From contig NZ_CP022736.1 of NCBI RefSeq assembly GCF_002257565.1, positions 2,100,284-2,164,283 on the forward strand: a stretch of 64,000 nt of DNA, given 5' to 3'. This DNA comes from Herbaspirillum sp. meg3 (GTDB lineage: Bacteria > Pseudomonadota > Gammaproteobacteria > Burkholderiales > Burkholderiaceae_D). The translations under genes were made by a program, and so were the position numbers. Positions within the stretch are counted from its first letter, which is position 1, and each line of letters begins with the position of its first letter. This document shows, one piece after another, positions 1 through 64,000 of this stretch. The notes below the pieces were generated by a model. It had not been told where the DNA came from, searched no databases, and was given only the letters and a program-made list of their open reading frames with translations.

Positions 1-237
1 CTCAAGCTGACCACCAGTGTCTTGCAGTCACGCTCATCGTTCATCGGCAGCGCGGTCAGCGGCAAAGTCACCCAATTGAACCTGGGCGCAGACTATTTCT
101 TCTCCAAGCGTACCGACGTGTACCTCAATACATCCTTCCAGCGCACCTCCAACATGTATAGCCCAGGAATTACCGTTGCGCCGGGTGCCGACAAGTCGCA
201 GTTCATCGTGATGACAGGGATACGTACGACGTTCTGA
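1..237 (+). CDS. outer-membrane porin, C-terminal fragment (5' end lies outside window)
   Basis: Open frame from window start; ends ...TGIRTTF with terminal Phe typical of Gram-negative beta-barrel porins. Confidence 0.5.
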   Translation, partial: LKLTTSVLQSRSSFIGSAVSGKVTQLNLGADYFFSKRTDVYLNTSFQRTSNMYSPGITVAPGADKSQFIVMTGIRTTF

Positions 238-320
238 AGCAGTTCGTTTGACATCTGAATTGAGGGAAGGGGAATCCGGTGTAAACCGGGTTCTCCTTTG
301 ACCTGAGGGGGTAGGGGAAT

Positions 321-1928
321 ATGCGCAAGATCAACAACATGAAGATCGGTAACCGGCTGCGCTGGGGATTTGCGATCATCCTGGTCATTTCGGGATTGAT
401 GACGGCATTGGCAGTCTGGAATCTGCAGATGGTAGCCAACCGTATGTCGGCCATGATGGAGCGCCCGCTGAGCAAGGAACGCTTGTCCAGCGATTGGTTT
501 CGCTACATTGAAACGGGCATTACCCGCACCACAGCCATTGCCAAGAGCAGCGATACTACTTTGGCGGCATTCCTGATGGCCGGGCCGATGAAGCCGTCGG
601 CCGAAGTGCAGGAAAAAATCAAGACGCTGCTGGATACGGAAGAAGAACATGCCTTATTCAAGAACATTGGCGTGCAGCGCGACCACTACCTGGAAACGCG
701 CGACCGCTTGAGCCAGCTCAAGTCCTCTGGGCAGATGGAGGCGGCTGCGGCCGTGCTGGAAAAAGAATACTTGCCGGCGTCGCGCCAGTTTGCGCAGTCG
801 GTGCAACAGTTGCTGGACATGCAGCGCAACCAGATTGACGCGATCAAGTTAAGCATCGAAGAAACCGCGCAAAAGAGCCGCCGCCTGCTGATCTTGCTGG
901 AATGCGTGGCCATTGCTCTCGGTTTGCTGTGTGCGCAAATGCTGACGCGTTCCATCGTGTTGCCGTTGCAGTCAGCCGTAGCGATTGCGCGTCGTGTCGC
1001 CGGCGGTGACCTGAGCGCTGATATTATCCCCGGCCGTAAAGACGAGACTGGTCAGTTACTGGAAGCCTTGTCCTTCATGAACACCAGCCTGCGCGACGTA
1101 GTCGGCAAAGTGCGCAGCAGCATCAGTAACATCGCCATCGCCTCGGGTGAAATTGCCACCGGCAACATGGACTTGTCTAGTCGTACCGAGCAACAGGCTG
1201 CATCGCTGGAAGAAACCGCCTCGGCGATGGAAGAGCTGACCTCGACCGTGCGCCTGAATGCAGACAATGCGGACGAAGCCAAGGACACCGCCACTGCTGC
1301 GGCAGCGATTGCTGACAAGGGTGGCTTGATGGTGGCGCGCGTGGTCGACACGATGAATGAAATCAGTGAGTCGTCAAGGCAGATCGCCAACATCATCGGC
1401 GTCATCGACGGCATCGCTTTTCAAACCAATATCCTGGCGCTTAACGCTGCGGTAGAGGCGGCCCGGGCCGGCGAACAGGGGCGCGGTTTTGCGGTGGTGG
1501 CTTCCGAGGTGCGCAGTCTTGCGCAACGCTCGGCAAATGCAGCCAAGGAAATCAAGGAGTTGATCGGCGTGTCGGTCAGCCGGGTCGAGGCGGGTACGCA
1601 ATTAGTCGACGATGCAGGCGCCACCATGCACGAGATCGTGGTTAATGTCGGACGCGTGGCGCAGATCATTGCGGACATCAGCGTTTCCAGCAAGGAGCAG
1701 GCGTCCGGTATCGAACAGGTGGGCCACGCGATTGCGCTGATGGACGGTGTGACGCAAAAGAACGCCGCACTGGTGGAGGAGGCTGCAGCGGCAGCCGCCG
1801 CCATGAAAGAGGAGGCGCGCTCGCTGGCGCACACCGTCGAGGTGTTCAAGCTTGACGGTATGGCTGCGCCGGCAACATCGATTGCGGCATTGCCGCTGCC
1901 TTTAATGGGCCGTATGCGAACTTTGTGA
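321..1928 (+). CDS. methyl-accepting chemotaxis protein
   Basis: 535 aa; N-terminal TM segment, HAMP-like linker, conserved MCP signalling domain (…[38 protein letters not shown]…). Confidence 0.85.
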
Positions 1929-1937
1929 GAGGGGGGC

Positions 1938-2699
1938 TCAGCTCTTGGGTATATAGCCAAGTTCCAGTGAAAAACGCTGGGCTCCCTTACCCAGTATTTC
2001 CAGGCATTCTTGCAGGCGCGGCTCGGTCATGCGGCTGACTGGCGCTGTCATTGACAGCGCGGCCACGACCTTGCCGGCAGCGTCCCTGATGGGTAGCGCC
2101 AACGCCACGGTGTCGGCGGATTTTTCTCCATACGAGACGCTGTAGCCGACTTCAAGGATTTTCTTGATGGCTTGCTTGAGCTGGGTGCGGCTGACGATGG
2201 TGCTGGGCGTATAACGCTTGCGCTCTTCGTTGAGGACGGCTTCCTGTACCTCTTCAGGCGCGTAGGCCAGCAGTAGTTTGCTGGAGGCACCGACGTAAAG
2301 TGGCCGGCGCGCCGACATTTCACTGTGCACACGGATGGCGTGCGGGGAATCCCACCAGGCCACACACATGGTCTCCAGGCCTTCACGGATGGTGATCAGC
2401 ACGCTTTCGCTGCAAGCCTCGCCGATGGCCGGCAGCAGTGCCTGGCCCAGTTGCGAAAGTTGTACCTGGTTTTGTGCGGCGACACCGAGGAACAATGCGC
2501 GATAACCCAGGCTATAGGTGGCCAGCGGTTCCTTGCGCTTGATCAGGCCGCTTTCTTCGAGCGTGCCCAGCAAGCGAAACGCGCGGGCTTTGGTATTGCC
2601 TGAGCGTTTTGCCAGTTCGGTGACACCCAGGCCCGGGTGGTCGGCAACCACGAACAGCAGCTCCATGGCTTTGCTCACCGCATCCACGGTGTAACTCAT
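1938..2699 (-). CDS. IclR-family transcriptional regulator
   Basis: 253 aa; N-terminal wHTH (…LGVTELAKRSGNTKARAFRLLGTLEESGLI…) and C-terminal IclR effector domain. Confidence 0.8.
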   Translation of the reverse strand: MSYTVDAVSKAMELLFVVADHPGLGVTELAKRSGNTKARAFRLLGTLEESGLIKRKEPLATYSLGYRALFLGVAAQNQVQLSQLGQALLPAIGEACSESVLITIREGLETMCVAWWDSPHAIRVHSEMSARRPLYVGASSKLLLAYAPEEVQEAVLNEERKRYTPSTIVSRTQLKQAIKKILEVGYSVSYGEKSADTVALALPIRDAAGKVVAALSMTAPVSRMTEPRLQECLEILGKGAQRFSLELGYIPKS

Positions 2700-3085
2700 A
2701 TGAGGTTCCTTATGTTTTGTTTGGTGCCGTCGGCGGCTTTTGGTACGGCATTGCGGCTACTTGGACGGGTGATATTGTAATGCGCCGGGCTCTCGGGATC
2801 CGGCAGCGCAGGAAGCTTTGCTCCAGGTGCGGTTTTTCTTGCATTGGAACAAGGGTTTGTGTGGCGAAACATCCTAAACAATCAAAAATTATTCGTCAAG
2901 CAATATGAGGCGCGCCATCCGGCTGTTTGAGCCGGGAGACGCGGGATGCGGCGGGGGGGCGGTACTTTTTTTGCGGCAGTCGAAACGGTCCGGGTGACGC
3001 ATAAAAACTCCTTGACGCTGTATCATTAGATAATATATCGTATCATTCAGCGATACATTAATGAAGAAGATAATGTGGAGGGTAT

Positions 3086-4714
3086 GTGGGTAAACGGTTT
3101 CTCGGTCGGTGGCGTGGCGCAGGAGTGTCAGGAAAGGCGCTATCGCCATGTATCTCGGTCGCAGTTGTGGCCGTCGCGCTCACGGTGACGATGGTGGCGC
3201 ATGCCGCCGACTTGCGAATCGGCTTCAAGGCGGAAGTGACTTCCGCCGATCCGCATGTGCTCAACGGGCAAAACAGGAACGTCTGGGCTCATGTCTATGA
3301 ATCCCTGATCAGCGAAGACGCCAAGCTGCGTCCCGTACCCAAACTGGCTTTGTCGTGGCGTGCTGTCAATCCAACGACTTGGGAATTCAAGTTGCGACCT
3401 GGCGTGCATTTTCACGACGGCGCGCTGATGAGCGCGGAGGACGTTAAATATTCCATCGATCGCGCGATGCACCTGACCGGTGCGCGCACCTTTCGCTCCT
3501 ATCTGAAAGGCATCACCGGGGTCACCGTGACCGGACCGCTGACGGTACAGATCAGCACCAGTGAAACCAATCCGACGGTGCCGGACAATCTGGGTTTGAT
3601 CGCCATCATTCCACGCTCTTTGGGGGCGAATGTAAGCGAAGAAAGTTTTGCCAGCGGCAAATCGGCCATCGGCACAGGGCCCTACAAGTTTGCGGCGTGG
3701 ATCAACGGCCAGAAAGTGGTGTTGAATAAAAACGCCGATTACTGGGGCACCAAAGAGCCGTGGGACAGCGTCACTTTTCAATTCATCCCGCGTGAGCCGG
3801 CGCGCGCTTCGGCGCTGTTGTCGGGAGCGGTGGATATCATTGACGGCGCCACCGCCAATCTCAAGAGCGCGTTTCGCACCGCGCAGAATATTGAGCAAAC
3901 CTCGGTGACGTCTTACATGCTTAATTACCTGTTGCTGGACCAGCGCCGCGACGTCACGCCTTTCGTCAGAGACAACAACGGCGCACCGATGAGCAGCAAT
4001 CCCTTCAAGGTGCCGCAGGTAAGGCAAGCCATGATGCGTGCGATAAGCCGCTCCGGCCTGATCCGTTTTCTGATGAAAGCTGATGGTACGGCTTCTGAGC
4101 AACTAGTTCCCGTTGGTTTCTTTGGCTACGACGCAGGCTTGCGTCTACCCGACTACGACGTGGCTGCGGCCAAGGCCTTGCTGGCCGAAGGTGGTTATCC
4201 GAAGGGCTTCCGTATGACCGTGCAATGTCCCAATAATCGTTACGTCAATGACGGGAAATTGTGTGAAGCGATGGCGCAGCTGTTTAGTCGCATCGGCATC
4301 GCAACCGAAGTGTCGGTCATGCCGTTCTCGGTGTTCCTGCCGCGTGCCGCCGGTGGGCCCAGCGGCGTTTCCGAGTTCAGCATTTTCATGTTGGGCACCG
4401 GCGCGGTGACGGGTGATTCCCTGACCATGCTGACATCGATCGTCCACACCCCTGATCGCAAGACCGGCATCGGCGCCAACAATTATGGCGGCTACAGCAA
4501 CCCAAAGGTTGACGCGTTGATCGACGCCGCGCTGGAAACCATGGATCCGATCAAACGCGAGGCTCTGCAGCAGCAGGCCGCCAGGATTGCGCTGGAGGAC
4601 GGCGCGATCATTCCGCTGCTGAATCAGAACGCCACTTGGGCGTATCGCAACAACCTGTCTTTTGCGCCGCGCGCCGATGGCTTCACGATGGCCACGGATA
4701 TTCGTCCGCGCTAG
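3086..4714 (+). CDS. ABC transporter substrate-binding protein, peptide/nickel family 5 (DppA/OppA-like)
   Basis: 542 aa; hydrophobic signal peptide (…[19 protein letters not shown]) then family-5 SBP-like sequence; exact start uncertain. Confidence 0.8.
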
Positions 4715-4763
4715 CGAACGGACTCATTTTCAGAATTCAATATCAGAACTATCAACGGACAAC

Positions 4764-6668
4764 ATGCAATCTCTGAATCATCTTTCGCGTTCTCCGGCAG
4801 GAGAAATGACCGTGCTGCGAGACATCATGGTCTTGATGCGCGACGGCGTGCAGCTCGCCACCGATGTCTACCTGCCTGCGGGCGCTGCAGCCACTGACAC
4901 GTTTCCGGTCATTCTTGAACGCACGCCTTACGGAAAGAACCAGCCCAGCCGCGCCGAGCGCAACGCCATCAATGAAACGCCGCTGGCGCGCGCCGAAGTC
5001 GCTGCTTATTTTGTCGTCCAGGGTTACGCGGTGGTCTACCAGGACTGTCGTGGCCGTTATCAGTCTGGAGGCAGTTTCGTCAAATACACGAGCGACAGCG
5101 ACGACGGGTACGACACCTGTGCGTGGATTCTCACGCAAGCATGGTGTAACGGCTGCATCGGTACCAAGGGCCTGTCTTATGCGGCTCATACGCAAGCGGC
5201 GCTGGGTAGCCTGGGTGCTCCAGGCGTGGTGGCGATGTTTCTCGACTCAGGTGGATTTTCAAATGCATTCCAGGGTGGTATCCGGCAAGGCGGTGCGTTC
5301 GAGTTGAAACAGGCTACCTGGGCTTGGCGTCAAGCACTGGAAAGCCGCGAGCTGCAGGAAGACCCCGAGCGCTTTGCAGCCCTGAGCAGCATCGACCTGG
5401 ATGACTGGTTCACCCGTACCACCGAGTGGAAGCCAGGCAACTCGCCGCTGAGCAGTGTGCCGGAGTATGAAGCGTACATGTTCGAGCAATGGCGTCACGG
5501 GGAGTTTGATGATTACTGGATGCAACCGGGCTTGTACGCGGAAGGTTATTACCCGCAATTCTGCAATGCGGCGATGGTCCATATGTCGTCGTGGTTTGAT
5601 CCCTATCCACGCACCGCGACCACCAACTATACCGGTCTGATCAAGGCAGGTAAGGGGCCGGTGCGCTTGATCCTGGGGCCGTGGACGCATGGTAACCGTT
5701 CCATCACTTATGCCGGCGACGTCGACTTCGGTGCGGCTGCTACGCTGGATGGCCAACTGGCACGAGACTATCTGTCGCTGCGTCTGCAATGGTTTGATCG
5801 CTGGCTAAAGAATGATGCAACGGTGCCGGATCCTTTGCCGCCGGTCAGCCTGTTTGTCATGGGTGGCGGCTCCGGGAAGAAGAACGCTGCAGGCCGTCTC
5901 GACCACGGTGGGCGCTGGCGCAGCGAACAGCAATGGCCGCTACCCGATGCGCAGGCGCAAGTCTGGTATCTGCGGCGCGAAGGCGCCTTGTCGACTACCG
6001 CACCGGGCCCGGTGAGTAAAGAGAGCGATGCTTTTCTCGCTTATCGCTACGACCCACTCAATCCGGTACCCACCATCGGTGGCGCGGTGACTTCCGGTGA
6101 GCCCCTGATGTTTGGCGGTGCCTTTGATCAATGCGAAGGTCCGGGCGTATTCGGCGCAACCCTTCCTTACTACCCACTGGCCATGCGTGCTGACGTGCTG
6201 GTGTTTCAGACGCCCGTGTTGACGCAGGATGTCGAGGTAACCGGTGACATCAGCGTCAAACTATGGATATCCTCGGATTGTCTGGATACCGATTTCACCT
6301 TCAAGCTGATTGATGTCTATCCACCCAGTGCCGATTATCCCAACGGCTACGCGATGAATCTGTCGCACGGCATTTTGCGGGCGCGCTATCGCAACTCGTG
6401 GGAAGCACCGGCTTTGATGATCCCCGGCGCAGTGTATGAAATCAATATCGACGGTTTTCCGACCAGCAATCTGTTTCAGAAGGGGCATCGCATTCGCCTG
6501 GATATCTCTAGTAGCAACTTCCCGCATTTCGACTGCAATCCGAATACCGGCGAACCGGAAGGGGCGGCGACGCACACGCGCGTGGCCACAAATCGCATCT
6601 ATCTGGACGCGACGCGCCCCTCACAGATCGTGTTGCCGGTGATCCCGGCGCGCAAGCCGACGGCTTGA
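4764..6668 (+). CDS. CocE/NonD-family hydrolase (S15 X-Pro dipeptidyl-peptidase-like)
   Basis: N-terminal …RDGVQLATDVYLPAG…ERTPYGK… signature of CocE/NonD alpha/beta hydrolases; start chosen at ATG 4764 to avoid 53-bp overlap with upstream gene. Confidence 0.75.
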   Translation: MQSLNHLSRSPAGEMTVLRDIMVLMRDGVQLATDVYLPAGAAATDTFPVILERTPYGKNQPSRAERNAINETPLARAEVAAYFVVQGYAVVYQDCRGRYQSGGSFVKYTSDSDDGYDTCAWILTQAWCNGCIGTKGLSYAAHTQAALGSLGAPGVVAMFLDSGGFSNAFQGGIRQGGAFELKQATWAWRQALESRELQEDPERFAALSSIDLDDWFTRTTEWKPGNSPLSSVPEYEAYMFEQWRHGEFDDYWMQPGLYAEGYYPQFCNAAMVHMSSWFDPYPRTATTNYTGLIKAGKGPVRLILGPWTHGNRSITYAGDVDFGAAATLDGQLARDYLSLRLQWFDRWLKNDATVPDPLPPVSLFVMGGGSGKKNAAGRLDHGGRWRSEQQWPLPDAQAQVWYLRREGALSTTAPGPVSKESDAFLAYRYDPLNPVPTIGGAVTSGEPLMFGGAFDQCEGPGVFGATLPYYPLAMRADVLVFQTPVLTQDVEVTGDISVKLWISSDCLDTDFTFKLIDVYPPSADYPNGYAMNLSHGILRARYRNSWEAPALMIPGAVYEINIDGFPTSNLFQKGHRIRLDISSSNFPHFDCNPNTGEPEGAATHTRVATNRIYLDATRPSQIVLPVIPARKPTA

Positions 6669-6713
6669 TGCAGTGCCGTCTCTGCATGGGACTTGATAAA
6701 GGAATGGAACCTG

Positions 6714-7685
6714 ATGTTTGAAATGCTTATAAAACGCAGCCTGCAAAGTGTGCTGGTGATTTTCATCATGTCCTTGCTGGCGTTTGTCGGCATCAACCTG
6801 GTCGGCAATCCCATTTATCTGCTGGTGGCGCCCAACGCCTCGCCAGCCGAAATTGCCGAAGCCTCGCATGCACTGGGCCTGGACCTGCCGGTCTATGCGC
6901 AGTACTGGCGCTTCCTGGTCAATGCTCTGCACGGTGACCTCGGCAACTCCTTTGTGTTTAATCAGCCAGCCATTTCGCTGATCTTCGAGCGCATGCCGGC
7001 TACGCTGGAACTGGCCGGCGCGGCGCTGGTGCTGTCGTTCCTGATCGGTGTGCCGCTGGGCATGTGGGCGGGCCTGCGGCCGGGTAGCAAGGTGCACAAG
7101 CTGGCCATGGGTTTCTCCATTCTGGGTGTGACGATTCCAAGTTTCTGGCTAGGCCTGATTCTAATTCTGGTGTTCGCGGTCAATCTGGGCTGGTTTCCGT
7201 CGGGCGGACGTGGCCCGACCACCAGTCTTCTGGGCATTCAGATCAGCTTTCTCAATCTGGATGGCTTGCGCTATCTGGTGCTGCCTGCCGCTACCCTGGC
7301 GTTGCACAATATTGCGCTGGTGATGCGTATGACCGAGGCCGGCACGCGTGAAGTGGCTTTACAGGAATACGTCAAGTTTGCCCGTGCCAAGGGGGTCGGT
7401 GCGGTGCGGCTTATGCTGCGTCACGTCGCGCCTAACGTGATGATTCCCATTGTGACGGTAATGGGGCTGGAGTTCGGACAACTGATTGCTTTTTCGCTGA
7501 TCACCGAAACCATTTTTGCCTGGCCGGGCATGGGCAAGCTGATCGTTGACTCGGTGCTGCAGCTGGATCGCCCGGTGGTGGTGGCTTATCTGATGGTCGT
7601 ACTGGTGATTTTTGTATTGATCAATTTTGTGGTCGACATCCTCTATCTCATCCTCGATCCGCGCTTGCGCGCGAAATCGACGTGA
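6714..7685 (+). CDS. ABC transporter permease, DppB-like
   Basis: Multi-TM protein with BPD_transp_1-like core (…LVLPAATLALHNIALVMRMTEAG…); start at ATG 6714. Confidence 0.85.
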   Translation: MFEMLIKRSLQSVLVIFIMSLLAFVGINLVGNPIYLLVAPNASPAEIAEASHALGLDLPVYAQYWRFLVNALHGDLGNSFVFNQPAISLIFERMPATLELAGAALVLSFLIGVPLGMWAGLRPGSKVHKLAMGFSILGVTIPSFWLGLILILVFAVNLGWFPSGGRGPTTSLLGIQISFLNLDGLRYLVLPAATLALHNIALVMRMTEAGTREVALQEYVKFARAKGVGAVRLMLRHVAPNVMIPIVTVMGLEFGQLIAFSLITETIFAWPGMGKLIVDSVLQLDRPVVVAYLMVVLVIFVLINFVVDILYLILDPRLRAKST

Positions 7686-7758
7686 GTGGCGGTTTGAACA
7701 GGGTATCAGGCAAGTCCAACGGCGCAGATCATTTTTGACGAAACAGGCAATCCATCCT

Positions 7759-8664
7759 ATGAGCTCTCCTTCTCTTCAGGCAGCGGCGTCCGAGACGCCC
7801 ACGCAGATTTTTCTGCGGCGTTTTCTGCAAAATCGCATTGCCACCGCCGCCGCACTGGTATTGTTGTTACTCACCATCGTGGCGCTGGCGGCACCGGTGC
7901 TGTCGCCGCAGAATCCTTATGATCTCGCCAGGGTCTCCTTCATGGAGGCCGAGCAGGCACCCGGCGGTGTATCAGCCGATCACCAGTTGCACTTCTGGTT
8001 GGGTACCGACGGCGCCGGTCGCGATGTGTTGAGCGCCATCATGTACGGCCTGCGTATCAGTCTCGGTATTGGTATTACGAGTGCGCTGACGGCATTGTTT
8101 TTTGGCACCTGTGTCGGTTTGCTGGCGGCCTATCTGGGCGGCAAGGTGGATGCGGTATTGATGCGTATCGTCGACGTTCAACTGAGCTTTCCCTCTGTGC
8201 TGGTGGCGCTGATCCTGTTGGCGGCGCTGGGGCAGGGCGTCGACAAAACGCTGATGGCACTGGTGCTGGTGCAATGGGCAGTGTTCGCACGCAACGTGCG
8301 GGGCGCCGCTATGGTGGAGCGCGGCAAGGACTACGTCGAAGCGGCGCTGGGCCAAGGCTTGCCGGCCTGGCGTGTGATGTTTAAACACGTGCTGCCCAAT
8401 TGCATGGCGCCGCTGATTGTGACCACCACCAACCAGATGGCGGCGGCGATCACACTTGAGGCGACCATGAGTTTCCTCGGCATCGGCTTGCCGCAGACCC
8501 GGCCCTCGCTGGGCTTGCTGATTTCCAATGGTTTCGACTACATGCTGTCGAATCAATACTGGATCAGTGTTTTTCCGGGTGTGGCGCTGGTGGTGCTGGT
8601 GGTTGCCATCAGTTTGGTCGGCGATCAATTGCGCGTCGTTCTCAACCCCAAGCTCGACGCATAG
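7759..8664 (+). CDS. ABC transporter permease, DppC-like
   Basis: N-terminal …FLRRFLQNRIATAAALVLLLL… and permease core typical of DppC/OppC; start at ATG 7759. Confidence 0.85.
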   Translation: MSSPSLQAAASETPTQIFLRRFLQNRIATAAALVLLLLTIVALAAPVLSPQNPYDLARVSFMEAEQAPGGVSADHQLHFWLGTDGAGRDVLSAIMYGLRISLGIGITSALTALFFGTCVGLLAAYLGGKVDAVLMRIVDVQLSFPSVLVALILLAALGQGVDKTLMALVLVQWAVFARNVRGAAMVERGKDYVEAALGQGLPAWRVMFKHVLPNCMAPLIVTTTNQMAAAITLEATMSFLGIGLPQTRPSLGLLISNGFDYMLSNQYWISVFPGVALVVLVVAISLVGDQLRVVLNPKLDA

Positions 8665-8675
8665 AAGGACATTTC

Positions 8676-9638
8676 ATGGCACTGCTGGAAGTTAACAATC
8701 TGGTCACCGAGTTTCATGGCCGCGCCGGCGTGGCGCGCGCGCTGGACCATGTCTCCTTCACGCTGGAAGCGGGCAAGGTGCTGGGCATCGTGGGTGAATC
8801 CGGTTCGGGGAAATCGGTGACGGCGTTTTCGCTGATGAATCTGTTGGATGCGCCGGGACGTATCGCCGGTGGCGAAATTCGCTTCAAAGGCGAAGATCTG
8901 CAACGCGCCACGGCGCGGCGCTGGAGCAAGTTGCGCGGCGACCGTATCGCGATGGTATTTCAGGATCCGATGATGTCGCTTAATCCGGTGATGAAGATTG
9001 GCGATCAATTGCGCGAGACGGTGTCCATCCATCAGCGGCTACGAGGGAAGATGCTGGACGACAAAGTGTGTGAAGCCTTGCGCCGGGTCGGCATCCCGGC
9101 ACCGGAAGAACGCATGCGTGCTTATCCGCACGAACTCTCGGGCGGCATGCGTCAGCGCGTCGCCATTGCCAACGCCATGATCAACGATCCGGACCTGATC
9201 ATCGCCGATGAACCAACCACGGCGCTGGACGTCACGATCCAGGCGCAGATCTTGTTCGAGATGAAAAACCTGGTGCGCGACAGCGGTACGGCGCTGATCT
9301 GGATTTCTCATGACATCAGCGTGGTCAAGGATCTGGCCGATGAAATCTGCGTCATGTACGCGGGCCGCGTCATCGAGCGTGGTCCGGTGGATGAAATTAT
9401 CGCCCAGCCGCTGCATCCCTACACCAAGGGGCTGATCGATTCATTGCCGCAAGCGAGCAGCCGTGGCCAGCGGCTCTATTCGATACCGGGCTCGGCACCG
9501 CCGTTGTTGTCCTTGCCGCCAGGATGCGCGTTTGCGCCGCGCTGTTCACGTCGCAATGCTACCTGTGACACGGTTCCCCCGGTGGTGGCGGTTGGTACGC
9601 GCGAGCATCGCTGTTTTTATCCACTAGGTACACTATGA
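8676..9638 (+). CDS. ABC transporter ATP-binding protein, DppD-like
   Basis: Walker A GESGSGKS, signature LSGGMRQR, Walker B, C-terminal oligopeptide-ABC extension. Confidence 0.9.
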
Positions 9639-10621
9639 ATCCCATCCTTGAAACCAGGAACCTGAGCAAGAGTTTTGGGCTCAAGCAAAGCACCGTGCGA
9701 CGCGCAGCCCGTTCGCTCGGCTTGTCAAATCAGCCCGAGAAGAAAGTCTACGCCGTCAACGACTTGTCGCTGACGATCAACAAGGGTGAAGTACTTGGTC
9801 TGGTGGGCGAATCCGGTTGCGGCAAATCGACGGCCGGTCGCATGATCGCCGGACTGTTGCCGCCCACCAGCGGAGAGATCGCCTTCGAGGGCAAGCCGGT
9901 CGATTCGTCGCAGCCGTCGCGTCACCTCGAAACGCAGATGGTGTTCCAGAATCCCTATGCATCGCTCAACCCGCGCTTGCGCGTGGATCAGTTGATCAGC
10001 GAAGCCGCGCTCTATCACAAGCTGGTAGAAAAACGCGACGTGCCATCTTTCGTCGCCGCTTTGCTTAAGCAGGTTGGCTTGGACGCTACTTATGCGTCTC
10101 GCTACCCGCATCAATTTTCCGGTGGACAGCGCCAACGTATTGCCATTGCACGTGCACTTTCGCTGAATCCCAAATTTGTGGTGTGCGACGAAGCTGTTTC
10201 TGCTTTGGATGTATCTGTGCAGGCGCAGGTATTGAATTTGTTCATGGATTTGCGTGAATCGAAAGAATTGACGTATCTCTTTATCAGTCATAACCTGGCG
10301 GTGGTCGAATATATTGCCGATCGGGTCGCCATTATGTATCTCGGTCGCGTCGTCGAGTTGGCTGATACGCAGGCAATTTTTACGTCGCCAAATCATCCCT
10401 ATACACAAGCTCTGATTGCTGATGCGCCACGCCTTCAAGTAAAAATGGTAGAGCATCGTCCGGTGCAAGGAGAATTGCCGAGTCCGCTCAATCCTCCGTC
10501 AGGCTGCACGTTTCATCCGCGCTGTCCCCGGGCTATGCCACGCTGTGCCACCGAGCGTCCGATGCTAAGGAAGGTTGCAGAAGGGCATTTTTCGGCTTGT
10601 CATCTGAACGATTTGAGCTGA
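9635..10621 (+). CDS. ABC transporter ATP-binding protein, DppF-like
   Basis: Walker A GESGCGKST, signature FSGGQRQR; 4-bp overlap with upstream ATPase gene. Confidence 0.9.
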   Translation: MNPILETRNLSKSFGLKQSTVRRAARSLGLSNQPEKKVYAVNDLSLTINKGEVLGLVGESGCGKSTAGRMIAGLLPPTSGEIAFEGKPVDSSQPSRHLETQMVFQNPYASLNPRLRVDQLISEAALYHKLVEKRDVPSFVAALLKQVGLDATYASRYPHQFSGGQRQRIAIARALSLNPKFVVCDEAVSALDVSVQAQVLNLFMDLRESKELTYLFISHNLAVVEYIADRVAIMYLGRVVELADTQAIFTSPNHPYTQALIADAPRLQVKMVEHRPVQGELPSPLNPPSGCTFHPRCPRAMPRCATERPMLRKVAEGHFSACHLNDLS

Positions 10622-10810
10622 TGGCTGCTGTGCTGGTTTATTCGGATTGCGGTCATGCGCAAAATTGTTCTCTAAGCGAATGTCAACTTTCCTTGCAAAT
10701 TATGCAGTGAATGGCGTGAACCCTGGGGAAGTGAATTTGGAAGTGGTCAACGCGGTTCTGAAATTGGTGGATTCCGCAGTTAATCCGCAGTACGCCGACC
10801 TCTAAAAACA

Positions 10811-10838
10811 AAAAAAGCGCCTCAACAGGCGCTTAGCT
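10811..10838. terminator. GC-rich hairpin flanked by A-run (T-run on minus strand): candidate bidirectional rho-independent terminator
   Basis: aaaaacaaaaaaaGCGCCTcaacAGGCGCtt seen directly. Confidence 0.4.
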
Positions 10839-10867
10839 ATTTACTTCAACGAATCTGTATCCTTGTA

Positions 10868-10884
10868 TGGAGACGGAGGGATTG
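10868..10884. repeat. partial copy of tRNA-Ser 3' end (att-like direct repeat, distal copy 1)
   Basis: ggagacggagggatt identical to 15 nt of the tRNA-Ser 3' end at 42541-42555 (same orientation). Confidence 0.6.
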
Positions 10885-11044
10885 GCCTACGTTGCGCAGG
10901 CCGCTGAATCGCTTGCAAGCGATTCCCTTCGAATCTTTCACGTAAGCCGCGCAGGCGGCGTACTCATCTCCGGAGACAGGTTTTCTGGGAAAACAAAACG
11001 GGAAGCACAAATAAAAACACCCGCCGAAGCGGGTGTTTGTATTC

Positions 11045-11058
11045 TGGCGGAGACGGAG
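11045..11058. repeat. partial copy of tRNA-Ser 3' end (att-like direct repeat, distal copy 2)
   Basis: tggcggagacggag identical to 14 nt at 42539-42552. Confidence 0.6.
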
Positions 11059-11175
11059 TCGGCCGCAACACTGTTCGCCAAAGACCGCCATTGCGCATGA
11101 AACCTGCGCGGGGACTGGCTCATAGCCGAGTTCATATACGCCAGTGTTCGTCAATAATCTTCTGTATCCGGCGAC

Positions 11176-11198
11176 CGTTTGCTAGTTGGTTTGCTAGC
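11176..11198. repeat. tandem direct repeats GTTTGCTAG(TTG) x2 (candidate integrase arm-type sites, int-proximal end)
   Basis: cgtttgctagttggtttgctagc; near-identical array at other island end (42448-42475). Confidence 0.5.
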
Positions 11199-11247
11199 TA
11201 AAAGGCGGCCCCGATGAAGATTCGCCATGACGATATACTTCTAGGTT

Positions 11248-12534
11248 GTGCGATTTAGTCCTAACCAGGAGCATGAATTGGCAGGCGCAATTAATAAACT
11301 GACAGATACAAAAATAGAAAAGTCCGTAAAAGCAGCAAAACTAGCCTCTAGTCAAAGTAAGGGGAAGGCCTCAATCGTCGGCGATGGCGGAGGTCTATAT
11401 CTTCAGATCAGTAAAACTGGCGCGGCTTCTTGGCTGTTCAGGTATATGCGGGATCGTAAGGCGGTCGGATTGGGTCTCGGCGCATATCCTGACGTATCGC
11501 TCAAGAACGCACGCGTAAAAGCTGACGCGTGCCGCACTCAACTCGCGGAAGACCGAGATCCTTTGACTGAGAAACGAGCTTCTCAGACAGCCGCCAAGGA
11601 ACCTGTCCAAAAAGCGAAGACCTTTGACGAGTGCGCTGCAGAATATATCGCGGATCATCGTGCCGAGTGGAAAAACGCTAAGCATGCCCAGCAATGGGAG
11701 AACACTTTGGCAATGTACGCTTCGCCCGTGATTGGCGATAAAGCCGTGGATGCGATCACTCTGGTCGACATTAAGAAGATCCTAGCGCCGATTTGGACCA
11801 GGAAATATGAAACGGCGAGCCGATTGCGAGGTCGGATCGAGTCAGTTCTTGGCTGGGCCACAGTGCACGAGCTGAGGACTGGCGACAATCCTGCACGGTG
11901 GAAAGGGCATCTAGAGCACCTTTTAGCCAAAAGCTCGCTGACTCTACGCGCGGTCAAACATCACGCCGCGCTGCCCTATGCTGATATTCCAGCGTTCATA
12001 CGTGCGTTGTCCCAGCAGGAAGGGATGGCACGATGGGCGCTTGAATTTCTTATCTTGACGGCGTGCAGGACCAGTGAGATTTGCCAAGCAAAATGGTCCG
12101 AGATAGACCTGAAGAAAGGCCTGTGGACCATCCCGGAAGAGCGCATGAAGGCAGGCAAAGAGCATCGAGTGCCGCTTTCTGATCGGGCCTTAACGGTTTT
12201 GCACTCCGTCAAACCGCTGGCCATTGGAGAATTCATATTCCCTGGCGGCGTGAAGGATAAGCACCTCTCCAACATGGCAATGATGATGTTGCTGCGCCGT
12301 ATGGGCCACGACAAGATCACCGTCCATGGCTTTCGCTCGACGTTCCGCGATTGGATCGGTGAAACGACTCAACACGAGTTCCAAGTTGCCGAGGCGGCAC
12401 TAGCACACGGCCTGGCCGACAAGGTCGTCGCGGCTTATGCACGTGGGGATTTGTATGAAAAACGGTACGCGCTGATGCAGGATTGGAGTAACTATTGTTG
12501 GCCCGCAGAGAAGAGTAAAGCTATCGTTGTCTAA
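11248..12534 (+). CDS. int: tyrosine-type integrase (P4-like, N-terminal arm-binding domain)
   Basis: 428 aa; N-terminal …LTDTKIEK…GDGGGLYLQISKTGAASWLFRY… typical of P4-family integrases; C-terminal catalytic region …HGFRSTFRDW…; true start may be internal/non-ATG. Confidence 0.85.
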   Translation: MRFSPNQEHELAGAINKLTDTKIEKSVKAAKLASSQSKGKASIVGDGGGLYLQISKTGAASWLFRYMRDRKAVGLGLGAYPDVSLKNARVKADACRTQLAEDRDPLTEKRASQTAAKEPVQKAKTFDECAAEYIADHRAEWKNAKHAQQWENTLAMYASPVIGDKAVDAITLVDIKKILAPIWTRKYETASRLRGRIESVLGWATVHELRTGDNPARWKGHLEHLLAKSSLTLRAVKHHAALPYADIPAFIRALSQQEGMARWALEFLILTACRTSEICQAKWSEIDLKKGLWTIPEERMKAGKEHRVPLSDRALTVLHSVKPLAIGEFIFPGGVKDKHLSNMAMMMLLRRMGHDKITVHGFRSTFRDWIGETTQHEFQVAEAALAHGLADKVVAAYARGDLYEKRYALMQDWSNYCWPAEKSKAIVV

Positions 12535-12558
12535 TCTTAAAATTTAAAGACGCAATAT

Positions 12559-13485
12559 ATGAAACGCAACTTAGACCCTATCGGCTCACCAACACTCGAA
12601 AAGCCACACGGAGGATTTCACCCTAAACTTTTACGAGATGTTCTTCCAGCCAGCCGAGTTCCGCCGAGGTCCGCGGGAAACAAAGCACGTTATGGAGCGC
12701 TATCGGATTCGACCTCCTACAGTGAATATGCGTGGGAATTTTTGCGGAGAAATCGCTATTTCCAACAACAGTATGATGCATCGATGGGCGACTCTCGGAT
12801 CATATTGGCCTTGGAGAAATCCATAGCCGACGAAGGAGCCTTTGATTCCGGACTATTTGAAGACGTGCACTATAAAGAACCATACATACATAAAGATAAG
12901 AAAATACAAATAAGATGGGCCTTAGTTGAAAACGTTTTGACGCATTGTCGAGACAGCGAATATAAGGTGCAGAGCACTATTGATGTGCCGATTTTCTATG
13001 CGCATGCATATTTGAGGCGCGCATTTTTTGCTCTGGATCCAGGTTTCGACTTGCCACCAGTAGATATACAAATTGAAATCGTTCGACGCTTTCTTATAGA
13101 AGAAGCCCAAAGTAAAAAATTTATCACGCCCCGAGAGCGGAAGAGAAAAAATCCATCTAGAGCAAAATTACGGAATTTACTTAGGATCATTGATTTATTC
13201 TCTGCTCCAAACAGTGATCTTCGAAAAGTAAGTGAAGCTTTTATCACGCATGACCTCCAATCGATTTTATTCAGATCGCCTAATGCACGTTCTTTGCCTA
13301 CTGAATCAACTGGTTTGGCAGGTGTGCATCAACCATCAAGGACAAAGGCAGAAATAGCGGCAGATCTTCGTGAGGCCGAATTAAAAGTAGCGGAGAAGGC
13401 CATTTCGAGGCTAGCTACGGAAGCTTTTGATCTCGTCTACCGTGGCGGGTACTCAAAACTGATTCACTTCGATTATCAGACTTAG
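12559..13485 (+). CDS. hypothetical protein with YAWEFLRRNRYF motif (DUF6499/DUF2285-like, ICE/island-associated)
   Basis: 308 aa; motif recalled from island-borne regulator-like proteins; otherwise no recognised domain. Confidence 0.5.
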   Translation: MKRNLDPIGSPTLEKPHGGFHPKLLRDVLPASRVPPRSAGNKARYGALSDSTSYSEYAWEFLRRNRYFQQQYDASMGDSRIILALEKSIADEGAFDSGLFEDVHYKEPYIHKDKKIQIRWALVENVLTHCRDSEYKVQSTIDVPIFYAHAYLRRAFFALDPGFDLPPVDIQIEIVRRFLIEEAQSKKFITPRERKRKNPSRAKLRNLLRIIDLFSAPNSDLRKVSEAFITHDLQSILFRSPNARSLPTESTGLAGVHQPSRTKAEIAADLREAELKVAEKAISRLATEAFDLVYRGGYSKLIHFDYQT

Positions 13486-13796
13486 GCTGATGTCGCACTC
13501 CAACACTGCGCAGTGCCGCGGAAACAAAGTTACAAAATGTTACATTTTCTAGGTTTTACTCCAATACCTATTTATTACTTTTTCTATTATGAGGATTTTT
13601 AGATATTTATCTTCATTATGTCAATTGTTGACATTAATTAATGATATTTGAAATAACTGTGTATTTTTTTGAATATTATCCCTGCTATATCCCCAATATA
13701 AGAATATCTATTTTCAGATATTGGTGAATTTCATTTATCTATAGTTCACTCCGATCTCACTTAATTGTTAAGCGAGGAACAACCGGAAGATCCAAA

Positions 13797-14156
13797 ATGA
13801 ACTTAGATACATCCAACGAAAAAGAGCGCAACGACGCGCTCTTCAAGTGTCACAAAACTGCCCTTGCGCAAGTTGGCAAGGGCACACCCCACCAGTATCC
13901 AGTCGCTCTGATTGATGCCACAACCGAACGTTCCTTTAAGTTGATTTCGGTCGACAAGGTCTGCGAACTGCTCGACGTACAGCGAACCTTCGTCAACGAG
14001 CGCGTCGCTTCGGGCGATCTGCCCAAGCCGATCAAGTTTGGTACTAGCCGGCGCGCCGCCATCCGCTTCGTTCTCTCGGAGATCCAAGACTACATCGCTC
14101 GTCTCGCAGCCGAACGTCACACCCCTAATTCGACTAACAACTCGTCGGTCAAATAA
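13797..14156 (+). CDS. AlpA-like helix-turn-helix regulator / excisionase family
   Basis: 119 aa; …VDKVCELLDVQRTFVNERVASGDLPKPIKFGTSRRAAIRFVLSEIQDYI… matches AlpA/phage-regulator pattern; preceded by very AT-rich promoter-like region 13500-13790. Confidence 0.65.
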   Translation: MNLDTSNEKERNDALFKCHKTALAQVGKGTPHQYPVALIDATTERSFKLISVDKVCELLDVQRTFVNERVASGDLPKPIKFGTSRRAAIRFVLSEIQDYIARLAAERHTPNSTNNSSVK

Positions 14157-14167
14157 CGGAGGCGAAA

Positions 14168-14728
14168 ATGACGGACAAAACCAATATCCCTCGCTTGATG
14201 CGCAAGCGCAAAAATGCGCATAAAGCCGTTGCCTATCCCCGCCCAATGTCGACGCAGTTGGCGATTCTGGATTCGTCAGGAAACATACCATTTTCATACG
14301 AAAAAGAAGTTGATGCGGATCCTAATAATTCTCATATCTTCTATGTAGACAGCATGCACTTTTACTTGAGTCCCGCGCCGAACGATCCAGAAAAAGCCAT
14401 GAGAATCGTTATGAATGCACTGGCGACGTTCCATCGCGAACACCCAGAATGGCGTGACCGCTGGCCGGAGAAAGTGGAGCAACCAATTCGTTTTGAATGC
14501 TGGGATGGTTGTCGCAACGGCTCGGTCATATTCAATACTGCGCGCGGCGACAAATTCATATACGCGACACATCTCGGCGGCGATGACGTTGCGCTGATGT
14601 TGCCTAACACTAAGCCCTACTCGTGGCAGAACGCAGGTCTCAGCTGGTTGCGCAACTACGAACGTTGTTGCGACCGCAATGCATGGAATCCACGTCCTTG
14701 GCGTGGCAAACCATGTGGGTGCAACTAA
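14168..14728 (+). CDS. hypothetical protein
   Basis: 186 aa ORF, no recognised motif; Cys-rich C-terminus. Confidence 0.45.
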   Translation: MTDKTNIPRLMRKRKNAHKAVAYPRPMSTQLAILDSSGNIPFSYEKEVDADPNNSHIFYVDSMHFYLSPAPNDPEKAMRIVMNALATFHREHPEWRDRWPEKVEQPIRFECWDGCRNGSVIFNTARGDKFIYATHLGGDDVALMLPNTKPYSWQNAGLSWLRNYERCCDRNAWNPRPWRGKPCGCN

Positions 14729-14803
14729 GAGTCAATTTCAGTTATTCGGGCCAGTGCGGCATGAGCTGCACTGGCATCGCCAATACACTCATCTTTTACA
14801 ACC

Positions 14804-16036
14804 ATGATAGACCTCCTCATCGTCTCCGGATGCCTCGGCACACACCAAGACCACCATCTCAAGCGTATTACGCAAATTAGCTTTGCGCGATTTAACGACT
14901 ACTTTTCCAAGCCCACAATCACTTTCATTAACCTCCCCATTACTGGTGCACAGGTCGAGGTGAAATGCTGGGTCGAGTTGGTAGCAGACATCCCACGCAC
15001 ATTCGTCCAGATCAGTATTCCACTCCCCGCCGTCACCATCGGTCAGAACTATGCCCATGCAGGCTTGGAGGTGCTTAAGAACGAGCTGGATTGCGCATCT
15101 CTCATCGTCAAGCTGACGTTGCTCACGTTAGGTTTCAACGAGGCCGAGATCGCGCTGTTTATGGAATCTTCCAGTCCTAAGATGGTTGAACTTACCTGGA
15201 ACACGCCAACGAGCAGTGAAGATGCACTGAAGAACCTGCAACAACGAACGTTTCACGCGTTGGAGCTAGTCAAAAAAGCTAGCCGTCGCCATGATTCTCA
15301 GATCCGCGACCTAGACTATCGTAAAAAGAACTTCGCGCCGGCGGTGCTGGCGTCGCTCAAGAATGGCGACCAGTTCCGTCAGTACGGCAAGTTCGATCAA
15401 ATCGCTGCTAAGTCGAATCGCGGCAAGACGCGTTATAAGGTATCTGCCGAAATGGCTAGACAAAAGGATCAGTTACTGGATGCCATTCGCTTTCACGCTC
15501 GCAACGAAGTCCGGCTAGGTTTCGAAACGCTCAAATCCCTGGGTATGGCGCATCCTAAAAACTGGACAGCGGAAGGCTTGAAAACAGGTATTGACGGTGT
15601 CTGGCATCACTTGGGCTTTGCCGTGAAACCGCGGCTGGACCGTTCGCAGCTGAGCCCCGAAGCGTTGACCTCACTGGATCAGTTTGACGTAGGCGTGGAC
15701 CTGGTGGCGGCTTTACCAGCGCACACATTTTCCCGCCATCGCAAGAGCATCCTGGCTGCCAATGGTCCGGATATCGCAATTCCCTGGCGCCATGGTCAGG
15801 TCAATCCTGAGTCAGTGGGCTATCAGCTGCAATACGAGCGCCGCTGGAAGCCGACCAAGTTTCAGAAGTTGGTAATCTCCGCTGCGACCGCCCCGGCAAT
15901 CGAGACGGACCTGCAGCGTGGTATCGCGTTCATCCGCGACGGGGAGCTGCCGGATATTGCTGATTCCGACGAGCTAGAACGCTGGATGACCCGCTGGAAA
16001 GCTTTTATGGCGAAGGAGCGCCTGCTGATGGGTTAG
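14804..16036 (+). CDS. hypothetical protein (possible island replication/maintenance function)
   Basis: 410 aa ORF following alpA-like gene as in P4-like islands; no confident domain call. Confidence 0.45.
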   Translation: MIDLLIVSGCLGTHQDHHLKRITQISFARFNDYFSKPTITFINLPITGAQVEVKCWVELVADIPRTFVQISIPLPAVTIGQNYAHAGLEVLKNELDCASLIVKLTLLTLGFNEAEIALFMESSSPKMVELTWNTPTSSEDALKNLQQRTFHALELVKKASRRHDSQIRDLDYRKKNFAPAVLASLKNGDQFRQYGKFDQIAAKSNRGKTRYKVSAEMARQKDQLLDAIRFHARNEVRLGFETLKSLGMAHPKNWTAEGLKTGIDGVWHHLGFAVKPRLDRSQLSPEALTSLDQFDVGVDLVAALPAHTFSRHRKSILAANGPDIAIPWRHGQVNPESVGYQLQYERRWKPTKFQKLVISAATAPAIETDLQRGIAFIRDGELPDIADSDELERWMTRWKAFMAKERLLMG

Positions 16037-16184
16037 ATTACTCGTCAATGGCAGGTAATAATGGTTGGGGCAAAGGAGGGGAGATGGCTTTCCGTACGGG
16101 GCAACTACGCAGGACTGTAGCGTGCTCCATCGGCCCCTTTTGCTAAGATGCTATTTTCTACCCACAATTGACGGAGTTAAATCC

Positions 16185-16451
16185 ATGAGTTATGTGGTTT
16201 CACTAAAAGAGGTCGACGCGCACTGGGGCTTCACCGACCGATTCTCGGAAGAGGATCGCGATGCTCTGCTCTCAGCCACAATAGGGGATGAATTTAAGAT
16301 CAATGGCGGCTCCGCAAAATTAGATCAACGCGGAAACATGAATCTGTTTTTTGATTCGAACGCCGGACGCCGTCACCATGAGGTGGATTACGAGGAACTC
16401 CGTCAACAATTGCTTAACCCTGATACGGTTAAGCTCTACACCAGCTACTAA
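16185..16451 (+). CDS. hypothetical small protein
   Basis: 88 aa from ATG 16185 with GGAG 9 nt upstream. Confidence 0.4.
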   Translation: MSYVVSLKEVDAHWGFTDRFSEEDRDALLSATIGDEFKINGGSAKLDQRGNMNLFFDSNAGRRHHEVDYEELRQQLLNPDTVKLYTSY

Positions 16452-16544
16452 GGACGGGGCATACAATGAGCACCCAACGATCGGTGCCTGTACTAGCCGA
16501 GCATCGCGGCAAGCGTCGCAATTTAGCCTCGGCGATCAACTTGT

Positions 16545-17573
16545 CTAAGTTGGAAAGTTGTCACGAAACTCAGGTGGGCAATCGGGACTAGTCCAACTAT
16601 GCTTTTCCTCCGGATCAGGATGAAGTGCTTCCCACGAGTCAGCAGATGGCTCGCTAGCCTCAAACCATAGGGCTCGTGTTTCTTTGCTGCGAGCCACGAC
16701 GGTGGTTGGGGCAAAGGCGACGTGCCGGTGATTTACGGTATCCACCCAGTCTGAGGAAACATCCGAGTAGAGCGGGCCGATGGGGCGATGCGTGAAGAGG
16801 AGGCACTGCTCTGGGGAAATCGGCAGCGTGATTTCAATGTCAGGATTTTTCAGACCGACGGCACGTTCGAACGGATGCCGACGATAGGCAGTGGGATCAC
16901 ACCATGTCGCTGGAGCATCGGTGGTGAGGAATCCAAGAGGATCACATGCGCAAAGCACGGTCTTATGCATACCAAGCAACGTTGGAAGGATCACATCGAC
17001 CGCTTGATCGAGCAGAGTTGTAGTCGTCGTTTCCTTCAGATTGTCGAAGTCTCCTGGTTGAGGAGTGTAGGTGTTCGGCCGGTTAGCGTGAGGATGAAGT
17101 ATTGGTTCTACAGTTCTGCTTTCCCAGTCGGGGCCTGCGGCCTTCTCATACATCGCTTTCAACTCCTCCATGTGACCGAGGAAGTGATTGCGGCTTGCGG
17201 CGGTACGGGTATATGCCGTCGCAGCAAACAAGCATGCCCAAAACCAGTCCTCTTCAGTAAGGGCGCGTTTGAAGTTGAACTTGCTCGTTCTGACCTTCGT
17301 AAAGTTCGACTCTATGGTTCCTAGACCATGCTCAAGCCGGAGGTCATGAGTGCCATCGGGAGCCGTCAGCGTGTACATATCTGATTCACGAAAGATCTTC
17401 TCGGGCGCCTTGGCCTTTGGGTTTTCACCCTTCTTATCAAACAGCCAAACGTAAGGAGTGTTCTTGCTGGTCTTCGGCGCCGAAGGATCCAGCCAAGCTT
17501 TCAGATAGCATGCTGGGACGAAATGCTGCCTTCGCTGTTCATATTTCTTTCGCTTCATAATCTTGGGGCCCAA
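16545..17573 (-). CDS. DUF4238-like protein
   Basis: 342 aa; N-terminal …RRQHFVPACYLKAW… resembles the HxVPqfYLrxF signature of DUF4238. Confidence 0.5.
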   Translation of the reverse strand: MGPKIMKRKKYEQRRQHFVPACYLKAWLDPSAPKTSKNTPYVWLFDKKGENPKAKAPEKIFRESDMYTLTAPDGTHDLRLEHGLGTIESNFTKVRTSKFNFKRALTEEDWFWACLFAATAYTRTAASRNHFLGHMEELKAMYEKAAGPDWESRTVEPILHPHANRPNTYTPQPGDFDNLKETTTTTLLDQAVDVILPTLLGMHKTVLCACDPLGFLTTDAPATWCDPTAYRRHPFERAVGLKNPDIEITLPISPEQCLLFTHRPIGPLYSDVSSDWVDTVNHRHVAFAPTTVVARSKETRALWFEASEPSADSWEALHPDPEEKHSWTSPDCPPEFRDNFPT

Positions 17574-18562
17574 AGAAAGTTGTTCTTGCGGAGATGTGTA
17601 CTACGCTACGTCAAGAGGCTGCTTCCCGTGGACTGTTTCTGGCCGGATGCAGGTCATAGAGAACTCCAACCCATCTGACAGCTAGTGTGAGATAAGGTCT
17701 GAACTGCTGACTCTTTGTGAAAGGGGTTATCAACTACATAGTTAGCATCGCCAATACAATCGTTTTTAACAACCACTAAACCGCAGATCCCACTCGCCGA
17801 TAGCACTTCAACACTCCGCAGGTCATCCTGCAGCACTTTTCACCTCTAAACCACCACCGGATTTTATAGTCATTTTCCGCTCGGATCTTGCGACTACAGC
17901 CGAGTATCACTTGGATCACACCCGCCACACTAGGCTGCGAGACGATCCGGTAGATACCCACTGAACCGGCACCAGTCTAACCGTCACACTTCCCACGTAG
18001 ACAACGCACAGTGCAGCCCTGCAAGCAGTTAGACCGGTTTAAGTATGAGTACCCACACCGAGATACCCCTAGCTCGACGTAGAGCCGGCCAGAGACCCCG
18101 ACAAGCCATGAACGCCGCAGAACCGGTGAAGGTCCATACGCAATTTCAAGCGATGGTAAACATCACGGAGAAACCGGACATGGGCAAACTCATCGCTGCA
18201 ATACTCAGGTTGTTTAAACCTGCACCACCGCCAGCCTCTCCTGAGCCGCTGGAACTGTCAGCCGAAGCCAGCGGATTCTACGATGCCTTTGCTAGGCGCT
18301 TAGTAGAGGTCACGCCGCCAGAAGTGCTTGCGCAACCCGGCACGCTGATTCTCAACGAGACGATTGCTGCGGTTCTGGACGAGTTGGTACGCTCGGAGAA
18401 GCACCATGCCAGGGCAGTACGGTACCGGTCGTGCTGGACTCCCGTTTAAGCGCGCCTAGCGCACATGAGGCAGGTCGGTGTTGCTCGACTAGTGCAAATG
18501 GCTAGGACTGCCAGCGTGGCCTGCTGGTAGCCCATGCGTTCCGGAATGTTTCGATGCAAACG

Positions 18563-19141
18563 TTATTTGCCTTTGCTCTTTTTTCGATCATAAATAGAGA
18601 GCGAAATCAACACAGCAAAGGAAATCAACCATACATATAACATCGAAAATCCTGTAAACATATTCACAAATATACCCGCCCACAATACGACAAAGAACGA
18701 CCAAAGTGCGCGACGGCTGATAGGCGCTTGTCCATTTTTCTCCTCCCGCTCTTTCTTCCAAGCGAACAGTTGCTTGTACAACGAACGAATTCCGATAATC
18801 AGCCCTGCAGTAATTGCAAGCTGAATAATTTCGACAGAGTCATTGGTAATTCCAAGGCGCGAACATACACTGCGAACTGCATCAGCTCCCCAAAACCACA
18901 TCACCACACATATATAGACAGTCAGGATCCATGTCCAGAATGCTGGCCAATTCGCAGGCCCATATGCCATTGGTGCTCGCGGTCTAGAATTTGCTACTTT
19001 CGTTGCTGCGGCAAAATATGAATCAGAAGGGTTTACACCTGCGCTCATCTGTTCTGCGCTGCTTCCCAGGCTACTACTGTCAATAAATGTCCCCCGATTG
19101 TCTCGGGTAAATCCTTCGGTATCTTTATAGTCGCTAGACAT
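18563..19141 (-). CDS. membrane protein, hypothetical (soluble N-terminus plus 3-4 TM helices)
   Basis: Start at ATG 19139-19141 preceded by GGAG; long hydrophobic stretches. Confidence 0.5.
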   Translation of the reverse strand: MSSDYKDTEGFTRDNRGTFIDSSSLGSSAEQMSAGVNPSDSYFAAATKVANSRPRAPMAYGPANWPAFWTWILTVYICVVMWFWGADAVRSVCSRLGITNDSVEIIQLAITAGLIIGIRSLYKQLFAWKKEREEKNGQAPISRRALWSFFVVLWAGIFVNMFTGFSMLYVWLISFAVLISLSIYDRKKSKGK

Positions 19142-19377
19142 TCGCACTCCGTTTTTTTTGAATTGATGTAGTCCGCTTAAAAAACTTCCTCTGCATAATA
19201 CAAGAGAAAAATGCACCTTTGTGGGTTGCTGAGGCACTGTGCATTGGACAGCAACAAACGCTCAATCTCTAGAACTGACAGTCATTCACGTACTACCAAG
19301 AAGGTTTGGAGTGTCCATGGCGCTGAAGCCAAGTCTCCGGATATGATTGGCGTTCGGTACTCCATTTTCGTGCTCAG

Positions 19378-19998
19378 ATGACGACAGATTATAAAAATAC
19401 CCCGCGATCATTACGTGCCTCGGAAGCCATTGCAGACCGCGTTTCGAAGATCAACGAACCGCACGTTGCGGAGCTAACCAATTACGTCGGGCTGCTGCGA
19501 CAACGATTCCCTAATTCTTGGGAGTTTCCCGATTTTGATCCTTACGACGGCGGGCAAGAAGCCAAACTCTTGTTTCTGTTGGAGAAGCCGGGGCCGATGA
19601 CTTCCGCCAATGGAGGGAGTGGATCTGGATTTATTTCGAGGAACAACGACGACCCCACAGCTGCGGCAGTCTTCGATTTCATGGTTAAAGCAGGAATCCC
19701 ACGAGAGCGCACGGTTCTGTGGAACACGGTGCCAGGTTGGAACGGCAGTATCAAAATGTCCCAACAGGAACGTCGTGAGGGCCGGGCTGAACTTCCAACA
19801 CTTATAAATTTGCTGCCAAAGCTCAGGGGAGTTGTGCTGGTCGGGCGCCAAGCACAACGAGCCACGAAACAGATTCTGGAACTGAACGTGCCAGTTTTCC
19901 TGTCTAGTCATCCTTCAACTAAAGTGAGGTCTATTAATCCGCATCTCTGGAACGACATTCCGTTTCGTTGGGAGTCGGCTTTCGAGGCAATCGGGTAA
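19378..19998 (+). CDS. uracil-DNA-glycosylase-superfamily protein (UDG-like fold)
   Basis: 206 aa; …LLFLLEKPGPMTSANGGSG… (GExPG-like motif A) and …VFLSSHPSTK… (HPSP-like motif B). Confidence 0.55.
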   Translation: MTTDYKNTPRSLRASEAIADRVSKINEPHVAELTNYVGLLRQRFPNSWEFPDFDPYDGGQEAKLLFLLEKPGPMTSANGGSGSGFISRNNDDPTAAAVFDFMVKAGIPRERTVLWNTVPGWNGSIKMSQQERREGRAELPTLINLLPKLRGVVLVGRQAQRATKQILELNVPVFLSSHPSTKVRSINPHLWNDIPFRWESAFEAIG

Positions 19999-20072
19999 TT
20001 AATCGGCATGACCGTCCGCAACCGACCAGAGGCAAACACTGCCTAATACTTAAAGAAAAATCAGGAACGCAT

Positions 20073-21824
20073 ATGCGACTTTCAGAAGTTACGATTACGA
20101 ATTTTTGTTCATGTCATGATTTGACCATTCCGTTGGCTGGATTCAACCCAATTGTTGGGTATAACAACTCAGGAAAGTCTAACATTCTGCGAGCAATCAA
20201 TTGGTTGCTCAAAAAAGTGGTTCAGCCGGCGCACATGTTCCATGACGTAAACGAGCGCATGTGGGTAGCTGGTGTAATTGATAACGTAAACCTAGCACTG
20301 TTGCCACAGAACCAGCAGCAGGCGGTGGCACCATTTTTGAATGGGGGAGCACTGAAAGTCAGACGGATCCAACCTTCGCCCGGCTGCTCTGCGAATCAGG
20401 TCAAAGTCGAGGTATTCGACTATGCAACCAACAACTGGTCCGACAATCCCGCGGGGCTCGACAACGCGCTGGCAGTCTTGTTTCCCGAGCCGCTCTACAT
20501 TGAGGCGATGGAAAACGCCGGTGAAGATATTGGCAAGTTTGGTGCAAAGAACACCATTGGTTTATTGCTTAAACAGGTGCTCGCGCAGATTCAAGCTCAG
20601 AATGCGCCGGCGATTGCCGCTATGCAAGTCGCTTTCTCCCAAGTGTCGACCTTTCTTTCGGGGCAGCACCGGTTGGCCGAGCTTGCCACGTTCGAGACCA
20701 ATGCAAGCAACGCCATCACTTCCTTCTTTCCCGGACTGTCTCTGCACCTGAACTTTGCGACGCCGAGCATCGAGGAAATTTTTAAGACCTCCACAGTGAC
20801 TTTATCAGACTCTGAAGGGAGTCCTCGCCCAATATCGTCATTGGGGCATGGTGCACAGCGCAGTGCGCAAATGGCGCTTATCAAGCTGCTTGCCGACATG
20901 ACGAGCGCGACCGGAGGTAATCCAGGCGGCACCATCGTACTTCTGATCGACGAACCAGAACTGTGCCTACATCCGCAGGCGGTGGAGTTGCTGCGGGAAT
21001 CCCTGCTGCTGCTATCTACTCAAAACTTCCAGGTCATCTTCTCTACGCATTCGCCACTGCTCATAGGGCATACGCATGCGTTACAGACCCTTATGGTCTA
21101 CAAGGGAGCTAACAATCGTACGGTGGCGCGCCAGAAGCTGCAGTCGGCGGCAGATGCGCTGAATGCTAACCCGGCTCAGACCGAGGCGGTGTTTTCGCTG
21201 CAAGCAGCGACACATATATTATTTTCCGAGAAAGTCTTGTTGGTGGAGGGTAAGACTGAAATGATGTTGGTGCCATCAATCTACCAGACTGTAAAGGGGC
21301 GCTCCTATATGCACGACAGAGGTTGCCTAGTCTCTGGTTCCAGCAGTTCTTCGCTCCTGCCGATGATGGCCATTCTGCGCGCGGTGGGCTACGCACCCAA
21401 GGCCCTCGCAGACTTGGATTTCGCCTTCAAAGTGGCTACGAATTCCGGGCTGCTTTCCACTACCGATCCAGATATCTTGGCTTGCAAGACATGGTTTACC
21501 GCCAACGCTGCGCAACTCAACGTGTTTCTAGGCGCTGACGGACTTCCGACCAAACAAAGCCCTCAAGGTGTGTGGTCGGCCCTGAAACCCGCTGAGGTCT
21601 TCGAGCTGATGGCACAAGCAATGGCGGCTGAAGTAGATCGTATTGTGACCTCCTTGCGCGCACATAGCATCTGGCTTTGGTCCGGTGGGGCCATCGAAGC
21701 CCACCTCGGAATCCAAAAGAACAATCCTGCCCGTATTGGCTTCATCAACACTGCGCGGTTGAATGGCAACCTGAATCACGCGATTTCGCCGCAGACCTTG
21801 GTGGACTTGGCGCACTGGATGTGA
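20073..21824 (+). CDS. OLD-family nuclease (ABC-type ATPase + C-terminal Toprim)
   Basis: N-terminal …ITNF…PIVGYNNSGKSNILRAINWLL (OLD/AAA_15-21 P-loop), Walker B …VLLIDEPELCLHPQA…, Toprim …VLLVEGKTEMMLVPS… with …LADLDFAFK… (DxD). Confidence 0.8.
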   Translation: MRLSEVTITNFCSCHDLTIPLAGFNPIVGYNNSGKSNILRAINWLLKKVVQPAHMFHDVNERMWVAGVIDNVNLALLPQNQQQAVAPFLNGGALKVRRIQPSPGCSANQVKVEVFDYATNNWSDNPAGLDNALAVLFPEPLYIEAMENAGEDIGKFGAKNTIGLLLKQVLAQIQAQNAPAIAAMQVAFSQVSTFLSGQHRLAELATFETNASNAITSFFPGLSLHLNFATPSIEEIFKTSTVTLSDSEGSPRPISSLGHGAQRSAQMALIKLLADMTSATGGNPGGTIVLLIDEPELCLHPQAVELLRESLLLLSTQNFQVIFSTHSPLLIGHTHALQTLMVYKGANNRTVARQKLQSAADALNANPAQTEAVFSLQAATHILFSEKVLLVEGKTEMMLVPSIYQTVKGRSYMHDRGCLVSGSSSSSLLPMMAILRAVGYAPKALADLDFAFKVATNSGLLSTTDPDILACKTWFTANAAQLNVFLGADGLPTKQSPQGVWSALKPAEVFELMAQAMAAEVDRIVTSLRAHSIWLWSGGAIEAHLGIQKNNPARIGFINTARLNGNLNHAISPQTLVDLAHWM

Positions 21825-21972
21825 ACGTATGTAATTTTCTAGAGCAATGTCAAGTTTACGACTAAACCCGATAGCGGATGACTCACCTTCGCCGTACGTT
21901 AAACTCCTCACTTCTGGGGACCGAAATGTACTCCAAGTATCCCGTCACGAATAATGAGCATATAACTTTTTC

Positions 21973-22995
21973 ATGCACTCAGACCAACATCCCGGCCGTC
22001 GCTTTGAAGAACTCGTGGCAGATTTGTTTAAGCGGATCCAAAAAGACAAAGTGATGTCTAACATCCAGCATCCTGGAGAATTAGGCCACGATTTCGAAGT
22101 AGATATTCTTTTTGGTAAATTGAACAATAGAACAGTGGTAGAGGTGAAACTCTACAGGTATTCATCTCCTCCACAGGTCGAAATTTTTGTCCGAGCACTG
22201 CGCCAAACTCAGCAAATCAAACGCAATGCGAACGCGAAAAGAGGCATTCTCGTAATTGGCTGCCCGATGACACCAATGCTCGAGGACGCCACAAAAGCAT
22301 ATAGCGAAATTGAGGTGTGGGATGCGAACGCTATTTTTAAGTACGCATCTCCATTTTCAGACCTATTAAAAGAATTCGAGCGGTTATTCGAAGTCAGTGC
22401 GTCGTTGGTTTCGGAGCCCCAATGGCCGGAGCTAAGGAATGAGATTCAAGGCTTACCACCAAAGCATGGTGAGCAGATATCTAGCGAACTCAAGTCGATC
22501 GAACCTGGAAGGGATGGGGCAAAGTCATTTGAAGACGCAAGCATCAAAGCGCTTCAATATCTATTCGATTCCGATCTTCACGGCTGGTATGAACAACACG
22601 AAACTGAAGATGGATTACATCGTCGTGACTTGATTTGCAGAATCCTCCCACAAGCCGAGGTGTGGCGCCTGATGCTTAATGACCTGCATAGCAGATACGT
22701 TGTCTTCGAATTCAAGAATTATTCAGAGCCTATCACTCAGTACGAAGTGGTGACGACCGAGCGATATCTATATCCGTCTGCGCTTCGTAACGTTGCAGTC
22801 ATTATTTCTCCAAAGGGATGCGCCAAGTCAGCGGACAAAGTCATTAGCGGCGCTATGCGGGAGCACGGAAAACTTATCATCTCTCTGACGGTAGATGAAT
22901 TGGAAAAACTTCTGGTTGGCAAAGACAATGGCGCCGATCCAAATACCTATCTTTTTCAGCGAGTGGACGATTTTCTTTTGAGTCTTGGGAGATAG
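21973..22995 (+). CDS. restriction-endonuclease-like protein, two PD-(D/E)xK-like modules (Mrr-cat-like N-terminus)
   Basis: N-terminal …RFEELVADLFKR…GHDFEVDILF…VVEVKLY… (Mrr-like D…E.K); C-terminal …RRDLICRI…YVVFEFKNY… second D/ExK-like motif. Confidence 0.55.
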   Translation: MHSDQHPGRRFEELVADLFKRIQKDKVMSNIQHPGELGHDFEVDILFGKLNNRTVVEVKLYRYSSPPQVEIFVRALRQTQQIKRNANAKRGILVIGCPMTPMLEDATKAYSEIEVWDANAIFKYASPFSDLLKEFERLFEVSASLVSEPQWPELRNEIQGLPPKHGEQISSELKSIEPGRDGAKSFEDASIKALQYLFDSDLHGWYEQHETEDGLHRRDLICRILPQAEVWRLMLNDLHSRYVVFEFKNYSEPITQYEVVTTERYLYPSALRNVAVIISPKGCAKSADKVISGAMREHGKLIISLTVDELEKLLVGKDNGADPNTYLFQRVDDFLLSLGR

Positions 22996-23115
22996 TTTAA
23001 ATTACCGATTGGCGACTGCTCGATTCTAATACTACCCTTGGCAACAACGAGGCGGAAGCGATGGAGAATGTCTAATATCGGCCAGAAACCGTTCAACGGC
23101 CAGTGAAAATACGCC

Positions 23116-23210
23116 ATTGCTGACTATCGATAATGGTGCGTTTTCGATAGTTGACAATGACTTGCGTGAATTGCGATTTGATACCATTTGATGTCCGCAT
23201 CGGCCAAGAA
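23116..23210. repeat. imperfect direct repeat, copy A (shares ~33-bp block with internal 7-bp inverted repeat and ~22-bp block with copy B)
   Basis: ctgacTatcgataatggTgcGttttcgatagTtgaca … tttgaTGtccgcAtcggcCaaga versus copy B at 29766-29870. Confidence 0.7.
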
Positions 23211-23585
23211 CTGCCACTGGAAGTATGTGAAAAAAGACATGATTTCACTGGGCGCGTGGAATTGAGAGAAAATCGAAATTGAGCCCGAGGCCCTTCGACG
23301 GATTCATAGCGCTGGCATTACACCAACGCTTATGCCTGACGTTGAGCGCCAAAATAGGATACGGCGCTATCAGAATGCGTTGGAAACGCTGGATGCGTTC
23401 GACGAATATGAATAATTAAATGTCTGCTACGGCCAATATCAGTTAAGAGGAACGTTTCAAATGGTTCGCTTTCGGTCACATACGGGCTTTCGTGATACAA
23501 AGATCAGCATTACACCAAAAAAATTGTGAATTACCGCCTCCTCAGCATCATCTTTGCGTACTTATTAGATTCTTCTTGATATCTC

Positions 23586-24110
23586 ATGCCACTAGTCTCC
23601 CCACCGTTGTATTGCGTCAGCTCAATCTGCATGACGCGACCTGAATGGATACAAAGCGCCGGCTATGTCATCGCCGCAGTGGTGGCCGCTTTTTCCATCT
23701 TTAGTTACTTCTATACACAGAAAAAACAGCGCTCTTTAGATATCGTGAAATTCTCTCTTGATCAGCACAGGCGACTTTTCGACGATGAAGTACTTTTCGA
23801 AATATTAAATCTGATCGATTCAGAAGACACGGAACAACGCAAACTAGCTGCCCCCTCTATGGGCAACAAGAAAAGAAAATTGATCACGTTCTTTGAAGAG
23901 ATGGTTCTTCTTGTGAGGGCAGGCTATATGTCAGAGGATTTCGCACTCTACATGTTTGGTTACTACGCCATGCAGGCCAGAAACAACCAGCACTTTATGA
24001 CCGATATCAGCACTGACCACGCTGACTTCGGGATTTTTTTCGATTTTGCAGAACAATATGACCAGAAAAAAGAAGTCATCAAAGTAAGCAGAGTTGGCAT
24101 TACTCCATAA
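23586..24110 (+). CDS. small membrane-anchored protein, hypothetical
   Basis: 174 aa (or 159 aa from ATG 23631); single N-terminal TM (…GYVIAAVVAAFSIFSYFY…); AT-rich codon usage. Confidence 0.5.
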   Translation: MPLVSPPLYCVSSICMTRPEWIQSAGYVIAAVVAAFSIFSYFYTQKKQRSLDIVKFSLDQHRRLFDDEVLFEILNLIDSEDTEQRKLAAPSMGNKKRKLITFFEEMVLLVRAGYMSEDFALYMFGYYAMQARNNQHFMTDISTDHADFGIFFDFAEQYDQKKEVIKVSRVGITP

Positions 24111-24182
24111 AAATGCGCGGAACGCTTTCAATATAGTTCGCTTTAGTCATTTCAACTTCGAAGTAGTACAGCCCGCATTTAT

Positions 24183-27107
24183 ATGGCAACTGTCGAATAT
24201 CGATCCAATCGTTTCCCCAAGTCCTCCTTCGCGTCTTATCCCATCTCAATACCCGCGCTGGCTGCGGCATACCAGGCTTATTGTTCTGGTTTGCTGAGAA
24301 CGGATGACGAAGCCCGATTCTTTATCCAATCGTGGGTCGGGGCTCAAGACACACCACTGGATGCCGCTAAGCTCATTATTGAGACCTTTGTAGAAAAACA
24401 AGATCACGAATCATCAGATGATTCCTTTCAATGGCGGTGTCGATGCTGTGCTCGTCTGGTATCCGTGATCGAAAGCACAGCCGAAGCTGTAAATGAGCAT
24501 CCGGCATATCGTGCAGCCATTTACGCCGTACAACGGTTTCACCCGTATTTGTTCAAGGAGATTCTGACCCGATTACTGCTAGGACCTTATGGCCGTAAAG
24601 TAGCCAATAAAGCAGATTTATTCACTCAGCTCGCTCTGGCATTCGATTTTCTAGGTTTTCGCAAACGCAGTGAGGCTCTTTTACGGAATGTCCAAATCAT
24701 GTCGCGTTCCGGCGCTGTGCAGGCCGCCACTGCAGATTTCTCGCTACGCCTGTTGTCAGCGATATGTGCTTTGACAGACAGGTTTGAGCAGGTATTTTTC
24801 TTGAATGCTGAAGCGGAACCTTATGCCGAAACCGTATACGGATTATCTCCCCTTCAAGTTGATATCGCGTGGACATTGGCGGTATGTGGAACCGGAATGG
24901 TAGCGGAAGCAGCACCGCCCACACTATTTGAAATCACCGTGCACGCTCTAAGACATATCGAAAAACGAAATAAGGCCTCTGAGGATCTAACCAACGTTGA
25001 TATGCTAATGCACGGTTTGGATCGGAGTCGACGACCTGGTCTTTCCTCGTTGTCTTGCATAACCACACTCCGAATTTTGCGCGAAGCCCCGCCTGAAGAT
25101 CTTGATGATGCAGATCTCGCAATGACATTTGTTAATACCGGTAATGCTGTTCTCAGAAATATCGCCCTAACGTCCAATTGGAATCTCGTGGCTCGCCACT
25201 TCTTCACGGAACTAATAAGGCTCGTAGATAGTGGAGAAATTAACAGGAGCCCAAAAGTTCAGTATCAAGTAGCCCTCGCCAATGCTGGCATTGGCTATTC
25301 TTATACAAATATCGCCAGTGCAACCGAGGGAATTGAGCAGGTGGACTTATATGAGAAAGCCCGAGAACATCTAGACGCTGCTATCGAGCTACTCAAGCAC
25401 TTTCATGACGATAACTGGATTGAAACCAGCGTCTGGGCTGTTTCTGGTCATGTTGAAGCAGCTTGTGGTCGAATTCAAAAAATGCATCAACGCTTCGCCG
25501 CTGCGTTATTGGCAGGTGCAAAATACTATCAGCTCGATGTTGAAGACCTCGTCCATTTTTTCAGCCCGGATTACGATACAAGGTTAAAGTACAGCGAAGC
25601 ATTGGTCACTACAGGCGAATTTCATACGGCTATTCTATTGGCGAAGGCTGCTGTCAGTGCAATTCATCACCATGCGGCACCGTCAGAAGAGGTAGCAGAG
25701 TTTGCGCAAGCATACATAAGCACTAGGACCTTGGCGCACCGAACACTAATCAACGAATTAAGCCAAGTTGGAAGATACAACGAAGGTGAGCTCGCATACG
25801 ACCTCTTGAAGCAGAATGAATACAATGAATTTACCAGGCGCTCATATTCTCGGGAACAGGTAGCTCAGTATGTCGCACTGACTCCTTTCGAGCTAGAGGC
25901 GATTCGGGAGTCTGGCTTAAGTGAAGCTACCGTCAATGCAAAGCAGATGGAGCATAGAGAGACCACGGTGAAGCTGCTTGCTCAAAGTTTTTCAGGATTG
26001 AATGAAGCCTTAAAGGAACGAATCAGAAGCCGCCATCAGCCAGATGATCTGGAGTCAAGACAAAACCGTATCGATCCATCGACACACCTGAGAGAAACTG
26101 AAGCGATTCTCCGTTTTGTCGCGTCGGGATCGGCAGTCTCGATTGCATTCTCGAGTTCCAAGATAAAAAAGCAACTTGTAGTTCCTTTTGATGAACGAGT
26201 GCTCGGGCCACTAATTTTTTCCTTTAGGCAGCAATGCCGCTTACCAACGTCTGAGCTGCAATCGGTGCAAGTACTTGGACATGAGCTATATCGTATTCTG
26301 CTTTCCCCAATTACAGATTACATCGACAACAATATCTCGCACCTCTACATTGAAACGGATCGCACCCTCGCTAACGTCCCGTTCGCGGCTCTCCATGACG
26401 GCGTCAATTATTTGATCCAGCGCTTTTCTCTCATTTACTTGAATAGAGGTGCATTGAGCATAGTGCCTAAATCAAACGTTGTGGAAACTGAGCACGCCGC
26501 GATTTTTGCTTGTACGGACGCGCCTGGAGAAGAGCTGCCCGGTGCCGGACAGGAGATTAAAATCATTGGTAATCAGCTTGGCAGAATGTCCCGCTTAACC
26601 GTGGATTGCTACGTCGATGAGAAATGTGCAGCCGAGGCTTTTGTACGTGAAATCATTAGGCCTCGCGGCGGGAAAGGTCTAATTCATTTGGCAACGCACG
26701 CAAACTTCAACCCTTCAAGCGACATATCATCAGGATTGATGTTTCATGATGAAGTACTAAGCATTCGTGACCTGAGAACAGAACTGGAAAAGTCAGGTTG
26801 TGATACGGGTCTCTTTGTCCTCTCCGCTTGTGGCACAGCTCGTCAGGACATTGATGTGGAAGGTTTCAGCTCAGTTTTACTCCGATCTGGCGTCAGAACC
26901 ATCCTCCCAACACTTTGGGAAACATTTGACGATTCTGCGCCAGAGTTCTTCCGTCTTTTCTACGCAGATATCCGCGACCTGTCATCCGCATCTTCCGCTG
27001 CATCTGCAGTGAGAGCCGCTCAGCTAGCATTCCTTACATCAAGTTCAGAATTCGCCCATCCGGCTCACTGGGCCCCATACATAGTTGTCAGTGCACAGGT
27101 TTCGTAA
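24183..27107 (+). CDS. CHAT-domain protein (caspase-like protease) with large N-terminal helical region
   Basis: C-terminal ~300 aa: …GLIHLATHANF… (catalytic His), …GLFVLSACGTARQ… (catalytic Cys), C-terminal …HPAHWAPYIVVS… typical CHAT ending. Confidence 0.8.
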   Translation: MATVEYRSNRFPKSSFASYPISIPALAAAYQAYCSGLLRTDDEARFFIQSWVGAQDTPLDAAKLIIETFVEKQDHESSDDSFQWRCRCCARLVSVIESTAEAVNEHPAYRAAIYAVQRFHPYLFKEILTRLLLGPYGRKVANKADLFTQLALAFDFLGFRKRSEALLRNVQIMSRSGAVQAATADFSLRLLSAICALTDRFEQVFFLNAEAEPYAETVYGLSPLQVDIAWTLAVCGTGMVAEAAPPTLFEITVHALRHIEKRNKASEDLTNVDMLMHGLDRSRRPGLSSLSCITTLRILREAPPEDLDDADLAMTFVNTGNAVLRNIALTSNWNLVARHFFTELIRLVDSGEINRSPKVQYQVALANAGIGYSYTNIASATEGIEQVDLYEKAREHLDAAIELLKHFHDDNWIETSVWAVSGHVEAACGRIQKMHQRFAAALLAGAKYYQLDVEDLVHFFSPDYDTRLKYSEALVTTGEFHTAILLAKAAVSAIHHHAAPSEEVAEFAQAYISTRTLAHRTLINELSQVGRYNEGELAYDLLKQNEYNEFTRRSYSREQVAQYVALTPFELEAIRESGLSEATVNAKQMEHRETTVKLLAQSFSGLNEALKERIRSRHQPDDLESRQNRIDPSTHLRETEAILRFVASGSAVSIAFSSSKIKKQLVVPFDERVLGPLIFSFRQQCRLPTSELQSVQVLGHELYRILLSPITDYIDNNISHLYIETDRTLANVPFAALHDGVNYLIQRFSLIYLNRGALSIVPKSNVVETEHAAIFACTDAPGEELPGAGQEIKIIGNQLGRMSRLTVDCYVDEKCAAEAFVREIIRPRGGKGLIHLATHANFNPSSDISSGLMFHDEVLSIRDLRTELEKSGCDTGLFVLSACGTARQDIDVEGFSSVLLRSGVRTILPTLWETFDDSAPEFFRLFYADIRDLSSASSAASAVRAAQLAFLTSSSEFAHPAHWAPYIVVSAQVS

Positions 27108-27152
27108 AAATTTTCCTCACAAATTAGAATACAGCGTAAGGATTTTTTCCCT

Positions 27153-27389
27153 TCAAGCTAGATAGCTTGGCCCGGTTCCTGCGAGCTTTTTGCCACTCTG
27201 CGAATAGACAGCAGCAATATCGGCAATAGATCCAATATTGAAGAATACCTGAGGTTCGATCGAAATAGATGGCCCCACTGCCGGATCCAGAACGAACGGC
27301 ATTTCTCTGTGATGATCTTCCCCCTCAAGAGTATCCCAATGTAACGTTAGTTTGATCCGGAAAATCAGACGGGTCATATCGCCGACCAT
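27153..27389 (-). CDS. hypothetical small protein (doubtful)
   Basis: 78 aa ORF in gap between CHAT gene and next gene. Confidence 0.25.
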   Translation of the reverse strand: MVGDMTRLIFRIKLTLHWDTLEGEDHHREMPFVLDPAVGPSISIEPQVFFNIGSIADIAAVYSQSGKKLAGTGPSYLA

Positions 27390-27487
27390 AACTATGCTTC
27401 ATTCTGCAAATAGATGCTCTATGAGGGCTAAAGCTTCGATTCATCTCACATCGTATAATCTCGAAAAATAATTACTACGTTAGAAAA

Positions 27488-28525
27488 ATGAAAAATATCA
27501 AAGCAATGATGGCTGGGGTGGCCGTCATGAGTGTTCTCTCCTTTGCTCATACAGAAGAGCTAAAGCTCACCAGAGAACAGGAGATTGAATTCAATACGAA
27601 TGGAGCCTCTTTCTACTTGGCTCAAATGCTCAAACAAGAGAAGGCTATAGCTGCGATTCCAGAAACGGAGATTGCGGTGTTCTCTGCAGCCGCTGGAATC
27701 AACAGACTTATCGCGGCGCAGAAGGAGACCGGTAAATTAAATCAGCAGCAGTTCGCTTTTGTTATGTCAGTTGTCCTCGTACGCCTTGCTATCTTGTCTC
27801 AAACAGCCAATATGCCGCCAGCAGTGACCGCTTGTCACTTTGCTGAAGCCAGAAATCTTGAGAACGTAAGCAAGGGCAAGCCTCCAGTGATGCCAAACTG
27901 CCGAACTGATGCCTACGGTCCAGATATTCAAACGGATGCCCTCAGGGTGGTTTCTAAGCCATCCTGGGCTCCAAATAATGCGCTGACAAATAAATGGGTA
28001 GTGAATGCTTTCTCATATGCGGAGGCAATAGGGGTAGTTTCGATGTACGGCACTACTCCTGCCCCTAAGATTGAACCTGAGAAGCCAAGAGACCAGAAGA
28101 ACAATGTTTCTATGTTGGACATGTACAAGAAGGCTGATGATCGAGGGAAGGTGGCCATCTGTGCTCCCATGCTTTGGAAGTACGGAAGTATGAAAGGACT
28201 TGGCATGCAGCTTGAGATTAAGGAAAAAGGAAAGCAGTACAGCCCTGGCGAATTTGAGTTCTTACGTCAAATCAGCATGAATGCTGAGCTCCTTAAAGCT
28301 TCTGCTATCCAGGTTTCCAAAACAGCTTATGATAAAGCTTGGAAAGACTCTGCCAATGATCCTGTACTTCTTACTGGTCAAGGTTTCGCTGATGGTGCGA
28401 AAATGTGTTTTGAATATGCCGAAACACTCACTAAAAAAGGGTGGTTCCTGCCATCTGAAAAAATCAACGCTGAGAATGTCGCTGCCAAATTCGTTCAGGA
28501 TGTTAAAGCGGGAATATCCAAGTAA
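27488..28525 (+). CDS. secreted hypothetical protein
   Basis: 345 aa; clear signal peptide MKNIKAMMAGVAVMSVLSFAHTEE. Confidence 0.55.
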   Translation: MKNIKAMMAGVAVMSVLSFAHTEELKLTREQEIEFNTNGASFYLAQMLKQEKAIAAIPETEIAVFSAAAGINRLIAAQKETGKLNQQQFAFVMSVVLVRLAILSQTANMPPAVTACHFAEARNLENVSKGKPPVMPNCRTDAYGPDIQTDALRVVSKPSWAPNNALTNKWVVNAFSYAEAIGVVSMYGTTPAPKIEPEKPRDQKNNVSMLDMYKKADDRGKVAICAPMLWKYGSMKGLGMQLEIKEKGKQYSPGEFEFLRQISMNAELLKASAIQVSKTAYDKAWKDSANDPVLLTGQGFADGAKMCFEYAETLTKKGWFLPSEKINAENVAAKFVQDVKAGISK

Positions 28526-28780
28526 TAAACTAAGCCCTCAAAAGCGCTTTTAGGAGAGGGACGCAGTCTCCGAGTTTATGATGGAACAACGTATATCCTC
28601 ATTCAAGAGAAATCAGAATTCTATAAATGGTGCGCGGCTGTTTTACCCGACGCCTATAAATGTTTTTTGTATAGTCGAGCAAGCATTGTTCAGTAGTAAG
28701 TTTGATTAAAAGGAAGCTTCGGATTCCTTTTATTTAGGCGGAATGTTTAGAACCATAAGATTCGTAAGAGGGGATATGAA

Positions 28781-29608
28781 GTGATTGATTGGGATAGCAA
28801 TGTTGTAACGGCGCTTGCCACGGGACTGCTGGCATTCATTGGTGTCGCCCAGATTGGAATACTGGTTGCTCAACGTCGGCAAAGCCAGCTCGAACTCATT
28901 GAGCAGTACCGCAGGCGATGGTATGAAACTAGGAAAGATTGGGGCGCCATCATTTTTCTCGGGCGTGACGATGGCGACTACTATCAGGTAGTGGATGCAG
29001 GGACGATCAAGAAATTTGTTGTTGAGAGAGACGATGCTAGTCCGTACGGCCCTACTATTTGGGCATTGGACGCCGCCCGTGCTGTCTTCACCTCGTTAAG
29101 CGATATCGGCACGAGAATTCTGCAGGGCCAATTGCATATTAGGGACGTGTACCCGATCTTTGGTACTGAGTTGTTGCGCCACAGCTATCCATTGAGGGCC
29201 CTACTAGACAACGGATACGTGGAACAGCGAGCTTCTGCAGCCCATCTCAAGGTGAGGACTGAGATTCAAGATTGGTTGGTGTATCACGATGGAATACGCC
29301 GGCGGTGCCTGATATTGATTGATTTGCTTTGGGCAGAAGCCGCGCGACTTGAAGATCTTCCTCCTTTAGATCTGCAACATGCGGCAGATGCAAAGGCTAG
29401 AACTGGGAAACAGAACAAACGTCGACTATGGGTAGAGTGCGTTCGATTAAACGGTATTCGAGGGTTATATTTGGCATCCAGACTTGCTCGTTCTCTGAGA
29501 CACGCTGAGTATCGTCGTTTAGGATCTCGAATTGGGATTGATAAAGAGCGCTTGCAGTCTTTAGACGAAGAATGGACGAAACGACTGCTCAATCGATTAC
29601 TTAAGTAA
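28781..29608 (+). CDS. membrane-anchored hypothetical protein
   Basis: 275 aa; N-terminal TM (…VTALATGLLAFIGVAQIGILVAQ…). Confidence 0.5.
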   Translation: MIDWDSNVVTALATGLLAFIGVAQIGILVAQRRQSQLELIEQYRRRWYETRKDWGAIIFLGRDDGDYYQVVDAGTIKKFVVERDDASPYGPTIWALDAARAVFTSLSDIGTRILQGQLHIRDVYPIFGTELLRHSYPLRALLDNGYVEQRASAAHLKVRTEIQDWLVYHDGIRRRCLILIDLLWAEAARLEDLPPLDLQHAADAKARTGKQNKRRLWVECVRLNGIRGLYLASRLARSLRHAEYRRLGSRIGIDKERLQSLDEEWTKRLLNRLLK

Positions 29609-29765
29609 TCTGGACTTCAATTTAGAGGAGAGAAGTTTATAGACTTCCTTCCGCTTGATCTCGTTCTAGGGATATACACATAGCAACAATTATCAAGAGC
29701 AAACTCTTCGTCCGCAATTGGAAGAAGCAGTCGTTGAACAACTCAGCGAAAAATCCACCCAAGCT

Positions 29766-29870
29766 GACCATCGATAATGGCGCATTTTCGATAGCTGACA
29801 GTAAATGAGTGGAGTGAACCCAGAGGCGGATTACAGTTCGGAATTATTTGACATCCGCAATCGGCGAGAT
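29766..29870. repeat. imperfect direct repeat, copy B
   Basis: ctgacCatcgataatggCgcAttttcgatagCtgaca … tttgaCAtccgcaAtcggcGaga; spacing between blocks 15 nt longer than copy A. Confidence 0.7.
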
Positions 29871-29995
29871 CTGCTATTTAATATTTCTCAAGATTCGTTA
29901 AAAAATAATTTCACACTAAAGATTGGGCGCGACACGTGTCGCGAGGCGATGATTGGCCTGCAGCGTGTTTGGTAAAGCCGAGAAAAATACTCCTA

Positions 29996-30367
29996 TTAAA
30001 CATCGTTTGATCTAGCAGCCTTCATCAAACATTTAGACATTTTGGCTAAATGAGACTGCGCCGCCTTTGTCAGATTGACCTGCTTTCGCCTTCCATCCTC
30101 AGTATCACCTAGCGCAATCCATCCTTTAGCGATTAACGATTTCAGGCGCTGATGAATCGTCACTGATGAGCCAAGCGTGCTTGCAGATGTAATGTCAGTG
30201 ACGGACACTCGTGCTTCCGCACGCAAGGTACGTGCGATATGGTCGAAGATTTTCTGTTCTAATGGATCAAGAGCGGGGAGGTCTTGAATCGTTTCTATTA
30301 GTTCAAGAAACCGAAGGTAAATATCCATGCCTTTTTTTATCTTTGTAGAGCTCATAGTAAATCTCAT
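29996..30367 (-). CDS. small winged-helix transcriptional regulator (MarR/PadR-like)
   Basis: 123 aa; …VTDITSASTLGSSVTIHQRLKSLIAKGWIAL… HTH-like. Confidence 0.45.
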   Translation of the reverse strand: MRFTMSSTKIKKGMDIYLRFLELIETIQDLPALDPLEQKIFDHIARTLRAEARVSVTDITSASTLGSSVTIHQRLKSLIAKGWIALGDTEDGRRKQVNLTKAAQSHLAKMSKCLMKAARSNDV

Positions 30368-30420
30368 CCTCTGATCAGAGCGTTATTCTAATTCGACAAA
30401 AAAATACATAAAAGGTTGCG

Positions 30421-30984
30421 ATGGCACGTGATGAGTGGGTTCGAGTGAATTTTTTCATGGTAGCAGCTTCAGTTTCGATTTTCCTCATTTCCCTGGTAGT
30501 CAATGAAATTGTCTTCCCTCGGCTGGATTTCATTACTGGGGTTAATTGGATTTATCTGCCAGCTGGAATGAGACTGTTATGCACGTTACTGTTTGGTGAG
30601 GCAGGTGCCGCCGGAATATTGATCGCCTCCTGGTTGGCCTGCTTTTGCTATTTCTTCCCCAACGATCTCTTACGCTCTTTTGCAGGCGGAATTATCTCTG
30701 CTCTCGCGCCGTATCTTTCTTATCGTTTTATGTCCGAGCGCTATCACTTGAGTTCATCGTTGCGCGAGTTGACCGGAAATCGGTTACTGAAAGGCGTAGT
30801 TCTATATGCAATTGCAAGCTCATCAATGCATCACTTGTGGTTTTTTCTAGTGAGAGACATTCACGCATCCCTGGCTAGTTGGGGAGTGATGTTTATTGGA
30901 GACTTAACTGGGTCTTTAATCGTTCTCTATATAGTTAAGGTAGTCATTGGCTTATTCAAGACGGTTCGTATCGGCCCGAAGTAA
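30421..30984 (+). CDS. polytopic membrane protein, hypothetical
   Basis: 187 aa, 5-6 hydrophobic helices. Confidence 0.5.
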   Translation: MARDEWVRVNFFMVAASVSIFLISLVVNEIVFPRLDFITGVNWIYLPAGMRLLCTLLFGEAGAAGILIASWLACFCYFFPNDLLRSFAGGIISALAPYLSYRFMSERYHLSSSLRELTGNRLLKGVVLYAIASSSMHHLWFFLVRDIHASLASWGVMFIGDLTGSLIVLYIVKVVIGLFKTVRIGPK

Positions 30985-31339
30985 GCAGATCACGATCCAG
31001 TATGGAAACCGAATAGATTCGTACATAGTAATTACATTTAATTATTAATTTTAATTGGTAATCGAAAATATTCCGCTGATATACTGGGTAGTCATCTAGA
31101 CGCACTTGGTAAACAATAGGAATCAACATACTTGTCATCATGTTTTTTGACGAGGTCTATCCAAAGTTTTTCCGTTTTGAATCGAAGTCCTCCATAGATT
31201 TCTCATGATTGGTAGGTCTGTAGAAGCAAGTTCGTTTGTGATGTGACATCGGGGTGCTTTTGTCGGGGTAACGCGCCTTCAGCTAGTGGTCTTGACGGGG
31301 CCTTTTCAGGCCGTTTTAAAAAAGAATAAAAAGGTTGTT

Positions 31340-32662
31340 ATGGCCATAATTGATTTGGTGAAATGGAATGGAAATCCTTCCATTTTGGCTTGGCGTTTCC
31401 CGAGTGATCAACTTTCTACCTGGACTCAGCTGATCGTCAACGAGACGCAAGAAGCCTACCTTGTCAAAGAAGGGGTCTACCAAGGTCCATTTGGGGCTGG
31501 ACGGCATACTCTAGATACCGAAAATATACCGCTGCTGGCATCGTTAATGGGCTTGCCGTTTGGAGGGAAGTCGCCGTTTACTGCAGAGGTTTGGTTCGTA
31601 AATCGACTGACGAATCTTGATATAAAGTGGGGTACATCCGACCCTATCCAGCTACAAGATCCGAAATATCAGCTGATGGTACCTGTGCGGGCATTCGGCC
31701 AGTATGGCGTTAAAATTTCTGATGCGAAGAAATTCCTCCTCAAACTTGTCGGTACTTTACCCGGTTTTGATTCGGCCACATTGGCTGAATATTTCAAAGG
31801 TGTATTCACTACCAAGATCAAGACCAATATTGCTCAGGCCATTATAAAAAATGGTCATTCGGTGTTGGAGATATCGACTCACCTGGAAGCGCTCTCAGAA
31901 ATACTCAAGACGTCACTCGCTCCCGAAATGGAAGAGTTCGGCGTTAGCTTAGTGCAATTCAACATCCATTCCATCAACGTTCCGGAGACTGATCCTGCGG
32001 TCATCAGCTTGAAGGCTGCGTTGGCCAAGCGCACTGAAATGGGAATACTAGGATTCAACTACCAGCAAGAACGCAGTTTCGATGTATTGCAAACAGCCGC
32101 CGGCAATGAAGGAACTGCGGGGGGTGTAATGGGCGCAGGGATGGGACTAGGGATGGGCGCGGCGATAGGTGGGCCGATGGGTGGTGCCTTCGCGCAGATG
32201 ACTCCTATTATTCAGCCTAGTGGTCCAGCTGGCGGTTCTGGTGGAGCGCCACTGAAGTGTCCGAGTTGCAGCGCATCCAATCCCCCGGGAACACGTTTCT
32301 GTGGCTCTTGTGCGGCCAATCTTAATGCAGCAGGCATTTCTGCAAAAGCTGGCATTACCTGTGACAAATGCGGAACGAATATTCCTAGCGGCTCGAAGTT
32401 CTGCCCGAACTGCGCAGACGAAGTGAATCCATGCCCTGCTTGTGGCGAGGATAACGCCAAAGGCTCCGCCCAATGCCGAAGCTGTAAAACGGCGTTACCA
32501 GTTCCATGCCCAACGTGTGAAGCATCGGTGCCCACCGGTTCCAAGTTTTGCAATTCGTGTGGTAGCAAGATGACGCCCTCGTGCTCCAAATGTGGCGCTG
32601 AGCTCGTTGCTGGAGCCAAGTTTTGTAACGACTGCGGTCATCCTCAAAATCCAGCTTCATAG
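31340..32662 (+). CDS. SPFH/band-7-like protein (COG4260, virion-core-protein-like) with five C-terminal zinc-ribbon repeats
   Basis: N-terminus MAIIDLVKWNGNPSILAWRFPSDQLSTWTQLIVNETQEAYLVKEG… characteristic of COG4260; C-terminus has 5 CxxC…(F/Q)CxxC units (e.g. CPSCSASNPPGTRFCGSC, CDKCGTNIPSGSKFCPNC). Confidence 0.7.
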   Translation: MAIIDLVKWNGNPSILAWRFPSDQLSTWTQLIVNETQEAYLVKEGVYQGPFGAGRHTLDTENIPLLASLMGLPFGGKSPFTAEVWFVNRLTNLDIKWGTSDPIQLQDPKYQLMVPVRAFGQYGVKISDAKKFLLKLVGTLPGFDSATLAEYFKGVFTTKIKTNIAQAIIKNGHSVLEISTHLEALSEILKTSLAPEMEEFGVSLVQFNIHSINVPETDPAVISLKAALAKRTEMGILGFNYQQERSFDVLQTAAGNEGTAGGVMGAGMGLGMGAAIGGPMGGAFAQMTPIIQPSGPAGGSGGAPLKCPSCSASNPPGTRFCGSCAANLNAAGISAKAGITCDKCGTNIPSGSKFCPNCADEVNPCPACGEDNAKGSAQCRSCKTALPVPCPTCEASVPTGSKFCNSCGSKMTPSCSKCGAELVAGAKFCNDCGHPQNPAS

Positions 32663-32680
32663 TCCAATCAGACCTTCTCC

Positions 32681-33373
32681 ATGAAAACTGCTTCTTTAAT
32701 GAATATCGCCGCATTGGTAGTGGCCGTGACAGTTGCGACAATCGTTTTCATTTTGGTGCCTGAGCCTGCATGGAATTCCACAACGATTGCTACTGCGATT
32801 GCTTTTGTAGCGGCGATGGGATTTGTTTTCTATATTCCGTCTGTTCTGCGAAAACAGCATAAAAATACCGAGGGACGCGTGCAGCTGGCAGCGATTGGGC
32901 CGACCGGAGCGGTCAGCCTTCTCCTATTGCTGGTGACCGCAGGAGCTTTCGCGCTGGCGCTTGCGAATCATCCAGCTTGGGGGCTCGCACTTCTGACTTT
33001 TGGCATTGGAGCTTTCGTTGTCGCAAGTCTGATGCTGAACGCAGCATTGAAAGTTGTAGGGAACGTCTCCGTGAAATCGTCTGCGCCCAGTCGCCACATT
33101 GAATGGCAACGACAAGTATCGGCCATGGCCTTGCAATCGACACATCAAGAGTCTCTTGCAAAGCTGCGCGCAGTCGAAGAAAACTTTCTCTATTTGGCTA
33201 GCGATGTGCCAGGTGGCAGCCCATATGACGTCGATGTAGACCAGACTCTTAATGCTGTGTCGGATCAATTAGCACTAGACGGGGCGAACGATTTGCTCGG
33301 TCAGTTACGCAAACTTGACAAGCTCATCGCGCAACGCGATATCTACCTGCGCTCTGCTCGCAGCAAGATTTGA
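32681..33373 (+). CDS. membrane protein, hypothetical
   Basis: 230 aa; 4 N-terminal TM helices then soluble tail; 19-bp gap after upstream gene. Confidence 0.55.
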   Translation: MKTASLMNIAALVVAVTVATIVFILVPEPAWNSTTIATAIAFVAAMGFVFYIPSVLRKQHKNTEGRVQLAAIGPTGAVSLLLLLVTAGAFALALANHPAWGLALLTFGIGAFVVASLMLNAALKVVGNVSVKSSAPSRHIEWQRQVSAMALQSTHQESLAKLRAVEENFLYLASDVPGGSPYDVDVDQTLNAVSDQLALDGANDLLGQLRKLDKLIAQRDIYLRSARSKI

Positions 33374-33424
33374 TACTTGGCTTGCCGACAAAATTCTGAA
33401 CTTAACAATATCAGGGGATATGAA

Positions 33425-35506
33425 ATGGGAAACGCTTGTAATTCGTGCGGAGCGGAAATCGTCTTTGAAGCTGGAAAGCAATCGCTAGTCTGCGAATTTT
33501 GTGGCGCAGTCAACCGAGTTGAACGACCAGAAGACGCGTTAGCGACTTCGTTTGACCGCATAGTTCCCATTGCCGTCACTCCTCAAGAAGTCGATTACAA
33601 GCTCTATACCTATATGAGCACGGGTAACTTCACGCCTGACGACATGATCGAGGCATCAACTATCACGTTACGAGAACACTATTACGTTCCCGCGTTCGCA
33701 TTCAGGGTGGACTACGAAGCTACATGGACCGCATCGTTTGGTTTCGACAGGCAGGAACCATACACCGCCTATCGTAGCGTTACTCGTAATAACCGTACCC
33801 ACCAGGAAGCGTACACCGCTTATAAAACGGTCACGGATTGGCGTCCGGCAAACGGCATTGAGGCCGGCATATTTGATGTCGCAGGTTATGCAGGGAACCG
33901 TTTGAACGGTTCCTCCCTCGCGCCTGCAAATTTGGTCGTTGATGCAGTCATGCATGGCAGTTCTACCGAATATAACGCCTCTTTCACCACCGGCTTTGAG
34001 GTCGAAGAATTTTCGGCATCAGAAAAAAAGGTTTTTGATTCGTTGGATAGCGAAATCAATGCCGGGATCGATCAGCGCGTGAAGCATCACGCGCAAGGGG
34101 ACAAGCAACGGGACTGGCACTGGAATGCGCGAATGAGTCACGCCACCACGACATATGCCGTGCCAATTTCTCATGTGACATTTCAATATGGCGAAAAGGA
34201 ATACAACATCTGGATTGGTGGGCACAACGTGGATGCTATTCGAGCAGATGACTTACCTGTCGACCATGATAAAAAGAAGGCTGCCAACATTGGCTTTGCT
34301 CCCGCTGCCTTTGGACTGATCTCTACGGCCGGAACGGCATATGTCTGGGGCTTTGCGGGAACGAGTTTGATAGCCACTGCCATTGCTCTAGGCTATGGAT
34401 TCATGCGACGCAAGGCGCTGATTGACTACTCCAAGTCAATCCGTAGTTCGTTGTTGACGCAAATGCAAGCTTCAAATCAAGTAGTTGCTGGACTGAGCGA
34501 TGAGGAACAACTTAAGGTCACCAAAGCATTTCAACGACCAGAGCGCCCATTATTTGCCAGTATTCATAAGGATAAAATTGTCTTACCTGCACTCGCTGCT
34601 TTCGCTTTTTTTGGAGCTATTGTGCCCAATGTGGTCCTTAGTCCTGCGGCGATTGAACAGCGTGCCATTGCGCGCCAAAATTCGGAACGAGCTGAGCAAT
34701 ATCGGTTAGCCGCTCTGGCACGTACTGCGCAAGAGGAGGCTGAGCGCAAGGCAGACGACGACGAGCGAGCGGCCAGAAAAGCAAGAATTGAGGCTGTTGC
34801 GGCTCAAAAGGCCGAGGCTGAGGCCGCTGGACAAAATGGCACGGAAGTCGCTGCGACACAGGCGACACCTGTTCAGGAAAATGCGTCAGTCCAGAACACC
34901 GTGCCTGTTGCGTTACCTGTCGCTGCGGCTGACAGCCGGGTACCTATCAACGTAGCTGGGAGATTCACCATACTTGCTCCGGACGAGTCGAAGCAATTGC
35001 TTACCGCCATGCTTCAACAAGCAGCCAGTACTTTTAAGATCGCTCAACTCAAAGGTCAAATAGAAGCACTTCCAAAGCCAATGACCGGTGATCGAAAAGC
35101 AGCCCGAAAGCTGAACGACCAAGGTCTTGCAGCATTGAAATCTGGTGACTACGCGCAAGCGGTTCTTGCGCTGAAAAATGCTACGTCTACCGACTCTGCG
35201 GACGTCGAAGTATTAAATAACTACGTATACGCTTTGATCAAAGCGCAGCGCATGCGCGAAGCGGAGTCCGAGGCTGGACGTTTGTTGACCTTCAGTCCGG
35301 GACGTGCGTCGGCGTGGGCAAATCTTGCAGAGATCTATGCACAAACAGAGAAAAAGGAAGAAGCTGTAGCCGCTTTGGTTCTGGCGTTCCAATTTTCCTC
35401 GAACAAGGATCGTACTATTACTTTTTTGAATGAGCGAGCAGGTGATCCGAGTTCGCCACTGCAGCTGGTCGCAAAGAAGGCAATAGAAGTAATCGAAAAA
35501 TTGTAA
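33425..35506 (+). CDS. zinc-ribbon / TM / coiled-coil / TPR multidomain protein
   Basis: Starts MGNACNSCGAEIVFEAGKQSLVCEFCGAVN (zinc ribbon); central hydrophobic segment (…FAPAAFGLISTAGTAYVWGFAGTSLIATAIALGYGF…); Ala/Glu/Arg-rich coiled coil; C-terminal TPR-like repeats; AGGGGA RBS. Confidence 0.6.
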   Translation: MGNACNSCGAEIVFEAGKQSLVCEFCGAVNRVERPEDALATSFDRIVPIAVTPQEVDYKLYTYMSTGNFTPDDMIEASTITLREHYYVPAFAFRVDYEATWTASFGFDRQEPYTAYRSVTRNNRTHQEAYTAYKTVTDWRPANGIEAGIFDVAGYAGNRLNGSSLAPANLVVDAVMHGSSTEYNASFTTGFEVEEFSASEKKVFDSLDSEINAGIDQRVKHHAQGDKQRDWHWNARMSHATTTYAVPISHVTFQYGEKEYNIWIGGHNVDAIRADDLPVDHDKKKAANIGFAPAAFGLISTAGTAYVWGFAGTSLIATAIALGYGFMRRKALIDYSKSIRSSLLTQMQASNQVVAGLSDEEQLKVTKAFQRPERPLFASIHKDKIVLPALAAFAFFGAIVPNVVLSPAAIEQRAIARQNSERAEQYRLAALARTAQEEAERKADDDERAARKARIEAVAAQKAEAEAAGQNGTEVAATQATPVQENASVQNTVPVALPVAAADSRVPINVAGRFTILAPDESKQLLTAMLQQAASTFKIAQLKGQIEALPKPMTGDRKAARKLNDQGLAALKSGDYAQAVLALKNATSTDSADVEVLNNYVYALIKAQRMREAESEAGRLLTFSPGRASAWANLAEIYAQTEKKEEAVAALVLAFQFSSNKDRTITFLNERAGDPSSPLQLVAKKAIEVIEKL

Positions 35507-35590
35507 TCCCGGCTTTTCGACAGGCAATAAATAATTGCATACGCTCGCATATCGCATTCAGCGCTCATACTACTTAAATAATCAGATAAC

Positions 35591-36262
35591 ATGACCAGCA
35601 AAAATCCGACCCCTGTTGCGAATCTTAGTTACCGAGAGAAACTAAAAGATCCAAAATGGAAAAAAGTGCGAGACCAAATTATTCTGGACAGAGGAAGGAT
35701 ATGCGAATGTTGTGGAATTCAGGGAACGCATCACCCTACGGGGAAGCCAGTTCAGTATGAGGTTCATCACGGATATTATGTGTATTGGAAACAGCCTTGG
35801 GAGTATGAGGAAGAAACTCTTTGGGTTGTGTGCGATATTTGCCACGATAAAGTGCATGATTCTCTCGCTATATTGCAGCGAGAAATTGGAATGTTAGATC
35901 CAATCGCTCTTAACGTACAAGCTAAAGAAGTGCAAGCGATTAAGGACGCGGAAATTCGACTATATCTGGAAGAGCTCCATTCTTCACAAGCGATGGAATT
36001 GCAAGAAGCGTTGAAAGACGAGTATGAAGACCAGCTCGAGCGTCACCAGTATATAGAAGTTGTAGTCTATTCCTCCGATGAACTGGGGCCTAGTGGATGC
36101 CAAGATCTATGTGACAAGTTAGACCAACAATTCCCCGGGATTCGAATAATTCAAGTCGAAGACGGGCCTGATTGTCTCTGGCAAGTAATCGGAGATCCTT
36201 TGGCCAGATCCGATGTTGTCGAAGAGGTTACAACTTGGCTTCGTCAAAATGCTAGGCAATGA
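35591..36262 (+). CDS. HNH-nuclease-like protein with acidic C-terminal domain
   Basis: …CECCGIQGTHHPTGKPVQYEVHHGYY…VVCDICHDKVH… (CxxC…HH…CxxCH HNH pattern). Confidence 0.55.
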   Translation: MTSKNPTPVANLSYREKLKDPKWKKVRDQIILDRGRICECCGIQGTHHPTGKPVQYEVHHGYYVYWKQPWEYEEETLWVVCDICHDKVHDSLAILQREIGMLDPIALNVQAKEVQAIKDAEIRLYLEELHSSQAMELQEALKDEYEDQLERHQYIEVVVYSSDELGPSGCQDLCDKLDQQFPGIRIIQVEDGPDCLWQVIGDPLARSDVVEEVTTWLRQNARQ

Positions 36263-36380
36263 AGTTCATCTAACCCCAGAAAAACTAAACCTATTGCAGG
36301 ATCAAATAAATCGTTATCCGAAATATTAAAAATCCAGATGGCAACTAAAGAAGCTGCTACTGATTTTTAGCATCACTGTT

Positions 36381-36412
36381 ACTAGCCAATTGATGAGGAT
36401 GAATTGGCTAGT
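36381..36412. repeat. perfect 11-bp inverted repeat (hairpin) immediately 3' of recombinase gene
   Basis: actagccaatt-gatgaggatg-aattggctagt. Confidence 0.7.
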
Positions 36413-36428
36413 TCAGACAAAAACTTCA

Positions 36429-37397
36429 CTAAAGTAGACTTGGAATCTTCCGTTTCGCTACAGGCCTGATATACCGTGCCAGTGTCACGTCCGACTTGTG
36501 CCCAGTCTGCTCACGAATTTGATAGGGCTGTAAGCCTACGATCGCGGCCTCGGTACAGTATCCAGCACGCAAACTATGGCCGGAGACGCATTTGGCGGCG
36601 TCCGCACCACTCATTCTACGAACAGCGGACTTCACGATCAGGGCTACTGATTGGCCTGTCAGCGCTTTGTCACCAACTGCCTGGTCGTGACGGTTAAGAG
36701 GGCGAAACAGCGGTCCCGCCGCAATGCCAGCAAGTTCCATCCACACTTTGAGGGCCTTGACCGGGCAGCGGCTGCCCTTGGCATGCGGGATGAACACGAC
36801 TCTGCCCGCTCCTTCCTGGTCCGTCTTGGATCTCCGGATCAGCAGTTCGATGCCGTTCTCAAAGTAGGTCATATCCTCCACCTTCAGTGCCACTAGCTCA
36901 GACCTCCGGAACGCACCCGCAAACCCAATCAAGATCAAGGCCTTATCACGTGCAGCACGCATTGGTTTCTGCTTGTCCACCAGCACCATCAGTTCCAACA
37001 AGTCATCTTTGACGAGAGCCTTGACTCGGCGCTGTACGGTGCCAAAGGTGCGTCTGATACCCTGCATGGTGCGCTTCACCAATCGATCCATCACTGGCGA
37101 AGGAAGCTGATCGTCTGTATGGGCGCGATGAATGGCGATCAGTCTGTGCTGGAGGGTTGCCACCGCCGTCGTGCCTGCACATTCCGCCAGGTAATCTGCG
37201 ATCATCTCGGGCGTAGCCGGTATGGTGCCGCCATGGCTTTTGAAATGACTCAAATCCGCTTCATAGCTGCGCTTAGTGGCTCGCGACTGCGCCGCTGCCG
37301 CATATGTACTTGCGCTCGCCGAAACCGTAGGTGAATCAGTCTCTGCATGCTCTGGTGCTATGGGACGGCCGGAACCTGCTTGTTTGCTCGCGCTCAT
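36429..37397 (-). CDS. tyrosine recombinase / integrase (XerD-like, second copy in island)
   Basis: Start at ATG 37395-37397; N-terminal SAM-like …TKRSYEADLSHFKSH…; C-terminal …GHSLRAGYCTEAA…TLARYIRP… (R-H-R-Y catalytic pattern). Confidence 0.8.
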   Translation of the reverse strand: MSASKQAGSGRPIAPEHAETDSPTVSASASTYAAAAQSRATKRSYEADLSHFKSHGGTIPATPEMIADYLAECAGTTAVATLQHRLIAIHRAHTDDQLPSPVMDRLVKRTMQGIRRTFGTVQRRVKALVKDDLLELMVLVDKQKPMRAARDKALILIGFAGAFRRSELVALKVEDMTYFENGIELLIRRSKTDQEGAGRVVFIPHAKGSRCPVKALKVWMELAGIAAGPLFRPLNRHDQAVGDKALTGQSVALIVKSAVRRMSGADAAKCVSGHSLRAGYCTEAAIVGLQPYQIREQTGHKSDVTLARYIRPVAKRKIPSLL

Positions 37398-37399
37398 GA

Positions 37400-37744
37400 T
37401 CAATACTCGCCGGTCAGAAGCATGGTGGTGACAGATCGATCTGCCTCGGTGATGATGTAGATGCGGTCCTTGCCGATTTCGTAGGCCGATAGGATGCGCA
37501 TTTCGTGCTGGATCGAGAGCCTGTTCTGTTCGATGTCCTCGGCGCACAAGGTGCCATAGTCACCATGCTGATGACGGGAGAAGTAAGGCGTGGCGTTGAC
37601 GCCGTTGTGATCCAGCAGGTCGAGAGCGGCAGGTGTAGCGCAAACTAACCCGAGGGGAAATAGCGGCTCCTTCGACAGCTTCGTCAAGGAGTGCACTACG
37701 GCGGCATTGTTGGTTTCTGTTTTGTTATTCATGGAAGACCTCAA
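37400..37744 (-). CDS. hypothetical protein, translationally coupled to recombinase
   Basis: 114 aa; stop 2 bp upstream of recombinase start. Confidence 0.5.
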   Translation of the reverse strand: MRSSMNNKTETNNAAVVHSLTKLSKEPLFPLGLVCATPAALDLLDHNGVNATPYFSRHQHGDYGTLCAEDIEQNRLSIQHEMRILSAYEIGKDRIYIITEADRSVTTMLLTGEY

Positions 37745-38222
37745 AGATTAATTTCAGGTCGAACGCGTCCGCACTCCACAGCAGGGCAGCTGTAGAGCGA
37801 TGAGATACCTGTTCGACGATGGGGAATGGAAAATGACAATCCAAACGCCTGCCAAATTCACGGCAGAATGTCTGGATCAATTGGAACAAACGGGAAACTT
37901 ATGGCAGGTACGACGGCGCGTTGCACGCCGCATTTAGCGGTCCCAAGTAGGGACAGATGGAAACAACGGATCCTTCGGGAACTGTTGCACTGTTGCACGC
38001 GCTATGCACACGCAACACTGCAACACGATCAGGGAGATAAGCAGGAGCGGCGGCTACAACCGGGCTGCGGCGAACATCACCGCTACGTATGCAAAACGCC
38101 ACCAACACGCACCGCGCAAGATCTACCCCACTCCGCCTCACCGACAAGCCCACACACCAGCACAGGTATAGTCCAGTACCGCTAGTAGACCCGCCAGCTA
38201 GACACTACTCAACTTGCACGGT

Positions 38223-39248
38223 TTAGCCTGGATTCACTCCGAACTGCTTTTCCAGAATGGTTTTCACGTCTTCCTTGCTTTGTGTACGCCACTTGGGTGC
38301 ACCACCGGCAGATATGCCGTGTTTCATGCAACCGCCATCACGTAGAGCGCCAAACTCTTTACCGGACATCACACGACCGTCCACCATCTTTGCAGTGCCA
38401 GTATCCAGATTGACTGTACCGATAGCGCAGTCCTTCCAGGTCTGAGCACCACCAATCCAAGCTAGGTTGCCCTTGGTATCAAAGCCGTGATAGGCACCGT
38501 CGTACTCGATTTCTTCTACGTCCGCACCGTCGTTCTTCAAGGCCTGGTAGTTGTTGCGGCAGCCCTCAATCGAGTTCATGTCGTCCTTGGTTCCGGTGAT
38601 GATACGAATGGGAGCGCCAGTGGTTTTGGCATGGATTGAACAGACCGGATAGAAGAGAATGTGGATAGCAAACTTGAGATCGTCGTCAATCACACCCTGA
38701 CGTATTTTCTCAAAGCTGGCCATCAAGCCCGCATGACCTCCCTTGCTGAAACCAATCAGACCGATACGATTACGGTCAATGTTGGGATCGGTTGCGAGCA
38801 GTTGCAGGGCACGTAACGCATCCACAGCAGAAGCACCGTAGGCCAACAGCTTCTGGTTCTCCGCTGTCCGCTGAATGCCTCGGGTCGCAAAGCTGTCCAC
38901 CATCAAAGTTGCGTACCCCAGGCTATTCAGGTACTTGCACCAGTCGACAATGTCCTGCGTCACGCCACCACTGGAGTGCATCACCACCATCGCAGGAACC
39001 TTGGTACCCGGTTTCATGTTCTCAGGGAAGCGTAACTCGCTCTTGATTACATCACTCAACACCACCCGCTTCTGGTAGATCCTTTCGGCGTTAGTGTCGT
39101 GACGGGCTGACACAAAGTAGATGGTGCCGACGTCTGTTGCGCTGAGACTGGTCTTGGCCTCGTTCTGTTGCGCTTGGGCTGGAATCGCTACCGCTGCCAA
39201 CAAGACGGCAAACAGCGCAGCCCCAGCACGTTTGAGAGCTGTAGTCAT
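38223..39248 (-). CDS. dienelactone-hydrolase-family / alpha-beta hydrolase, secreted
   Basis: 341 aa; signal peptide …AVLLAAVAIPAQAQQ; nucleophile elbow GFSKGG. Confidence 0.7.
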   Translation of the reverse strand: MTTALKRAGAALFAVLLAAVAIPAQAQQNEAKTSLSATDVGTIYFVSARHDTNAERIYQKRVVLSDVIKSELRFPENMKPGTKVPAMVVMHSSGGVTQDIVDWCKYLNSLGYATLMVDSFATRGIQRTAENQKLLAYGASAVDALRALQLLATDPNIDRNRIGLIGFSKGGHAGLMASFEKIRQGVIDDDLKFAIHILFYPVCSIHAKTTGAPIRIITGTKDDMNSIEGCRNNYQALKNDGADVEEIEYDGAYHGFDTKGNLAWIGGAQTWKDCAIGTVNLDTGTAKMVDGRVMSGKEFGALRDGGCMKHGISAGGAPKWRTQSKEDVKTILEKQFGVNPG

Positions 39249-39312
39249 GTGGATCCTTTTGTTGTTTTGGTTCGAGCCGTCGACCGGTCTAGAGCGATCA
39301 ACGGCGGTCTCA

Positions 39313-39804
39313 CTACCTCAACCCGAACTTGCGCAATGCATCGGTTTTCAAAAGCTTGGATACGCAAGTGATGTCGCATATCTGCGGCGCCGTGTTCTTC
39401 TTCGTTTTGGGGTCAACCACTTGATAGTACATGCCATCGCCGCAGGCACTTCCCGCGCAGCTTGATCCCACCACGATACGGAACTCACGACCTACCGGCA
39501 CGCAGATAACAGTGTTGTTGTCGGAAACGGGGAGCTTGGTCGCAGCTCCTTGTCCCAGGATGTAGATTCCTGCGCCTTCGGAACCGTCCACTGTGAACGT
39601 TGGGGATGTCTTGCCAAAGCTCTGTTGGTTGATGCCGACCACGTGGACAGGTGCACCGCCGCACGCCCCGAACACCGTCAAAGTTTGAACAACGGGGGCG
39701 ACACCGTCTCCCACCGGATCCAAGAGTACTGGCCAAGCTTGCGCGGTGATCACGGCAGCAGATAAAGCCATGGTGAGAATTGCTTTGTAGATTGTCTTTT
39801 TCAT
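39313..39804 (-). CDS. secreted hypothetical protein
   Basis: 163 aa; signal peptide MKKTIYKAILTMALSAAVITAQA. Confidence 0.5.
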   Translation of the reverse strand: MKKTIYKAILTMALSAAVITAQAWPVLLDPVGDGVAPVVQTLTVFGACGGAPVHVVGINQQSFGKTSPTFTVDGSEGAGIYILGQGAATKLPVSDNNTVICVPVGREFRIVVGSSCAGSACGDGMYYQVVDPKTKKNTAPQICDITCVSKLLKTDALRKFGLR

Positions 39805-39842
39805 TTTTGATTTCTTATGTGTGAGAGAACAAACAGGGAGGG

Positions 39843-40322
39843 TTAGCTAGGCATGACCGAGGTGGGAGTCCAATTGTGGATCAATCGCCAGCCGTTCTCG
39901 GTCTTCGTGAAGATGGCGAATCCGCCGATTGCGAACTTCTGGCTCAGCGTCTGCCCGTCTTTCGAATACATATGGACGATGTAGGCATGGCACGGCTTGA
40001 ACTCAGGCCTGAAACCATTGTTTTTGTACATGGCGCTGGTTTCGTCGGACGAGGCTTTCAAAGTCAGCTCGGCGGAGATATCCAGTCGATAGTTGTTGCC
40101 CTCCGCAGCGCCATCGGTCTTTTTGATGTTCGCCACTGTCCATAGCGGGCAGCTTCCCACCTCGTTCTGAACGTAAGGCTCAATGTCATCCGGGCCTGGG
40201 GTGCTGCTGCAGCCTGCAATAGTTAAAACGATCCCCACTGCGGCAAAGAGGCGCCAGTAAGACCTACCCTTTTGGATAAATCGTGGATTGCCTGTTGCTT
40301 GAATTTCCAAATTCGACATCAA
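39843..40322 (-). CDS. lipoprotein, hypothetical
   Basis: 159 aa; lipobox …LTIAGCSST. Confidence 0.5.
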   Translation of the reverse strand: MMSNLEIQATGNPRFIQKGRSYWRLFAAVGIVLTIAGCSSTPGPDDIEPYVQNEVGSCPLWTVANIKKTDGAAEGNNYRLDISAELTLKASSDETSAMYKNNGFRPEFKPCHAYIVHMYSKDGQTLSQKFAIGGFAIFTKTENGWRLIHNWTPTSVMPS

Positions 40323-40419
40323 AGCTCCTTTTTAATTGTGGACAAATACAAACTTAAAGTGTGTATTTTCATAATATCAACAAACTCAAAGTGTGTGGTA
40401 GCGGACATACAAAAACAGG

Positions 40420-40680
40420 ATGCTTCGTCCTGTGCCAAAGAATCCCATTCAAACGATCGATCCCCAGTTACTGTTCGCGACCAACATGCGACGGGTGCGC
40501 CTGTCAAAGCAGCTGACGCAAGAAAAAGTAGCCGAATATGCCGAGCTCCACGTGAACTACATTAGCTCCGTGGAACGCGGCGAACGCAACATATCCATCC
40601 AAAACGTCTACAAAATAGCGTTGGCACTTGGCTCCTCCATGCCTGAACTGCTGAGCAGCGAGACGGACGAAGCCTCCTAA
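40420..40680 (+). CDS. XRE-family helix-turn-helix regulator
   Basis: …LSKQLTQEKVAEYAELHVNYISSVERGERNISIQNVYKIALAL… (HTH_XRE pattern); start may be internal ATG. Confidence 0.65.
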   Translation: MLRPVPKNPIQTIDPQLLFATNMRRVRLSKQLTQEKVAEYAELHVNYISSVERGERNISIQNVYKIALALGSSMPELLSSETDEAS

Positions 40681-40688
40681 GAAGCAAG

Positions 40689-41447
40689 TTAAGCCAATCG
40701 CACCGGATAGCAAATTGCTCTCAACCTCACCGCCAAATGTGGGTGTTGGTTTGCCTTAAGCCTCCAAGCGCGTTGACGGATCCTCGCGGTTGCCGCAGCA
40801 CTTGGACTACCGCCTCGGCGTCCTGCCAACCAAAGCTTCTCCCGAATAAACGCATCGTTATCAGACCAGTGCCGCCCATCGGCATGGATTGGATATCGCG
40901 CCTGGTCATGCAGCCAACCGAAGGCATACTCAGGACCATGAATAACGACTTCGTGGATCGTATGCATCCAGGCTGCTGGCGCTACCTGCAACGCGCCGTC
41001 GAGATCCTCTCGGTATGTCACCAGCACGGATTCGCAACCGGCAAAACACAGCTCAAACCTCTGACGCGATAAGAAGCAGTACGACACGAGCTCGGCATCA
41101 AGTAGGCGAGCCAATGCTGGATAACTCATTTCCAGCGGGGCTGCCTGTATCACTGCCCAACCTGATAGCCGGCGGGCCATGCCCAACTCCGTCAGCAGGC
41201 CTTTGTGCCATGCCAACTGCTCCAAGTCGCAGCGAATCGGCAGGCAGCTCTTTGACGGAGCCTGTTTGGGTATCCGCTTCGGATTGCCGAATTGGTAGCG
41301 CAGCGGTGAACGGAAGAACAGCGCCACATCTTCAAATTCGAATGCAATAGCGCCGAACAGGGGTAGCTTTGGTACCGGCCCCGGTTCAAGCCAGGGCTCA
41401 AACACGGAAATGGCTGTTACCCGCTTTCCAAGAAAAGGATTGATCAT
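40689..41447 (-). CDS. hypothetical protein
   Basis: ~252 aa from internal Met (MINPFLGK…); GC-rich, no recognised domain. Confidence 0.45.
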   Translation of the reverse strand: MINPFLGKRVTAISVFEPWLEPGPVPKLPLFGAIAFEFEDVALFFRSPLRYQFGNPKRIPKQAPSKSCLPIRCDLEQLAWHKGLLTELGMARRLSGWAVIQAAPLEMSYPALARLLDAELVSYCFLSRQRFELCFAGCESVLVTYREDLDGALQVAPAAWMHTIHEVVIHGPEYAFGWLHDQARYPIHADGRHWSDNDAFIREKLWLAGRRGGSPSAAATARIRQRAWRLKANQHPHLAVRLRAICYPVRLA

Positions 41448-41503
41448 TTGTGCGTCCTTTCTGGACGGCACCGCACGGAAGCTCTCCCGTACGGCACCGG
41501 ATC

Positions 41504-42013
41504 TTATTTAGCGGCGGTTGGCTTCGCCATTGGATGCACGCCGATGTACCAGGCCGGCCCGATGTTCTTGAAATCGTTGCGCACATGAAGATCGGTGCTG
41601 ATCCATGACGCCGGATCAATGATGTATTCCTTCACCGCCTTCATATTGCTGCTGTCGCGAATGAAGACTGCATGCCGGCCCAGTTCGGATTCCTCGTTGT
41701 AGTCGACGATAACAATCGCCACTGCCGGGATATCTACGATGCCTTTGGTGATCTGCTTGTAGACGGAACCAACCAAGCTGAACTTGGCCAGCAGCGTAGC
41801 TATTTCCTCTTCGACAAGTGGCCAAAAGGGACCGTGGCGGGGATGCTTCAAATCGCTGATAGCGATGCTCATGACCTCTTCAAGCGACTTCCCGGCGATC
41901 ATTGCAACGCAAGCGAAGATGCAGTCATGCGTTCCGGTCTGCTGGACTCGATTGAAGACCGGCTGGATGTCCTGCGCAGTGTTGGCGGTTGTAGTGGAGT
42001 TTGCTGCTGCCAT
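41504..42013 (-). CDS. peptidase C39-like domain protein (stand-alone)
   Basis: …QQTGTHDCIFACVAMIAGKSLEEV… resembles the Cys-box (…CGxACLAMI…) of C39 bacteriocin-processing peptidases. Confidence 0.45.
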   Translation of the reverse strand: MAAANSTTTANTAQDIQPVFNRVQQTGTHDCIFACVAMIAGKSLEEVMSIAISDLKHPRHGPFWPLVEEEIATLLAKFSLVGSVYKQITKGIVDIPAVAIVIVDYNEESELGRHAVFIRDSSNMKAVKEYIIDPASWISTDLHVRNDFKNIGPAWYIGVHPMAKPTAAK

Positions 42014-42415
42014 ATCGGCTCCTTAAAGATTGCGGATAAAAGGTGCGCAGCAGTACCCCTGACGAGGAATCGTCGGAATAACAGAACTAGAGAAGGAAAA
42101 TCACGGAATCAATGGGAAACCGGGAAATCCGGCTGATTGACTCAATGGGGCGCTGCTGCGCATTGAATCAAGCTGCGAGTGCTAAGCGATTGGCGAAGTT
42201 TCGACAGCTTGAAACTACAGTTTACCGGGCATCGACCAACGGATCGAGGAGCAAATAACTTTGTCCCCAGCGAGTAAAGGGTGTGCGCGAACAGCTGAAA
42301 TAAGAGGAAAGAATAGTTGGGGTCGTACGGAGGGAGGAAAGCGGAGGGCACTCTTATCAACGCAAATGCGAAGGAGTGTTGGTGCTTGATGTGGGGAGGG
42401 AAGTTGCTGCCACAA

Positions 42416-42475
42416 GCTATCAAACGGTTGTTCGCCAATCGGAACTACGTTTGATAGTTGCTTTGATAGTTTGCT
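42416..42475. repeat. TTTGATAG repeats (one inverted + two tandem direct; candidate integrase arm-type sites, tRNA-proximal end)
   Basis: gctatcaaacg …(22 nt)… acgtttgatagttgctttgatagtttgc; compare 11176-11198. Confidence 0.5.
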
Positions 42476-42538
42476 TAAGTTATTATTTGAAAATTTATTA
42501 AAATTTTCTTCTGAATCAACAACTTAGAGCATTCATCT

Positions 42539-42632
42539 TGGCGGAGACGGAGGGATTCGAACCCTCGATACAGGTTTAAGCCCATATGCTTCCTTAGCAG
42601 GGAAGTGCCTTCGACCACTCGGCCACGTCTCC
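42539..42632 (-). tRNA. tRNA-Ser (anticodon GCU)
   Basis: 94-nt cloverleaf on minus strand: 7-bp acceptor GGAGACG/CGTCTCC, anticodon loop CTGCTAA, long variable arm, T-arm GGTTCGAATCC, encoded CCA; close to E. coli tRNA-Ser(GCU). Confidence 0.9.
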
Positions 42633-42794
42633 ACGCTGTAGGCTGATACTGCTCGCCTCAGCAAAGAAGTCCCGAATAATATCTTTTCATCCGGATTTGG
42701 TCAATGAAACTCTGCAATTTTGGATGGATTATTTTTCATCCCGCAGAATTTCAAGGACCGGTTGCTTGTTACTTATTTAGTGCTCACTTGCTGC

Positions 42795-44048
42795 TTATTT
42801 GCCATTTTCCAGATCAAAGGCCTTGTGCAGCGCGCGGACGGCCAGTTCCATGTATTTTTCGTCGATCAGAACCGAGATCTTGATTTCGGACGTGGAAATC
42901 ATCTGGATGTTGACGCCCTCTTCGGACAGCGTGCGGAACATCTGCGAGGCGATGCCGACGTGGCTGCGCATGCCGACACCGACCACGGAGACCTTCGACA
43001 CCTTGGTGTCGCCGACGATGCTGGCGGCACCGATGTGGGCCTTGACGCTGGCGTTCAGGACTTCGACGGCTTTGGCGTATTCGGCACGCGGCACGGTGAA
43101 GGTGAAGTCGGTTTTGCCTTCGACGGACTGATTCTGGATGATCATGTCCACTTCGATGTTGGCGTCGGCGATCGGGCCGAGGATCTGGTAGGCGATGCCT
43201 GGGCGATCTGGCACGCCGAGTACGGTGATCTTGGCCTCATCGCGGCTGAATGCGATGCCGGTAATGGTTGCTTGTTCCATCTTGGTGTCTTCCTCAAACG
43301 AAATCAGTGTGCCGGACTTGGTCTCTTCTTCCAGCGACATTAGTGGGTCGGTCAGCGACGACAATACGCGCGTCGGCATCTTGTAGTTGCCGGCAAATTC
43401 AACCGAGCGGATCTGCAAGACCTTGGAGCCGAGGGATGCCATTTCCAGCATTTCTTCAAACGTCACGGTATTCAGACGGCGCGCTTCGCTGACGACGCGC
43501 GGGTCGGTGGTGTACACGCCGTCGACGTCGGTGTAAATCAGGCATTCTGCTGCCTTGATTGCAGCAGCGACAGCCACAGCCGATGTATCGGAACCGCCAC
43601 GGCCGAGCGTGGTGATGTTGCCGTCGGCGTCAACACCCTGGAAGCCGGTAATGATGACGATCTTGCCTGCGTTCAGGTCTTTGCGCACCTTGGCGTCGTC
43701 GATCGAGCGAATACGGGCTTTAGTGAAAGCGGAATCGGTCTTGATCGGTACCTGCCAGCCGGCGTAGGAAACGGCTTCTTTGCCGATCGCTTGCAGCGCC
43801 ATTGCCAACAGGGCAACAGAAACCTGCTCGCCGGTGGAGGCCAGCATGTCCAGTTCGCGGGAATCGGGCTGGGCCATAATTTCCTTGGCCAGACCCAGCA
43901 AGCGGTTGGTTTCACCAGACATCGCGGAAGGAACAACAACGATCTGGTGGCCTGCGTCGTGCCACTTGGCAACGCGCTTGGCGACGTTCTTGATGCGCTC
44001 TGTCGAGCCCATCGAAGTGCCGCCGTATTTGTGAACGTATAAAGCCAT
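42795..44048 (-). CDS. lysC: aspartate kinase
   Basis: 417 aa; MALYVHKYGGTSMGS… kinase N-terminus and ACT domains. Confidence 0.95.
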   Translation of the reverse strand: MALYVHKYGGTSMGSTERIKNVAKRVAKWHDAGHQIVVVPSAMSGETNRLLGLAKEIMAQPDSRELDMLASTGEQVSVALLAMALQAIGKEAVSYAGWQVPIKTDSAFTKARIRSIDDAKVRKDLNAGKIVIITGFQGVDADGNITTLGRGGSDTSAVAVAAAIKAAECLIYTDVDGVYTTDPRVVSEARRLNTVTFEEMLEMASLGSKVLQIRSVEFAGNYKMPTRVLSSLTDPLMSLEEETKSGTLISFEEDTKMEQATITGIAFSRDEAKITVLGVPDRPGIAYQILGPIADANIEVDMIIQNQSVEGKTDFTFTVPRAEYAKAVEVLNASVKAHIGAASIVGDTKVSKVSVVGVGMRSHVGIASQMFRTLSEEGVNIQMISTSEIKISVLIDEKYMELAVRALHKAFDLENGK

Positions 44049-44416
44049 AGGAAAGGTAGGTCTGAATTGCGTGACTGAGTACTGCTATTGGCGCTGCTAT
44101 TTGTTGCCGGAATTGCCAAAATCTGAACAAAAGGCCGGAGGAAACAAACCCTCGACTTTACAGGCAGACACCCAAAATAACAAGCAAAAGGCACTAAAAA
44201 TGGGCGTTTTGGAGCGATTCCGGGGCAGTTTTACAGAATTTGATGCAGAAGGGAAATGCGCAGGAGGAGGTTGGACACGCCATCCACCATGGTGCTGCCG
44301 TGTGGCAGTCCGACCAAGGTAGACGGTGGTTGCGGGCGGAGCCGCAATATTACTTGCTGCTTACAACGAGAAACGCACAGTGCTGCGCGGTTCTGTCTGG
44401 CGCTGCAGGATACTGA

Positions 44417-44689
44417 TTAAGCGCCAGCGTAGACGCTGCTGTCGATCGCCGACTTCGATTGGCTGACGACTTCCGAACGTGTCAGCGGGCTGCGGGCCTG
44501 GATGACGATTGGGTAGTTGTTGCCGTTGGTGATCAGGCCTTGTGCTTGCGCTTGTTGCAGTTCTGCAGTCACTTCAGCGCGAGTCTTGGTCGACACAAAC
44601 TTGGTTTCTGGTGGAAATGGCGATTCGGCCATGGCGGCGCCGGCAGCGGCAAACAGGACGATAGCGGCAGTGATTTGCTTGGTGTTCAT
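44417..44689 (-). CDS. DUF4148-like small periplasmic protein
   Basis: Signal peptide MNTKQITAAIVLFAAAGAAMA; typical Burkholderiales small secreted protein. Confidence 0.55.
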   Translation of the reverse strand: MNTKQITAAIVLFAAAGAAMAESPFPPETKFVSTKTRAEVTAELQQAQAQGLITNGNNYPIVIQARSPLTRSEVVSQSKSAIDSSVYAGA

Positions 44690-44861
44690 GGTAGTTCTCC
44701 CTAAAAACAATAAATGAAAGTTGCACGTCGAAGAGCAGGCGTTTTGGCTTGTGGCTGCATGTCTGTCATCGATGGAGCAAGTGTATCTATTGCTTAGGCC
44801 GAGAAAAATGGGTTTAATGGCAATGCACTATTTCGATTAAAGAAACAATCAGGGGCTTGAA

Positions 44862-45770
44862 ATGGATCGCTTGCACTCAATGAAGGTGTTTGCCAAGGTG
44901 GTGGAGCAGGGGAGTTTTGTCCGGGCGGCGGAGATCATGTCACTCTCTAATGCCGTGGTGACGCGTTATATCGTCGATCTGGAAAATCATCTCGGCACGC
45001 GTTTGCTGAATCGTTCGACACGGCGCTTGTCGCTGACTGAGTCAGGGCAGGCCTTTCTGGAGCGTGTCCGGCACATTCTGCCGGAAATCGAAGAAGCCGA
45101 AGCGATCGTGGCGATGGAGACCAAAAAGCCGGCAGGGACGTTGTCTTTGTATTCGCATGTGGGTTTCGGGCAGGGGCAATTGGGCAAACTGTTGCCGGAG
45201 TATTCGCAGGCCTATCCTGATGTAGTGCTCGACATCACGCTGTCTGAGCGGGCGATGGATCTGGTTGAGGAAGGTCTGGATATTGGTTTTTTCAGTAGCT
45301 TGCAAAAGTTTGACGCCAGCATGGTGGTGCGCAAGATCGGTGTGGCAGAGGTGGTGTTGTGTGCGTCGCCGTCCTATATCGCAGAGCATGGTGCGCCGGA
45401 AACGCCTGACGATCTGACTCGCCATGCCTGCCTCAATTTTTCGCATGAACACTTGCGCCATTACTGGCACGTCAAGACCGAAGAGGGAATACGCGACATC
45501 CCGATCACCAGCAAGCTGGTGTCCAACAGCGCCACTCTCTTGCGCGATTTTGCGCTGGCCGGCATGGGTATCACGATGCGACCTTCTTTCAGCCTCGGCG
45601 ACGATTTGCGTTGCGGCAAATTGCAGCGGGTGCTGGGGGATTATCAGATGGGACAGGTTGCTGTGATGATGGCGTATCCGAGCCGACGTTTGTTGTCGGC
45701 CAAGGTGCGCAGTTTTGTGGATTTCATCATGGACAAATTTCCACAGCCGGAGTCGGATCCCTGGCTTTAA
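44862..45770 (+). CDS. LysR-family transcriptional regulator
   Basis: N-terminal LysR HTH (…MSLSNAVVTRYIVDLENHLGTRLLNRSTRRLSLTESG…) + substrate-binding domain. Confidence 0.85.
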   Translation: MDRLHSMKVFAKVVEQGSFVRAAEIMSLSNAVVTRYIVDLENHLGTRLLNRSTRRLSLTESGQAFLERVRHILPEIEEAEAIVAMETKKPAGTLSLYSHVGFGQGQLGKLLPEYSQAYPDVVLDITLSERAMDLVEEGLDIGFFSSLQKFDASMVVRKIGVAEVVLCASPSYIAEHGAPETPDDLTRHACLNFSHEHLRHYWHVKTEEGIRDIPITSKLVSNSATLLRDFALAGMGITMRPSFSLGDDLRCGKLQRVLGDYQMGQVAVMMAYPSRRLLSAKVRSFVDFIMDKFPQPESDPWL

Positions 45771-45791
45771 GACGGACCATGCTGACTTGAT

Positions 45792-46223
45792 TCAGTCGGC
45801 GTCGGAAAGAGCGCTGAGGCGTTTTTGCAGATCGCATTCCTGCCAGCTTTGACGCTCGTCGTTGCTCTGCGCGTCGCGTTCCAGCTCGTCCTTGCTTTTC
45901 GCCGTCAAGGCCTGCAGCAGGCGCTCAGATTGGCGGGTATCGGGTTCCATTGTGCCGAAGAAGCTGACCGTCGATCCTTGTTGCATCAGCAGGGTCGGGA
46001 AGTTGTCGATGTCGAGATCGCCGACGAGATCGGCCTGGTCTTCGATATCGATCCAGACGAAATGATGTTCAGGACGGCGTTCAGCCCAGGCGGAAAAATT
46101 GACGGCGTATTCGCGGCAGCTACCGCACCAGCCTGCGCACAGGCAGGCGACGACCCACTTGCCGCTGCGCAGGGCGGCGGCGAGTTCTTCTCGGTTGCTG
46201 TTGGAAAAAATCTGATAGGACAT
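45792..46223 (-). CDS. thioredoxin-family protein
   Basis: Start at ATG 46221-46223 with Shine-Dalgarno; …CAGWCGSCREY… CxxC redox motif. Confidence 0.65.
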   Translation of the reverse strand: MSYQIFSNSNREELAAALRSGKWVVACLCAGWCGSCREYAVNFSAWAERRPEHHFVWIDIEDQADLVGDLDIDNFPTLLMQQGSTVSFFGTMEPDTRQSERLLQALTAKSKDELERDAQSNDERQSWQECDLQKRLSALSDAD

Positions 46224-46353
46224 AAGGCGGCCTATTCTACTCCGGATGCAAAAAAACGGCGCAAAGGAGGGGCGTACAGCAATCCCGGCCGGAAAAGTGC
46301 TTTTCTCCCAAGCTCTGAAGGTCGTGGCTGCCCCGTCGCGGTAAAATAGCGGG

Positions 46354-47070
46354 ATGTCTATCATTCTTGCCCTTGAAACCTCCACCGAACTCGCCTCGGC
46401 TGCTCTATTGAACGGCGATGAGCTGATTGCCCGCGAATCGCTGGGTGTACAAACGCATTCCGAAACCATTCTGCCGATGATCCAGCAATTGCTGGCGCAG
46501 GCCGGCATAGTGCTGTCGCGCTGCGATGCCATCGCTTTTGGCGTCGGTCCGGGTTCTTTCACCGGCGTGCGTACGGCTTGCGGTGTGGTGCAGGGATTGG
46601 CGTTCGGCAGCGATTTGCCGGTAATTCCGGTCGTCACGCTGGAGGCAATGGCACAGGCTTGTCTTGAGTCTGCACAGTCGACCGATGTACTGTCGATTCT
46701 CGATGCGCGCATGGGCGAGGTGTATTGGGCGCAATATCGCCATCACGCCGACGGTTGGCAGATCGTGGTCGAGCCGACTTTGTCGGCCGCGGCAAATGTG
46801 CAGGCGCAGGGTGTGGTGCAGGCTTGCGGTAACGGCCTGACGGCGTATGCACAGGATTTTTCTGCGCAGGCATTCGCAGCGAGCGGACTGGCGCAGATGA
46901 TGCCGCATGCATCGCAGGTCGCGACGCTCGGCGCCAAGGCTTTCCTGCAGGGACGGACGATTCCCCTGCAAGATGCGCAGCCGCTGTACTTGCGTAACAA
47001 GGTTGCCTTGACGACGGCTGAGCGGCAGGTACGTGATTCGGAAAAGAACCTGGCAAAAGGTGCGGCGTGA
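46354..47070 (+). CDS. tsaB: tRNA threonylcarbamoyladenosine biosynthesis protein TsaB
   Basis: MSIILALETSTELASAALL…; YeaZ/TsaB family; followed by rimI as in many proteobacteria. Confidence 0.85.
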   Translation: MSIILALETSTELASAALLNGDELIARESLGVQTHSETILPMIQQLLAQAGIVLSRCDAIAFGVGPGSFTGVRTACGVVQGLAFGSDLPVIPVVTLEAMAQACLESAQSTDVLSILDARMGEVYWAQYRHHADGWQIVVEPTLSAAANVQAQGVVQACGNGLTAYAQDFSAQAFAASGLAQMMPHASQVATLGAKAFLQGRTIPLQDAQPLYLRNKVALTTAERQVRDSEKNLAKGAA

Positions 47071-47555
47071 ACGACGCCTTGCTGCAAACGCTGGAGAGCA
47101 AGTTCGGTAAGCTGGAGTTCATGGCCATGCAGGTGGTGGACATGGATGAAGTGGTGCAGATCGAGGAAAAGATTTACGGGCATCCCTGGACGCGTGGCAA
47201 TTTTCTTGATTCGCTGTTCAGTGGCTACCAGACGCTGACCATGCGCGATCCCTCGGGGCGGCTGCTCGGCTATTTTCTCGTGATGGAGGCTGTGGATGAA
47301 GCGCACCTGCTCAATATCAGCGTGGCAGAAGATGTGCAGGGAGAGGGTTTCGGGCATTTGCTGCTGGATTGCGCCGTCGATCTGGCGCGCAAGCACAAGA
47401 TGACGATCATGCTGCTGGAAGTGCGGGTGTCGAACCTGCGCGCGCTGCATGTTTATAAACGCTATGGTTTCGTTGAAATCGGCCGCCGCAAGAATTACTA
47501 TCCGGTCGATCAACATACGCGCGAAGACGCGATCGTGATGAGTTTACCGCTATGA
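47067..47555 (+). CDS. rimI: ribosomal-protein-alanine N-acetyltransferase (GNAT)
   Basis: GNAT motifs (…RKNYYP…); 4-bp overlap with tsaB. Confidence 0.75.
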   Translation: MNDALLQTLESKFGKLEFMAMQVVDMDEVVQIEEKIYGHPWTRGNFLDSLFSGYQTLTMRDPSGRLLGYFLVMEAVDEAHLLNISVAEDVQGEGFGHLLLDCAVDLARKHKMTIMLLEVRVSNLRALHVYKRYGFVEIGRRKNYYPVDQHTREDAIVMSLPL

Positions 47556-48562
47556 GTCAGCACACATTGGCCGCTTCGGCCCGGGTATTGGAAGAAATCG
47601 GTGTCGGGCCTATCTGGGTCCGACGGCATTTGCCTGCCGGCACTGCCGATGTGGCAGCAACTGATGAGGTGGAATCGGTTCAACTGATGCAGGCCGAAGC
47701 CGTAGTGACGACGACGGCAGCACCTGCAAGTGCGCCTGCCTCTGCGCCGGCATCACAGCCGGAGCGGGTCATTGTCTCCAAGCGGGATGCGATCCTGGCT
47801 GCTGCCGCCGCGATACAGCAGCGTCCGTCTGCCCCTGCCCAGCCTGCTGCACCGTCGTCAGATGACGGCTTGCCGCCTTGGCTGAGTGAGATGGATGGCG
47901 CGGACATGGTCTCCAGCGGCTTCATGCCGTACGACGACGAGGAAGATGATGAGCCGGTTGTCCGGGTCAATCCCGCCATCGCCACGATGGATTGGAGCAA
48001 GCTCAAAGAGACCGTTGCCGACTGCCAGCAATGCGGCCTGTGCAAAGGGCGCAAGAAAACGGTTTTCGGCGTCGGCGACGAAAAAGCCAAATGGCTCTTC
48101 ATCGGCGAAGGTCCGGGACGCAATGAGGATATGCAGGGTGAGCCTTTCGTCGGTCCGGCCGGCAAGCTGCTCGATAACATGCTGGTGGCCATGGGGCTCA
48201 AGCGGGGTGAAAACGCCTACATCGCCAATATCGTCAAATGCCGTCCCACCGACGAGAACGGCAAGGACAGGCCTCCTTCACCCGACGAAGTGGCCTCGTG
48301 CATTCCGTACCTGCAGCGCCAGATCGATCTGATACAGCCTACCGTGCTGGTCGCTTTGGGCAAGACGGCAGCCTTGTCGCTGCTGGGGCTGGATCCGGCG
48401 ACGCCGGTATCGAAGTTGCGTGGCACGGTTCATCGCTATCGGGACTTGCCGTTGGTTGTCACCTATCACCCGGCTTACCTGTTGCGGCAGCTTGGCGACA
48501 AGAGCAAGGCCTGGGCCGATCTCTGTCTTGCCATGACCACTTATGCCGACACGACAAACTGA
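47552..48562 (+). CDS. uracil-DNA glycosylase, family 4, with Ala/Pro-rich N-terminal extension
   Basis: …CQQCGLCKGRKKTVFGVGDEKAKWLFIGEGPGRNEDMQGEPFVGPAGKLLDNML… family-4 UDG motifs. Confidence 0.85.
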   Translation: MSQHTLAASARVLEEIGVGPIWVRRHLPAGTADVAATDEVESVQLMQAEAVVTTTAAPASAPASAPASQPERVIVSKRDAILAAAAAIQQRPSAPAQPAAPSSDDGLPPWLSEMDGADMVSSGFMPYDDEEDDEPVVRVNPAIATMDWSKLKETVADCQQCGLCKGRKKTVFGVGDEKAKWLFIGEGPGRNEDMQGEPFVGPAGKLLDNMLVAMGLKRGENAYIANIVKCRPTDENGKDRPPSPDEVASCIPYLQRQIDLIQPTVLVALGKTAALSLLGLDPATPVSKLRGTVHRYRDLPLVVTYHPAYLLRQLGDKSKAWADLCLAMTTYADTTN

Positions 48563-49589
48563 GCAAACCGAGCAGCCACCAGAATCAGGCAACCGGACCG
48601 CATTGCCGGGCCCGACGTATCAATCGTATCAGTCGCAATTTCATGAACGCTGGAGCAGTTTGCGCGATCCGCATGTTCGCGCACTGGCCTGGTTGCTGGA
48701 AGCGCCTGATTTGCTGGATGTTCACGCTCAACGCTGGAACGGTCGCATCGCGACGCTGGGAAGACTCAGCGAAATGGACGTCACCTGGCTGCATGCCCTT
48801 GATCGCAATCCGCGCGCGTTATATGTACTTATCAACGCGCAGCCTTCAGCGCGGCTTGGGCGTTACGCCGAAAAGCTGCTGACCTTTTATTTGCAGGAGA
48901 CGGGACGGCTGATTGCGCATAACGTGCAAGTCCGCAATGGCCCGAACGACACCATCGGCGAGTTCGATTTTATCGTGCATGATGAGCAGCGCACCGGCGC
49001 TGTGCATTGGGAGTTTGCGACCAAGTTTTATCTGCTGGAGTCACATCAGGCCGAGATGCAGGCCGAAGCTTTTGTCGGGCCGAATCTCGCTGACTCGCTG
49101 GGCGCCAAGATGGATAAGATCATGCAGCAGCAACTGAAGCTGGCCGAGCATCCTGCGGCGGCTCAATATCTGCAGCAGCCGGTGACGCATGCACAGGCAC
49201 TGGTCAAGGGATGGTTGTTTTATCGCGATGAAGCCGCCGCGGCAACGCCGTTACCTGCAGGGTTGGGCGTCGCACGCGAGCATTGCCACGGATTCTGGTG
49301 TGAGTTGTCGGCATTGGATTTGACGCTGGCCGAACATTATCTGGTGCTGCCGCGGCTTGAATGGCTGGCACCGGCGCGTGCGCTAGTTGCCAACGCACTG
49401 TCTGCGGATCAATTGCATGAAGCGGTCTCCCTGTGTTTTGCCGAAACGCTGGCGCCTGTGATGATCGCGGTCTGCGATAGAGATGGAAATGGCGAGGTGG
49501 TGCTGGAGCGTCAGCGCGGCTTTATCGTACCGGACGACTGGCAAGAGAAGGCCGCGCAGCGTGTGCAGCATGCCGTCGTCAAATACTGA
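48543..49589 (+). CDS. DUF1853-like protein
   Basis: 348 aa conserved hypothetical (…HWEFATKFYLLES…); 20-bp overlap with udg. Confidence 0.5.
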   Translation: MPTRQTEQTEQPPESGNRTALPGPTYQSYQSQFHERWSSLRDPHVRALAWLLEAPDLLDVHAQRWNGRIATLGRLSEMDVTWLHALDRNPRALYVLINAQPSARLGRYAEKLLTFYLQETGRLIAHNVQVRNGPNDTIGEFDFIVHDEQRTGAVHWEFATKFYLLESHQAEMQAEAFVGPNLADSLGAKMDKIMQQQLKLAEHPAAAQYLQQPVTHAQALVKGWLFYRDEAAAATPLPAGLGVAREHCHGFWCELSALDLTLAEHYLVLPRLEWLAPARALVANALSADQLHEAVSLCFAETLAPVMIAVCDRDGNGEVVLERQRGFIVPDDWQEKAAQRVQHAVVKY

Positions 49590-49605
49590 GAGAGCGGTCG
49601 TGAAA

Positions 49606-49638
49606 TAAAAAAGCGCGTTTGAAGACGCGCTTTTTTTA
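49606..49638. terminator. bidirectional rho-independent terminator between convergent genes
   Basis: aaaaaAGCGCGTttgaagACGCGCTttttttt. Confidence 0.75.
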
Positions 49639-49667
49639 CTTCTGACGAAACAAGCTGAGCTATTCGC

Positions 49668-50441
49668 TCATTGCAAATCGGGACGCAGCGATTGCAAGGT
49701 CGCCGCCGGAACCGGCCCTTGCAGCGAGCAGGCAATGCGTGTGCCGGGGTAGGCCACCTGATCGGACTTGTCGATGATCAGGACGCGCTCCGCAGTGTCT
49801 GTCGGCATGCCATGAAAACTGGCCGGATTCGACATTCTGCGCCAGGCGTTGCCATCCCAACGGTCAAGCCGGACGTAGGCGCCATCCTTGTCGGCGCGAA
49901 GACGTTTGAGTTCCGGCAGGCGCAGCGACAGGATGCGATAGGTGTCTCGTGGTGACAGCGGGGTAAAGAATCCCCACCAATAGTTCGGGCTGCTCGCGGT
50001 TCCCAATGTCATCACTTCATCGAAGTAGCCGGTGATCGGCAGATTGAGCATGGTCAGGCTGTTTCTGGCCGAGGCGAAGTGCTTGTCGGGAGAGCCCCGA
50101 TCAGGAACCAGAATATTGCCGATGTCACCCTTGGTGGCGATTGGCCAGTATGCCGCGAGTTCGTCCTTGTACTGAGCGGCGACTTTGAACATCGTGCTAT
50201 CGCAGCTTGCAAAGGCTCTCAGCAGCTCATCGGGAGCGAATTTTTGTCTTGCGACGGGATCCGTCACTGCCTGTTCTTTTTTGTCGTTGGCGCGATCAAC
50301 AATGCGCTGTGCCTTTTGTTCCTGCCGCTCCAGCTTCAACTGTCGTTTGGCGGCGCGTTCTTCCGGCGAGGCGCAGGCGCCCAGCAAGGCAAGAAGTGAA
50401 ATGGAAAGCAGGAGTCGTTGTGAAATACGTGGCAGGGGCAT
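49668..50441 (-). CDS. lipoprotein, hypothetical
   Basis: Start MPLPRISQRLLLSISLLALLGACAS (lipobox LGAC). Confidence 0.55.
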   Translation of the reverse strand: MPLPRISQRLLLSISLLALLGACASPEERAAKRQLKLERQEQKAQRIVDRANDKKEQAVTDPVARQKFAPDELLRAFASCDSTMFKVAAQYKDELAAYWPIATKGDIGNILVPDRGSPDKHFASARNSLTMLNLPITGYFDEVMTLGTASSPNYWWGFFTPLSPRDTYRILSLRLPELKRLRADKDGAYVRLDRWDGNAWRRMSNPASFHGMPTDTAERVLIIDKSDQVAYPGTRIACSLQGPVPAATLQSLRPDLQ

Positions 50442-50584
50442 GGTTCCTCTGTTTTTTGTTGTGGCAGAAACGGTGCGGTGTTGCAGAAGCAGCAGATATT
50501 GAAGATTCTGCAGCTGTTGCCATAGACCGGGCGAAGTCCCCACTTCAGCCGGGTGGCAGGTCAATCTATTAATTTGTCAGTTTC

Positions 50585-51847
50585 TCAGTGCTTGTGTTCA
50601 CCGATCAACGCCAGCGAATCATGCTCGCGCTGATTGGCTGCGTGACGGCGCATGATCAGATACATGATGCTGGCGACGAAGACGCCGAAAATAATGATCA
50701 CGATATTGACGTTCAGATTGAGCCTGACCATCAACGCATACAGCACCAGCATGGTCAGTACCGACAGGTTTTCGTTGAAATTCTGTACCGCGATCGAATG
50801 GCCAGCGCTCATCAATACGTGGCCGCGGTGTTGCAGCAGGGCGTTCATCGGTACGACGAAGTAACCCGACAAGGCACCGATGATGATCAGCAAGGGATAA
50901 GCAATCCAGATCGATGTCACCATGGTCATGGCCATGACGACAAGGCCCATGATGATGCCCAGAGGCATCACGGTCAGTGACTTGCGGAGGGGGACGAAGC
51001 GGGCAGCGCCGACGGCGCCCAGCGCCACGCCCAGCGCCACGATGCCTTGCAGGATTGCAGCCTTGTCCAGCGGCATGTGCAGCGACTTCTCGGCCCATTT
51101 CAAGACGATGAACTGCAGCGTCGCTCCCGCACCCCAGAACAGCGTAGTGACTGCGAGCGAAATCTGGCCCAGCTTGTCTTTCCACAAAGTGGTGAAACAG
51201 TTGGAGAAGTCGGCGATGAGCTTGATGGGATTGTGCTGCTGATGGGCGTAACGGGCGCCGGTGTCGGGGATATTGAGATTGAAGATGGCAGCAACGATGT
51301 AGATGACGGTGATGACGCAGAGCGCGGCTTCAGTAGGGGTGTTGATATTGAAATCAAAGACCGGGAAATCAAACGCGAGCAGTGTCGAGGCAATATGCGG
51401 GTTGACCAGCGCACCGCCTAACACCGTGCCGAAGATGATGGAGCAGACCGTCAACCCCTCGATCCAGCCATTGGCGGCAACCAGTTTTTCCGGCGGCAGC
51501 AGCTCGGTCAGGATGCCGTACTTGGCCGGCGAATACGCTGCGGCGCCAAAGCCGACGACGGCATAGGCAATCAAAGGATGAATGGTAAAGAACATCAATG
51601 CGCAACCGACCACTTTGATCAGGTTGGTGATGAACATGACCTTGCCTTTGGGGAAGGCGTCGGCAAACGCGCCTACGAAGGCTGCAAGCAGCACATACGA
51701 CAAGACGAAGAATAATTTCAGCAGCGGCGTCATCCATGCCGGAGAGTGCATCTCCGCAAGGAGTGCAATAGCTGCGATAAGCAGGGCATTGTCGGCAAGC
51801 GACGAAAAAAACTGCGCCGCCATGATTGTGTAGAAGCCGCGATTCAT
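50585..51847 (-). CDS. lplT: MFS transporter, lysophospholipid transporter LplT-like
   Basis: 420 aa, 12 TM; MNRGFYTIMAAQFFSSLADNALLIAA… typical LplT N-terminus. Confidence 0.75.
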   Translation of the reverse strand: MNRGFYTIMAAQFFSSLADNALLIAAIALLAEMHSPAWMTPLLKLFFVLSYVLLAAFVGAFADAFPKGKVMFITNLIKVVGCALMFFTIHPLIAYAVVGFGAAAYSPAKYGILTELLPPEKLVAANGWIEGLTVCSIIFGTVLGGALVNPHIASTLLAFDFPVFDFNINTPTEAALCVITVIYIVAAIFNLNIPDTGARYAHQQHNPIKLIADFSNCFTTLWKDKLGQISLAVTTLFWGAGATLQFIVLKWAEKSLHMPLDKAAILQGIVALGVALGAVGAARFVPLRKSLTVMPLGIIMGLVVMAMTMVTSIWIAYPLLIIIGALSGYFVVPMNALLQHRGHVLMSAGHSIAVQNFNENLSVLTMLVLYALMVRLNLNVNIVIIIFGVFVASIMYLIMRRHAANQREHDSLALIGEHKH

Positions 51848-52094
51848 CCGTATCCAAGATGTGACAAATTATCTCCGGCTTGCTTTATACCATGAAAAGA
51901 TGACATGCCAGTGATAAGTATGATGGGTGAATATAAGGGCAGGAGCGTAGTCCGAGTTTGGTGCATCCGCTTCATAGAGACAAGTTGATCCGGTAAAATG
52001 GCCTCTTGTTCCCGAATGGCCGGATTTCCGCCAGCTCCACCGCATTTCTGTTCAGTTTTCTCTATATTTCACTCTTCAGCCACTATCTGTTTCC

Positions 52095-53180
52095 ATGCCA
52101 AGACCAATCGTAGCCACCATTGACATTTCTGCACTACAACACAATCTCGCCGTTGCGAAGTCGCGGGCACCTCACGCCAAGGCGTGGGCAGTAGTCAAAG
52201 CGCAGGCCTATGGCCACGGTTTGTCACGCGCAGTGCGTGCTTTTGCCGATGCAGATGGCCTCGCGCTGATCGAAGTCAATTATGCAGTGCAGCTGCGCGA
52301 GCTTGGCTGGAAGAAGCCGATCCTGTTGCTGGAAGGTTTCTTTGACGCGGACGATATTCCCGTGCTGGAACAGCATCAGTTGCAATTCGCGGTGCACTGC
52401 AATGAGCAGATTCAATTGCTGGAACAGGCCAAACTCAAGGCCGGCGTGCAATTCGACGTCCATCTGAAGATGAACAGCGGCATGAATCGCCTCGGTTTCA
52501 AGCCGGAAGCCTATCGCGCCGCCTACGAGCGGTTGCAGAAGCTTGCCTGCGTGCGCAGCATCACCATGATGACGCACTTTGCCAATGCCGATGACGCCTC
52601 CAATCCCGATTTGCCGCTGGCAGAGCAAGTCAGACGTTTCAAGGCGGCCACGGAAGGGTTGGCCGGTGCTTGCAGCGTGTCGAATTCTGCCGCTGACTTG
52701 TTGCACACCGAGCTGGCGTATGACTGGGTGCGTCCCGGGGTCATGCTCTACGGCGGTACGCCAGGCGGTGGTGCGGCCAAGGATTTCGGCCTGCGTCCGG
52801 CCATGACACTGGAAAGCGAGATCATCGCCGTGCAAGAGATTGGTCCGGGAGACGCGGTCGGCTACGGCAGCCGTTTTGTCGCCGACAAGCCGATGAAGAT
52901 TGGCATCGTCGCCTGCGGTTATGCAGACGGTTATCCGCGTCATGCCCCCAATAACACACCGGTCGTGGTCGATGGCGTCAACACCGGCACTGTCGGTCGC
53001 GTCTCGATGGATATGCTGATCGTCGACCTGACCCACATCCCGAATGCCGGCGTCGGCAGCCACGTTGTCCTGTGGGGGGAAGCTTTGCCGATTGACGACG
53101 TCGCTTTTGCGGCGGGCACCATCGGCTATGAATTGATGTGCGCTCTGGCGCCACGCGTCACCGTGCGGGAAAAGAACTGA
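52095..53180 (+). CDS. alr: alanine racemase
   Basis: …AVVKAQAYGHG… PLP-lysine motif, 361 aa. Confidence 0.9.
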   Translation: MPRPIVATIDISALQHNLAVAKSRAPHAKAWAVVKAQAYGHGLSRAVRAFADADGLALIEVNYAVQLRELGWKKPILLLEGFFDADDIPVLEQHQLQFAVHCNEQIQLLEQAKLKAGVQFDVHLKMNSGMNRLGFKPEAYRAAYERLQKLACVRSITMMTHFANADDASNPDLPLAEQVRRFKAATEGLAGACSVSNSAADLLHTELAYDWVRPGVMLYGGTPGGGAAKDFGLRPAMTLESEIIAVQEIGPGDAVGYGSRFVADKPMKIGIVACGYADGYPRHAPNNTPVVVDGVNTGTVGRVSMDMLIVDLTHIPNAGVGSHVVLWGEALPIDDVAFAAGTIGYELMCALAPRVTVREKN

Positions 53181-53181
53181 T

Positions 53182-54558
53182 ATGGCAAAAGCCAAAACCA
53201 ATTACACCTGTACCGAATGCGGCGGCATCAGCAATAAATGGGCGGGACAGTGTCCGGCCTGCGGGCAGTGGAACACGCTGGTGGAAACACTGGTCGAGCC
53301 GGTCAGCGCCAATCGCTATTCGAATCAGCATCAAGGCCTGGCGCAGACGGCGCCGGTGTTGTCGCTGGTCGATATCGAAGCAATCGACGTACCGCGCTTC
53401 GGCACCGGTATCGAAGAATTTGATCGCGTACTCGGTGGCGGGCTGGTTCCGGGCGGTGTCGTACTGATCGGTGGTGATCCGGGGATCGGCAAGTCAACGC
53501 TCTTGCTCCAGGCGCTGGCGAATATTTCCAAGCTTAAACATGTCTTGTACGTCAGCGGCGAAGAATCCGGCTCGCAGATTGCCTTGCGCGCCAAACGTCT
53601 GGCAGTCGATGCCAAGGATCTCAAGCTGCAGGCGGAAATTCAGCTGGAAAAGATTCTGTCGACACTGGCGGAACACAAGCCTGATGTCGCCGTCATTGAT
53701 TCGATTCAGACCGTCTATTCCGACGCACTGACTTCGGCGCCTGGTTCAGTGGCGCAAGTACGTGAGTGTGCAGCGCAGCTCACGCGTTTTGCCAAGACCT
53801 CCGACACCACCATCATCATGGTGGGCCACGTCACCAAGGAAGGCGCGTTGGCAGGTCCGCGCGTGCTCGAGCATATCGTCGACACAGTGCTGTATTTCGA
53901 AGGCGACACGCATTCCAGTTTCCGTCTGGTGCGGGCATTCAAGAATCGTTTCGGTGCCGTCAATGAGCTGGGGGTGTTTGCCATGACGGAAAAGGGACTC
54001 AAAGGAGTATCCAATCCATCGGCGCTGTTTTTGTCGCAGCACGACAGTCAGGTGCCGGGCTCCTGCGTCATGGTCACCCAAGAAGGCACGCGTCCTCTGC
54101 TGGTGGAAATTCAGGCGCTGGTCGATAGTTCGCATGTTCCCAACGCACGCCGTTTGTCGGTCGGCCTGGAGCAGAATCGTCTGGCCATGCTGCTGGCGGT
54201 GTTGCATCGCCATGCCGGTATCGCTGCGTTCGATCAGGATGTGTTCATCAACGCCGTCGGCGGTGTGAAGATCACCGAACCGGCAGCCGACCTTGCCGTG
54301 TTGTTGGCGATCAATTCGTCCATGCGCAACAAGCCGCTGCCGCGCGGTCTGGTGGTGTTCGGAGAAGTTGGGCTGGCAGGTGAGATTCGTCCCGCGCCAC
54401 GGGGGCAGGAGCGCCTGCGCGAAGCCGCCAAGCTGGGTTTCTCCATTGCCATGATTCCAAAGGCGAACGCGCCCAAGCAAGAGGTTGAAGGCTTGAAAGT
54501 CGTTGCGGTAGAGCGCATCGATGAAGCCTTGCAAAAGATTCGCAACATCGACGAATAA
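53182..54558 (+). CDS. radA: DNA repair protein RadA/Sms
   Basis: N-terminal zinc finger CTECGGISNKWAGQCPACGQWN, RecA-like ATPase GDPGIGKST, C-terminal Lon-like domain. Confidence 0.95.
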   Translation: MAKAKTNYTCTECGGISNKWAGQCPACGQWNTLVETLVEPVSANRYSNQHQGLAQTAPVLSLVDIEAIDVPRFGTGIEEFDRVLGGGLVPGGVVLIGGDPGIGKSTLLLQALANISKLKHVLYVSGEESGSQIALRAKRLAVDAKDLKLQAEIQLEKILSTLAEHKPDVAVIDSIQTVYSDALTSAPGSVAQVRECAAQLTRFAKTSDTTIIMVGHVTKEGALAGPRVLEHIVDTVLYFEGDTHSSFRLVRAFKNRFGAVNELGVFAMTEKGLKGVSNPSALFLSQHDSQVPGSCVMVTQEGTRPLLVEIQALVDSSHVPNARRLSVGLEQNRLAMLLAVLHRHAGIAAFDQDVFINAVGGVKITEPAADLAVLLAINSSMRNKPLPRGLVVFGEVGLAGEIRPAPRGQERLREAAKLGFSIAMIPKANAPKQEVEGLKVVAVERIDEALQKIRNIDE

Positions 54559-54643
54559 GCCGCATCAAGCAAAGAAGAAAATGGCCTGAGCAATCAGGCG
54601 ATTGCCGATCGTTGTGACTTGTCGCTTTTCTCTTGCATCATCT

Positions 54644-55258
54644 CTATCCCGGCAGGTCGTAGGTCACGATGACCTGATTCATTTCTCCCTGCGCGGGTGG
54701 GCCTAACGGGCCTGTGCCTCTCACGCGGTAATGCAATGTGAAGGGTTGAGACGCATCCTGGCCGTTGAAGGCGGACGTGTTGCCGCTTGCGCTGTTGGTG
54801 ATGTTCCAGCAGCGCTGCTGATTATTTCGGCACAGTACGGCTTCAAATCCCACGGGTTTGCTCGACAAGCCGTAGCGCCACGCTACATTGCTGATGGTAC
54901 TACCGGCAGGGATGGGGGCATTGATCCTGAACAGGGTTTCGTAGTCGGCATTTTTTGCCAGAATCGTCGCGCCCATGGCGTCTGATGCATACGAGCCGCT
55001 GGGGCGGTTATGACTCGAAGGAGCAGGGTTGTGTGAGGGAGTTGATGCTGCCGGTGTGACCGGTGCGGTGGTTGTGGTGGTTGTGGCGGTTATGGCATTT
55101 GTCGTTGCAATGGGCAGATCGCCGAGTGATGATGCCGCGCCAGATTGCACGCTCAGTGTGCGATCAACGCGTGCCTGAGCCAATGCCTCGCTGCCGCTCA
55201 TCGCGCCACCAAGAAAAACCATCAGTACCATCAGGATAGAGCGGTTGTGATGTCGCAC
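54644..55258 (-). CDS. secreted Thr-rich hypothetical protein
   Basis: Signal peptide …LMVLMVFLGGAMSGSEALAQA; TTTTTAPVTPAASTP low-complexity. Confidence 0.45.
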   Translation of the reverse strand: MRHHNRSILMVLMVFLGGAMSGSEALAQARVDRTLSVQSGAASSLGDLPIATTNAITATTTTTTAPVTPAASTPSHNPAPSSHNRPSGSYASDAMGATILAKNADYETLFRINAPIPAGSTISNVAWRYGLSSKPVGFEAVLCRNNQQRCWNITNSASGNTSAFNGQDASQPFTLHYRVRGTGPLGPPAQGEMNQVIVTYDLPG

Positions 55259-55263
55259 GCTCG

Positions 55264-56634
55264 TTACCCTGTTTGCTTGCGCGGATGGGCGCTGCGTGGA
55301 GGCTGGGGGAAAATCATCTGCACCACGAGGCCGCCGCCCTCGCGATTACGCAGGTGCAGCTTGCCGTTGTGGCGAATCACAATCCGGTTCACGATTGCCA
55401 GCCCAAGGCCGGAGCCGTTGGCTTGACCACGCGCGGTATCAAGACGGGTAAAGGGGCGCAGCAAGCGCTCCAGTTCGCTTTCCGGGGCACCTGCACCGTG
55501 ATCGGCGATCTCCACCTTGACGTTATGCCCTTCCAGTTTGCACAGGATGTCGATATCTGCAACGTCGGTGTCAGGCGTCTTGCCGTAGCGACGGGCATTT
55601 TCGATCAGATTGCCGATAGTGCGTTCGAGCTCCACCGTGTTGCCCATGATTTCCAGGCCCGGCATGATGGCGGTCGTGACACGGACTTCGTTCTGGCGTT
55701 TGCTGTGATTGGCGGCGTCTTCGAGCAGACCGGACAGATCGACAGATGTAAAGCTGCTGCTGTCGAACGGCTTCGCGTAATCGAGGAACTGGCCGATGAT
55801 GGCATCCATTTGCGCCAGATCCGAATGCATGCCGTCGCGTGCTTCGTCGGACAAATGCGCCATTTCAACTTCCAGCTGCATACGCGCAAGCGGTGTACGC
55901 AAGTCATGGGAAATGCCGGCGAGGATCACCGCACGATCAGACTCGATGCGATTAAGGTCATCGACCATTTGATTGAAACTGCCATTGGCTTCCCTGATTT
56001 CGGTCGGCCCGGATTCGGGCAACGGATCAGGTTGATTGCCTTTGGCAATGGCGCGTGCGGCAGCGGTCAGGCGCGCCAGGGGCTGGTTGATCAAAGTCGA
56101 GATGAACACGGCGCCGATCAGGGACAACACCAGTGCAATCGACGCCCATCCCAGCCATTGAAGGCTGGACGTGCGATCAAGGCGACCGCGATCCAGCATG
56201 AGCCAGTATTGGTCTTCATCAATCTTGAAGCTGATCCAGAAGCCGTCAACGTCGTTCACACCCGAGGCAAACTGGGTATCGTCGCCCATTGCCTGTTTGA
56301 CGTAGTACTCGAGTTCAGGAAGGACAGGGGAATCGTCCGGTGGTGTGATCTTGTCGGATTTTTCCAGCGGATAAATGCGGATGCCTTCGTTGCTGGCCAG
56401 ATCGAACAGCAGTTCGCGGCGCATCTCCGGCGCCGAGTGAGTCAGCGCGGCGCGCGTGATCGTCACGACGGAAACGATTTGCGCCGCCAATTGTTCGGCA
56501 CGCGGACCGCGTTCCACCATGCGGAAACTGGCCACCCATGCCACCATGCTGGCGGTAATCAGGAAAGTCAGCAAAAAGAAAGTGCGCCAGAACAGTCCAT
56601 TGCTGAACCATCGTTGGCGCGTAGGATTGCTCAT
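55264..56634 (-). CDS. envZ: sensor histidine kinase, EnvZ-like
   Basis: Two TM, HAMP, HisKA (…GISHDLRTPLARM…), HATPase_c; adjacent to ompR-like gene. Confidence 0.8.
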   Translation of the reverse strand: MSNPTRQRWFSNGLFWRTFFLLTFLITASMVAWVASFRMVERGPRAEQLAAQIVSVVTITRAALTHSAPEMRRELLFDLASNEGIRIYPLEKSDKITPPDDSPVLPELEYYVKQAMGDDTQFASGVNDVDGFWISFKIDEDQYWLMLDRGRLDRTSSLQWLGWASIALVLSLIGAVFISTLINQPLARLTAAARAIAKGNQPDPLPESGPTEIREANGSFNQMVDDLNRIESDRAVILAGISHDLRTPLARMQLEVEMAHLSDEARDGMHSDLAQMDAIIGQFLDYAKPFDSSSFTSVDLSGLLEDAANHSKRQNEVRVTTAIMPGLEIMGNTVELERTIGNLIENARRYGKTPDTDVADIDILCKLEGHNVKVEIADHGAGAPESELERLLRPFTRLDTARGQANGSGLGLAIVNRIVIRHNGKLHLRNREGGGLVVQMIFPQPPRSAHPRKQTG

Positions 56635-56723
56635 AGTCTAAGTCCCGGTGGACGGGTTCGATTCATTCAACAAGCTTGACGGGCTTGGCAGGCTTAGCTC
56701 GCTTGGTAGGCAGGCGAAGCGCA

Positions 56724-57479
56724 TCAGCGCGGTTTGCCCTCGGGAATGAAGACGTAGCCAAGGCCCCACACGGTCTGAATGTAAAGCGGATTGGCCGGAT
56801 CGGGTTCGATCAGTTTGCGCAGACGCGAGATCTGCACGTCAAGGCTGCGGTCGAATACTTCGTATTCGCGGCCACGGGCCATTTCCATGAGTTTTTCGCG
56901 CGACAGGGGCTGGCGTGCATTGCGGGCAAAGACTTTGAGTACCGAGAATTCGCCGGTGGTTAGTGGAACGGTTTCGCCTTTTTTCTTCAGCGTGCGCGTG
57001 CCCAAGTCGAGGACGAATTCACCAAACTCAAAAGATTCCGGCGACTCTGAAGGCGCACCTGGCAATTCGTCCGGGCCTTTGCGACGCAGTACGGCGTTGA
57101 TGCGTGCAACCAGCTCACGTGGATTAAATGGCTTGGGCAGATAATCATCTGCACCCATTTCGAGACCAATGATGCGATCGACATCTTCACCTTTGGCGGT
57201 GAGCATGATGATCGGTGTCTGATCGCCGGCGCCGCGCAGGCGCCGGCAAATCGCCAGGCCGTCTTCGCCGGGAAGCATCAGATCCAACACCAGCAGATCG
57301 TAGCGCTCGCGGATCCAGAGCTTGTTCATCGCCTGTGCATTTTCTGCTGTGACGACGTTGAAACCCTGTTCGGTCAGATAGCGGCGAAGCAGGTCGCGCA
57401 GACGGATATCGTCATCCACCACCAGAACTTTGGATTGGTGGGCCGGAGTAGCGGGGGAGCTTGTGTTGGTCGTATTCAT
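56724..57479 (-). CDS. ompR: OmpR-family response regulator
   Basis: Receiver (…VLVVDDD…DLLVLDLMLPGEDGL…) + winged-helix output domain. Confidence 0.85.
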   Translation of the reverse strand: MNTTNTSSPATPAHQSKVLVVDDDIRLRDLLRRYLTEQGFNVVTAENAQAMNKLWIRERYDLLVLDLMLPGEDGLAICRRLRGAGDQTPIIMLTAKGEDVDRIIGLEMGADDYLPKPFNPRELVARINAVLRRKGPDELPGAPSESPESFEFGEFVLDLGTRTLKKKGETVPLTTGEFSVLKVFARNARQPLSREKLMEMARGREYEVFDRSLDVQISRLRKLIEPDPANPLYIQTVWGLGYVFIPEGKPR

Positions 57480-57603
57480 GGCGTTATGGTAGCGTCTTCA
57501 CAGAGATCGGCAACATGTAAGCAGCCAAAGATTACAAACTGTTACATACCTTACCTTAATCATCTTATACCATCCGGCCAAGCAACCTACACTGGATACA
57601 TCG

Positions 57604-57936
57604 ATGAATGCACTTTGTCGTTGGTCCAAAATGTGGAAAAATGCCGTTATGGATATTGCAGTTTTAAAAAAACTTGGTGTTGCTGCAGCGTTTGTGTTGC
57701 TGGGTGCTAGCGCCGCTGCGTTTGCGCGTCCTCCCGAACCCGGGCGCGGAATGCCGAATCAGCCTACCGATTTTCGCCATCAGGGCGGAAACGGTTTTGG
57801 CAATGGTGGCGGACGTCCGCCACCAGATCAGGATGCCAATCAGCGTCGCGGTAAACTAAGTCCAGATGAGCGCCGCGAACTGCGACGCCAGATTGACGAA
57901 GCGGGGCAGGATATCTATCGCGTCAACAAGCGTTAG
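57604..57936 (+). CDS. small secreted Gly/Pro-rich protein, hypothetical
   Basis: Signal peptide …AAAFVLLGASAAAFA; start may be ATG 57649. Confidence 0.45.
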   Translation: MNALCRWSKMWKNAVMDIAVLKKLGVAAAFVLLGASAAAFARPPEPGRGMPNQPTDFRHQGGNGFGNGGGRPPPDQDANQRRGKLSPDERRELRRQIDEAGQDIYRVNKR

Positions 57937-58098
57937 CTCTGCGTTGCCCACCGCTGACATCGTCAGGGTAAATGCTCAGACTGTTAAGACCCAGACCGTT
58001 GAGACCATTTATCAAAAGTGTAGTTGCAGAATAAAAAGCCCGGCTCTAAATGTCCGGGCTTTTTCTTTTGGGCGGTCGTATTGTCGTCTTTGTGTTTT

Positions 58099-58755
58099 TT
58101 ATTGGTGAGCACGTCCCAGCCGACGTTCCAGGCGATGTTGCAAGGCTTCGAAGCAGATGCTGAGAAACCAGTACACCATCGCTGCGGCGATATACAACGG
58201 CAGGGGGCGGAAGGTCACTGCGATGATTTCCTTGGTCGACAGCATCAACTCGGTCACGGTGATGACGGACACCAGCGACGTATCCTTGATCAGGCTGATC
58301 AGCGTGTTGCTCATCGATGGCACCGCGATGCGGATCGCCTGGGGCACCACGATATGGCGCAAGGTCTGGATATAAGTCAGGCCCAGGCTGTAGCTGGCAC
58401 TCCATTGACCCTTGCCAACACCGAGAATGGCGCCACGCAAGCTCTCAGACAAATAGGCGCTGGCGTTCAGGCTCAGCGTCAGCACGCCGGCCATGAGCGG
58501 AGAGAACTCGATACCGACGCTGGGCAAGCCGTAGTAGACGACGAAAATCTGCACCAGCAACGGCGTGCCGCGCATCAGGCTGACGTAGACAGCCGCCGGC
58601 CAATGAACGAGCTTCCACGGCACAATGCGCGCGACTGCCAGTACAAATCCCAGGATCAGGCCGCCGACCATCGAAGACAACGCAAACAGGAGCGTGTAGC
58701 CCGTGCCTTTGAGCATGATCGGCGCTGCCTGATGCAGCAAGTCCCATATTTCCAT
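58099..58755 (-). CDS. polar amino-acid ABC transporter permease
   Basis: HisM/GlnP-type permease core (…YVSLMRGTPLLVQIFVVYYGLP…). Confidence 0.85.
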   Translation of the reverse strand: MEIWDLLHQAAPIMLKGTGYTLLFALSSMVGGLILGFVLAVARIVPWKLVHWPAAVYVSLMRGTPLLVQIFVVYYGLPSVGIEFSPLMAGVLTLSLNASAYLSESLRGAILGVGKGQWSASYSLGLTYIQTLRHIVVPQAIRIAVPSMSNTLISLIKDTSLVSVITVTELMLSTKEIIAVTFRPLPLYIAAAMVYWFLSICFEALQHRLERRLGRAHQ

Positions 58756-58823
58756 TTTTCGTCGACGCAATAAAAATATCCCCGCATTAACGCGGGGATA
58801 TTGGTTCAAGAGAGCTTAGTGAC

Positions 58824-59630
58824 TTATTGTGCGGCTGGCGGCTTGCTCACGTCAATGCCAAACCACTTGATCGACGCCTGCTTGAAGCTGCCGTCCTTTT
58901 GAATGTCGGCCAGCGCCTTGTTCAGAGCCGCCTTGAATTGCGGATTGCCCTTTTGGAAAGGAATGCCGATCTTGTCGACCGTGCCGATTGGCGAACCGCC
59001 CTTGAGCGGCAGATTTGCCGACTTCAGCAGGTAGCCGACCAGCAGGCTGTCATTCAGCGCTGCGTCGATGCGACCGCTCGCCAGATCGGCCAGGTATTCA
59101 GGCGAACCTGGATAGGTTTTGACGTCGATACCGGGAACGCTCTTGGCTTTTTGTTCAAAGTTGGTGCCTTGGCCCAGGCCCAGTTTCTTGCCCTTCAGAT
59201 CTTCCAGACTGTTGAACTGGCGCTTTTCATCCTTGCGCACGATCAACTGCGCGCTGGACAGGGTGTACGGATCGGAGAAGTCGAACGCCTTTTGACGCTC
59301 GTCGGTGATACCGACCTGATTGATGATGACGTCGTATTTGCCGGCGCCCAGACCCGCCAGAATGCCGCTCCACTCAGTCGTGGTGAACTCAGGCTTCAAG
59401 CCCAGCTTGGCGGCGAGCAGCTTGGCGACGTCGACTTCAAAACCGGTCAGTTCGCTGGTCTTCGGATCCTTGAAGTTGAACGGAGGATAGTTGCCTTCCA
59501 GGGCGACTTTCAGTGTGCCGCGCGCCTTGACGGTATCCAGCAGGTCGGCAGCATGTGCGCCGACGGTGGCGCCTACCAGCAGCAGGCCGGCCAGCAACGG
59601 AGACAGTTTACGAAGTGTTTTGGATGTCAT
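58824..59630 (-). CDS. polar amino-acid ABC transporter substrate-binding protein
   Basis: Signal peptide + SBP_bac_3-like sequence (…GFEVDVAKLLAAKLGLKPEF…). Confidence 0.85.
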   Translation of the reverse strand: MTSKTLRKLSPLLAGLLLVGATVGAHAADLLDTVKARGTLKVALEGNYPPFNFKDPKTSELTGFEVDVAKLLAAKLGLKPEFTTTEWSGILAGLGAGKYDVIINQVGITDERQKAFDFSDPYTLSSAQLIVRKDEKRQFNSLEDLKGKKLGLGQGTNFEQKAKSVPGIDVKTYPGSPEYLADLASGRIDAALNDSLLVGYLLKSANLPLKGGSPIGTVDKIGIPFQKGNPQFKAALNKALADIQKDGSFKQASIKWFGIDVSKPPAAQ

Positions 59631-59860
59631 GTCTGTTCCTTTGACGATAAATATATTAATCGGTGGAAATCCGATATGCGAGCAGCTTAATCGTTTTGCA
59701 AGCTAAGACCAAAGACATCTACGTAAGAAGTTTATATAGGCTGCTGAAAAGACAACCTGACGTCGTTGCAGCTCTTTGCCGTACTAAAGTACTGTCTGCG
59801 TCGCTAGGCCTGGTCAGCTTGGTTTTTCAACAGCCTATAGGCGCACAGGCAGCCCTCTTA

Positions 59861-61870
59861 TTACGCGACTAGTTGTTCCAACGCTTCCTGCTGGCTCAGC
59901 CAATCCTCTTCAAGTTGCCCCAATTCCTTGGTGCAATAGGCCTGGTCGGCGATCAATTTCTTCAGTTCTTCCTTGTTGGCGGCGTCGTAGATATCCGGCG
60001 CGGCCAGGCGGGCGTCGATGGCGGCCTTCTTTTCATTGCATTTGGCGATCTGTTCTTCCAGGCGCTTGATGCGCGACTCGATCGGTTTTTTCAAGCCGGC
60101 CAGACGCTGACGTTCTTCGGCGTCGAGACGCTTTTGTTCGCGTCGATCGCCGACAGGCGCTGCAACCGGTTCAGGTGCTTTTTGTTCGACTTTAAGTTCG
60201 GCTTTCGGCTTGGCGGCCGCAGCTTGCGCCGCCTCCGCTGCACTGTTCTTAGCGGCCAGTTTGGTCTTGAACAACCAGTCGCGGTAGTCGTCGAGGTCGC
60301 CGTCGAACGGCTGCAACTTGCCGTCTGCAACGATCAGGAATTGATCCGTGGTGGCGCGTAGCAGATGGCGATCATGGGATACCAGTACCAGCGTGCCTTC
60401 GAACTGCGCCAATGCCATGGTTAGTGCTTCGCGGGTTTCCAGATCCAGGTGATTGGTTGGTTCATCGAGCAGCAACAGGTTAGGGCGTTGCCAGACAATC
60501 AGTGCCAGCGCCAGACGGGCTTTTTCACCGCCGGAGAAAGGGGCGATGCTGGACGATGCCATGGTGCCGTTGAAGTTGAAGCTGCCGAGGAAGTTGCGCA
60601 GTTCTTGCTCACGCACGTCCGGCGCGATACGGGCCAGATGCCATAGCGGCGACTCGTCGTGACGCAGCATTTCAACCTGGTGCTGGGCAAAGTAGCCGAT
60701 CACCAGGCCTTTGCCGAACTGCGCGGTGCCGGCGATTGGATCAAGCTCGTTGGCGATGGTTTTGATCAGCGTCGATTTACCGGCGCCATTGACGCCGAGC
60801 AGGCCGATACGCTGTCCGGTCTGCAACGAAAAATCAATACCGCCGACGATGATCTTTTCGCTGATGGCATAAGTGTCAGGATCTTCAATGCGATAACCGG
60901 CGTTGACTTTTTCCATGACCAGCAGCGGATTCGGCGCCGACAGCGGTTCGCGGAATTCGAATGAAAACTCAGCCGCCGCGCGCAACGGCGCCAGCTCTTC
61001 CATCTTCGCCAGTGCCTTCATGCGGCTCTGCGCCTGTCTGGCCTTGCTGGCCTTGGCCTTGAAGCGGTCAATGAAGGAATGCAAGTGTGCACGCTGGCGC
61101 ATCTGCTTTTCGATCATGCCGGCCGCGAGTTCGAGCTGGGCTGCGCGTTGACGTTCAAATGCAGAGTAATTGCCGGAATAGCGCTTGAGCTTGCGGTCGT
61201 CGATATGCACGATCACATTGACCACGCCGTCGAGGAAGTCGCGATCATGGGAAATGATGATCAGCGTACCGGCATAACGCTTGAGCCAGTCTTCCAGCCA
61301 GATGATGGCGTCCAGATCCAGGTGATTGGTCGGTTCATCGAGCAGCAGCAAGTCGGACGGGCACATCAGCGCCTGTGCCAGATTCAGGCGCATGCGCCAG
61401 CCTCCGGAGAAGCTCGCCACCGGGCGCTCCATTTGTTCCAGCGTAAAGCCCAGGCCGATCAGCAACTGTTCGGCGCGCGAGCGTACGGTATAGACGTCGG
61501 CATCTGCCAGCGCGCCATACAACTCGGCGATGTGAGTGCCGTTTTCAGCGCTTTCGGGTTCAGCTTCCGCGGCCGCCAACTGTGCTTCCAGGCGGCGCAA
61601 GGTAACGTCGCCGTCAATGGCGTATTCAACGGCAGGGCGATCGAGCGCAGGGGTTTCCTGAGCAACGTAGGCCACGCGCCATTTCGTTGGATAGTCGATG
61701 TTGCCCTGATCGGCGTGCAGTTCGCCGCGCAGCATGGCGAACAGGCTGGATTTGCCGGCGCCATTGGCGCCGATGAGGCCGATCTTGTCGCCCGGGTTGA
61801 GCGTGAGGTCGACATTCTCCAGCAGCGGCTTGACGCCGCGGGCCAGGGAAACTTGCTGAAAACGAATCAT
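59861..61870 (-). CDS. ABC-F family ATPase (two ABC domains, C-terminal coiled coil; Uup/YheS-like)
   Basis: Duplicated Walker A/signature/Walker B, inter-domain Arg/Lys-rich linker, C-terminal coiled-coil. Confidence 0.9.
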   Translation of the reverse strand: MIRFQQVSLARGVKPLLENVDLTLNPGDKIGLIGANGAGKSSLFAMLRGELHADQGNIDYPTKWRVAYVAQETPALDRPAVEYAIDGDVTLRRLEAQLAAAEAEPESAENGTHIAELYGALADADVYTVRSRAEQLLIGLGFTLEQMERPVASFSGGWRMRLNLAQALMCPSDLLLLDEPTNHLDLDAIIWLEDWLKRYAGTLIIISHDRDFLDGVVNVIVHIDDRKLKRYSGNYSAFERQRAAQLELAAGMIEKQMRQRAHLHSFIDRFKAKASKARQAQSRMKALAKMEELAPLRAAAEFSFEFREPLSAPNPLLVMEKVNAGYRIEDPDTYAISEKIIVGGIDFSLQTGQRIGLLGVNGAGKSTLIKTIANELDPIAGTAQFGKGLVIGYFAQHQVEMLRHDESPLWHLARIAPDVREQELRNFLGSFNFNGTMASSSIAPFSGGEKARLALALIVWQRPNLLLLDEPTNHLDLETREALTMALAQFEGTLVLVSHDRHLLRATTDQFLIVADGKLQPFDGDLDDYRDWLFKTKLAAKNSAAEAAQAAAAKPKAELKVEQKAPEPVAAPVGDRREQKRLDAEERQRLAGLKKPIESRIKRLEEQIAKCNEKKAAIDARLAAPDIYDAANKEELKKLIADQAYCTKELGQLEEDWLSQQEALEQLVA

Positions 61871-61953
61871 CGTGGAACTGCAATCAAAGAAGAAAAAATC
61901 AGGTTAAAGCGGAACAGCCGCGAAACAGAAAAAGAGAAAAACGACGCTTGCAA

Positions 61954-62847
61954 TTACGCCAGGTGCTGCAATTGGTCTGCGGTCAACAGGAACACCATAT
62001 CGTCGCCGGCGCTGGTTGTGACCCATGTCAGTTCCAGTTCCGGGAAAGCGGCTTCCGCATAGGCGCGTTCATTGCCTATCTCGACGATCAGCACGCCATT
62101 CGGCGTCAGGCGTTGTGCCGCACCCTTGACGATCTTGCGCACCAGGTCCATGCCGTCCTTGCCGCCGGCCAGCGCGATTTGCGGCTCTTGCAGGTATTCC
62201 TTCGGCAGCTTGCTCATCGAGTCTGAATTGACGTACGGGGGATTGCTGATAATCAGGTCGTACTTGCGTGCAGGAAGCTTGGTGTACAGATCCGATTCGA
62301 CCAGGTTGATGCGATCGCCCAGTTCGTAGTCGTCGACGTTGCGACGCGCCACTTGCAGGGCTTCCGCCGAGATGTCGACGGCATCGACCTGCGCCTGCGG
62401 GAAGGCGTCCGCCAGCAGAATCGGCAAGCAACCGGAGCCGGTGCAGACGTCCAGAATGTTGGCGACTTGCGCCGGGTCTTGCACCCATGGCGAGAAGTGT
62501 TCGGGAATCAGTTCCGCGATGAAAGAGCGAGGCACGATGACGCGTTCATCCACAAAGAAACGATAGCCGCCCAGCCACGCTTCATTGGTGATGTAGGCGG
62601 CCGGAACACGGTCTTCCGTGCGGCGCATGATGACGCGCAGCAGATTATCAATCTCGCCTTGCAGCAGGCGCGCATCGAGGAATGGTTCCAGTTGATCCAG
62701 CGGTAGCTTGAGCGTGTGCAGGATCAGGTAGGCGGCTTCGTCGAAGGCATTGTTGGTGCCGTGGCCGAAGAACAGTTTTTCAGTATTGAAGCTCGTGATG
62801 GCGTAGCGCAGGATGTCGCGCACGGTAGCGAAATTGTTTGGCGTCAT
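61954..62847 (-). CDS. prmB: ribosomal protein L3 glutamine methyltransferase (HemK family)
   Basis: …IISNPPYV… methyltransferase motif; PrmB-like N-terminus. Confidence 0.7.
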   Translation of the reverse strand: MTPNNFATVRDILRYAITSFNTEKLFFGHGTNNAFDEAAYLILHTLKLPLDQLEPFLDARLLQGEIDNLLRVIMRRTEDRVPAAYITNEAWLGGYRFFVDERVIVPRSFIAELIPEHFSPWVQDPAQVANILDVCTGSGCLPILLADAFPQAQVDAVDISAEALQVARRNVDDYELGDRINLVESDLYTKLPARKYDLIISNPPYVNSDSMSKLPKEYLQEPQIALAGGKDGMDLVRKIVKGAAQRLTPNGVLIVEIGNERAYAEAAFPELELTWVTTSAGDDMVFLLTADQLQHLA

Positions 62848-62921
62848 GATCGATATTCTCGGTCTGTACATGGATTAGGTCCTGCTCGGTTTGGTTTGCA
62901 GCTGCAGCGGCAAAGTACTTG

Positions 62922-64000
<1,079 letters not shown>

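Follow-up and report, generated by a model that had tools for sequence, protein, structure and literature searches.

The Ralstonia P2-like phages phiRSY1 and phiRSX target the 3' end of a tRNA-Ser gene, and integration of RSY1 at a 15-nt tRNA-Ser core has been proven by PCR (PMC5694545). That report describes only the 15-bp core and does not mention arm repeats. In our phage collection, RSY1 is the closest characterised relative of the element described here: its integrase is 49.7% identical, over 89% of the length, to the one encoded in the window, i.e. the whole stretch of 64,000 nucleotides from Herbaspirillum sp. meg3 that was analysed. The window element also targets a tRNA-Ser 3' end, with a core of 14 nt. 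The RSY1 attP has the contiguous order pair-core-pair-int, with one tandem pair of 12-bp period on each side of the core at distances similar to those of the window. Its P' pair directly adjoins the start of int, beside which lies an excisionase gene. However, RSY1 is a complete P2-like phage; in the window element, Pfam recognises no virion genes. Furthermore, RSY1 targets tRNA-Ser(GGA), its core is reversed relative to int, which places int next to the tRNA, and its arm motif is TTGTGGGTAG instead of TTTGMTAGTTG.

In E. coli, KplE1 (CPS-53) encodes a P4-related heterobivalent integrase, IntS, that acts at a tRNA gene (PMC2951348), and a separate small winged-helix directionality factor, TorI. 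Its int promoter region overlaps an att arm with arm-type sites; the repeats found upstream of int in the window, where int is read away from the core, fit this geometry, and negative autoregulation of int would be the expected consequence. Unlike the window element, KplE1 uses argW as its integration site and has TAAA within its arm motif (PMC2951348). Moreover, the arm and TorI sites of KplE1 were mapped experimentally (PMC2951348), whereas the arm sites of the window are predicted from sequence and the promoter overlap corresponds to a weak consensus match.

Integrases of satellite phage P4 and of the CP4-57 type share with the window integrase a three-domain architecture, integration at a tRNA or tmRNA 3' end with a short direct repeat, and an AlpA-type helper. 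However, the CP4-57-type IntA of the phage collection is only about 31% identical to the window integrase, and the cargo of the window element consists of defence and other accessory genes, not of a satellite replication or capsid-hijack module as in P4.

The attP of phage lambda contains the arm sites P1, P2 and P'1-P'3, plus IHF sites. The predicted attP of the window resembles it by inverted core half-sites around a putative 7-bp overlap, predicted arm-type direct repeats on both arms, a length of roughly 250-280 bp and, between arm and core, a candidate site for a bending protein. As expected of a lambda-type attP, a repeated non-core motif is found on both arms in the window, in its relatives and in RSY1. 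In contrast, lambda Int belongs to another integrase family with another family of arm-binding domain (Arm-DNA-bind_3 in the window), and the window has 2+2 sites plus one possible inverted site, a strict 12-bp period and a tRNA target.

The island and its insertion site in tRNA-Ser(GCU)

Comparison of Herbaspirillum sp. meg3 with a related Herbaspirillum genome (L001) revealed a precise insertion of 31,494 bp at the 3' end of tRNA-Ser(GCU), flanked by a perfect 14-nt direct repeat. L001 gives two blastn alignments with the window, ending at 42539 and 11058, and their overlap is exactly the 14-nt core. This exact empty site, which the earlier note had proposed to look for by alignment with a related strain, bears out its claim of an island in the tRNA 3' end. 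As that note had read, the tRNA-Ser(GCU) gene lies on the minus strand at 42539-42632; it is intact according to ARAGORN and to the alignment with L001. Its last 14 nt form the tRNA-proximal core copy (42539-42552, plus strand; attL here), TGGCGGA followed by GACGGAG. The int-proximal copy, TGGCGGAGACGGAG (11045-11058, plus strand; attR here), is identical and in the same orientation, as claimed before, and no further copy of TGGCGGAGACGGAG with at most two mismatches occurs inside the island.

The island body, delimited by the island-free comparison, covers 31,480 bp (11059-42538). Its G+C content is about 0.44-0.55, lower than that of the flanks (about 0.56-0.60). It encodes an Old nuclease, a Mrr-like protein, a CHAT protein, SPFH/zinc-ribbon and TPR proteins and a second tyrosine recombinase. 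A Pfam scan of 30 island ORFs detected no capsid, tail or terminase family, the element being an island and not a prophage of the RSY1/RSX type. Since an island-free relative exists, the insertion is evolutionarily recent. The locus is a putatively mobile island of 31.5 kb that carries anti-phage genes, and its sequence suggests that it can still move.

Its P4-type tyrosine integrase (11278-12534, plus strand) has 418 aa, with a TTG start and an AGGAG at 11267-11271, and its exact sequence is that of ASU38523.1. Pfam recognises the N-terminal arm-binding domain Arm-DNA-bind_3/DUF4102 (PF13356, 5.3e-21), the central SAM-like domain Phage_int_M (PF22022, 3.3e-30) and the C-terminal catalytic domain Phage_integrase (PF00589, 1.7e-15). 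The catalytic Arg, His-x-x-Arg and Tyr can be read by eye in the translation (LTACRTSE, VHGFRSTFRDW and VAAYARGD), in agreement with the catalytic-domain match. The features of a P4-type integrase are thus found together: three-domain architecture, intact tRNA, perfect 14-nt repeat and precise empty site. The int gene had been correctly placed at the tRNA-distal end, a layout common to 13 relatives. Downstream, an AlpA-like helix-turn-helix protein with a weak HTH_17 match (13797-14156, plus strand) is a candidate excisionase (recombination directionality factor); it is similar to the AlpA-type ORFs that were found after int in 46 of the 80 related loci.

Related elements target tRNA-Ser isoacceptors, and in all 13 islands of the same layout (13/13) the direct repeat consists of the final 14 or 15 nt of the tRNA. 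The core consensus of 45 distinct junctions is TGGCGGA-N7-TCCGCCA, and the window reads TGGCGGA-GACGGAG-TCGGCCG. The element-side half-site C', TCGGCCG (11059-11065, plus strand), located by this consensus, agrees at just 5 of 7 positions with TCCGCCA, the inverted repeat of TGGCGGA. The 14 nt would correspond to an integrase half-site and an overlap of 7 bp each, with predicted overlap position and cleavage points. TGGCGGA, which on the opposite strand is the CCA end of the tRNA with its acceptor stem, would serve as one core half-site, and strand exchange would take place in the overlap, GACGGAG. The element would contribute the other, inverted half-site, TCGGCCG in this case; therefore, exactly 14 nt would be duplicated. 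Since the core half-sites are palindromic, only the overlap would set the direction of insertion, and its direction in the lineage of the meg3 element would put int at the tRNA-distal end.

Another 15-nt fragment of a tRNA-Ser 3' end, GGAGACGGAGGGATT, lacks the GCCA end and lies in the backbone outside the island. It had been noticed before at 10870-10884; its true position is 10869-10883 (plus strand). L001 and a second island-free genome, L002, also carry it, and the homology of L002 to the window stops exactly at this fragment. Its occurrence in genomes that lack the island makes it an older scar unrelated to the island; of the two origins that had been suggested, a decayed older element fits but a recent double integration does not. 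Since the match to the tRNA extends beyond the 14 nt of the family, the fragment probably derives from a different type of integrase. A terminator hairpin (11015-11038, minus strand) belongs to the backbone: in L001 and L002 the same hairpin lies directly 3' of the tRNA, whereas in the window the island separates the two by 31.5 kb.

Paired repeats at the two island ends

Tandem units with a 12-bp period are found at each end of the island. On the int side, the P' pair, GTTTGCTAGTTG and GTTTGCTAGCTA (11177-11200, plus strand), has its units at +119 and +131 relative to the core, and 78-101 nt separate it from the int start downstream. On the tRNA side, the P pair, GTTTGATAGTTG and CTTTGATAGTTT (42449-42472, plus strand), lies at -90 and -78. 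The earlier note had reported the left repeats exactly (cgtttgCtagttggtttgCtagc, 11176-11198); the right repeats that it described, acgtttgAtagttgctttgAtagtttgc, do exist but at 42447-42474, one base from the position given. It had also rightly described an inverted 11-nt copy, CGTTTGATAGC (cgtttgatagc on the minus strand, 42416-42426), which was recovered by motif search. This copy overlaps an IHF-consensus match, could pair as a hairpin with the first P-arm unit and may be a fifth arm site; it is no general feature of the related islands. IHF-consensus matches number seven in the window (1.9 expected). Two are in the P arm (42514-42526 and 42418-42430) and none in the P' arm. The first of these, AATCAACAACTTA (plus strand), lies between the P pair and the core, where it could be a site of DNA bending.

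The units are short (9-12 nt) and one extra GTTTGATAG occurs within a coding region at 34365, as might be expected if the likeness of the two ends were a functionless chance or compositional match. However, GTTTGMTAG has five matches against 0.69 expected, and the tandem pattern TTGMTAG-N5-TTGMTAG has exactly two in 64 kb against 0.00 expected, one within each island end; none of 100 shuffles attains these counts. Moreover, the two pairs are identical at 19 of 23 positions, a score that none of 486 control windows equals, and the same architecture is repeated, with different motifs, in dozens of independent elements. A chance origin is therefore extremely improbable, being effectively refuted by the family-wide pairs, the tandem-pattern counts and the control windows.

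Among the 80 loci with a homologous integrase, 54 carry a tandem pair of 12-bp period just upstream of int, and the other 26 failed the tandem-pair filter. Counted from the first base of the core hexamer, these 54 pairs begin at 126-167 bp (mostly 129-146), and that of the window at 132. Furthermore, the element-specific P' pair recurs on the P arm in the window and in 10 of the 13 related islands with both ends, better than in about 470 control windows. It is mostly located at -74 to -80 (about -78/-66 for the two units), and the window P pair is 12 bp farther from the core than most of these. Two integrase copies that are at least 90% identical (L163 and L164) are associated with another tRNA-Ser core and have kept a pair nearly identical to the P' pair, with the A and C variants of the motif both inside one arm. 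The closest relatives of the integrase have the TTGATAG motif in common, and the TTGATAG clade also includes L005, L006, L083-L088 and L139.

A promoter-like match (11131-11158) precedes the P' pair. Since it is weak (9/12) and not conserved in L163 and L164, an autoregulation of int through the P' pair is speculative. The int-side repeats could be mainly operators of an int promoter; those on the tRNA side would then be relics and the island a fixed remnant that is no longer mobile. The position of the P' pair, upstream of int and just downstream of the promoter-like site, would suit such operators, and autoregulation by arm sites of a tRNA-associated int gene is documented for KplE1 IntS (PMC2951348). 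However, 10 of 13 independent islands have kept the position of the P-arm pair, as has the attP of a functional phage. Moreover, the direct repeats are perfect, the int frame is intact and encodes all the domains, and the insertion is recent. Regulatory and recombination roles can coexist, and we consider a purely regulatory function in an immobile remnant very unlikely. The paired repeats at the island ends are very probably docking sites of the island's own integrase.

Co-variation of the repeats with the integrase domains

Motif similarity follows the identity of the N-terminal arm-binding domain of the integrase and not that of its catalytic domain. In partial Mantel tests, the motif correlates with N-domain identity when the catalytic domain is held constant (r=0.55, p<=0.0005), whereas the reverse test, motif against catalytic domain with the N-domain constant, gives r=0.04 (p=0.25). 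For instance, L003 has the closest catalytic domain (0.79) with a diverged N-domain (0.61) and another motif, and L004, with an N-domain identity of 0.65, has TTTGATAGTT in common with the window. Part of this co-variation could result from co-inheritance alone, since the repeats, the region encoding the N-domain and alpA are close to each other in the circular form.

The tandem repeats could also be bound by the AlpA-like excisionase or by another regulator of the element instead of the integrase N-domain. Winged-helix directionality factors do bind closely spaced direct repeats in att arms, as does TorI in KplE1 (PMC2951348). The frequent presence of AlpA-like genes alongside int agrees with this, as does a smaller but significant partial correlation between AlpA and motif with the N-domain constant (r=0.25, p=0.003). 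However, the N-domain is the best predictor of the motif even with AlpA constant (r=0.54). Moreover, the pairs lie on both arms, whereas sites of directionality factors are usually confined to one, as for lambda Xis. Those of TorI lie on attL (PMC2951348). Furthermore, 2+2 sites suit a tetrameric protein in which Pfam recognises an arm-binding domain. Recognition of the repeats by AlpA or another regulator is hence improbable, and the comparison strongly supports the tandem units as arm-type sites, to which the integrase N-domain is predicted, on the indirect evidence of the co-variation, to bind.

The earlier proposal that the repeats are the attL/attR arm sites is thus supported by the family-wide pair, its recurrence on the other arm, the co-variation and the RSY1 attP. 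Overall, 11045-42552 is likely to be an integrative island whose own P4-type tyrosine integrase inserted it at the 3' end of tRNA-Ser(GCU), with the tandem units as arm sites.

Proposed recombination model and its meaning for the family

In this model, the GTTTG(A/C)TAGTTG units would be arm-type sites for the Arm-DNA-bind_3 domain, and the two sites on the P arm and two on the P' arm would accommodate the four protomers of the recombinase tetramer. In the excised circle, they would lie on both sides of the core, forming with it an attP of about 280 bp, and integration would split them between the island ends. Excision would require the AlpA-like protein and probably DNA bending by a host protein bound to the IHF-like site, roles that we infer from sequence. 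Such a mechanism is ordinary although unusually well resolved, and adds conceptually nothing to the established lambda/P4 paradigm.

These data define the boundaries of a Herbaspirillum island of defence genes to the base and yield an attP/attB model that can be tested. They also show that repeats first noticed in a single sequence are a conserved and co-evolving feature of a large family of tRNA-Ser-specific integrases that includes a working phage. The predicted attP (about 42400-42538, the 14-nt core and 11059-11277) together with int could be a possible integration vector for Herbaspirillum and its relatives.

Throughout the family, a near-equal palindromic core and a common geometry (2+2 sites with a 12-bp period, at about -78 and at +120 to +130) would be combined with an arm motif of 10-12 nt that is specific to each lineage (TTTGATAGTT, GTGGGGGAAC, GTATGGGCTG, AATGGCATAC, GTGGTACCCT and others) and a diverged Arm-DNA-bind_3 domain. 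The family offers many integrase/arm-motif pairs to study how this domain reads DNA. More tentatively, it could be viewed as a natural library of orthogonal recombination modules. If so, a flip of the 7-bp overlap would be a simple switch for which end of the element faces the tRNA. If arm recognition alone prevents cross-reaction of co-resident elements, a readable recognition code for Arm-DNA-bind_3 could be derived from the present alignments, and the family would supply ready-made orthogonal integrases.

Insertion of the island in the tRNA-Ser(GCU) gene

The sole tRNA gene detected by ARAGORN in the window is tRNA-Ser(GCU), on the minus strand (42539-42632). Its last 14 nt, which read TGGCGGAGACGGAG on the plus strand (42539-42552), have an exact second copy at 11045-11058. 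In a blastn comparison with an island-free locus (L001), positions 1-11510 of L001 correspond to window positions 54056-42539 and positions 11497-21254 to window positions 11058-1326. Since the two alignments overlap by exactly this 14-nt core, the window is an L001-type backbone plus 31,494 bp, of which 31,480 bp are the island body and the remaining 14 bp the second core copy. The insertion of an island in the 3' end of tRNA-Ser(GCU), proposed earlier from sequence inspection, is thus confirmed by a precise insertion relative to L001 and by a perfect 14-nt repeat. In L001, the terminator comes directly after the tRNA, together with the oligopeptide ABC-transporter genes, which flank the island on its left in the window. 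The aspartokinase gene adjoining the tRNA encodes a protein identical in two other assemblies. The G+C content is about 0.56-0.60 in the flanks and 0.44-0.55 in the island interior. A composite or tandem island was also considered and rejected: no further core copy with up to two mismatches was found within 11059-42538, nor was any internal tandem pair of arm repeats.

A second tRNA-Ser fragment, GGAGACGGAGGGATT, devoid of the GCCA end, is located at 10869-10883. The earlier note had placed it one base off and had attributed it either to two successive integrations or to a decayed older element; its presence in two island-free loci (L001 and L002), about 160 bp beyond the tRNA, favors the latter. 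As it is found in both loci and the homology with L002 ends there, the fragment is older than the island. Its L002 version (11676-11694) reads GAATCCCTTCGTCTCCGCC and covers more of the tRNA than the 14 nt typical of the family, which suggests a scar left by a different type of integrase. Collinearity of L002 with the window stops exactly at this fragment, past which LysR, MesX, methionine-synthase-like and ABC-transporter genes take the place of the dpp-like operon in L002; the fragment thus seems to mark the edge of a further variable region. A search of the left end against Rfam, including the 160-bp stretch between the tRNA fragments, gave nothing near any gathering score.

Gene content of the island

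The int gene (11278-12534) encodes a P4-type integrase with Arm-DNA-bind_3, Phage_int_M and Phage_integrase domains. It starts at a TTG codon (11278), giving a protein of 418 aa confirmed by exact-sequence look-up (ASU38523.1). Scanning species-representative genomes for this integrase provided 80 loci, the closest integrase being 71% identical. An AlpA-like helix-turn-helix ORF (13797-14156) is a candidate excisionase, and an AlpA-type ORF follows int in 46 of the 80 related loci. No virion genes were seen in the element, which is therefore an island and not a prophage.

The cargo includes genes for Mrr-like, CHAT, DUF4238, SPFH/zinc-ribbon, TPR and dienelactone-hydrolase-like proteins. Among ten cargo proteins submitted to PADLOC, only Old gave a strong match (1.6e-195), and the Mrr-like protein matched PDC-M36A weakly. 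An overlapping UDG-superfamily ORF, an Old-family nuclease and an Mrr-like endonuclease succeed one another at 19378-22995, a group that looks like a small defence cluster. Another group (31286-35506) starts with an SPFH/band-7 protein whose C-terminal part has several zinc ribbons, then comes a 230-aa ORF that matched no family, and lastly a TPR protein of 709 aa; PADLOC found no match for this group. Furthermore, a second tyrosine recombinase (36429-37547, minus strand) has a catalytic domain only and lacks an arm domain. Its Xer-like NCBIfam matches are weak and sub-threshold, and were all that NCBIfam returned for ten backbone ORFs. Neither a second core copy nor an arm pair accompanies this recombinase, which was counted as cargo. 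Two intergenic copies of a 51-nt direct repeat (82% identical, 23106-23156 and 29750-29800), including the palindrome TATCGATA and the string TTTTCGATAGTTGACA, flank a low-GC segment of 6.6 kb that contains the CHAT-domain gene. A small LexA/HTH-like ORF (29996-30367, minus strand) lies nearby, and the repeat might serve as an operator common to both sites or mark the limits of a module.

Core and arm repeats in the integrase family

In loci with a tRNA gene near enough to count as the likely target, this gene encodes a tRNA-Ser (anticodons gct, cga, gga and tga). In one layout the tRNA directly precedes int; in the other, int is tRNA-distal, with the tRNA gene 4-10 kb off and on the other strand in the relatives. 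The tRNA-distal position of int, already pointed out for the window, is common to the 13 related loci of this second layout with both ends. The direct repeat corresponds to the final 14 nt of the tRNA in every one of the 13 (15 nt in two of them). Alignment of 45 distinct int-proximal junctions gave TGGCGGA, seven variable nucleotides matching each host tRNA, and TCCGCCA (positions 15-21: T in 37, C in 45, C in 36, G in 35, C in 37, C in 37 and A in 27); the window core is TGGCGGA-GACGGAG-TCGGCCG. Two inverted half-sites around a 7-bp overlap are the classical arrangement, and judging from these alignments this is what the family core TGGCGGA-N7-TCCGCCA is. The repeat would be 14 nt long because one half-site is common to tRNA and element and is joined to the 7-bp overlap. 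As the half-sites are palindromic, the overlap alone is asymmetric, and the way it faces with respect to the arms would, we infer, place int either next to the tRNA or far from it.

In the window, tandem repeats occur at the int-proximal (P') end (cgtttgCtagttggtttgCtagc, 11176-11198) and at the tRNA-proximal (P) end (acgtttgAtagttgctttgAtagtttgc, 42447-42474), with an inverted copy, cgtttgatagc, at 42416-42426. The positions first reported were exact for the left repeats and the inverted copy, and one base off for the right repeats. The motif GTTTGMTAG (M, A or C) was observed five times in the window for 0.69 expected, and TTGMTAG-N5-TTGMTAG exactly twice in the 64 kb for 0.00 expected, once inside each island end. 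The inverted copy is able to form a hairpin with the first P unit. One IHF-consensus match lies at 42514-42526, in the stretch that separates the core from the P pair, and a second overlaps the inverted copy.

Across the family, a tandem pair with a 12-bp period is found just upstream of int in 54 of the 80 loci. The P' pair starts 126-167 bp (mostly 129-146 bp) from the start of the core hexamer, and at 132 bp in the window. The P arm of the 13 both-ended islands shows a recurrence of each element's own specific pair, the best match beating all of about 470 control windows in 10 of them and in the window. In these ten islands, the P pair is at -74 to -80 in eight and at -56 and -66 in two. 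The P pair of the window (-90/-78) is at -90, exactly one period further out; for these positions and for the inverted copy, the comparison covers the both-ended islands, among which the closest relatives from the window's own clade (L004-L006, L163 and L164) do not figure. In most related islands, a G+C-rich terminator hairpin between P pair and core would end the transcript of the rebuilt tRNA. The terminator of tRNA-Ser(GCU) itself is now 31.5 kb off, at 11015-11038, and no terminator-like site was found between P pair and core in the window (42470-42538), an AT-rich stretch being present instead.

The arm motifs vary by lineage, with TGGGGGATCA, TGGTGACTCA, GTGTGGGAACAA, AATGGCATACA, AGTGGTACCCTA and others, and an L027-type relative has a GTGTGGGAAC-type motif. 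No exact GTTTGNTAG was found upstream of the closest integrase homologues, where inspection revealed related TTGATAG pairs missed by this strict pattern. TTGATAG(T/C)T is common to the window and to its closest relatives, L004, L005, L006, L083-L088, L139, L163 and L164. In the last two loci, whose integrases are at least 90% identical to that of the island and whose tRNA-Ser core is different (TGGCGGAGAGGGTG), GTTTGATAG and GTTTGCTAG stand side by side, and the A/C position is therefore tolerated. Their P' pair and int leader are near-identical to those of the window. Identity is only about 65% in the 90 bp adjoining the core (window 11059-11150), and the 7-bp overlap corresponds to another tRNA-Ser, a pattern suggestive of retargeting through a swap of the core-proximal segment.

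The closest phage integrase, with 49.7% identity, belongs to Ralstonia phage RSY1, which has an excisionase gene beside int. Its integration was proven by PCR and its 15-nt tRNA-Ser(GGA) core defined, in a study that does not mention arm repeats (PMC5694545). The RSY1 genome is in the attP form: AATTGTGGGTAG/CCTTGCGGGTAA, about 60 bp, GGGCGGC-CCCTCTC-TCCGCCA, about 120 bp, AATTGTGGGTAG/AAACGTGGGTAT and the int ATG. RSY1 is thus a working relative with the predicted attP layout. Moreover, positions 1-270 of a metagenome contig (L088, Ga0302305_1003730) contiguously carry a TTTGATAG-type P pair, a terminator hairpin, the core TGGCGGAGACGAAG, the P' pair and int. This attP-like junction could come from tandem elements or an excised circle; the ends of the contig show no overlap indicative of circularity.

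Co-variation with the integrase and a model of recombination

Motif similarity follows the identity of the integrase N-domain when the catalytic domain is held constant (partial r 0.55, p ≤ 0.0005), and not that of the catalytic domain when the N-domain is held constant (partial r 0.04, p 0.25). The correlation with the N-domain persists with AlpA held constant (partial r 0.54, p 0.0005), and that with AlpA identity, N-domain constant, is 0.25 (p 0.003). For instance, locus L003, whose catalytic domain is the closest of all (0.79), combines it with a diverged N-domain (0.61) and another motif. Part of these correlations is due to linkage, because the repeats, the N-domain coding region and alpA adjoin in the circular form. 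The tandem repeats are a conserved and co-evolving component of the att site. Their proposed role as arm-type sites gains support from their conserved position in relatives and from this co-variation.

In the circle, an integrase tetramer would bridge both pairs of arm sites, four sites in total, together with the core half-sites of the tRNA and attP, with strand exchange within GACGGAG. The predicted attP, of about 280 bp, would read cattcatct-TGGCGGAGACGGAG-tcggccgcaac across the core. Integration would leave the P arm beside the tRNA, with the P' arm and int at the far end; excision would depend on the AlpA-like protein. Regulation of int could be a further effect of integrase binding at the P' pair, by analogy with KplE1, in which autoregulation of int through arm sites is documented (PMC2951348). 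A promoter scan gave only one promoter-like match, which is weak and not conserved in L163 and L164. These comparisons support an att model sharper than that of the earlier note, with predicted integrase binding. The biology of this island is that of the established heterobivalent-integrase paradigm, of which it is a well-resolved case.

Follow-up and report, generated by a model that had tools for sequence, protein, structure and literature searches.

The segment at positions 19,378 to 22,995 of the window (the whole stretch of 64,000 nucleotides that was analysed, from Herbaspirillum sp. meg3) probably consists of three single-gene defence cassettes, each independently mobile, that lie stacked in a tRNA-Ser island. 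Its genes encode a uracil-DNA glycosylase (UDG)-like protein, a Class 1 OLD nuclease (Old) and a 340-aa double nuclease, and they are best regarded, with reasonable though incomplete confidence, as autonomous modules stacked as old and tin are in phage P2, and not as an obligate new multi-gene system. The original prediction was of a two- or three-gene antiphage module. As an obligate new system, this module is not supported and separate cassettes lie side by side, while the defence-type character of all three genes and their setting in a mobile island were borne out. A seemingly new multi-gene system thus resolves into three ordinary, separately mobile modules, which averts a false "new system" call.

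All three open reading frames (ORFs), together with the motifs quoted for them, are found on the plus strand of the defence island. The UDG-like gene (206 aa) occupies 19378..19998; after a gap of 74 bp it is followed by old (20073..21824), whose product has 583 aa when counted from the ATG, and, 148 bp further downstream, by the gene for the 340-aa protein (21973..22995). These positions are as predicted, and the Old translation contains PIVGYNNSGKSNILRAI, LLIDEPELCLHP, VLLVEGKTE and ADLDF. A longer Old ORF with a TTG start opens at 19968. Upstream lies a divergent ORF of 224 aa (18563..19237, minus strand) without a family match, and the ORFs between 14.8 and 27.1 kb correspond to UDG, Mrr_cat, DUF4238, CHAT, a weak sub-threshold DUF4760, or no family. 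The predicted tRNA-Ser island is plausible, and would extend for roughly 31 kb around the three genes. Its probable attachment site is a tRNA-Ser(gct) gene detected by ARAGORN (42539..42632, minus strand), the 3′ end of which is repeated as 15 bp at 10869-10883 and as 14 bp at 11045-11058. These repeats adjoin a P4-type tyrosine integrase, situated at the island's other end (11248..12534, plus strand; Pfam Arm-DNA-bind_3, Phage_int_M and Phage_integrase), and the GC content between the tRNA gene and its repeats drops to 45-53%, from about 59%. No terminator was predicted in the gaps between the three genes, and one promoter-like site was found in 5.9 kb where six were expected, so that the scan is uninformative. 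By analogy with P2 old and tin, the three genes may share one transcript.

DNA comparison by blastn delimits three cassettes, which abut at 20028/20029 and at 21865/21883. The UDG cassette (19289..20028, plus strand) runs from 89 bp before the UDG-like gene to 30 bp after it; it is 83% identical to locus L155 (over 19289-20028) and 80% identical to L156 (19289-19992), neither of which has Old or the 340-aa gene. The Old cassette (20029..21865, plus strand) consists of old with 44 bp upstream and 41 bp downstream and matches L001 at 81% (20029-21865), L002 at 76% (20056-21824) and L003 at 74%. Finally, the nuclease cassette (21883..23022, plus strand) contains the 340-aa gene and up to about 90 bp upstream, with 77% identity to L157 (21883-22996), 77% to L008 (21940-23022) and 76% to L013 (21898-22995). 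All three recur at other loci separately from one another, with 74-86% identity.

Judged by its sequence, Old is a full-length P2-type Class 1 OLD, a protein modelled already as a single-gene system. The notion that its ATPase is non-canonical fails, as residues 1-583 align with positions 2-578 of the 578 in the PADLOC Old model PDLC02358 (E=2.1e-195), and as Class 1 OLD proteins are described in the literature. Old shares 33.1% identity with P2 Old across 94% of its own length, and its best relative of solved structure is 6P74, the Class 1 Ts OLD. An ABC-type ATPase region with an inserted dimerisation region spans 20073..21200 (plus strand, end approximate; Pfam AAA_15, AAA_21 and SMC_N), and the Toprim nuclease domain lies at 21219..21419 (plus strand; Pfam OLD-like_TOPRIM, residues 383-449); the Pfam scores are 2.4e-26 for AAA_15, 3.7e-20 for AAA_21 and 4.3e-11 for OLD-like_TOPRIM. 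In the alignment with P2 Old, the ATPase residues K35, D293-E294 and H326 are invariant; the Toprim residues E392, E396, D447 and D449 are invariant too, as is E542 further downstream. The Walker A, Walker B and H-loop ATPase and the Toprim domain are thus carried by one polypeptide. The predicted lack of canonical OLD partners was confirmed, with no UvrD-like helicase, reverse transcriptase or separate AriB among the neighbouring ORFs (14.8-27.1 kb). Membership of Gabija, PARIS or a retron was ruled out by PADLOC and NCBIfam scores and by the neighbours: the best GajA model scores 2e-26 on this protein against 2e-195 for the Old model, and AriA models cover only the ATPase part of the 583-aa chain in which ATPase and Toprim are joined. 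Class 1 OLDs function as systems of one gene, with Vc OLD by itself sufficing for defence. Like P2 Old, Ts OLD and Vc OLD, the protein described here may act unaided, and would nick or degrade DNA in a manner requiring both ATPase and Toprim activity. P2 Old is set loose once RecBCD is disabled.

The gene upstream of Old was correctly assigned to the UDG superfamily. Its product scores 28.1 bits against Pfam UDG (cut-off 24.3), and the pocket motifs E69-K-P-G72-P (ExPG-like) and H178-P179, together with F85, do not vary among 13 homologues; in all, the homologues number more than 1000, most of which bear the name uracil-DNA glycosylase. Its inclusion in a module did not hold. Copies with 88% and 82% protein identity reside in other islands, among quite different neighbours and without Old or the 340-aa nuclease, and tblastn found no UDG homologue at the other Old or 340-aa-gene loci tested. 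The gene is therefore an unlinked cassette. Brig1 and Brig2 are defence precedents for UDG-fold enzymes, and the protein could be a glycosylase of the Brig kind, acting on phage DNA by excising an unusual base.

The 340-aa protein belongs to a large family of fixed architecture, with two differing active sites, one Mrr-type and one FokI-type, per chain. Both the Mrr-like N-terminus and the second (D/E)xK module that had been proposed were confirmed as domains of nuclease fold. The N-terminal PD-(D/E)xK domain (residues 1-146; 21973..22410, plus strand) matches Pfam Mrr_cat over residues 7-122 (E=3e-7; 8e-8 for the isolated domain); two of its residues, D44 and E57, are invariant and a third, K59, is conserved to 90% or more, and an AF2 model predicts an alpha/beta nuclease topology. 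The C-terminal FokI-like cleavage domain (residues 162-340; 22456..22995, plus strand) is without a Pfam family and has a restriction-endonuclease-like fold with a conserved D...ExK. Internal duplication was rejected, as hhalign of the two domains against each other gave a probability of 1%. The family has 652 representatives (50% identity, E<=1e-30), nearly all of about 335-365 aa, and its catalytic residues are invariant regardless of the neighbouring genes. A PDB sequence search with the family gave no match. The phage collection held only a partial C-domain match in two Klebsiella phage records, and the plasmid collection 110 distant homologues, with no OLD-like neighbour in the four contexts inspected. 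A 1325-aa ORF at L116, considered as a nuclease-ATPase fusion, has Mrr_cat as the sole domain detected. In PADLOC, residues 172-312 match positions 288-428 of the 457 in PDC-M36A, a partial match (E=2.6e-7); neither PDC-M36 nor the double-nuclease family was found in the literature searched.

In effect, the 340-aa protein consists of two nuclease domains alone, without a recognisable DNA-recognition domain. Methyltransferase families are absent from the ORFs scanned at about 13.8-28.5 kb, and none was recorded beside homologues; restriction-modification of Type II or IIS was rejected on these grounds. Nor is a device for self/non-self discrimination evident in the nuclease. Left unregulated, a double nuclease would be toxic, and this would be in keeping with the need for a regulator. 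If each active site cuts one strand, a monomer could produce a double-strand break. The neighbours of its homologues include GAPS4, a STAND ATPase, a PDC-S73 type REase-nSTAND3 protein and ABC-3C systems, or no evident system.

The distribution of Old and the nuclease bears directly on whether they form a pair. Obligate co-conservation fails, because the closest nuclease homologues and most Old relatives lack the partner. No Old lies within 7-8 kb of the nearest relatives of the 340-aa protein (L013, L008 and L157, 75-77% identity), and Old relatives at 80% and 52% identity are without the 340-aa gene, as is P2. The Old-side census covered five loci from a genome-contig scan with Old as the single query, plus 29 viral contigs; Old homologues without the nuclease were found at L002, L004 and L005 and at all 29 viral-contig loci, and three of four intact close Old loci lack it. 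The plasmid collection held no close Old homologue, and a segment with P2-type Old and nuclease (L040) had no megablast match in E. coli genomes. What did recur was an OLD-family gene directly upstream of the nuclease family: of 60 same-strand genes at position -1, 7 are OLD-family ATPase-Toprim genes, whereas at other positions in these loci the family accounts for 4 of 601 genes (Fisher p=9e-6, odds ratio about 20). A conservative count, which leaves out biased and related loci, gives 4/57 against 4/601 (odds ratio 11, p=0.003). Such 11- to 20-fold enrichment is not predicted by pure chance stacking. Class 1 Old precedes the nuclease family in three lineages (the window, L001 and L029/L034/L040), in the same order and on the same strand with gaps of 87-148 bp, although the strict pairing has one unbiased independent example (p=0.087).

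This recurrence would also be expected if Old and the 340-aa nuclease worked together as a facultative system of two components, amounting to an additional OLD class, a possibility that is worth considering and yet rather unlikely. In such a system, the OLD-family protein would tentatively be the sensor or activator, and the double nuclease an auxiliary effector swappable between OLD clades. The enrichment is specific to position and orientation; at least seven different OLD-family/nuclease combinations occur, with gaps of just 12-18 bp in L068 and L086; and AAA_15/AAA_21-type ABC ATPases are the commonest upstream family, with 10-11 members in a scanned set of 57 neighbours (two OLD-like ones added by hand, the other 55 being nearby upstream genes on the same strand), six of these members with an OLD Toprim. 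The coupling of OLD-type ABC ATPases with HNH, PD-(D/E)xK and PIN nucleases is, moreover, a theme described in PMC12839542, and the absence of a predicted terminator between the two genes agrees with a two-component system. Nevertheless, about 88% of the same-strand upstream neighbours of the nuclease family are not OLD-family, including those of its 75-77% identical relatives, Old retains a complete Toprim nuclease in a class that works alone, and no fusion with OLD occurs in the top 150 family representatives. Furthermore, the partners do not co-evolve. Between the window and L001, Old is 86% identical and the nuclease 31%; between L086 and L094, the nuclease is 90% identical and the upstream ATPases are unrelated; and the pairwise scores of Old and nuclease are negatively correlated (Spearman rho -0.42). 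The same nuclease behind unrelated ATPases, without co-evolution, argues against a specific protein interface. It is thus doubtful that OLD-family ATPase-Toprim nucleases, P2-type ones included, repeatedly recruit the Mrr-plus-FokI-like double nuclease as a swappable downstream partner. If they did, this would define a further facultative OLD class, and a "single-gene" Class 1 Old could be the upstream half of a modular pair. With stacked autonomous cassettes as the preferred explanation, the repeated placement behind OLD genes may reflect defences that are layered or act in synergy, or else a common slot for downstream cargo, and is not read as a specific protein complex.

Two further explanations are much less probable. 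In a three-gene pathway, the glycosylase would make abasic sites in modified phage DNA, Old would nick them and the double nuclease would complete the break. The common orientation, the gaps of 74 and 148 bp without a predicted terminator and the DNA-acting nature of all three enzymes would suit it, but the UDG-like copies in islands without Old or nuclease and the lack of UDG homologues at the other loci tested make it highly improbable. The genes could also be non-immune, serving DNA repair or the maintenance of a mobile element, for instance by stabilising the island through addiction or exclusion. Some OLD-family proteins do have non-defence roles (archaeal Cran1, and conditional essentiality in Salmonella), and UDG-family proteins are classically repair enzymes. 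Nonetheless, the antiphage function of P2-type Old and Vc OLD is proven, and all three cassettes and their relatives are surrounded by integrases and by defence genes, established or candidate (DUF4238, CHAT, CBASS, GAPS4, Abi_alpha, an AAA_15 ATPase by an HNH gene and STAND NTPases), so that a non-immune function is very unlikely and an antiphage role would be expected here.

Under the preferred reading of three stacked cassettes, two leads remain. One is the 340-aa family, which has two fully conserved nuclease active sites, occurs in defence islands and has a weak, partial PADLOC match; the other is its enrichment behind OLD-family genes. If this enrichment reflects synergy, it would be relevant to whether Class 1 OLD proteins work entirely on their own; for instance, a DNA-breaking nuclease might be backed by an Old that guards RecBCD.

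Among known systems, the UDG-like gene resembles Brig1 and Brig2 in superfamily fold and motifs, and in being small, stand-alone and moving between defence islands, a likeness that extends to shared superfamily and defence-island context alone. From Type IIS modules, such as FokI and heterodimeric R.BspD6I with its nickase N.BspD6I, the 340-aa protein differs in being without a DNA-recognition domain and methyltransferase, and in having as its second nuclease unit an Mrr_cat domain in the same chain; identity is 13-17%. Dyads such as Septu PtuA-PtuB and PARIS AriA-AriB likewise have an OLD-family ATPase gene followed by a separate nuclease gene, with partners that include PD-(D/E)xK REases (Krishnan/Aravind 2020 as cited in PMC12839542). 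However, the dyad nuclease replaces the usual Toprim according to PMC12839542, whereas Old has a complete one, and the 340-aa family is without an upstream OLD-family gene in about 88% of sampled cases. PARIS splits ATPase and Toprim between AriA and AriB, and Old has both in one chain. Gabija shares the ATPase-Toprim architecture and weak profile similarity (GajA 2e-26; PDB GajA matches 1e-9), but no UvrD-like gajB adjoins Old or lies in the neighbouring ORFs scanned, the downstream gene encodes a PD-(D/E)xK protein, and the Old model outscores every GajA model by about 170 orders of magnitude. The closest parallel is P2 Old, with 583 versus 586 aa, full-length collinearity and 33% identity, conserved Walker A/B, H-loop and Toprim (E and DxD) residues, the absence of a helicase, reverse-transcriptase or AriB partner, and an unrelated defence-type gene some 150-175 bp downstream on the same strand. 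The window Old lies in a betaproteobacterial chromosomal tRNA-Ser island and not in a P2 prophage, and its downstream gene is the double nuclease and not tin. In P2, old shares its mRNA with tin, an independent exclusion gene that follows after 175 bp, and the locus is a known hotspot of gene swapping.

The ATPase-nuclease gene, like its two neighbours, was confirmed at the position given in the original prediction; it lies at 20073-21824 (+) and encodes 583 aa counted from its ATG. The mechanical ORF begins earlier, at a TTG at 19968; the ATG start is favoured by alignment with relatives. The P-loop, Walker B and Toprim strings quoted in the original prediction were found in the translation, and the Pfam matches (AAA_15, AAA_21 and OLD-like_TOPRIM) agree with it. 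The PADLOC "Old" model covers the whole protein with E=2.1e-195, against 2e-26 for the best GajA model and 7e-28 for the best AriA model; thus, the protein does not fall within GajA. By tblastn, bacteriophage P2 old is 33.1% identical over 94% of the query, and a six-sequence alignment that includes P2 Old is collinear throughout. In this alignment, Walker A K35, Walker B D293-E294, H-loop H326 and the Toprim residues E392, E396, D447 and D449 are invariant, as is E542. The closest solved structure is 6P74, a Class 1 OLD from Thermus scotoductus. Class 1 OLDs are defined as single, isolated genes; the killing of recBC cells by P2 Old requires both ATPase and nuclease activity, and Vc OLD of Vibrio cholerae restricts phage by itself (PMC7049728, PMC12392090, PMC10568477). 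Taken together, the model match, the collinearity with P2 Old and this literature indicate, at the level of sequence, that the window Old is a new but ordinary Class 1 member of a known single-gene system, and the premise that its ATPase is non-canonical consequently fails. Identities as retron-Eco8, MADS3 or PtuA were rejected, with NCBIfam model scores far under the cut-offs.

The 340-aa product of the gene at 21973-22995 (+) matches hmeg3_09645 of Herbaspirillum sp. meg3 with 100% identity. It was correctly described as a two-domain PD-(D/E)xK protein: Pfam places Mrr_cat at residues 7-122, and catalytic residues are conserved at both sites. Among 34 diverse family members, D44 and E57 of the N-terminal site are invariant and K59 is nearly so, while E187, D219 and E246-F-K248 of the C-terminal, FokI-like site are invariant; the C-terminal half is the more conserved of the two. 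The C-terminal domain matches no Pfam family, and no homology between the two nuclease domains was detectable (hhalign probability 1%). The family is large, with 574 related clusters at 90% identity in a word search and, at 50% identity, 1972 representatives at E<=1e-3, 1357 at E<=1e-10 and 652 at E<=1e-30, nearly all of 335-365 aa and matching end to end. The PADLOC match to PDC-M36A is weak and partial. No methyltransferase family was found among the ORFs scanned at approximately 13.8-28.5 kb of the window, and the recorded neighbours of the homologues include none either. In locus L116 (1700-5677), the C-terminus of a 1325-aa ORF is homologous to the double nuclease. The N-terminal ~980 residues of this ORF match no Pfam family; it may represent a fusion or may have been extended too far.

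The expectation that these genes sit on a tRNA-Ser island is plausible. The ends of the island are placed at about 10.9 kb and at the tRNA-Ser (42539-42632), and GC is reduced across it. The 3′ end of the tRNA is repeated directly at 10869-10883 (15 bp) and 11045-11058 (14 bp), shortly before a P4-type integrase (11248-12534); some 31.5 kb away from the tRNA, these repeats are att-site candidates. A second tyrosine integrase (36429-37547, −) lies within a block of 1.7 kb (36430-38129) sharing 86% DNA identity with the island in locus L155, whose cargo differs from that of the window (CBASS, UDG, Abi_alpha and an AAA_15 ATPase accompanied by an HNH gene); in both, a dienelactone-hydrolase gene lies beyond this integrase. 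The window island may therefore be composite. Other cargo includes a DUF4238 gene (16545-17573, −; Pfam E=1e-30), from a family whose single-gene defence against T7, taken from a P2 hotspot, has been validated experimentally (PMC9122126). The nuclease gene is followed closely by a small membrane-type protein (23586-24110, +) with a weak DUF4760 match and then by a 974-aa CHAT-domain protein (24183-27107, +). A CHAT protein 29% identical to it also follows the nuclease homologue in L001 (9475-13611, −), on the opposite strand. Further along, an SPFH/Band-7 protein (458 aa, multiple zinc ribbons), a 230-aa ORF and a 709-aa TPR protein (31286-35506, +) may form another island module. In addition, a 36-bp intergenic element, which includes the 7-bp inverted repeat CTATCGA...TCGATAG, is present as a single copy in the window (23119-23154, after the nuclease cassette) and as two copies between L155 cassettes (3555-3590, 8786-8849); it may serve as an operator or mark cassette junctions.

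When the island was compared by blastn with homologous loci, three blocks of homology were found to abut almost exactly. The UDG block (19289-20028) is 83% identical to L155 and 80% to L156, the Old block (20029-21865) 81% to L001, 76% to L002 and 74% to L003, and the nuclease block (21883-23022) about 77% to L157, L008 and L013. Every block includes its own upstream region of 44-90 bp, and every block occurs elsewhere without the other two. This is the signature of single-gene modules exchanged independently. The first of these carries the UDG-like gene (19378-19998, +; 206 aa), which matches Pfam UDG above threshold and whose ExPG-like motif, HP(S) motif and aromatic F85 are shared by all 13 homologues in the alignment; no close solved relative was found. 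Copies 88% and 82% identical occur in other defence-type neighbourhoods, one adjoining CBASS, Abi_alpha, an AAA_15 ATPase beside an HNH gene and an integrase, and the other adjoining a MazE-like gene.

The co-conservation of Old and the nuclease is partial. A homologue of the 340-aa protein directly follows Old in Paraburkholderia dilworthii (L001) and in L029, L034 and L040, which form one lineage. By contrast, Hydrogenophaga L002 (Old 80% identical) lacks it and has unrelated large genes as neighbours, housekeeping-type ORFs directly follow Old in two Pandoraea species (52%), and the nuclease is absent from 29 of 29 Old loci on viral contigs, P2 included. Nor does Old occur within 7-8 kb of the nearest homologues of the nuclease, in Cupriavidus (77%), Burkholderia sola (76%) and L157 (75%). 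Their neighbours vary: a 111-aa ORF with a YaaC-like protein, an AAA_16/AAA_22 ATPase, or an ABC-3C system (CTD2-MComp1-SMC_N). Other homologues adjoin GAPS4, a REase-nSTAND3 protein of PDC-S73 type or a DUF4062 protein. In both L021 and L157 the homologue has an ABC-3C type system as its neighbour (CTD1/CTD2, MComp1, SMC-like ATPase), with the orientation differing between the two loci, and six loci (L030, L032, L033, L035, L036, L049) each have a convergent ORF of 777-778 aa where L021 has its ATPase. In Acinetobacter (L009), the homologue is overlapped by a 369-aa ORF (5899-7008) with no Pfam match. The same conserved ORF occurs in L041 (4884-5960), L042 (4896-5960) and L043 (371-1477); in this Acinetobacter-type clade of the family, it has 354-369 aa and shares 8-32 bp with the start of the nuclease gene, and the two genes may be a distinct unit.

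Nevertheless, OLD-family genes are enriched directly upstream of the nuclease family. About 100 more nuclease-family loci were gathered from metagenome and viral contigs and dereplicated to 86 clusters, and each ORF was scored with a profile made from Class 1 Old proteins. Matches made up 7 of the 60 genes immediately upstream on the same strand (position −1), compared with 4 of the 601 genes located elsewhere in these loci (odds ratio ~20, Fisher p=9e-6). In a conservative count, in which the window and L001 were dropped as ascertained through Old and the related L029 and L034 were merged, the figures were 4/57 and 4/601 (odds ratio 11, p=0.003). In three lineages the nuclease comes after a strict Class 1 Old, namely the window, L001 and L029/L034/L040 (Old 72% identical to P2 Old, nuclease 50-52% identical to that of the window; gap of 88 bp in L029 and L040), of which only the last is unbiased (p=0.087). 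Among 57 scanned neighbours, comprising 55 close same-strand upstream genes and two OLD-like neighbours added by hand, AAA_15/AAA_21 ABC ATPases were the commonest single class (10-11), with an OLD Toprim in six.

There is no co-evolution between the partners. Between the window and L001, Old is 86% identical and the nuclease just 31%, whereas between the window and L029 the values are 32% and 52%; overall, the pairwise scores give a Spearman rho of −0.42. The metagenomic loci L086 (384-3197) and L094 (606-3621) have nucleases 90% identical, each directly after an OLD-family type ATPase, and these ATPases are unrelated beyond the P-loop region. Convergent adjacency of this kind argues against a specific protein interface, and it fits either synergy at the level of the pathway or a common "cargo slot" behind old-type genes. 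The OLD-family association with the nuclease family is real but loose.

The best-supported reading, which we consider probable, is that three autonomous defence cassettes are stacked in one island; their biochemical activities and any antiphage phenotype are what we infer for them. A facultative partnership between Old and the nuclease is kept alive by the enrichment upstream of the nuclease family, and because of it we regard this alternative as doubtful but worth retaining, given nearest nuclease homologues without Old and the lack of co-evolution. No terminator or convincing promoter was predicted in the 74-bp and 148-bp gaps between the three genes, so co-transcription is possible. A pathway of all three genes, the UDG-like one among them, is very improbable, as the UDG-like gene recurs in other neighbourhoods and its block without the other two.

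The reading as stacked cassettes has a precedent in P2, where tin, an independent exclusion gene, lies 175 bp after old on the same mRNA, an unrelated defence gene downstream of an old-type gene; this locus is a documented hotspot for defence-gene swaps (PMC9122126, PMC13586616). That OLD-type ABC ATPases can be coupled with alternative nucleases, PD-(D/E)xK REases among them, has been described in general terms (PMC12839542). The UDG-like gene shares the UDG fold with Brig1 and Brig2, which defend against phages with modified bases (PMC11078745, bioRxiv 10.1101/2025.10.29.685425), and the likeness is at the superfamily level. Finally, BspD6I cuts both strands with its two subunits; by analogy, the 340-aa protein, with both site types, Mrr and FokI, in one chain, could cut both strands with no need to dimerise.

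Follow-up and report, generated by a model that had tools for sequence, protein, structure and literature searches.

The conserved core of this locus is an undescribed two-gene pair and a candidate anti-phage system, in which the gene for a 174-residue (174-aa) single-pass membrane protein is followed by that for a 974-aa CHAT protease. The best explanation is a two-gene conflict operon (23586-27107) whose sensor-protease acts on or through the membrane protein, a reading to which we assign slightly less than even odds (a probability of about 45%). An earlier note on this DNA had proposed a protease-activated membrane cassette of four genes between imperfect direct repeats. The four genes are as it described them (174-aa, 974-aa CHAT, signal-peptide and second membrane protein, from open reading frames and hydropathy), and the cassette resolves to three independent units and a separate family of non-coding repeats. 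What survives of the proposal is the CHAT protease and the conserved upstream 174-aa partner, in a defence-type setting; its extent shrinks from four genes to two.

The region is part of a ~31.5-kb tRNA-Ser island of Herbaspirillum sp. meg3, which also encodes Old nuclease, Mrr-like and DUF4238 genes together with integrases (Pfam and PADLOC scans). Two island integrases lie 12 kb and 7 kb from the 6.7-kb segment, the left one being the P4-type integrase of the tRNA-Ser island. The CHAT protease gene is hosted by a defence-type island. Scanning for promoters and terminators gave counts at the level of shuffled sequence. Table 1 lists the features in the window, meaning the whole 64-kb stretch analysed.

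Table 1. Features of the locus, in window coordinates
Feature	Coordinates	Strand	Basis
Gene 1 of the pair, 174-aa single-pass membrane protein, DUF4760-like	23586..24110	+	ORF, homologues, AF2, hydropathy
Gene 2 of the pair, 974-aa cytoplasmic CHAT protein	24183..27107	+	ORF, Pfam CHAT, AF2, fold search
Predicted catalytic His839 codon (HLATHA)	26697..26699	+	Direct reading, alignments
Predicted catalytic Cys883 codon (LSACGT)	26829..26831	+	Direct reading, alignments
Passenger, 345-aa protein with signal-peptide-like N-terminus	27488..28525	+	ORF, sequence reading
Passenger, 275-aa N-terminally membrane-anchored protein, Slr0666-like family	28781..29608	+	ORF, homologues
Left copy of the ~150-nt non-coding element	23076..23227	+	Repeat search, alignment, profile search
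Right copy of the ~150-nt non-coding element, with 16-nt insertion	29726..29888	+	Repeat search, alignment, profile search

The 974-aa protein is 100% identical to hmeg3_09655 of Herbaspirillum sp. meg3 and matches the Pfam CHAT family (PF12770) above its gathering score (148.3 bits against a cutoff of 24, E 4.2e-43), over residues 698-969 and profile positions 3-287 of 289. Direct reading of the sequence places HLATHAN at 26685-26705 and SACGT at 26823-26837. The catalytic His and Cys that the earlier note had recognized are upheld by this Pfam match and by the invariance of His839 and Cys883 across an alignment of 14 homologues. Both residues also align with the HLAxH(G/A) and LSAC motifs of six distant TPR-CHAT proteins, and in the AF2 model they come after strands 833-838 and 877-883, the caspase-type placement. 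With its His/Cys dyad complete, the protease looks catalytically competent as judged from sequence. The model (pLDDT 75, pTM 0.61) begins with an all-helical repeat solenoid (~22-616), continues through a short beta unit (640-668) and ends in the CHAT domain (~670-974); the solenoid and the TPR-CHAT fold matches agree with the suspicion that the N-terminal region is TPR/ARM-like. The protein lacks any hydrophobic segment, its 19-residue hydropathy peaking at 1.28. Its best PDB fold matches in Foldseek are Csx29/TPR-CHAT (5e-10) and DdvA (9e-9); a search for solved structures related to it by sequence found none. An exact-sequence look-up returned no record for this protein or for P0035 of Solimicrobium.

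The partner protein has one hydrophobic segment, at ~22-44 by hydropathy. It consists of an N-terminal beta-hairpin with two cysteines, the membrane segment and a cytoplasmic helical bundle, and its family alignment shares the motifs QHRRLFDD, KRKxxTFFEE and YMFGYY. Hydropathy and charge bias suggest an N-out/C-in topology. Because the protease lacks a membrane segment and the large domain of its partner is predicted to be cytoplasmic, the two proteins can meet. The AF2 model (pLDDT 86.6) is helical and unlike gasdermin, contrary to the gasdermin-like fold that had been considered for this neighbour, and domain and defence-model scans agree with the earlier statement that the module holds no gasdermin-like partner or NTPase. 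A search for solved structures with sequence kinship to the small-protein family found none, and a viral fold library returned a single borderline match with no name attached. The protein gives a weak score with Pfam DUF4760 (PF15956), below the family threshold (17.8 bits against a 25-bit cutoff, E 0.0038, residues 31-126). UniRef names the Paludibacterium orthologue DUF4760 and puts the same label on one relative of the 275-aa protein. DUF4760, 174-aa and 275-aa proteins are alike in being small, membrane-anchored at the N-terminus and helical thereafter; in the literature searched, one paper mentions DUF4760 in passing, and no function is recorded for it.

Full-length CHAT relatives at 52-66% identity, counted together with the window, occupy seven distinct genomic contexts, and in six of these the 174-aa gene directly precedes the CHAT gene. 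In Paludibacterium (L001), Massilia (L003) and three further loci (L007, L008 and L010), the gene for a homologue of 174-178 residues precedes CHAT by 63-90 nt. These small proteins are 71-79% identical to the 174-aa protein of the window, and hence better conserved than the protease (51-65%). The genes around the pair are not the same at any two loci, which argues that the pair moves as a unit, and blastn and tblastx found neither a third conserved gene nor conserved upstream DNA at the CHAT loci. Among the neighbours are GASH/DO-GTPase/caspase systems, a Gabija-like pair, Tn7-like cargo and ParE. The distribution is patchy, with about 14 full-length CHAT relatives among 5.8 billion protein clusters; of about eight independent loci, all but one fall in Betaproteobacteria or taxon-less metagenomes, which counts against the best explanation. 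At E <= 0.01, neither the 174-aa nor the 974-aa protein matches PADLOC-DB 2.0.0, and neither is described in the literature searched. The expectation that the CHAT gene would keep its neighbours elsewhere holds for the 174-aa gene in six contexts and fails in Janthinobacterium (L005/L006), where a 60%-identical CHAT gene occurs with no trace of the small gene. Upstream of a 33%-identical CHAT relative (L012) stands a gene unrelated to the 174-aa gene. Together these two cases indicate that the protease can persist without the small protein; they count against the best explanation, as does the lack of a PADLOC match or a published description.

The direct repeats that bracket exactly these four same-strand genes are real, and both blocks noticed earlier were recovered. 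Repeat search pairs 23106-23156 with 29750-29800 (51 nt, 82% identity, spacing 6644 nt); a second shared block, near 23180-23210 and 29850-29880, emerges from pairwise alignment, and the 16-nt insertion in the right copy agrees with the ~15-nt difference in spacing. In the window, the 25-nt core ATCGATAATGGYGCRTTTTCGATAG is present at exactly two positions against 0 expected (100 shuffles), and a profile search of the window found no third copy of the element. Near-invariant within the element is a 37-nt hairpin, GCTGAC-TATCGA-N13-TCGATA-G(T/C)TGAC. The two repeats are members of a small non-coding element family, neighbours of the CHAT pair and not components of it. The element occurs singly in unrelated metagenome contexts, in one of which (L046) it follows a Phd/ParE-type pair, and is absent from all other CHAT loci. 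Searches of plasmids and of 185k species-representative genomes, from which the source genome is evidently absent, returned no copy, and terminal inverted repeats were not seen by eye at the element ends. A known RNA was rejected as the identity of the repeats: nothing in Rfam matches at E <= 1, the alignment folds weakly (-11 kcal/mol) and the hairpin lacks covariation. A coding relic was likewise rejected as a current gene, since the core is conserved at the DNA level while the flanks drift. Both window copies translate as LTIDNGAFSI(V/A)D with their two core differences on third codon positions, but these are third positions in the antisense frame too, and another copy (L047) carries one stop five codons upstream of the motif and a second directly after it.

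That the four genes function jointly as a 6.7-kb cassette exchanged through these repeats is highly improbable, even though the four products include two membrane proteins and one protein that is probably secreted. Neither the 345-aa nor the 275-aa protein, both proposed earlier as components, has a homologue in any CHAT locus. The longest uninterrupted identity between the repeat copies is ~11 nt, which makes homologous exchange through them unlikely; the proposal of such exchange also falters on the missing repeats at every homologous locus and on the solitary copies elsewhere. The same repeats were not found bounding the same cargo in other genomes, whether as integron cassette, MITE or similar, and no other CHAT locus is flanked by the element. 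Gaps of 380 nt after the CHAT gene and 255 nt before the 275-aa gene further separate the supposed partners. The 345-aa protein matches nothing in Pfam, NCBIfam or PADLOC and is rare: 1.84 billion proteins yielded only 30 representative clusters. Homologues of the 275-aa protein number >330 across phyla (50-76% identity); this large family keeps other neighbours elsewhere, without the repeat element (L050 and L051/L052), and the gene forms an independent unit of its own. A paralogous relation to the 174-aa protein was rejected, profile-profile comparison showing no similarity (hhalign probability 0.2%).

A real CHAT protease, a defence-type island and a conserved membrane partner together make a conflict module of protease plus membrane protein a fair reading of the pair. 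In the preferred model, the operon is cargo of a tRNA-Ser genomic island rich in defence genes. Its first product is predicted to sit N-out/C-in, with a helical domain of ~130 residues facing the cytoplasm. The second is a soluble, Csx29- or separase-like protein whose long helical-repeat arm would hold the adjoining CHAT domain off until an infection-derived ligand or protein is bound. Once activated, the CHAT domain would target the cytoplasmic part of the membrane protein and, in the simplest case, cleave it. The freed membrane-embedded part would then oligomerise and membrane integrity would collapse, resulting in abortive infection. The protease would thus be the sensor and the small protein the executioner.

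The roles may instead be reversed, which we consider unlikely. The CHAT protease would then be the toxic effector, directed at cellular or phage proteins, and the small protein its keeper at the membrane or a sensor of cues such as phage DNA entry or envelope stress. In its favour, conservation within the pair is higher for the membrane protein, and the targets of known CHAT proteases are soluble, the closest folds being those of Csx29 and SAVED-CHAT. Survival of the Janthinobacterium protease without the small protein also suits this arrangement, but not if the keeper were an essential inhibitor: its loss should be lethal unless the protease is disabled, and the Janthinobacterium orthologue retains HLATHA and LSACGT. 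Moreover, analogy with TPR-CHAT proteins already suggests the ~600-residue helical-repeat arm as the part that senses.

A sister branch of small proteins, 35-45% identical to the 174-aa branch, extends the comparison beyond CHAT. In 25 of 30 loci from species-representative genomes, the small protein is encoded immediately downstream of a DUF7946/DUF7947 protein, an arrangement repeated in Burkholderia (L014/L015) and in two viral contigs. In Solimicrobium it sits with another partner, of 314 aa. One sister-branch member scores 14.1 bits with DUF4760. Neighbours of the sister pair include integrases, AAA_21, TIR, restriction-modification, PD-Lambda-2, ThsB, bSEFIR and DRT reverse transcriptases, and PADLOC returned only noise-level matches for the pair itself (E >= 0.003). 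A search for solved structures related by sequence to the DUF7946/7947 family found none, and kinship of this family with the N-terminal arm of the CHAT protein was rejected (hhalign probability 0.2%). The link suggests a single membrane module re-used by different sensors. More tentatively than for the operon itself, the DUF4760-like membrane proteins may constitute an unrecognised, exchangeable immune effector with at least three unrelated cytoplasmic partners (the CHAT protease, the DUF7946/DUF7947 protein and the 314-aa Solimicrobium protein), of which the CHAT version would be activated by proteolysis. Sharing of the small protein among unrelated soluble partners fits a sensor or anchor as well as an effector, and in the reversed arrangement it would do likewise for the DUF7946/DUF7947 protein; one keeper for two unrelated proteins would, however, be unusual, as antitoxin-like proteins are normally partner-specific. 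Through its link with the much commoner DUF7946/DUF7947 pair, the locus would give a first clue to what three domains of unknown function do.

A role outside defence has a precedent in DdvA of Myxococcus xanthus, a transmembrane TPR-CHAT anti-sigma factor of separase/craspase type tied to phage-defence control, for which autoproteolysis followed by intramembrane proteolysis has been proposed (PMC11506125). DdvA is among the best fold matches of the CHAT model (8rw5, E 9e-9), and both systems link a TPR-CHAT architecture to a membrane span. DdvA, however, carries its span, a zinc-binding anti-sigma domain and a periplasmic CHAT domain with an incomplete active site in one polypeptide. Here CHAT is soluble and cytoplasmic with a complete dyad, and the span belongs to a separate protein. 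The DdvA partner is an ECF sigma factor; the present pair has no sigma factor nearby, and neither the CHAT protein nor its neighbours give sigma or anti-sigma Pfam matches. By analogy, the small protein could be a membrane regulator released or degraded by CHAT in response to envelope or developmental cues. Two of the pairs (L008 and L010) are surrounded by housekeeping genes, which speaks for such signalling and against the best explanation. Still, we regard this alternative as quite improbable: neither protein contains a DNA-binding domain, no such domain or sigma factor is conserved beside the pair, and the scarce, patchy occurrence, variable neighbourhoods and carriage on island and Tn7-like DNA fit accessory conflict genes better.

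Bacterial immunity is increasingly found to be switched by CHAT and caspase-like proteases, as in Craspase, SAVED-CHAT cascades and gasdermin activation, and to our knowledge very few of their substrates are known. With only two genes, the locus is a minimal example in which a stand-alone TPR-CHAT protease comes with an obvious candidate for its substrate or partner. Csx29, of the type III-E Craspase, likewise joins an N-terminal helical-repeat arm to a CHAT domain that has a His/Cys dyad; it is inactive until something is sensed, whereupon it cleaves a dedicated partner protein whose gene lies nearby. The top Foldseek matches (7zoq_A, 7y8t_B, 7xsr_C and 8d9f_A) have E values from 5e-10 (7zoq_A) to 3e-8, with TM-scores of only 0.28-0.44 (target TM-score 0.44 for 8d9f_A), and solved CHAT proteins show no sequence-level similarity to the 974-aa protein. 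Compared with Csx29, the present repeat arm has about double the length, and the partner is a membrane protein. Neither the scanned island genes nor the seven homologous loci include Cas7-11/gRAMP, a CRISPR array, Csx30, Csx31 or a sigma factor, and no tandem or direct repeat array lies in 22000-31000. In bacterial gasdermin systems, an adjacent caspase-like or CHAT protease unleashes a membrane-damaging partner. The pair resembles them in its defence-island setting and in its gene order, membrane-acting gene first and protease second, but no gasdermin-fold partner stands beside the protease, and the logic of unleashing is shared as a proposal only. If the DUF4760-like proteins are indeed such effectors, the CHAT pair would be a non-gasdermin counterpart to the caspase-to-gasdermin death switch.

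The region between 23116 and 29870 holds what the earlier note described: four open reading frames (ORFs), a CHAT protein among them, and a direct repeat. The 974-aa protein, 100% identical to hmeg3_09655 of Herbaspirillum sp. meg3, matches Pfam CHAT over residues 698-969 (4.2e-43), and direct reading of the sequence places HLATHAN at 26685-26705 and SACGT at 26823-26837. The corresponding His839 and Cys883 are unchanged across 14 aligned homologues, and in six distant TPR-CHAT proteins the HLAxHG and LSAC motifs occupy the aligned positions. Judged by both profile score and dyad, the protein belongs to the CHAT family. A plus-strand frame at 23262-23415, located after the left repeat and before the small membrane protein gene, reads EKIEIEPEALRRIHSAGITPTLMPDVERQNRIRRYQNALETLDAFDEYE and then a stop, has no start codon and may be a gene relic.

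Coordinates of the main features (window positions unless a comparison locus is named)
Feature	Position	Strand	Remark
tRNA-Ser(gct) 3'-end copies, 15 and 14 nt	10869-10883, 11045-11058		left side, beside the P4-type integrase
P4-type integrase	11248-12534		adjoins the tRNA 3'-end copies
Repeat element (~150 nt), left copy	23076-23227		profile built from copies
174-aa small membrane protein	23586-24110	same as other three ORFs	ORF
974-aa CHAT protein	24183-27107	same as other three ORFs	ORF
345-aa protein	27488-28525	same as other three ORFs	ORF
275-aa protein	28781-29608	same as other three ORFs	ORF
Repeat element (~150 nt), right copy	29726-29888		profile built from copies
Second integrase	36429-37547	minus	inside the island
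tRNA-Ser(gct)	42539-42632	minus	right bound of the island
Repeat element copies elsewhere	L046 3555-3708; L047 484-650; L048 1-105

Full-length relatives of the protease are rare. A search of 5.8 billion protein clusters returned only 13, of which twelve share 52-66% identity with it and one shares 33%, and the surroundings of seven of these were compared. In Paludibacterium (L001), Massilia (L003) and three metagenomic contigs (L007, L008, L010), a gene of 174-178 aa lies 63-90 nt upstream of the CHAT gene on the same strand, and every other neighbour is different. With the window included, the small gene precedes CHAT in six of seven distinct genomic contexts (relatives at 52-66% identity). 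The small proteins of these loci share 71-79% identity with the 174-aa protein; the corresponding proteases share only 51-65%. The two-gene CHAT pair is a mobile unit. Neither an intact nor a residual small gene was found beside the 60%-identical CHAT gene of Janthinobacterium (L005/L006), and the gene upstream of the 33% relative, cargo of a Tn7-like element (L012), is unrelated and encodes 196 aa. No common upstream DNA or extra small ORF was found between the CHAT loci. Homologues of the 345-aa, 275-aa, Mrr-like, winged-helix and MASE1-like proteins encoded in or beside the bracketed region are absent from every CHAT locus compared, which reduces the four-gene unit proposed earlier to two genes.

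A five-gene conflict system (GASH, DO-GTPase2, DO-GTPase1, GAP1-N1 and a Peptidase_C14 caspase) adjoins the CHAT pair in L003 (2019-8808) and L007 (13191-19920), where one genome has it upstream of the pair and the other has it downstream; the proximity could be defence-island coincidence or a functional link. In Janthinobacterium L005 (1790-9471), the CHAT gene follows a cluster encoding a 356-aa short CHAT protein, a 332-aa unknown protein and an LCAT/PGAP1-type lipase, with two Peptidase_C14 proteins further upstream and a Gabija-like pair (ATPase-TOPRIM and UvrD) downstream of the CHAT gene.

The other two bracketed genes are passengers. More than 330 matches at 50-76% identity define the family of the 275-aa membrane protein, found in Proteobacteria, cyanobacteria (Synechocystis Slr0666), Bacteroidota and Verrucomicrobiota. 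Its Slr0666-like members remain 50-60% identical between these phyla, unusually high for such distant hosts, which suggests a single-gene unit undergoing frequent horizontal transfer. Relatives in L050 and in Deefgea (L051/L052) have other neighbours, with neither the repeat element nor a 345-aa homologue. Profile comparison of the 275-aa protein with the 174-aa family gave no similarity. The rare 345-aa protein has 30 representative clusters in a set of 1.84 billion proteins and matched no family in Pfam, NCBIfam or PADLOC.

The bracketing direct repeat is real, pairing 23106-23156 with 29750-29800 (51 nt, 82% identity), and pairwise alignment adds a second common block and places a 16-nt insertion within the right copy. 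The window contains exactly two occurrences of a 25-nt core, and 100 shuffles contain none; a profile search detected no third copy of the element in the 64 kb. The core of the element as a whole, GCTGAC-TATCGA-TAATGGCGCATTT-TCGATA-GCTGAC, contains a 7-bp hairpin, and this 37-nt hairpin core is nearly invariant when the window's two copies are compared with four metagenome contigs. Its fold is weakly supported, with no covariation, and Rfam gave no match; an ORF is ruled out, the L047 copy being closed by stops. In L046/L049 it comes after two small genes which, on visual inspection of the sequences, resemble a Phd/ParE-type toxin-antitoxin pair. L047 and L048 provide further, different contexts, and in three of four contexts its position is at gene 3' ends. 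The element represents a small repeat family distinct from the CHAT pair. Since neither it nor any other flanking repeat occurs at any other CHAT locus compared, the bracket is a local feature, and homologous exchange through it, as once envisaged, is improbable because the longest unbroken identity between the copies is about 11 nt.

The G+C content drops from ~58% outside to 44-53% between about 10.6 and 42.6 kb. Together with the tRNA-Ser gene, its 3'-end copies and the adjoining integrase, this places the CHAT region within a ~31.5-kb tRNA-Ser island, a typical defence island that also carries a DUF4238 protein, a uracil-DNA-glycosylase (UDG)-superfamily gene, an Old nuclease, a protein with an Mrr-type endonuclease domain and a second integrase, the last of which suggests a composite or tandem island. 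At 19378-21824, the 206-aa UDG-superfamily gene overlaps the 5' end of the gene for a full-length Old nuclease (PADLOC Old, 1.3e-195); rather than a stand-alone Old, this may be an Old variant made of two genes. A 340-aa protein (21973-22995), encoded immediately upstream of the left repeat copy, combines an N-terminal Mrr_cat domain with a C-terminal half weakly matching the PADLOC candidate PDC-M36A (2.6e-7). Just right of the right copy lies a divergent pair (29996-30984) encoding a 123-aa winged-helix protein, with weak LexA/MarR and noise-level CARF3 matches, and a 187-aa multi-span MASE1-like membrane protein. Three abutting same-strand genes at 31286-35506 may be a further operon; they encode an SPFH/Band-7 protein that carries four zinc ribbons at its C-terminus, a 230-aa membrane protein, and a 709-aa protein in which an N-terminal zinc ribbon is combined with C-terminal TPRs.

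The small-protein family is re-used with unrelated partners. A sister branch of membrane proteins (~189 aa, 35-45% identity) was located at 30 loci in a scan of species-representative genomes, and at 25 of these its gene directly adjoins, or overlaps, the 3' end of a ~276-aa gene matching DUF7946 and DUF7947. The hosts among these 25 genomes (L016-L045 set) are Beta- and Gammaproteobacteria and one Sumerlaeaceae MAG, and the same gene order recurs in Burkholderia (L014/L015) and two IMG/VR viral contigs (L053/L054). This is a commoner, apparently undescribed two-gene pair, often located among known defence genes. The literature searched contained nothing on DUF7946, mentioned DUF4760 only in passing and did not describe a CHAT pair of this kind. 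Phage integrase (6) and AAA_21 (5) are the commonest Pfam families within 6 kb of sister pairs, where TIR (2) also occurs, and PADLOC detects type II restriction-modification, PD-Lambda-2, ThsB, bSEFIR, DRT reverse transcriptases, SoFic and MADS parts nearby. Neither pair itself matches any PADLOC model. A third partner context of the same membrane module is found in Solimicrobium silvestre (L018 610-4942), where a 64%-identical small protein occurs without a CHAT gene, followed by a 314-aa unknown protein and a DUF2971 protein, with a RelA/SpoT-domain protein ~650 nt upstream.

The AlphaFold model of the CHAT protein (pLDDT 75, pTM 0.61) is all-helical over residues 22-616, with a three-strand unit and then the CHAT domain after this stretch. 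In the PDB it best matches Csx29/TPR-CHAT of the type III-E Craspase (E 5e-10 to 1e-7), the TPR-CHAT anti-sigma factor DdvA (9e-9) and SAVED-CHAT (7e-4), all with low global TM-scores (0.28-0.44); no solved structure matched at the sequence level. Hydropathy reveals no hydrophobic segment, and the protein is a soluble helical-repeat protease that appears to be catalytically competent. The small protein (pLDDT 86.6) is modelled as a short N-terminal beta-hairpin with two conserved cysteines, a long helix containing a membrane span (~22-44) and a helical bundle. One K/R before the span and four after it predict a cytoplasmic bundle, a topology that would put this large domain in the same compartment as the protease.

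In the reading ranked first, to which we assign a probability of about 45%, the repeat arm would sense infection and activate the CHAT domain; the protease would then cleave or otherwise trigger the membrane protein, which would damage the membrane and abort the infection. A component common to different sensors is more often an effector than a sensor or an antidote, and the membrane protein is accordingly ranked first as effector. The main rival reverses the roles, with the protease as killer and the membrane protein as its keeper or a membrane-located sensor. We consider it rather unlikely; the lone Janthinobacterium protease fits either assignment, as it retains both catalytic motifs. Non-defence signalling after the manner of DdvA (PMC11506125) is less likely, as neither a sigma factor nor a DNA-binding partner is present.

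As a candidate membrane-effector system, the CHAT pair is minimal, and its partner family ties together three domains of unknown function; candidate defence pairs are numerous, and this is one among many. The CHAT protein shares the TPR-CHAT architecture with Csx29, but its loci lack the Cas7-11, array and Csx30/31 of type III-E systems. In logic and gene order the pair is similar to gasdermin-protease systems, although the partner lacks the defining gasdermin fold, and DdvA has a different topology, active site and set of partners. What appears to be new is the coupling of a stand-alone CHAT protease of helical-repeat type with a novel membrane partner.

What the first reader, a model, noticed from the sequence alone, without database searches (positions are those of the whole stretch)
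31340..36262. Island-borne SPFH(COG4260)-5x zinc-ribbon / membrane / zinc-ribbon-TM-coiled-coil-TPR operon followed by an HNH protein
Seen directly: three tightly spaced co-oriented genes (gaps 19 and 52 bp):
- 441-aa SPFH/band-7 protein of the virion-core-protein-like COG4260 type, ending in five tandem CxxC…CxxC zinc ribbons.
- 230-aa four-TM protein.
- 694-aa protein with an N-terminal zinc ribbon, one TM, a long Ala/Glu/Arg-rich coiled coil and C-terminal TPRs.
A 223-aa HNH-motif protein follows.

Established knowledge: the Bacillus pspA-ydjGHI operon combines a COG4260 SPFH protein (YdjI), a membrane protein (YdjH) and a zinc-ribbon protein (YdjG) with PspA for membrane-stress handling. 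Here the triad occurs without PspA, on a mobile island, with much expanded zinc-ribbon and TPR content.

Inference: a horizontally transferred membrane-integrity sensing or abortive-infection-type module rather than housekeeping envelope-stress machinery.
Basis: partly seen in the sequence, partly recalled or inferred. Interest (0 to 1): 0.7.

Follow-up and report, generated by a model that had tools for sequence, protein, structure and literature searches.

The report
SamGI-like SPFH membrane operon on island
Three co-transcribed genes on a horizontally acquired island of Herbaspirillum sp. meg3 encode a Gram-negative relative of the Bacillus SamG/SamI (YdjG/YdjI) membrane-stress module. It has no PspA and a different membrane partner, and nothing found here indicates an anti-phage system.

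Summary
Genes A (31340-32662), B (32681-33373) and C (33425-35506) are tightly spaced on the + strand.

- A is a soluble Band_7_1 SPFH protein with five zinc ribbons.
- B has four transmembrane helices and a cytosolic helical bundle.
- C has a zinc ribbon, a ~270-aa domain, about three membrane segments, a charged linker and a TPR domain.
- D, the following gene, is a true HNH protein.

The genes lie on a ~31.5-kb low-GC island at tRNA-Ser that also carries defence-type genes.

A is homologous to B. subtilis YdjI/SamI. The N-terminal module of C is homologous to YdjG/SamG (hhalign 99.2%). B is unrelated to YdjH, and no pspA is linked here or in 78 related loci.

The A-B-C order recurs in about 55 loci, from Beta- and Deltaproteobacteria, Acidobacteriota and others. 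Their neighbours are mostly housekeeping genes, and in Oxalobacter and termite-gut Deltaproteobacteria the position is syntenic. D never accompanies the triad.

The C-terminal domains of C relatives are envelope or periplasmic types (TPR, LprI, OmpA, SPOR, TonB_C).

The best reading is a trans-envelope SPFH scaffold or stress-sensing module: a new variant of a known kind, laterally acquired in this strain. The abortive-infection idea is unsupported but not excluded.

The parts
31340..32662 (+). Gene A: soluble SPFH protein (440 aa), a YdjI/SamI homologue. SPFH domain at residues 18-234, Gly/Met-rich low-complexity linker at ~250-300, five zinc ribbons at 307-432.
   Evidence: Band_7_1 PF13421, E 3e-45, plus DZR and Zn_Ribbon models. 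Ten CxxC motifs and no hydrophobic segment. 23% identity to YdjI over the full length, E 6e-22.
32258..32635 (+). Five tandem CxxC...CxxC zinc ribbons at the C-terminus of A.
   Evidence: A five-ribbon tail is present in 33 of 59 A homologues in related loci. 22 of 59 have no ribbon and end in a tail I read as SHOCT-like, which was not profile-tested.
32681..33373 (+). Gene B: inner-membrane protein (230 aa) with four transmembrane helices and a cytosolic C-terminal four-helix bundle (~138-229). The family has no annotation.
33425..35506 (+). Gene C: 693-aa membrane protein with a YdjG/SamG-like cytoplasmic module, membrane segments, a charged linker and a TPR domain.
   Evidence: 100% identical to hmeg3_09695 of Herbaspirillum sp. 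meg3. Domain evidence is given in the sub-parts below.
33425..34240 (+). C residues 1-272: zinc ribbon plus an alpha/beta domain homologous to YdjG/SamG (cytoplasmic).
34295..34654 (+). C residues ~291-410: membrane hairpin (~291-330), conserved basic cytoplasmic loop (nearly invariant R328, S336, R340, L344), and a third transmembrane segment (~383-410).
   Evidence: Hydropathy of the window protein and 40 homologues. Conservation columns.
35117..35389 (+). C residues ~565-655: TPR repeats, inferred to be periplasmic.
   Evidence: Pfam TPR_8, TPR_19 and TPR_16. Only 26 of 85 C homologues share this tail. Other relatives carry LprI, OmpA, SPOR, TonB_C, PG_binding_1, PPIC rotamase, Sel1 or DUF4189 in its place.
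35591..36262 (+). Gene D: HNH endonuclease-like protein (223 aa). It is a neighbour on the island, not part of the conserved module.
   Evidence: PHROG HNH families, best E 7e-12, residues 12-99. No homologue in any of the 78 related loci.
11045..11058 (.). 14-nt copy (TGGCGGAGACGGAG) of the 3' end of tRNA-Ser, marking the distal island boundary. A second 15-nt copy lies at 10869-10883.
   Evidence: Sequence read. It matches 42539-42552; the second copy matches 42543-42557.
11248..12534 (+). P4-type tyrosine integrase of the island.
   Evidence: Arm-DNA-bind_3, Phage_int_M and Phage_integrase.
42539..42632 (-). tRNA-Ser(GCU), the integration site. Its 3' end faces the island.
   Evidence: ARAGORN; sequence.

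Best explanation
**What it is.** A-B-C is a self-contained three-protein inner-membrane module. It is the Gram-negative counterpart of the B. subtilis SamG/SamI (YdjG/YdjI) system.

**Shown**
- A is a soluble SPFH protein of the YdjI type.
- C carries a cytoplasmic module homologous to YdjG.
- The gene order A-B-C is conserved across phyla.

**Inferred mechanism**
- B and C sit in the inner membrane with their conserved domains in the cytoplasm.
- They recruit A, which oligomerises into an SPFH assembly on the cytoplasmic face of the membrane.
- The variable C-terminal domain of C (TPR in this genome) lies in the periplasm and contacts envelope components.
- The complex therefore couples the state of the envelope to an SPFH scaffold, and A restrains or organises the membrane partners, as proposed for SamI and SamGH.
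- It works without a linked PspA. It uses a non-homologous four-helix membrane protein (B) where Bacillus has the TPM-domain protein YdjH.

**In this strain.** The module arrived by horizontal transfer on a tRNA-Ser island. The HNH gene is an unrelated neighbour.
For: - **Homology to the studied system.**
  - A against YdjI: E 6e-22 over the full length.
  - C against YdjG: hhalign 99.2%, E 2e-19.
  - The YdjG sequence was verified against B. subtilis records, and the pspA-ydjGHI locus was fetched.
- **Conserved unit.** The A-B-C order is found in about 55 of the loci from Betaproteobacteria, Deltaproteobacteria, Acidobacteriota and others.
- **A is soluble.** It has no hydrophobic segment, like YdjI, which needs YdjG and YdjH to reach the membrane (PMC8581546).
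- **Topology of C.** Basic residues flank the hairpin, and there is a third transmembrane segment. The tails of C relatives are envelope or periplasmic domains: TPR in ~20 of 73, plus LprI, DUF4189, Sel1, OmpA, SPOR, TonB_C, PG_binding_1 and PPIC rotamase.
- **Link to YdjH.** One relative fuses a TPM domain, the domain found in YdjH.
- **Context elsewhere.** Neighbours are mostly housekeeping genes, and the position is syntenic across six Oxalobacter species representatives and across groups of Deltaproteobacteria.
- **Published model.** SamG-SamH form a membrane sensor that SamI recruits to and restrains (bioRxiv 10.64898/2026.02.06.704340).
- **Fold.** The model of the C domain weakly resembles YpeB and PepSY domains, as Ravi et al. 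described for YdjG (PMC11237479).
Against: - No interaction, localisation or phenotype data exist for this triad; the function is extrapolated from one Firmicute system at 23-27% identity.
- B has no homology to YdjH, so the membrane part of the complex may work differently.
- PspA, the effector in Bacillus, is not linked. I could not check whether the genome encodes one elsewhere.
- The motifs most conserved in the C family (TVTDWRPxNG, HAQGDxQRDWHW) do not appear conserved in YdjG in the profile alignment, so the domain may have a distinct activity.
- Both structure models have only moderate confidence (pLDDT ~70).
- The periplasmic location of the TPR domain is inferred, not measured.
- In this genome the triad sits among defence-type genes.
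Confidence: 0.6

Rival explanations
1. The triad is an anti-phage, abortive-infection-type system. Phage-induced membrane or envelope damage is sensed through C. Release of the SPFH brake (A) lets B and/or C arrest growth or depolarise the membrane.
For: - In this genome it lies on a tRNA-Ser island with an OLD-family ATPase-TOPRIM protein, an Mrr-type nuclease, a CHAT protein, DUF4238 and an HNH gene.
- The closest relatives are scattered across orders and one other phylum, and some are flanked by transposase fragments, so this clade is mobile.
- In B. subtilis, loss of SamI with SamGH present gives a starvation-like, low-translation state. That resembles a toxin held in check.
Against: - A, B and C match no PADLOC or PHROG model.
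- No nuclease, protease, NADase or known pore-forming effector domain is present.
- The 114 nearest-neighbour ORFs in ~36 loci gave ten single-member PADLOC model hits with no model recurring. Their Pfam families are mostly housekeeping. No background control was run.
- Only one other locus has a recombinase nearby.
- The position is syntenic within Oxalobacter, next to 2-oxoacid dehydrogenase complex genes, and within other lineages.
- No C homologue was found in 50,697 phage records, and only one remote one in plasmids.
Confidence: 0.12
2. The triad is a general SPFH scaffold that organises or regulates an unidentified membrane client, such as a protease, transporter or cell-wall enzyme, as HflK/C does for FtsH. 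B and C would be adaptors only, and there would be no stress-signalling role.
For: - SPFH proteins commonly act as scaffolds for membrane complexes (discussion read).
- The tails of C relatives include peptidoglycan-binding and chaperone-type domains: OmpA, SPOR, PG_binding_1 and PPIC rotamase.
- DUF805 and YdjM membrane proteins recur next to some triads.
Against: - No client gene is conserved with the triad; neighbours vary between lineages.
- The only studied homologues are linked to stress sensing.
- This rival overlaps with the best explanation and cannot be separated from it by sequence alone.
Confidence: 0.2
3. C is a zinc-binding transmembrane anti-sigma factor or transcription regulator, with A and B as accessory proteins.
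For: - Its architecture (cytoplasmic zinc-binding N-terminus, membrane segments, periplasmic TPR) resembles that of some anti-sigma factors. This comparison is from my own knowledge.
- A winged-helix regulator gene lies ~1 kb upstream of A, and the same regulator is found near the triad in Paraburkholderia L023.
Against: - The zinc site is a CxxC...CxxC ribbon homologous to that of YdjG, not an anti-sigma domain, and no anti-sigma family matched.
- No Sigma70-type (ECF sigma factor) family was among the 25 most frequent Pfam families in the 114 neighbour ORFs. That call lists only the top 25 of 95 matched families.
- The regulator pair accompanies the triad in only 2 loci.
Confidence: 0.04

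Closest known systems
B. subtilis pspA-ydjGHI (pspA-samGHI) operon: PspA, SamG, SamH and SamI
   Same: - Both have a Band_7_1 SPFH protein with no membrane anchor, a Gly/Met-rich linker and a C-terminal zinc ribbon (A and SamI/YdjI).
- Both have a membrane protein with an N-terminal zinc ribbon and a homologous ~250-aa cytoplasmic domain (C and SamG/YdjG).
- In both, a third membrane protein is encoded in the same operon.
   Different: - No pspA is linked.
- The third protein, B, has four transmembrane helices and a helical bundle. It is not the TPM-domain protein YdjH.
- The gene order is A-B-C, which corresponds to I-x-G instead of G-H-I.
- A has five ribbons; YdjI has one.
- C has one N-terminal ribbon where YdjG has two. 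It also has two extra membrane segments, a conserved basic loop and a ~280-aa periplasmic extension with TPR.
- The host is Gram-negative.
- In this genome the operon is on a mobile island.
SPFH-NfeD pairs and HflK/C-FtsH (classical bacterial SPFH systems)
   Same: An SPFH-domain protein is encoded next to a dedicated membrane partner, and a scaffold role at the inner membrane is presumed.
   Different: - A belongs to Band_7_1, not the stomatin, HflK/C or flotillin branches, and has no anchor of its own.
- B and C gave no NfeD match, and no protease is linked.
E. coli PspABC phage-shock system
   Same: The logic is analogous: a membrane sensor pair plus a peripheral oligomerising protein at the cytoplasmic face. 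This analogy is drawn by the authors of the SamGHI study.
   Different: There is no homology. No PspA, PspB or PspC family was matched in the triad, and no PspA homologue was found in the window's ORFs.

Membership tests
SamGHI / YdjGHI-type SPFH membrane module | An anchorless Band_7_1 SPFH protein with a low-complexity linker and C-terminal zinc ribbon (SamI/YdjI). | tested here: met
   PF13421, E 3e-45. No transmembrane segment. Full-length BLASTP to YdjI, E 6e-22, including the linker and ribbon.
SamGHI / YdjGHI-type SPFH membrane module | A membrane protein with an N-terminal zinc ribbon and a YpeB/PepSY-like domain (SamG/YdjG). | tested here: met
SamGHI / YdjGHI-type SPFH membrane module | A TPM-domain membrane protein (SamH/YdjH). 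| tested here: not met
   YdjH carries TPM_phosphatase. B has no Pfam match and no BLASTP similarity to YdjH. No YdjH homologue occurs in any related locus.
SamGHI / YdjGHI-type SPFH membrane module | Co-transcription with pspA. | tested here: not met
   phmmer with B. subtilis PspA found no hit in the window's ORFs or in the 78 related loci. The rest of the genome was not available.
SamGHI / YdjGHI-type SPFH membrane module | Membrane recruitment of the SPFH protein by its partners, and a stress-inducible (sigma-W-type) promoter. | not testable with these tools
   This needs localisation, interaction and expression experiments. The sigma-70 scan found no + strand site upstream of A, which says little.
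Known or candidate anti-phage defence systems | A match to a model of a described defence protein. | tested here: not met
   PADLOC v2: no hit for A, B or D. C gave one weak TPR-region hit, E 1.7e-3.
Known or candidate anti-phage defence systems | Homologues are consistently found next to defence genes or on mobile islands. | tested here: not met
   This holds in the window but not elsewhere. The 114 neighbour ORFs of ~36 loci gave ten single-member PADLOC model hits and mostly housekeeping Pfam families. A recombinase occurs near one other locus only. Positions are syntenic in several lineages. No background control was run, so this is a coarse test.
Known or candidate anti-phage defence systems | Protection against phage on expression. 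| not testable with these tools
   This requires an experiment.
SPFH-NfeD pair | An NfeD-type partner (transmembrane segment plus OB-fold) adjacent to the SPFH gene. | tested here: not met
   B and C gave no NfeD match. The cytosolic part of B is modelled as all-helical.

The most novel reading that the evidence does not exclude
On mobile islands, the SamG/SamI-like triad acts as a membrane-integrity-triggered growth-arrest (abortive infection) device. The SPFH protein A would hold the B/C membrane pair in check. Phage-induced envelope or membrane damage, sensed through the periplasmic TPR domain of C, would release that brake and shut down the infected cell. If so, this would be, as far as I know, the first SPFH-based immune system, and it would link the 'phage shock' envelope-stress machinery directly to defence.
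Probability: 0.1. Interest if true: 0.75.

Novelty: new variant of a known kind. Interest (0 to 1): 0.35.

Why it matters
**What is new.** The only studied member of this kind is the Firmicute pspA-samGHI operon. It has been interpreted through its link to PspA. Three results here change that picture.
- The SamG-SamI pair is a much wider and older unit that works without a linked PspA.
- It tolerates replacement of the middle membrane protein.
- In diderm bacteria, its SamG-like subunit carries interchangeable periplasmic envelope-binding domains.

**What this suggests.** The core function would be coupling envelope state to a cytoplasmic SPFH assembly.

**What it makes testable.**
- The B/C-dependent recruitment of A.
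- The periplasmic location of the TPR domain.
- A 'brake' phenotype when A alone is deleted.

**Caveat on method.** The case also shows that residence on a defence-rich island is not enough by itself to call a module a defence system.

Tried and rejected
- **Defence and phage libraries.** PADLOC and PHROG scans of A, B and C found nothing useful.
- **Plasmid and phage records.**
  - tblastn of C found one remote homologue, on a Comamonas replicon next to an 'SPFH and helix-turn-helix' protein, and none in phages.
  - tblastn of A found only generic Band_7_1 proteins, mostly on Ralstonia megaplasmids, and three unannotated metagenomic 'Bacteriophage sp.' contigs.
- **Solved structures by sequence.** The only matches were a weak zinc-ribbon hit for A and TPR hits for the C profile; D gave only chance-level hits.
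- **Structure of B.**
  - The last homologue search returned only 24 unnamed proteins.
  - The afdb50 library was unavailable.
- **Upstream region.**
  - The sigma-70 and terminator scan of 30900-36500 found no + strand promoter-like site and no more sites than shuffles.
  - The alignment of regions upstream of A in close relatives was uninformative, and some of my coordinates there were probably off.
- **Anti-sigma-factor reading of C.** Rejected: wrong zinc motif, and no ECF sigma family among the 25 most frequent neighbour families.
- **HNH gene as a fourth component.** Rejected: no co-occurrence in any other locus.
- **Literature.** Searches for SPFH with phage defence, and for COG4260, Band_7_1 or PF13421, found no description of this Gram-negative triad.
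- **PADLOC control.** I prepared a control set of far-flank ORFs but did not run it, because it held only 53 ORFs.
Full report
**1. What is there**

The window is part of the Herbaspirillum sp. meg3 chromosome; gene C is 100% identical to hmeg3_09695.

Four co-oriented ORFs lie on the + strand:
- A at 31340-32662
- B at 32681-33373
- C at 33425-35506
- D at 35591-36262

The gaps are 18, 51 and 84 nt.

*Protein A (440 aa)*
- It matches Pfam Band_7_1 (PF13421) at E 3e-45 over residues 18-234, plus several zinc-ribbon models.
- It has ten CxxC motifs, meaning five ribbons, between residues 307 and 432.
- It has no hydrophobic segment.

*Protein B (230 aa)*
- It has four hydrophobic helices.
- It matches nothing in Pfam, NCBIfam, PADLOC or PHROGs.

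*Protein C (693 aa)*
- It starts with a CxxC...CxxC ribbon and ends in TPR repeats.
- It has a weakly hydrophobic stretch at ~291-330 and a strong transmembrane segment at ~383-410.

*Protein D (223 aa)*
- It matches several phage HNH endonuclease families (best E 7e-12).

**2. The island**

- GC falls from 0.56-0.60 to 0.44-0.55 between about 10.6 and 42.5 kb.
- A P4-type integrase lies at 11248-12534.
- tRNA-Ser(GCU) lies at 42539-42632, with its 3' end facing the low-GC stretch.
- Two partial copies of that 3' end lie just before the integrase: TGGCGGAGACGGAG at 11045-11058 and GGAGACGGAGGGATT at 10869-10883.
- The island also carries these genes:
  - DUF4238
  - a UDG-like gene followed by an OLD-family ATPase-TOPRIM gene
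  - an Mrr-type nuclease
  - a 974-aa CHAT protein
  - a second tyrosine recombinase

So 'island-borne' holds, and the island is rich in defence-type genes.

**3. Relation to the Bacillus system**

I recovered the true B. subtilis YdjG with a homologue search (99% identical hits named from B. subtilis). I then fetched the pspA-ydjGHI locus (L011).

| Comparison | Result |
|---|---|
| A vs YdjI | 23% identity end to end, E 6e-22, covering the SPFH domain, Gly/Met-rich linker and zinc ribbon |
| C vs YdjG, pairwise | 27% over 95 residues, E 4e-8 |
| C family (32 diverse sequences) vs YdjG family (16), profile-profile | probability 99.2%, E 2e-19, 244 columns; C residues 1-272 |
| B vs YdjH | no similarity; YdjH has a TPM domain, B does not |

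- These scores are weak. They do agree with the published description of YdjG as two zinc ribbons plus a YpeB-related domain and a transmembrane segment (PMC11237479).
- Two of the three proteins are therefore homologues of SamI and SamG. The third is a non-homologous replacement.

**4. How widespread and how constant**

- An exhaustive HMMER search with C found 2,212 cluster representatives at E ≤ 1e-3 and 1,053 at E ≤ 1e-10.
- Some of these match only the TPR part. Among the 150 listed, most match residues ~5-405, and their lengths range from ~340 to ~1,000 aa.
- A scan of one genome per species gave 78 loci. They come from:
  - Betaproteobacteria: Polaromonas, Gallionella, Oxalobacter, Paraburkholderia, Pandoraea, Massilia, Variovorax
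  - termite-gut Deltaproteobacteria
  - Acidobacteriota, Chlorobi, Nitrospiraceae and Bacteroidota
  - a few archaeal MAGs
- With locally built HMMs, the order A-B-C is present in about 55 loci. Most of the remainder are cut by contig ends or have C alone.
- None of these loci has a PspA, YdjH or D homologue.
- Three loci (L077, L079, L083) have two small ORFs in place of B.
- A Bacteroides finegoldii record has an SPFH protein, a 251-aa hypothetical protein and a zinc-ribbon protein next to obgE, adk and hpt.
- The constant core is therefore the SPFH protein plus the SamG-like protein. The middle membrane protein is replaceable.

**5. Modularity of the ends**

*Tail of A*
- It is five zinc ribbons in 33 of 59 homologues.
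- It is absent in 22 of 59, which end in a tail I read as SHOCT-like. That reading was not profile-tested.
- It is a helix-turn-helix in the Comamonas protein, according to that record's annotation.

*Tail of C*
- It is even more variable. Only 26 of 85 homologues share the window's TPR tail.
- Among 73 diverse relatives, Pfam finds TPR in about 20, and also DUF4189, LprI, Sel1, CcmH-type TPR, OmpA, SPOR, TonB_C, PG_binding_1, PPIC rotamase and one TPM domain.
- These are domains of the periplasm and cell envelope.

*Inferred topology of C*
- Basic residues flank the 291-330 hairpin.
- The basic loop after it is conserved (R328, S336, R340 and L344 nearly invariant).
- Together with the periplasmic-type tails, this gives: N-terminal module in the cytoplasm, a membrane hairpin, a cytoplasmic loop, a third transmembrane segment, then the linker and TPR in the periplasm.

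*Structure of B*
- The model of B (pLDDT 70.5) shows four transmembrane helices and a cytosolic four-helix bundle.

**6. Is it a defence module?**

*Evidence in favour*
- The island context here.
- The mobility of the closest clade. Relatives at 66-75% identity sit in Polaromonas, Zoogloeaceae, Sideroxydans and Opitutae MAGs.
- A ~70% identical version is seen on more than 300 wastewater contigs between transposase fragments.

*Evidence against*
- A, B and C have no PADLOC or PHROG match.
- No recognisable effector domain is present.
- Among 114 ORFs within two genes of the triad in ~36 non-redundant loci:
  - the most frequent Pfam families are DUF805 (6), YdjM (4), PhzF, TetR and a transposase (3 each)
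  - these are followed by 2-oxoacid dehydrogenase components and other metabolic families
  - PADLOC gave ten model hits, each to a single ORF
- A tyrosine recombinase occurs in the flanks of only one other locus.
- Six Oxalobacter species representatives share 4-11 flanking orthologues around the triad. Similar synteny groups exist for Dakarella/Mesosutterella and three groups of Deltaproteobacteria. In those lineages the triad behaves as a vertically inherited chromosomal locus.
- One metagenomic relative is also flanked by housekeeping genes.
- I ran no background control for the PADLOC rate, so the test is coarse. Nothing points to enrichment.

**7. Mechanism**

In B. subtilis:
- YdjI is soluble and needs YdjG and YdjH to reach the membrane.
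- YdjH binds YdjI and PspA, and YdjG binds YdjH (PMC8581546).
- A 2026 preprint proposes that SamG-SamH form a membrane sensor that SamI restrains. Loss of SamI alone gives chronic stress signalling, which is suppressed by deleting samH.

By homology and architecture I propose the following, all of it inferred:
- B and C anchor A at the inner membrane.
- A oligomerises there.
- The periplasmic domain of C ties the complex to envelope components.
- The module senses or buffers envelope and membrane perturbation without a dedicated PspA.

**8. Verdict**

  - Correct: the homology to the Ydj system, the absence of pspA and lateral acquisition.
  - Not supported: the 'abortive infection rather than housekeeping' inference, and the inclusion of the HNH gene.
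- This is a new variant of a known kind: an uncharacterised, widespread diderm version of the SamG/SamI module.
- Interest is moderate (0.35).
- The most novel reading still open is an SPFH-braked abortive-infection device on mobile islands (probability about 0.1).

Noticed in passing
window 10869-10883, 11045-11058 and 42539-42632: Two separate partial copies (15 and 14 nt) of the 3' end of tRNA-Ser(GCU) lie 160 nt apart, just upstream of the P4-type integrase. This is the island end far from the tRNA. It suggests two successive integrations or a remnant att site. The integrase sits at the end distal to the tRNA gene, which is unusual.
   Followed up: partly
window 16545-29608: The island carries a run of defence-type genes: DUF4238 (16545-17573, -), a UDG-like gene overlapping the start of an OLD-family AAA_15/TOPRIM gene (19378-21824), an Mrr_cat nuclease (21973-22995), and a 974-aa CHAT-domain protein (24183-27107). 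The CHAT gene is flanked by unannotated ORFs of 174, 345 and 275 aa. None of these genes was examined further.
   Followed up: no
window 29996-30367 (-) and 30421-30984 (+); L023 14014-15949: A divergent pair lies just upstream of the triad: a winged-helix (LexA/MarR-like) regulator and a MASE1-like membrane protein. Homologues at 43-49% identity lie 2-3 kb downstream of the triad in Paraburkholderia sp. CNPSo 3274. No other locus has them. This could be an accessory regulator or shared island cargo.
   Followed up: partly
window 14774-14804 and 17745-17775: A 31-nt direct repeat (87% identity) brackets a ~3-kb block holding a 410-aa unannotated ORF, a 128-aa ORF and the DUF4238 gene. It may mark an inserted cassette.
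   Followed up: no
window 36429-37547 (-): A second tyrosine recombinase (Phage_integrase, E 2e-11) lies inside the island, directly after the HNH gene. The island may be composite.
   Followed up: no
L023 12226-12909, L027, L031 and other loci: In Paraburkholderia and Variovorax-type loci, a ~227-233-aa ORF follows C and overlaps its stop codon. DUF805 is the most frequent neighbour family overall (6 of 114 ORFs). I did not check that these overlapping ORFs are the DUF805 matches. If they are, DUF805 may be a fourth component in that sub-clade. No such ORF follows C in the window.
   Followed up: no
L077, L079, L083; L091 (Bacteroides finegoldii): Variant modules exist in which B is replaced by two small ORFs or by an unrelated 251-aa protein, and in which the zinc-ribbon protein is short (192 aa). 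One C relative has a TPM domain, the YdjH domain, fused to it.
   Followed up: partly
L005-L009 (wastewater metagenomes): A ~70% identical triad is seen on more than 300 contigs, always between a DDE_Tnp_1_5 fragment and a Tn5-type transposase fragment. This suggests an IS-bounded mobile copy that is abundant in wastewater.
   Followed up: no
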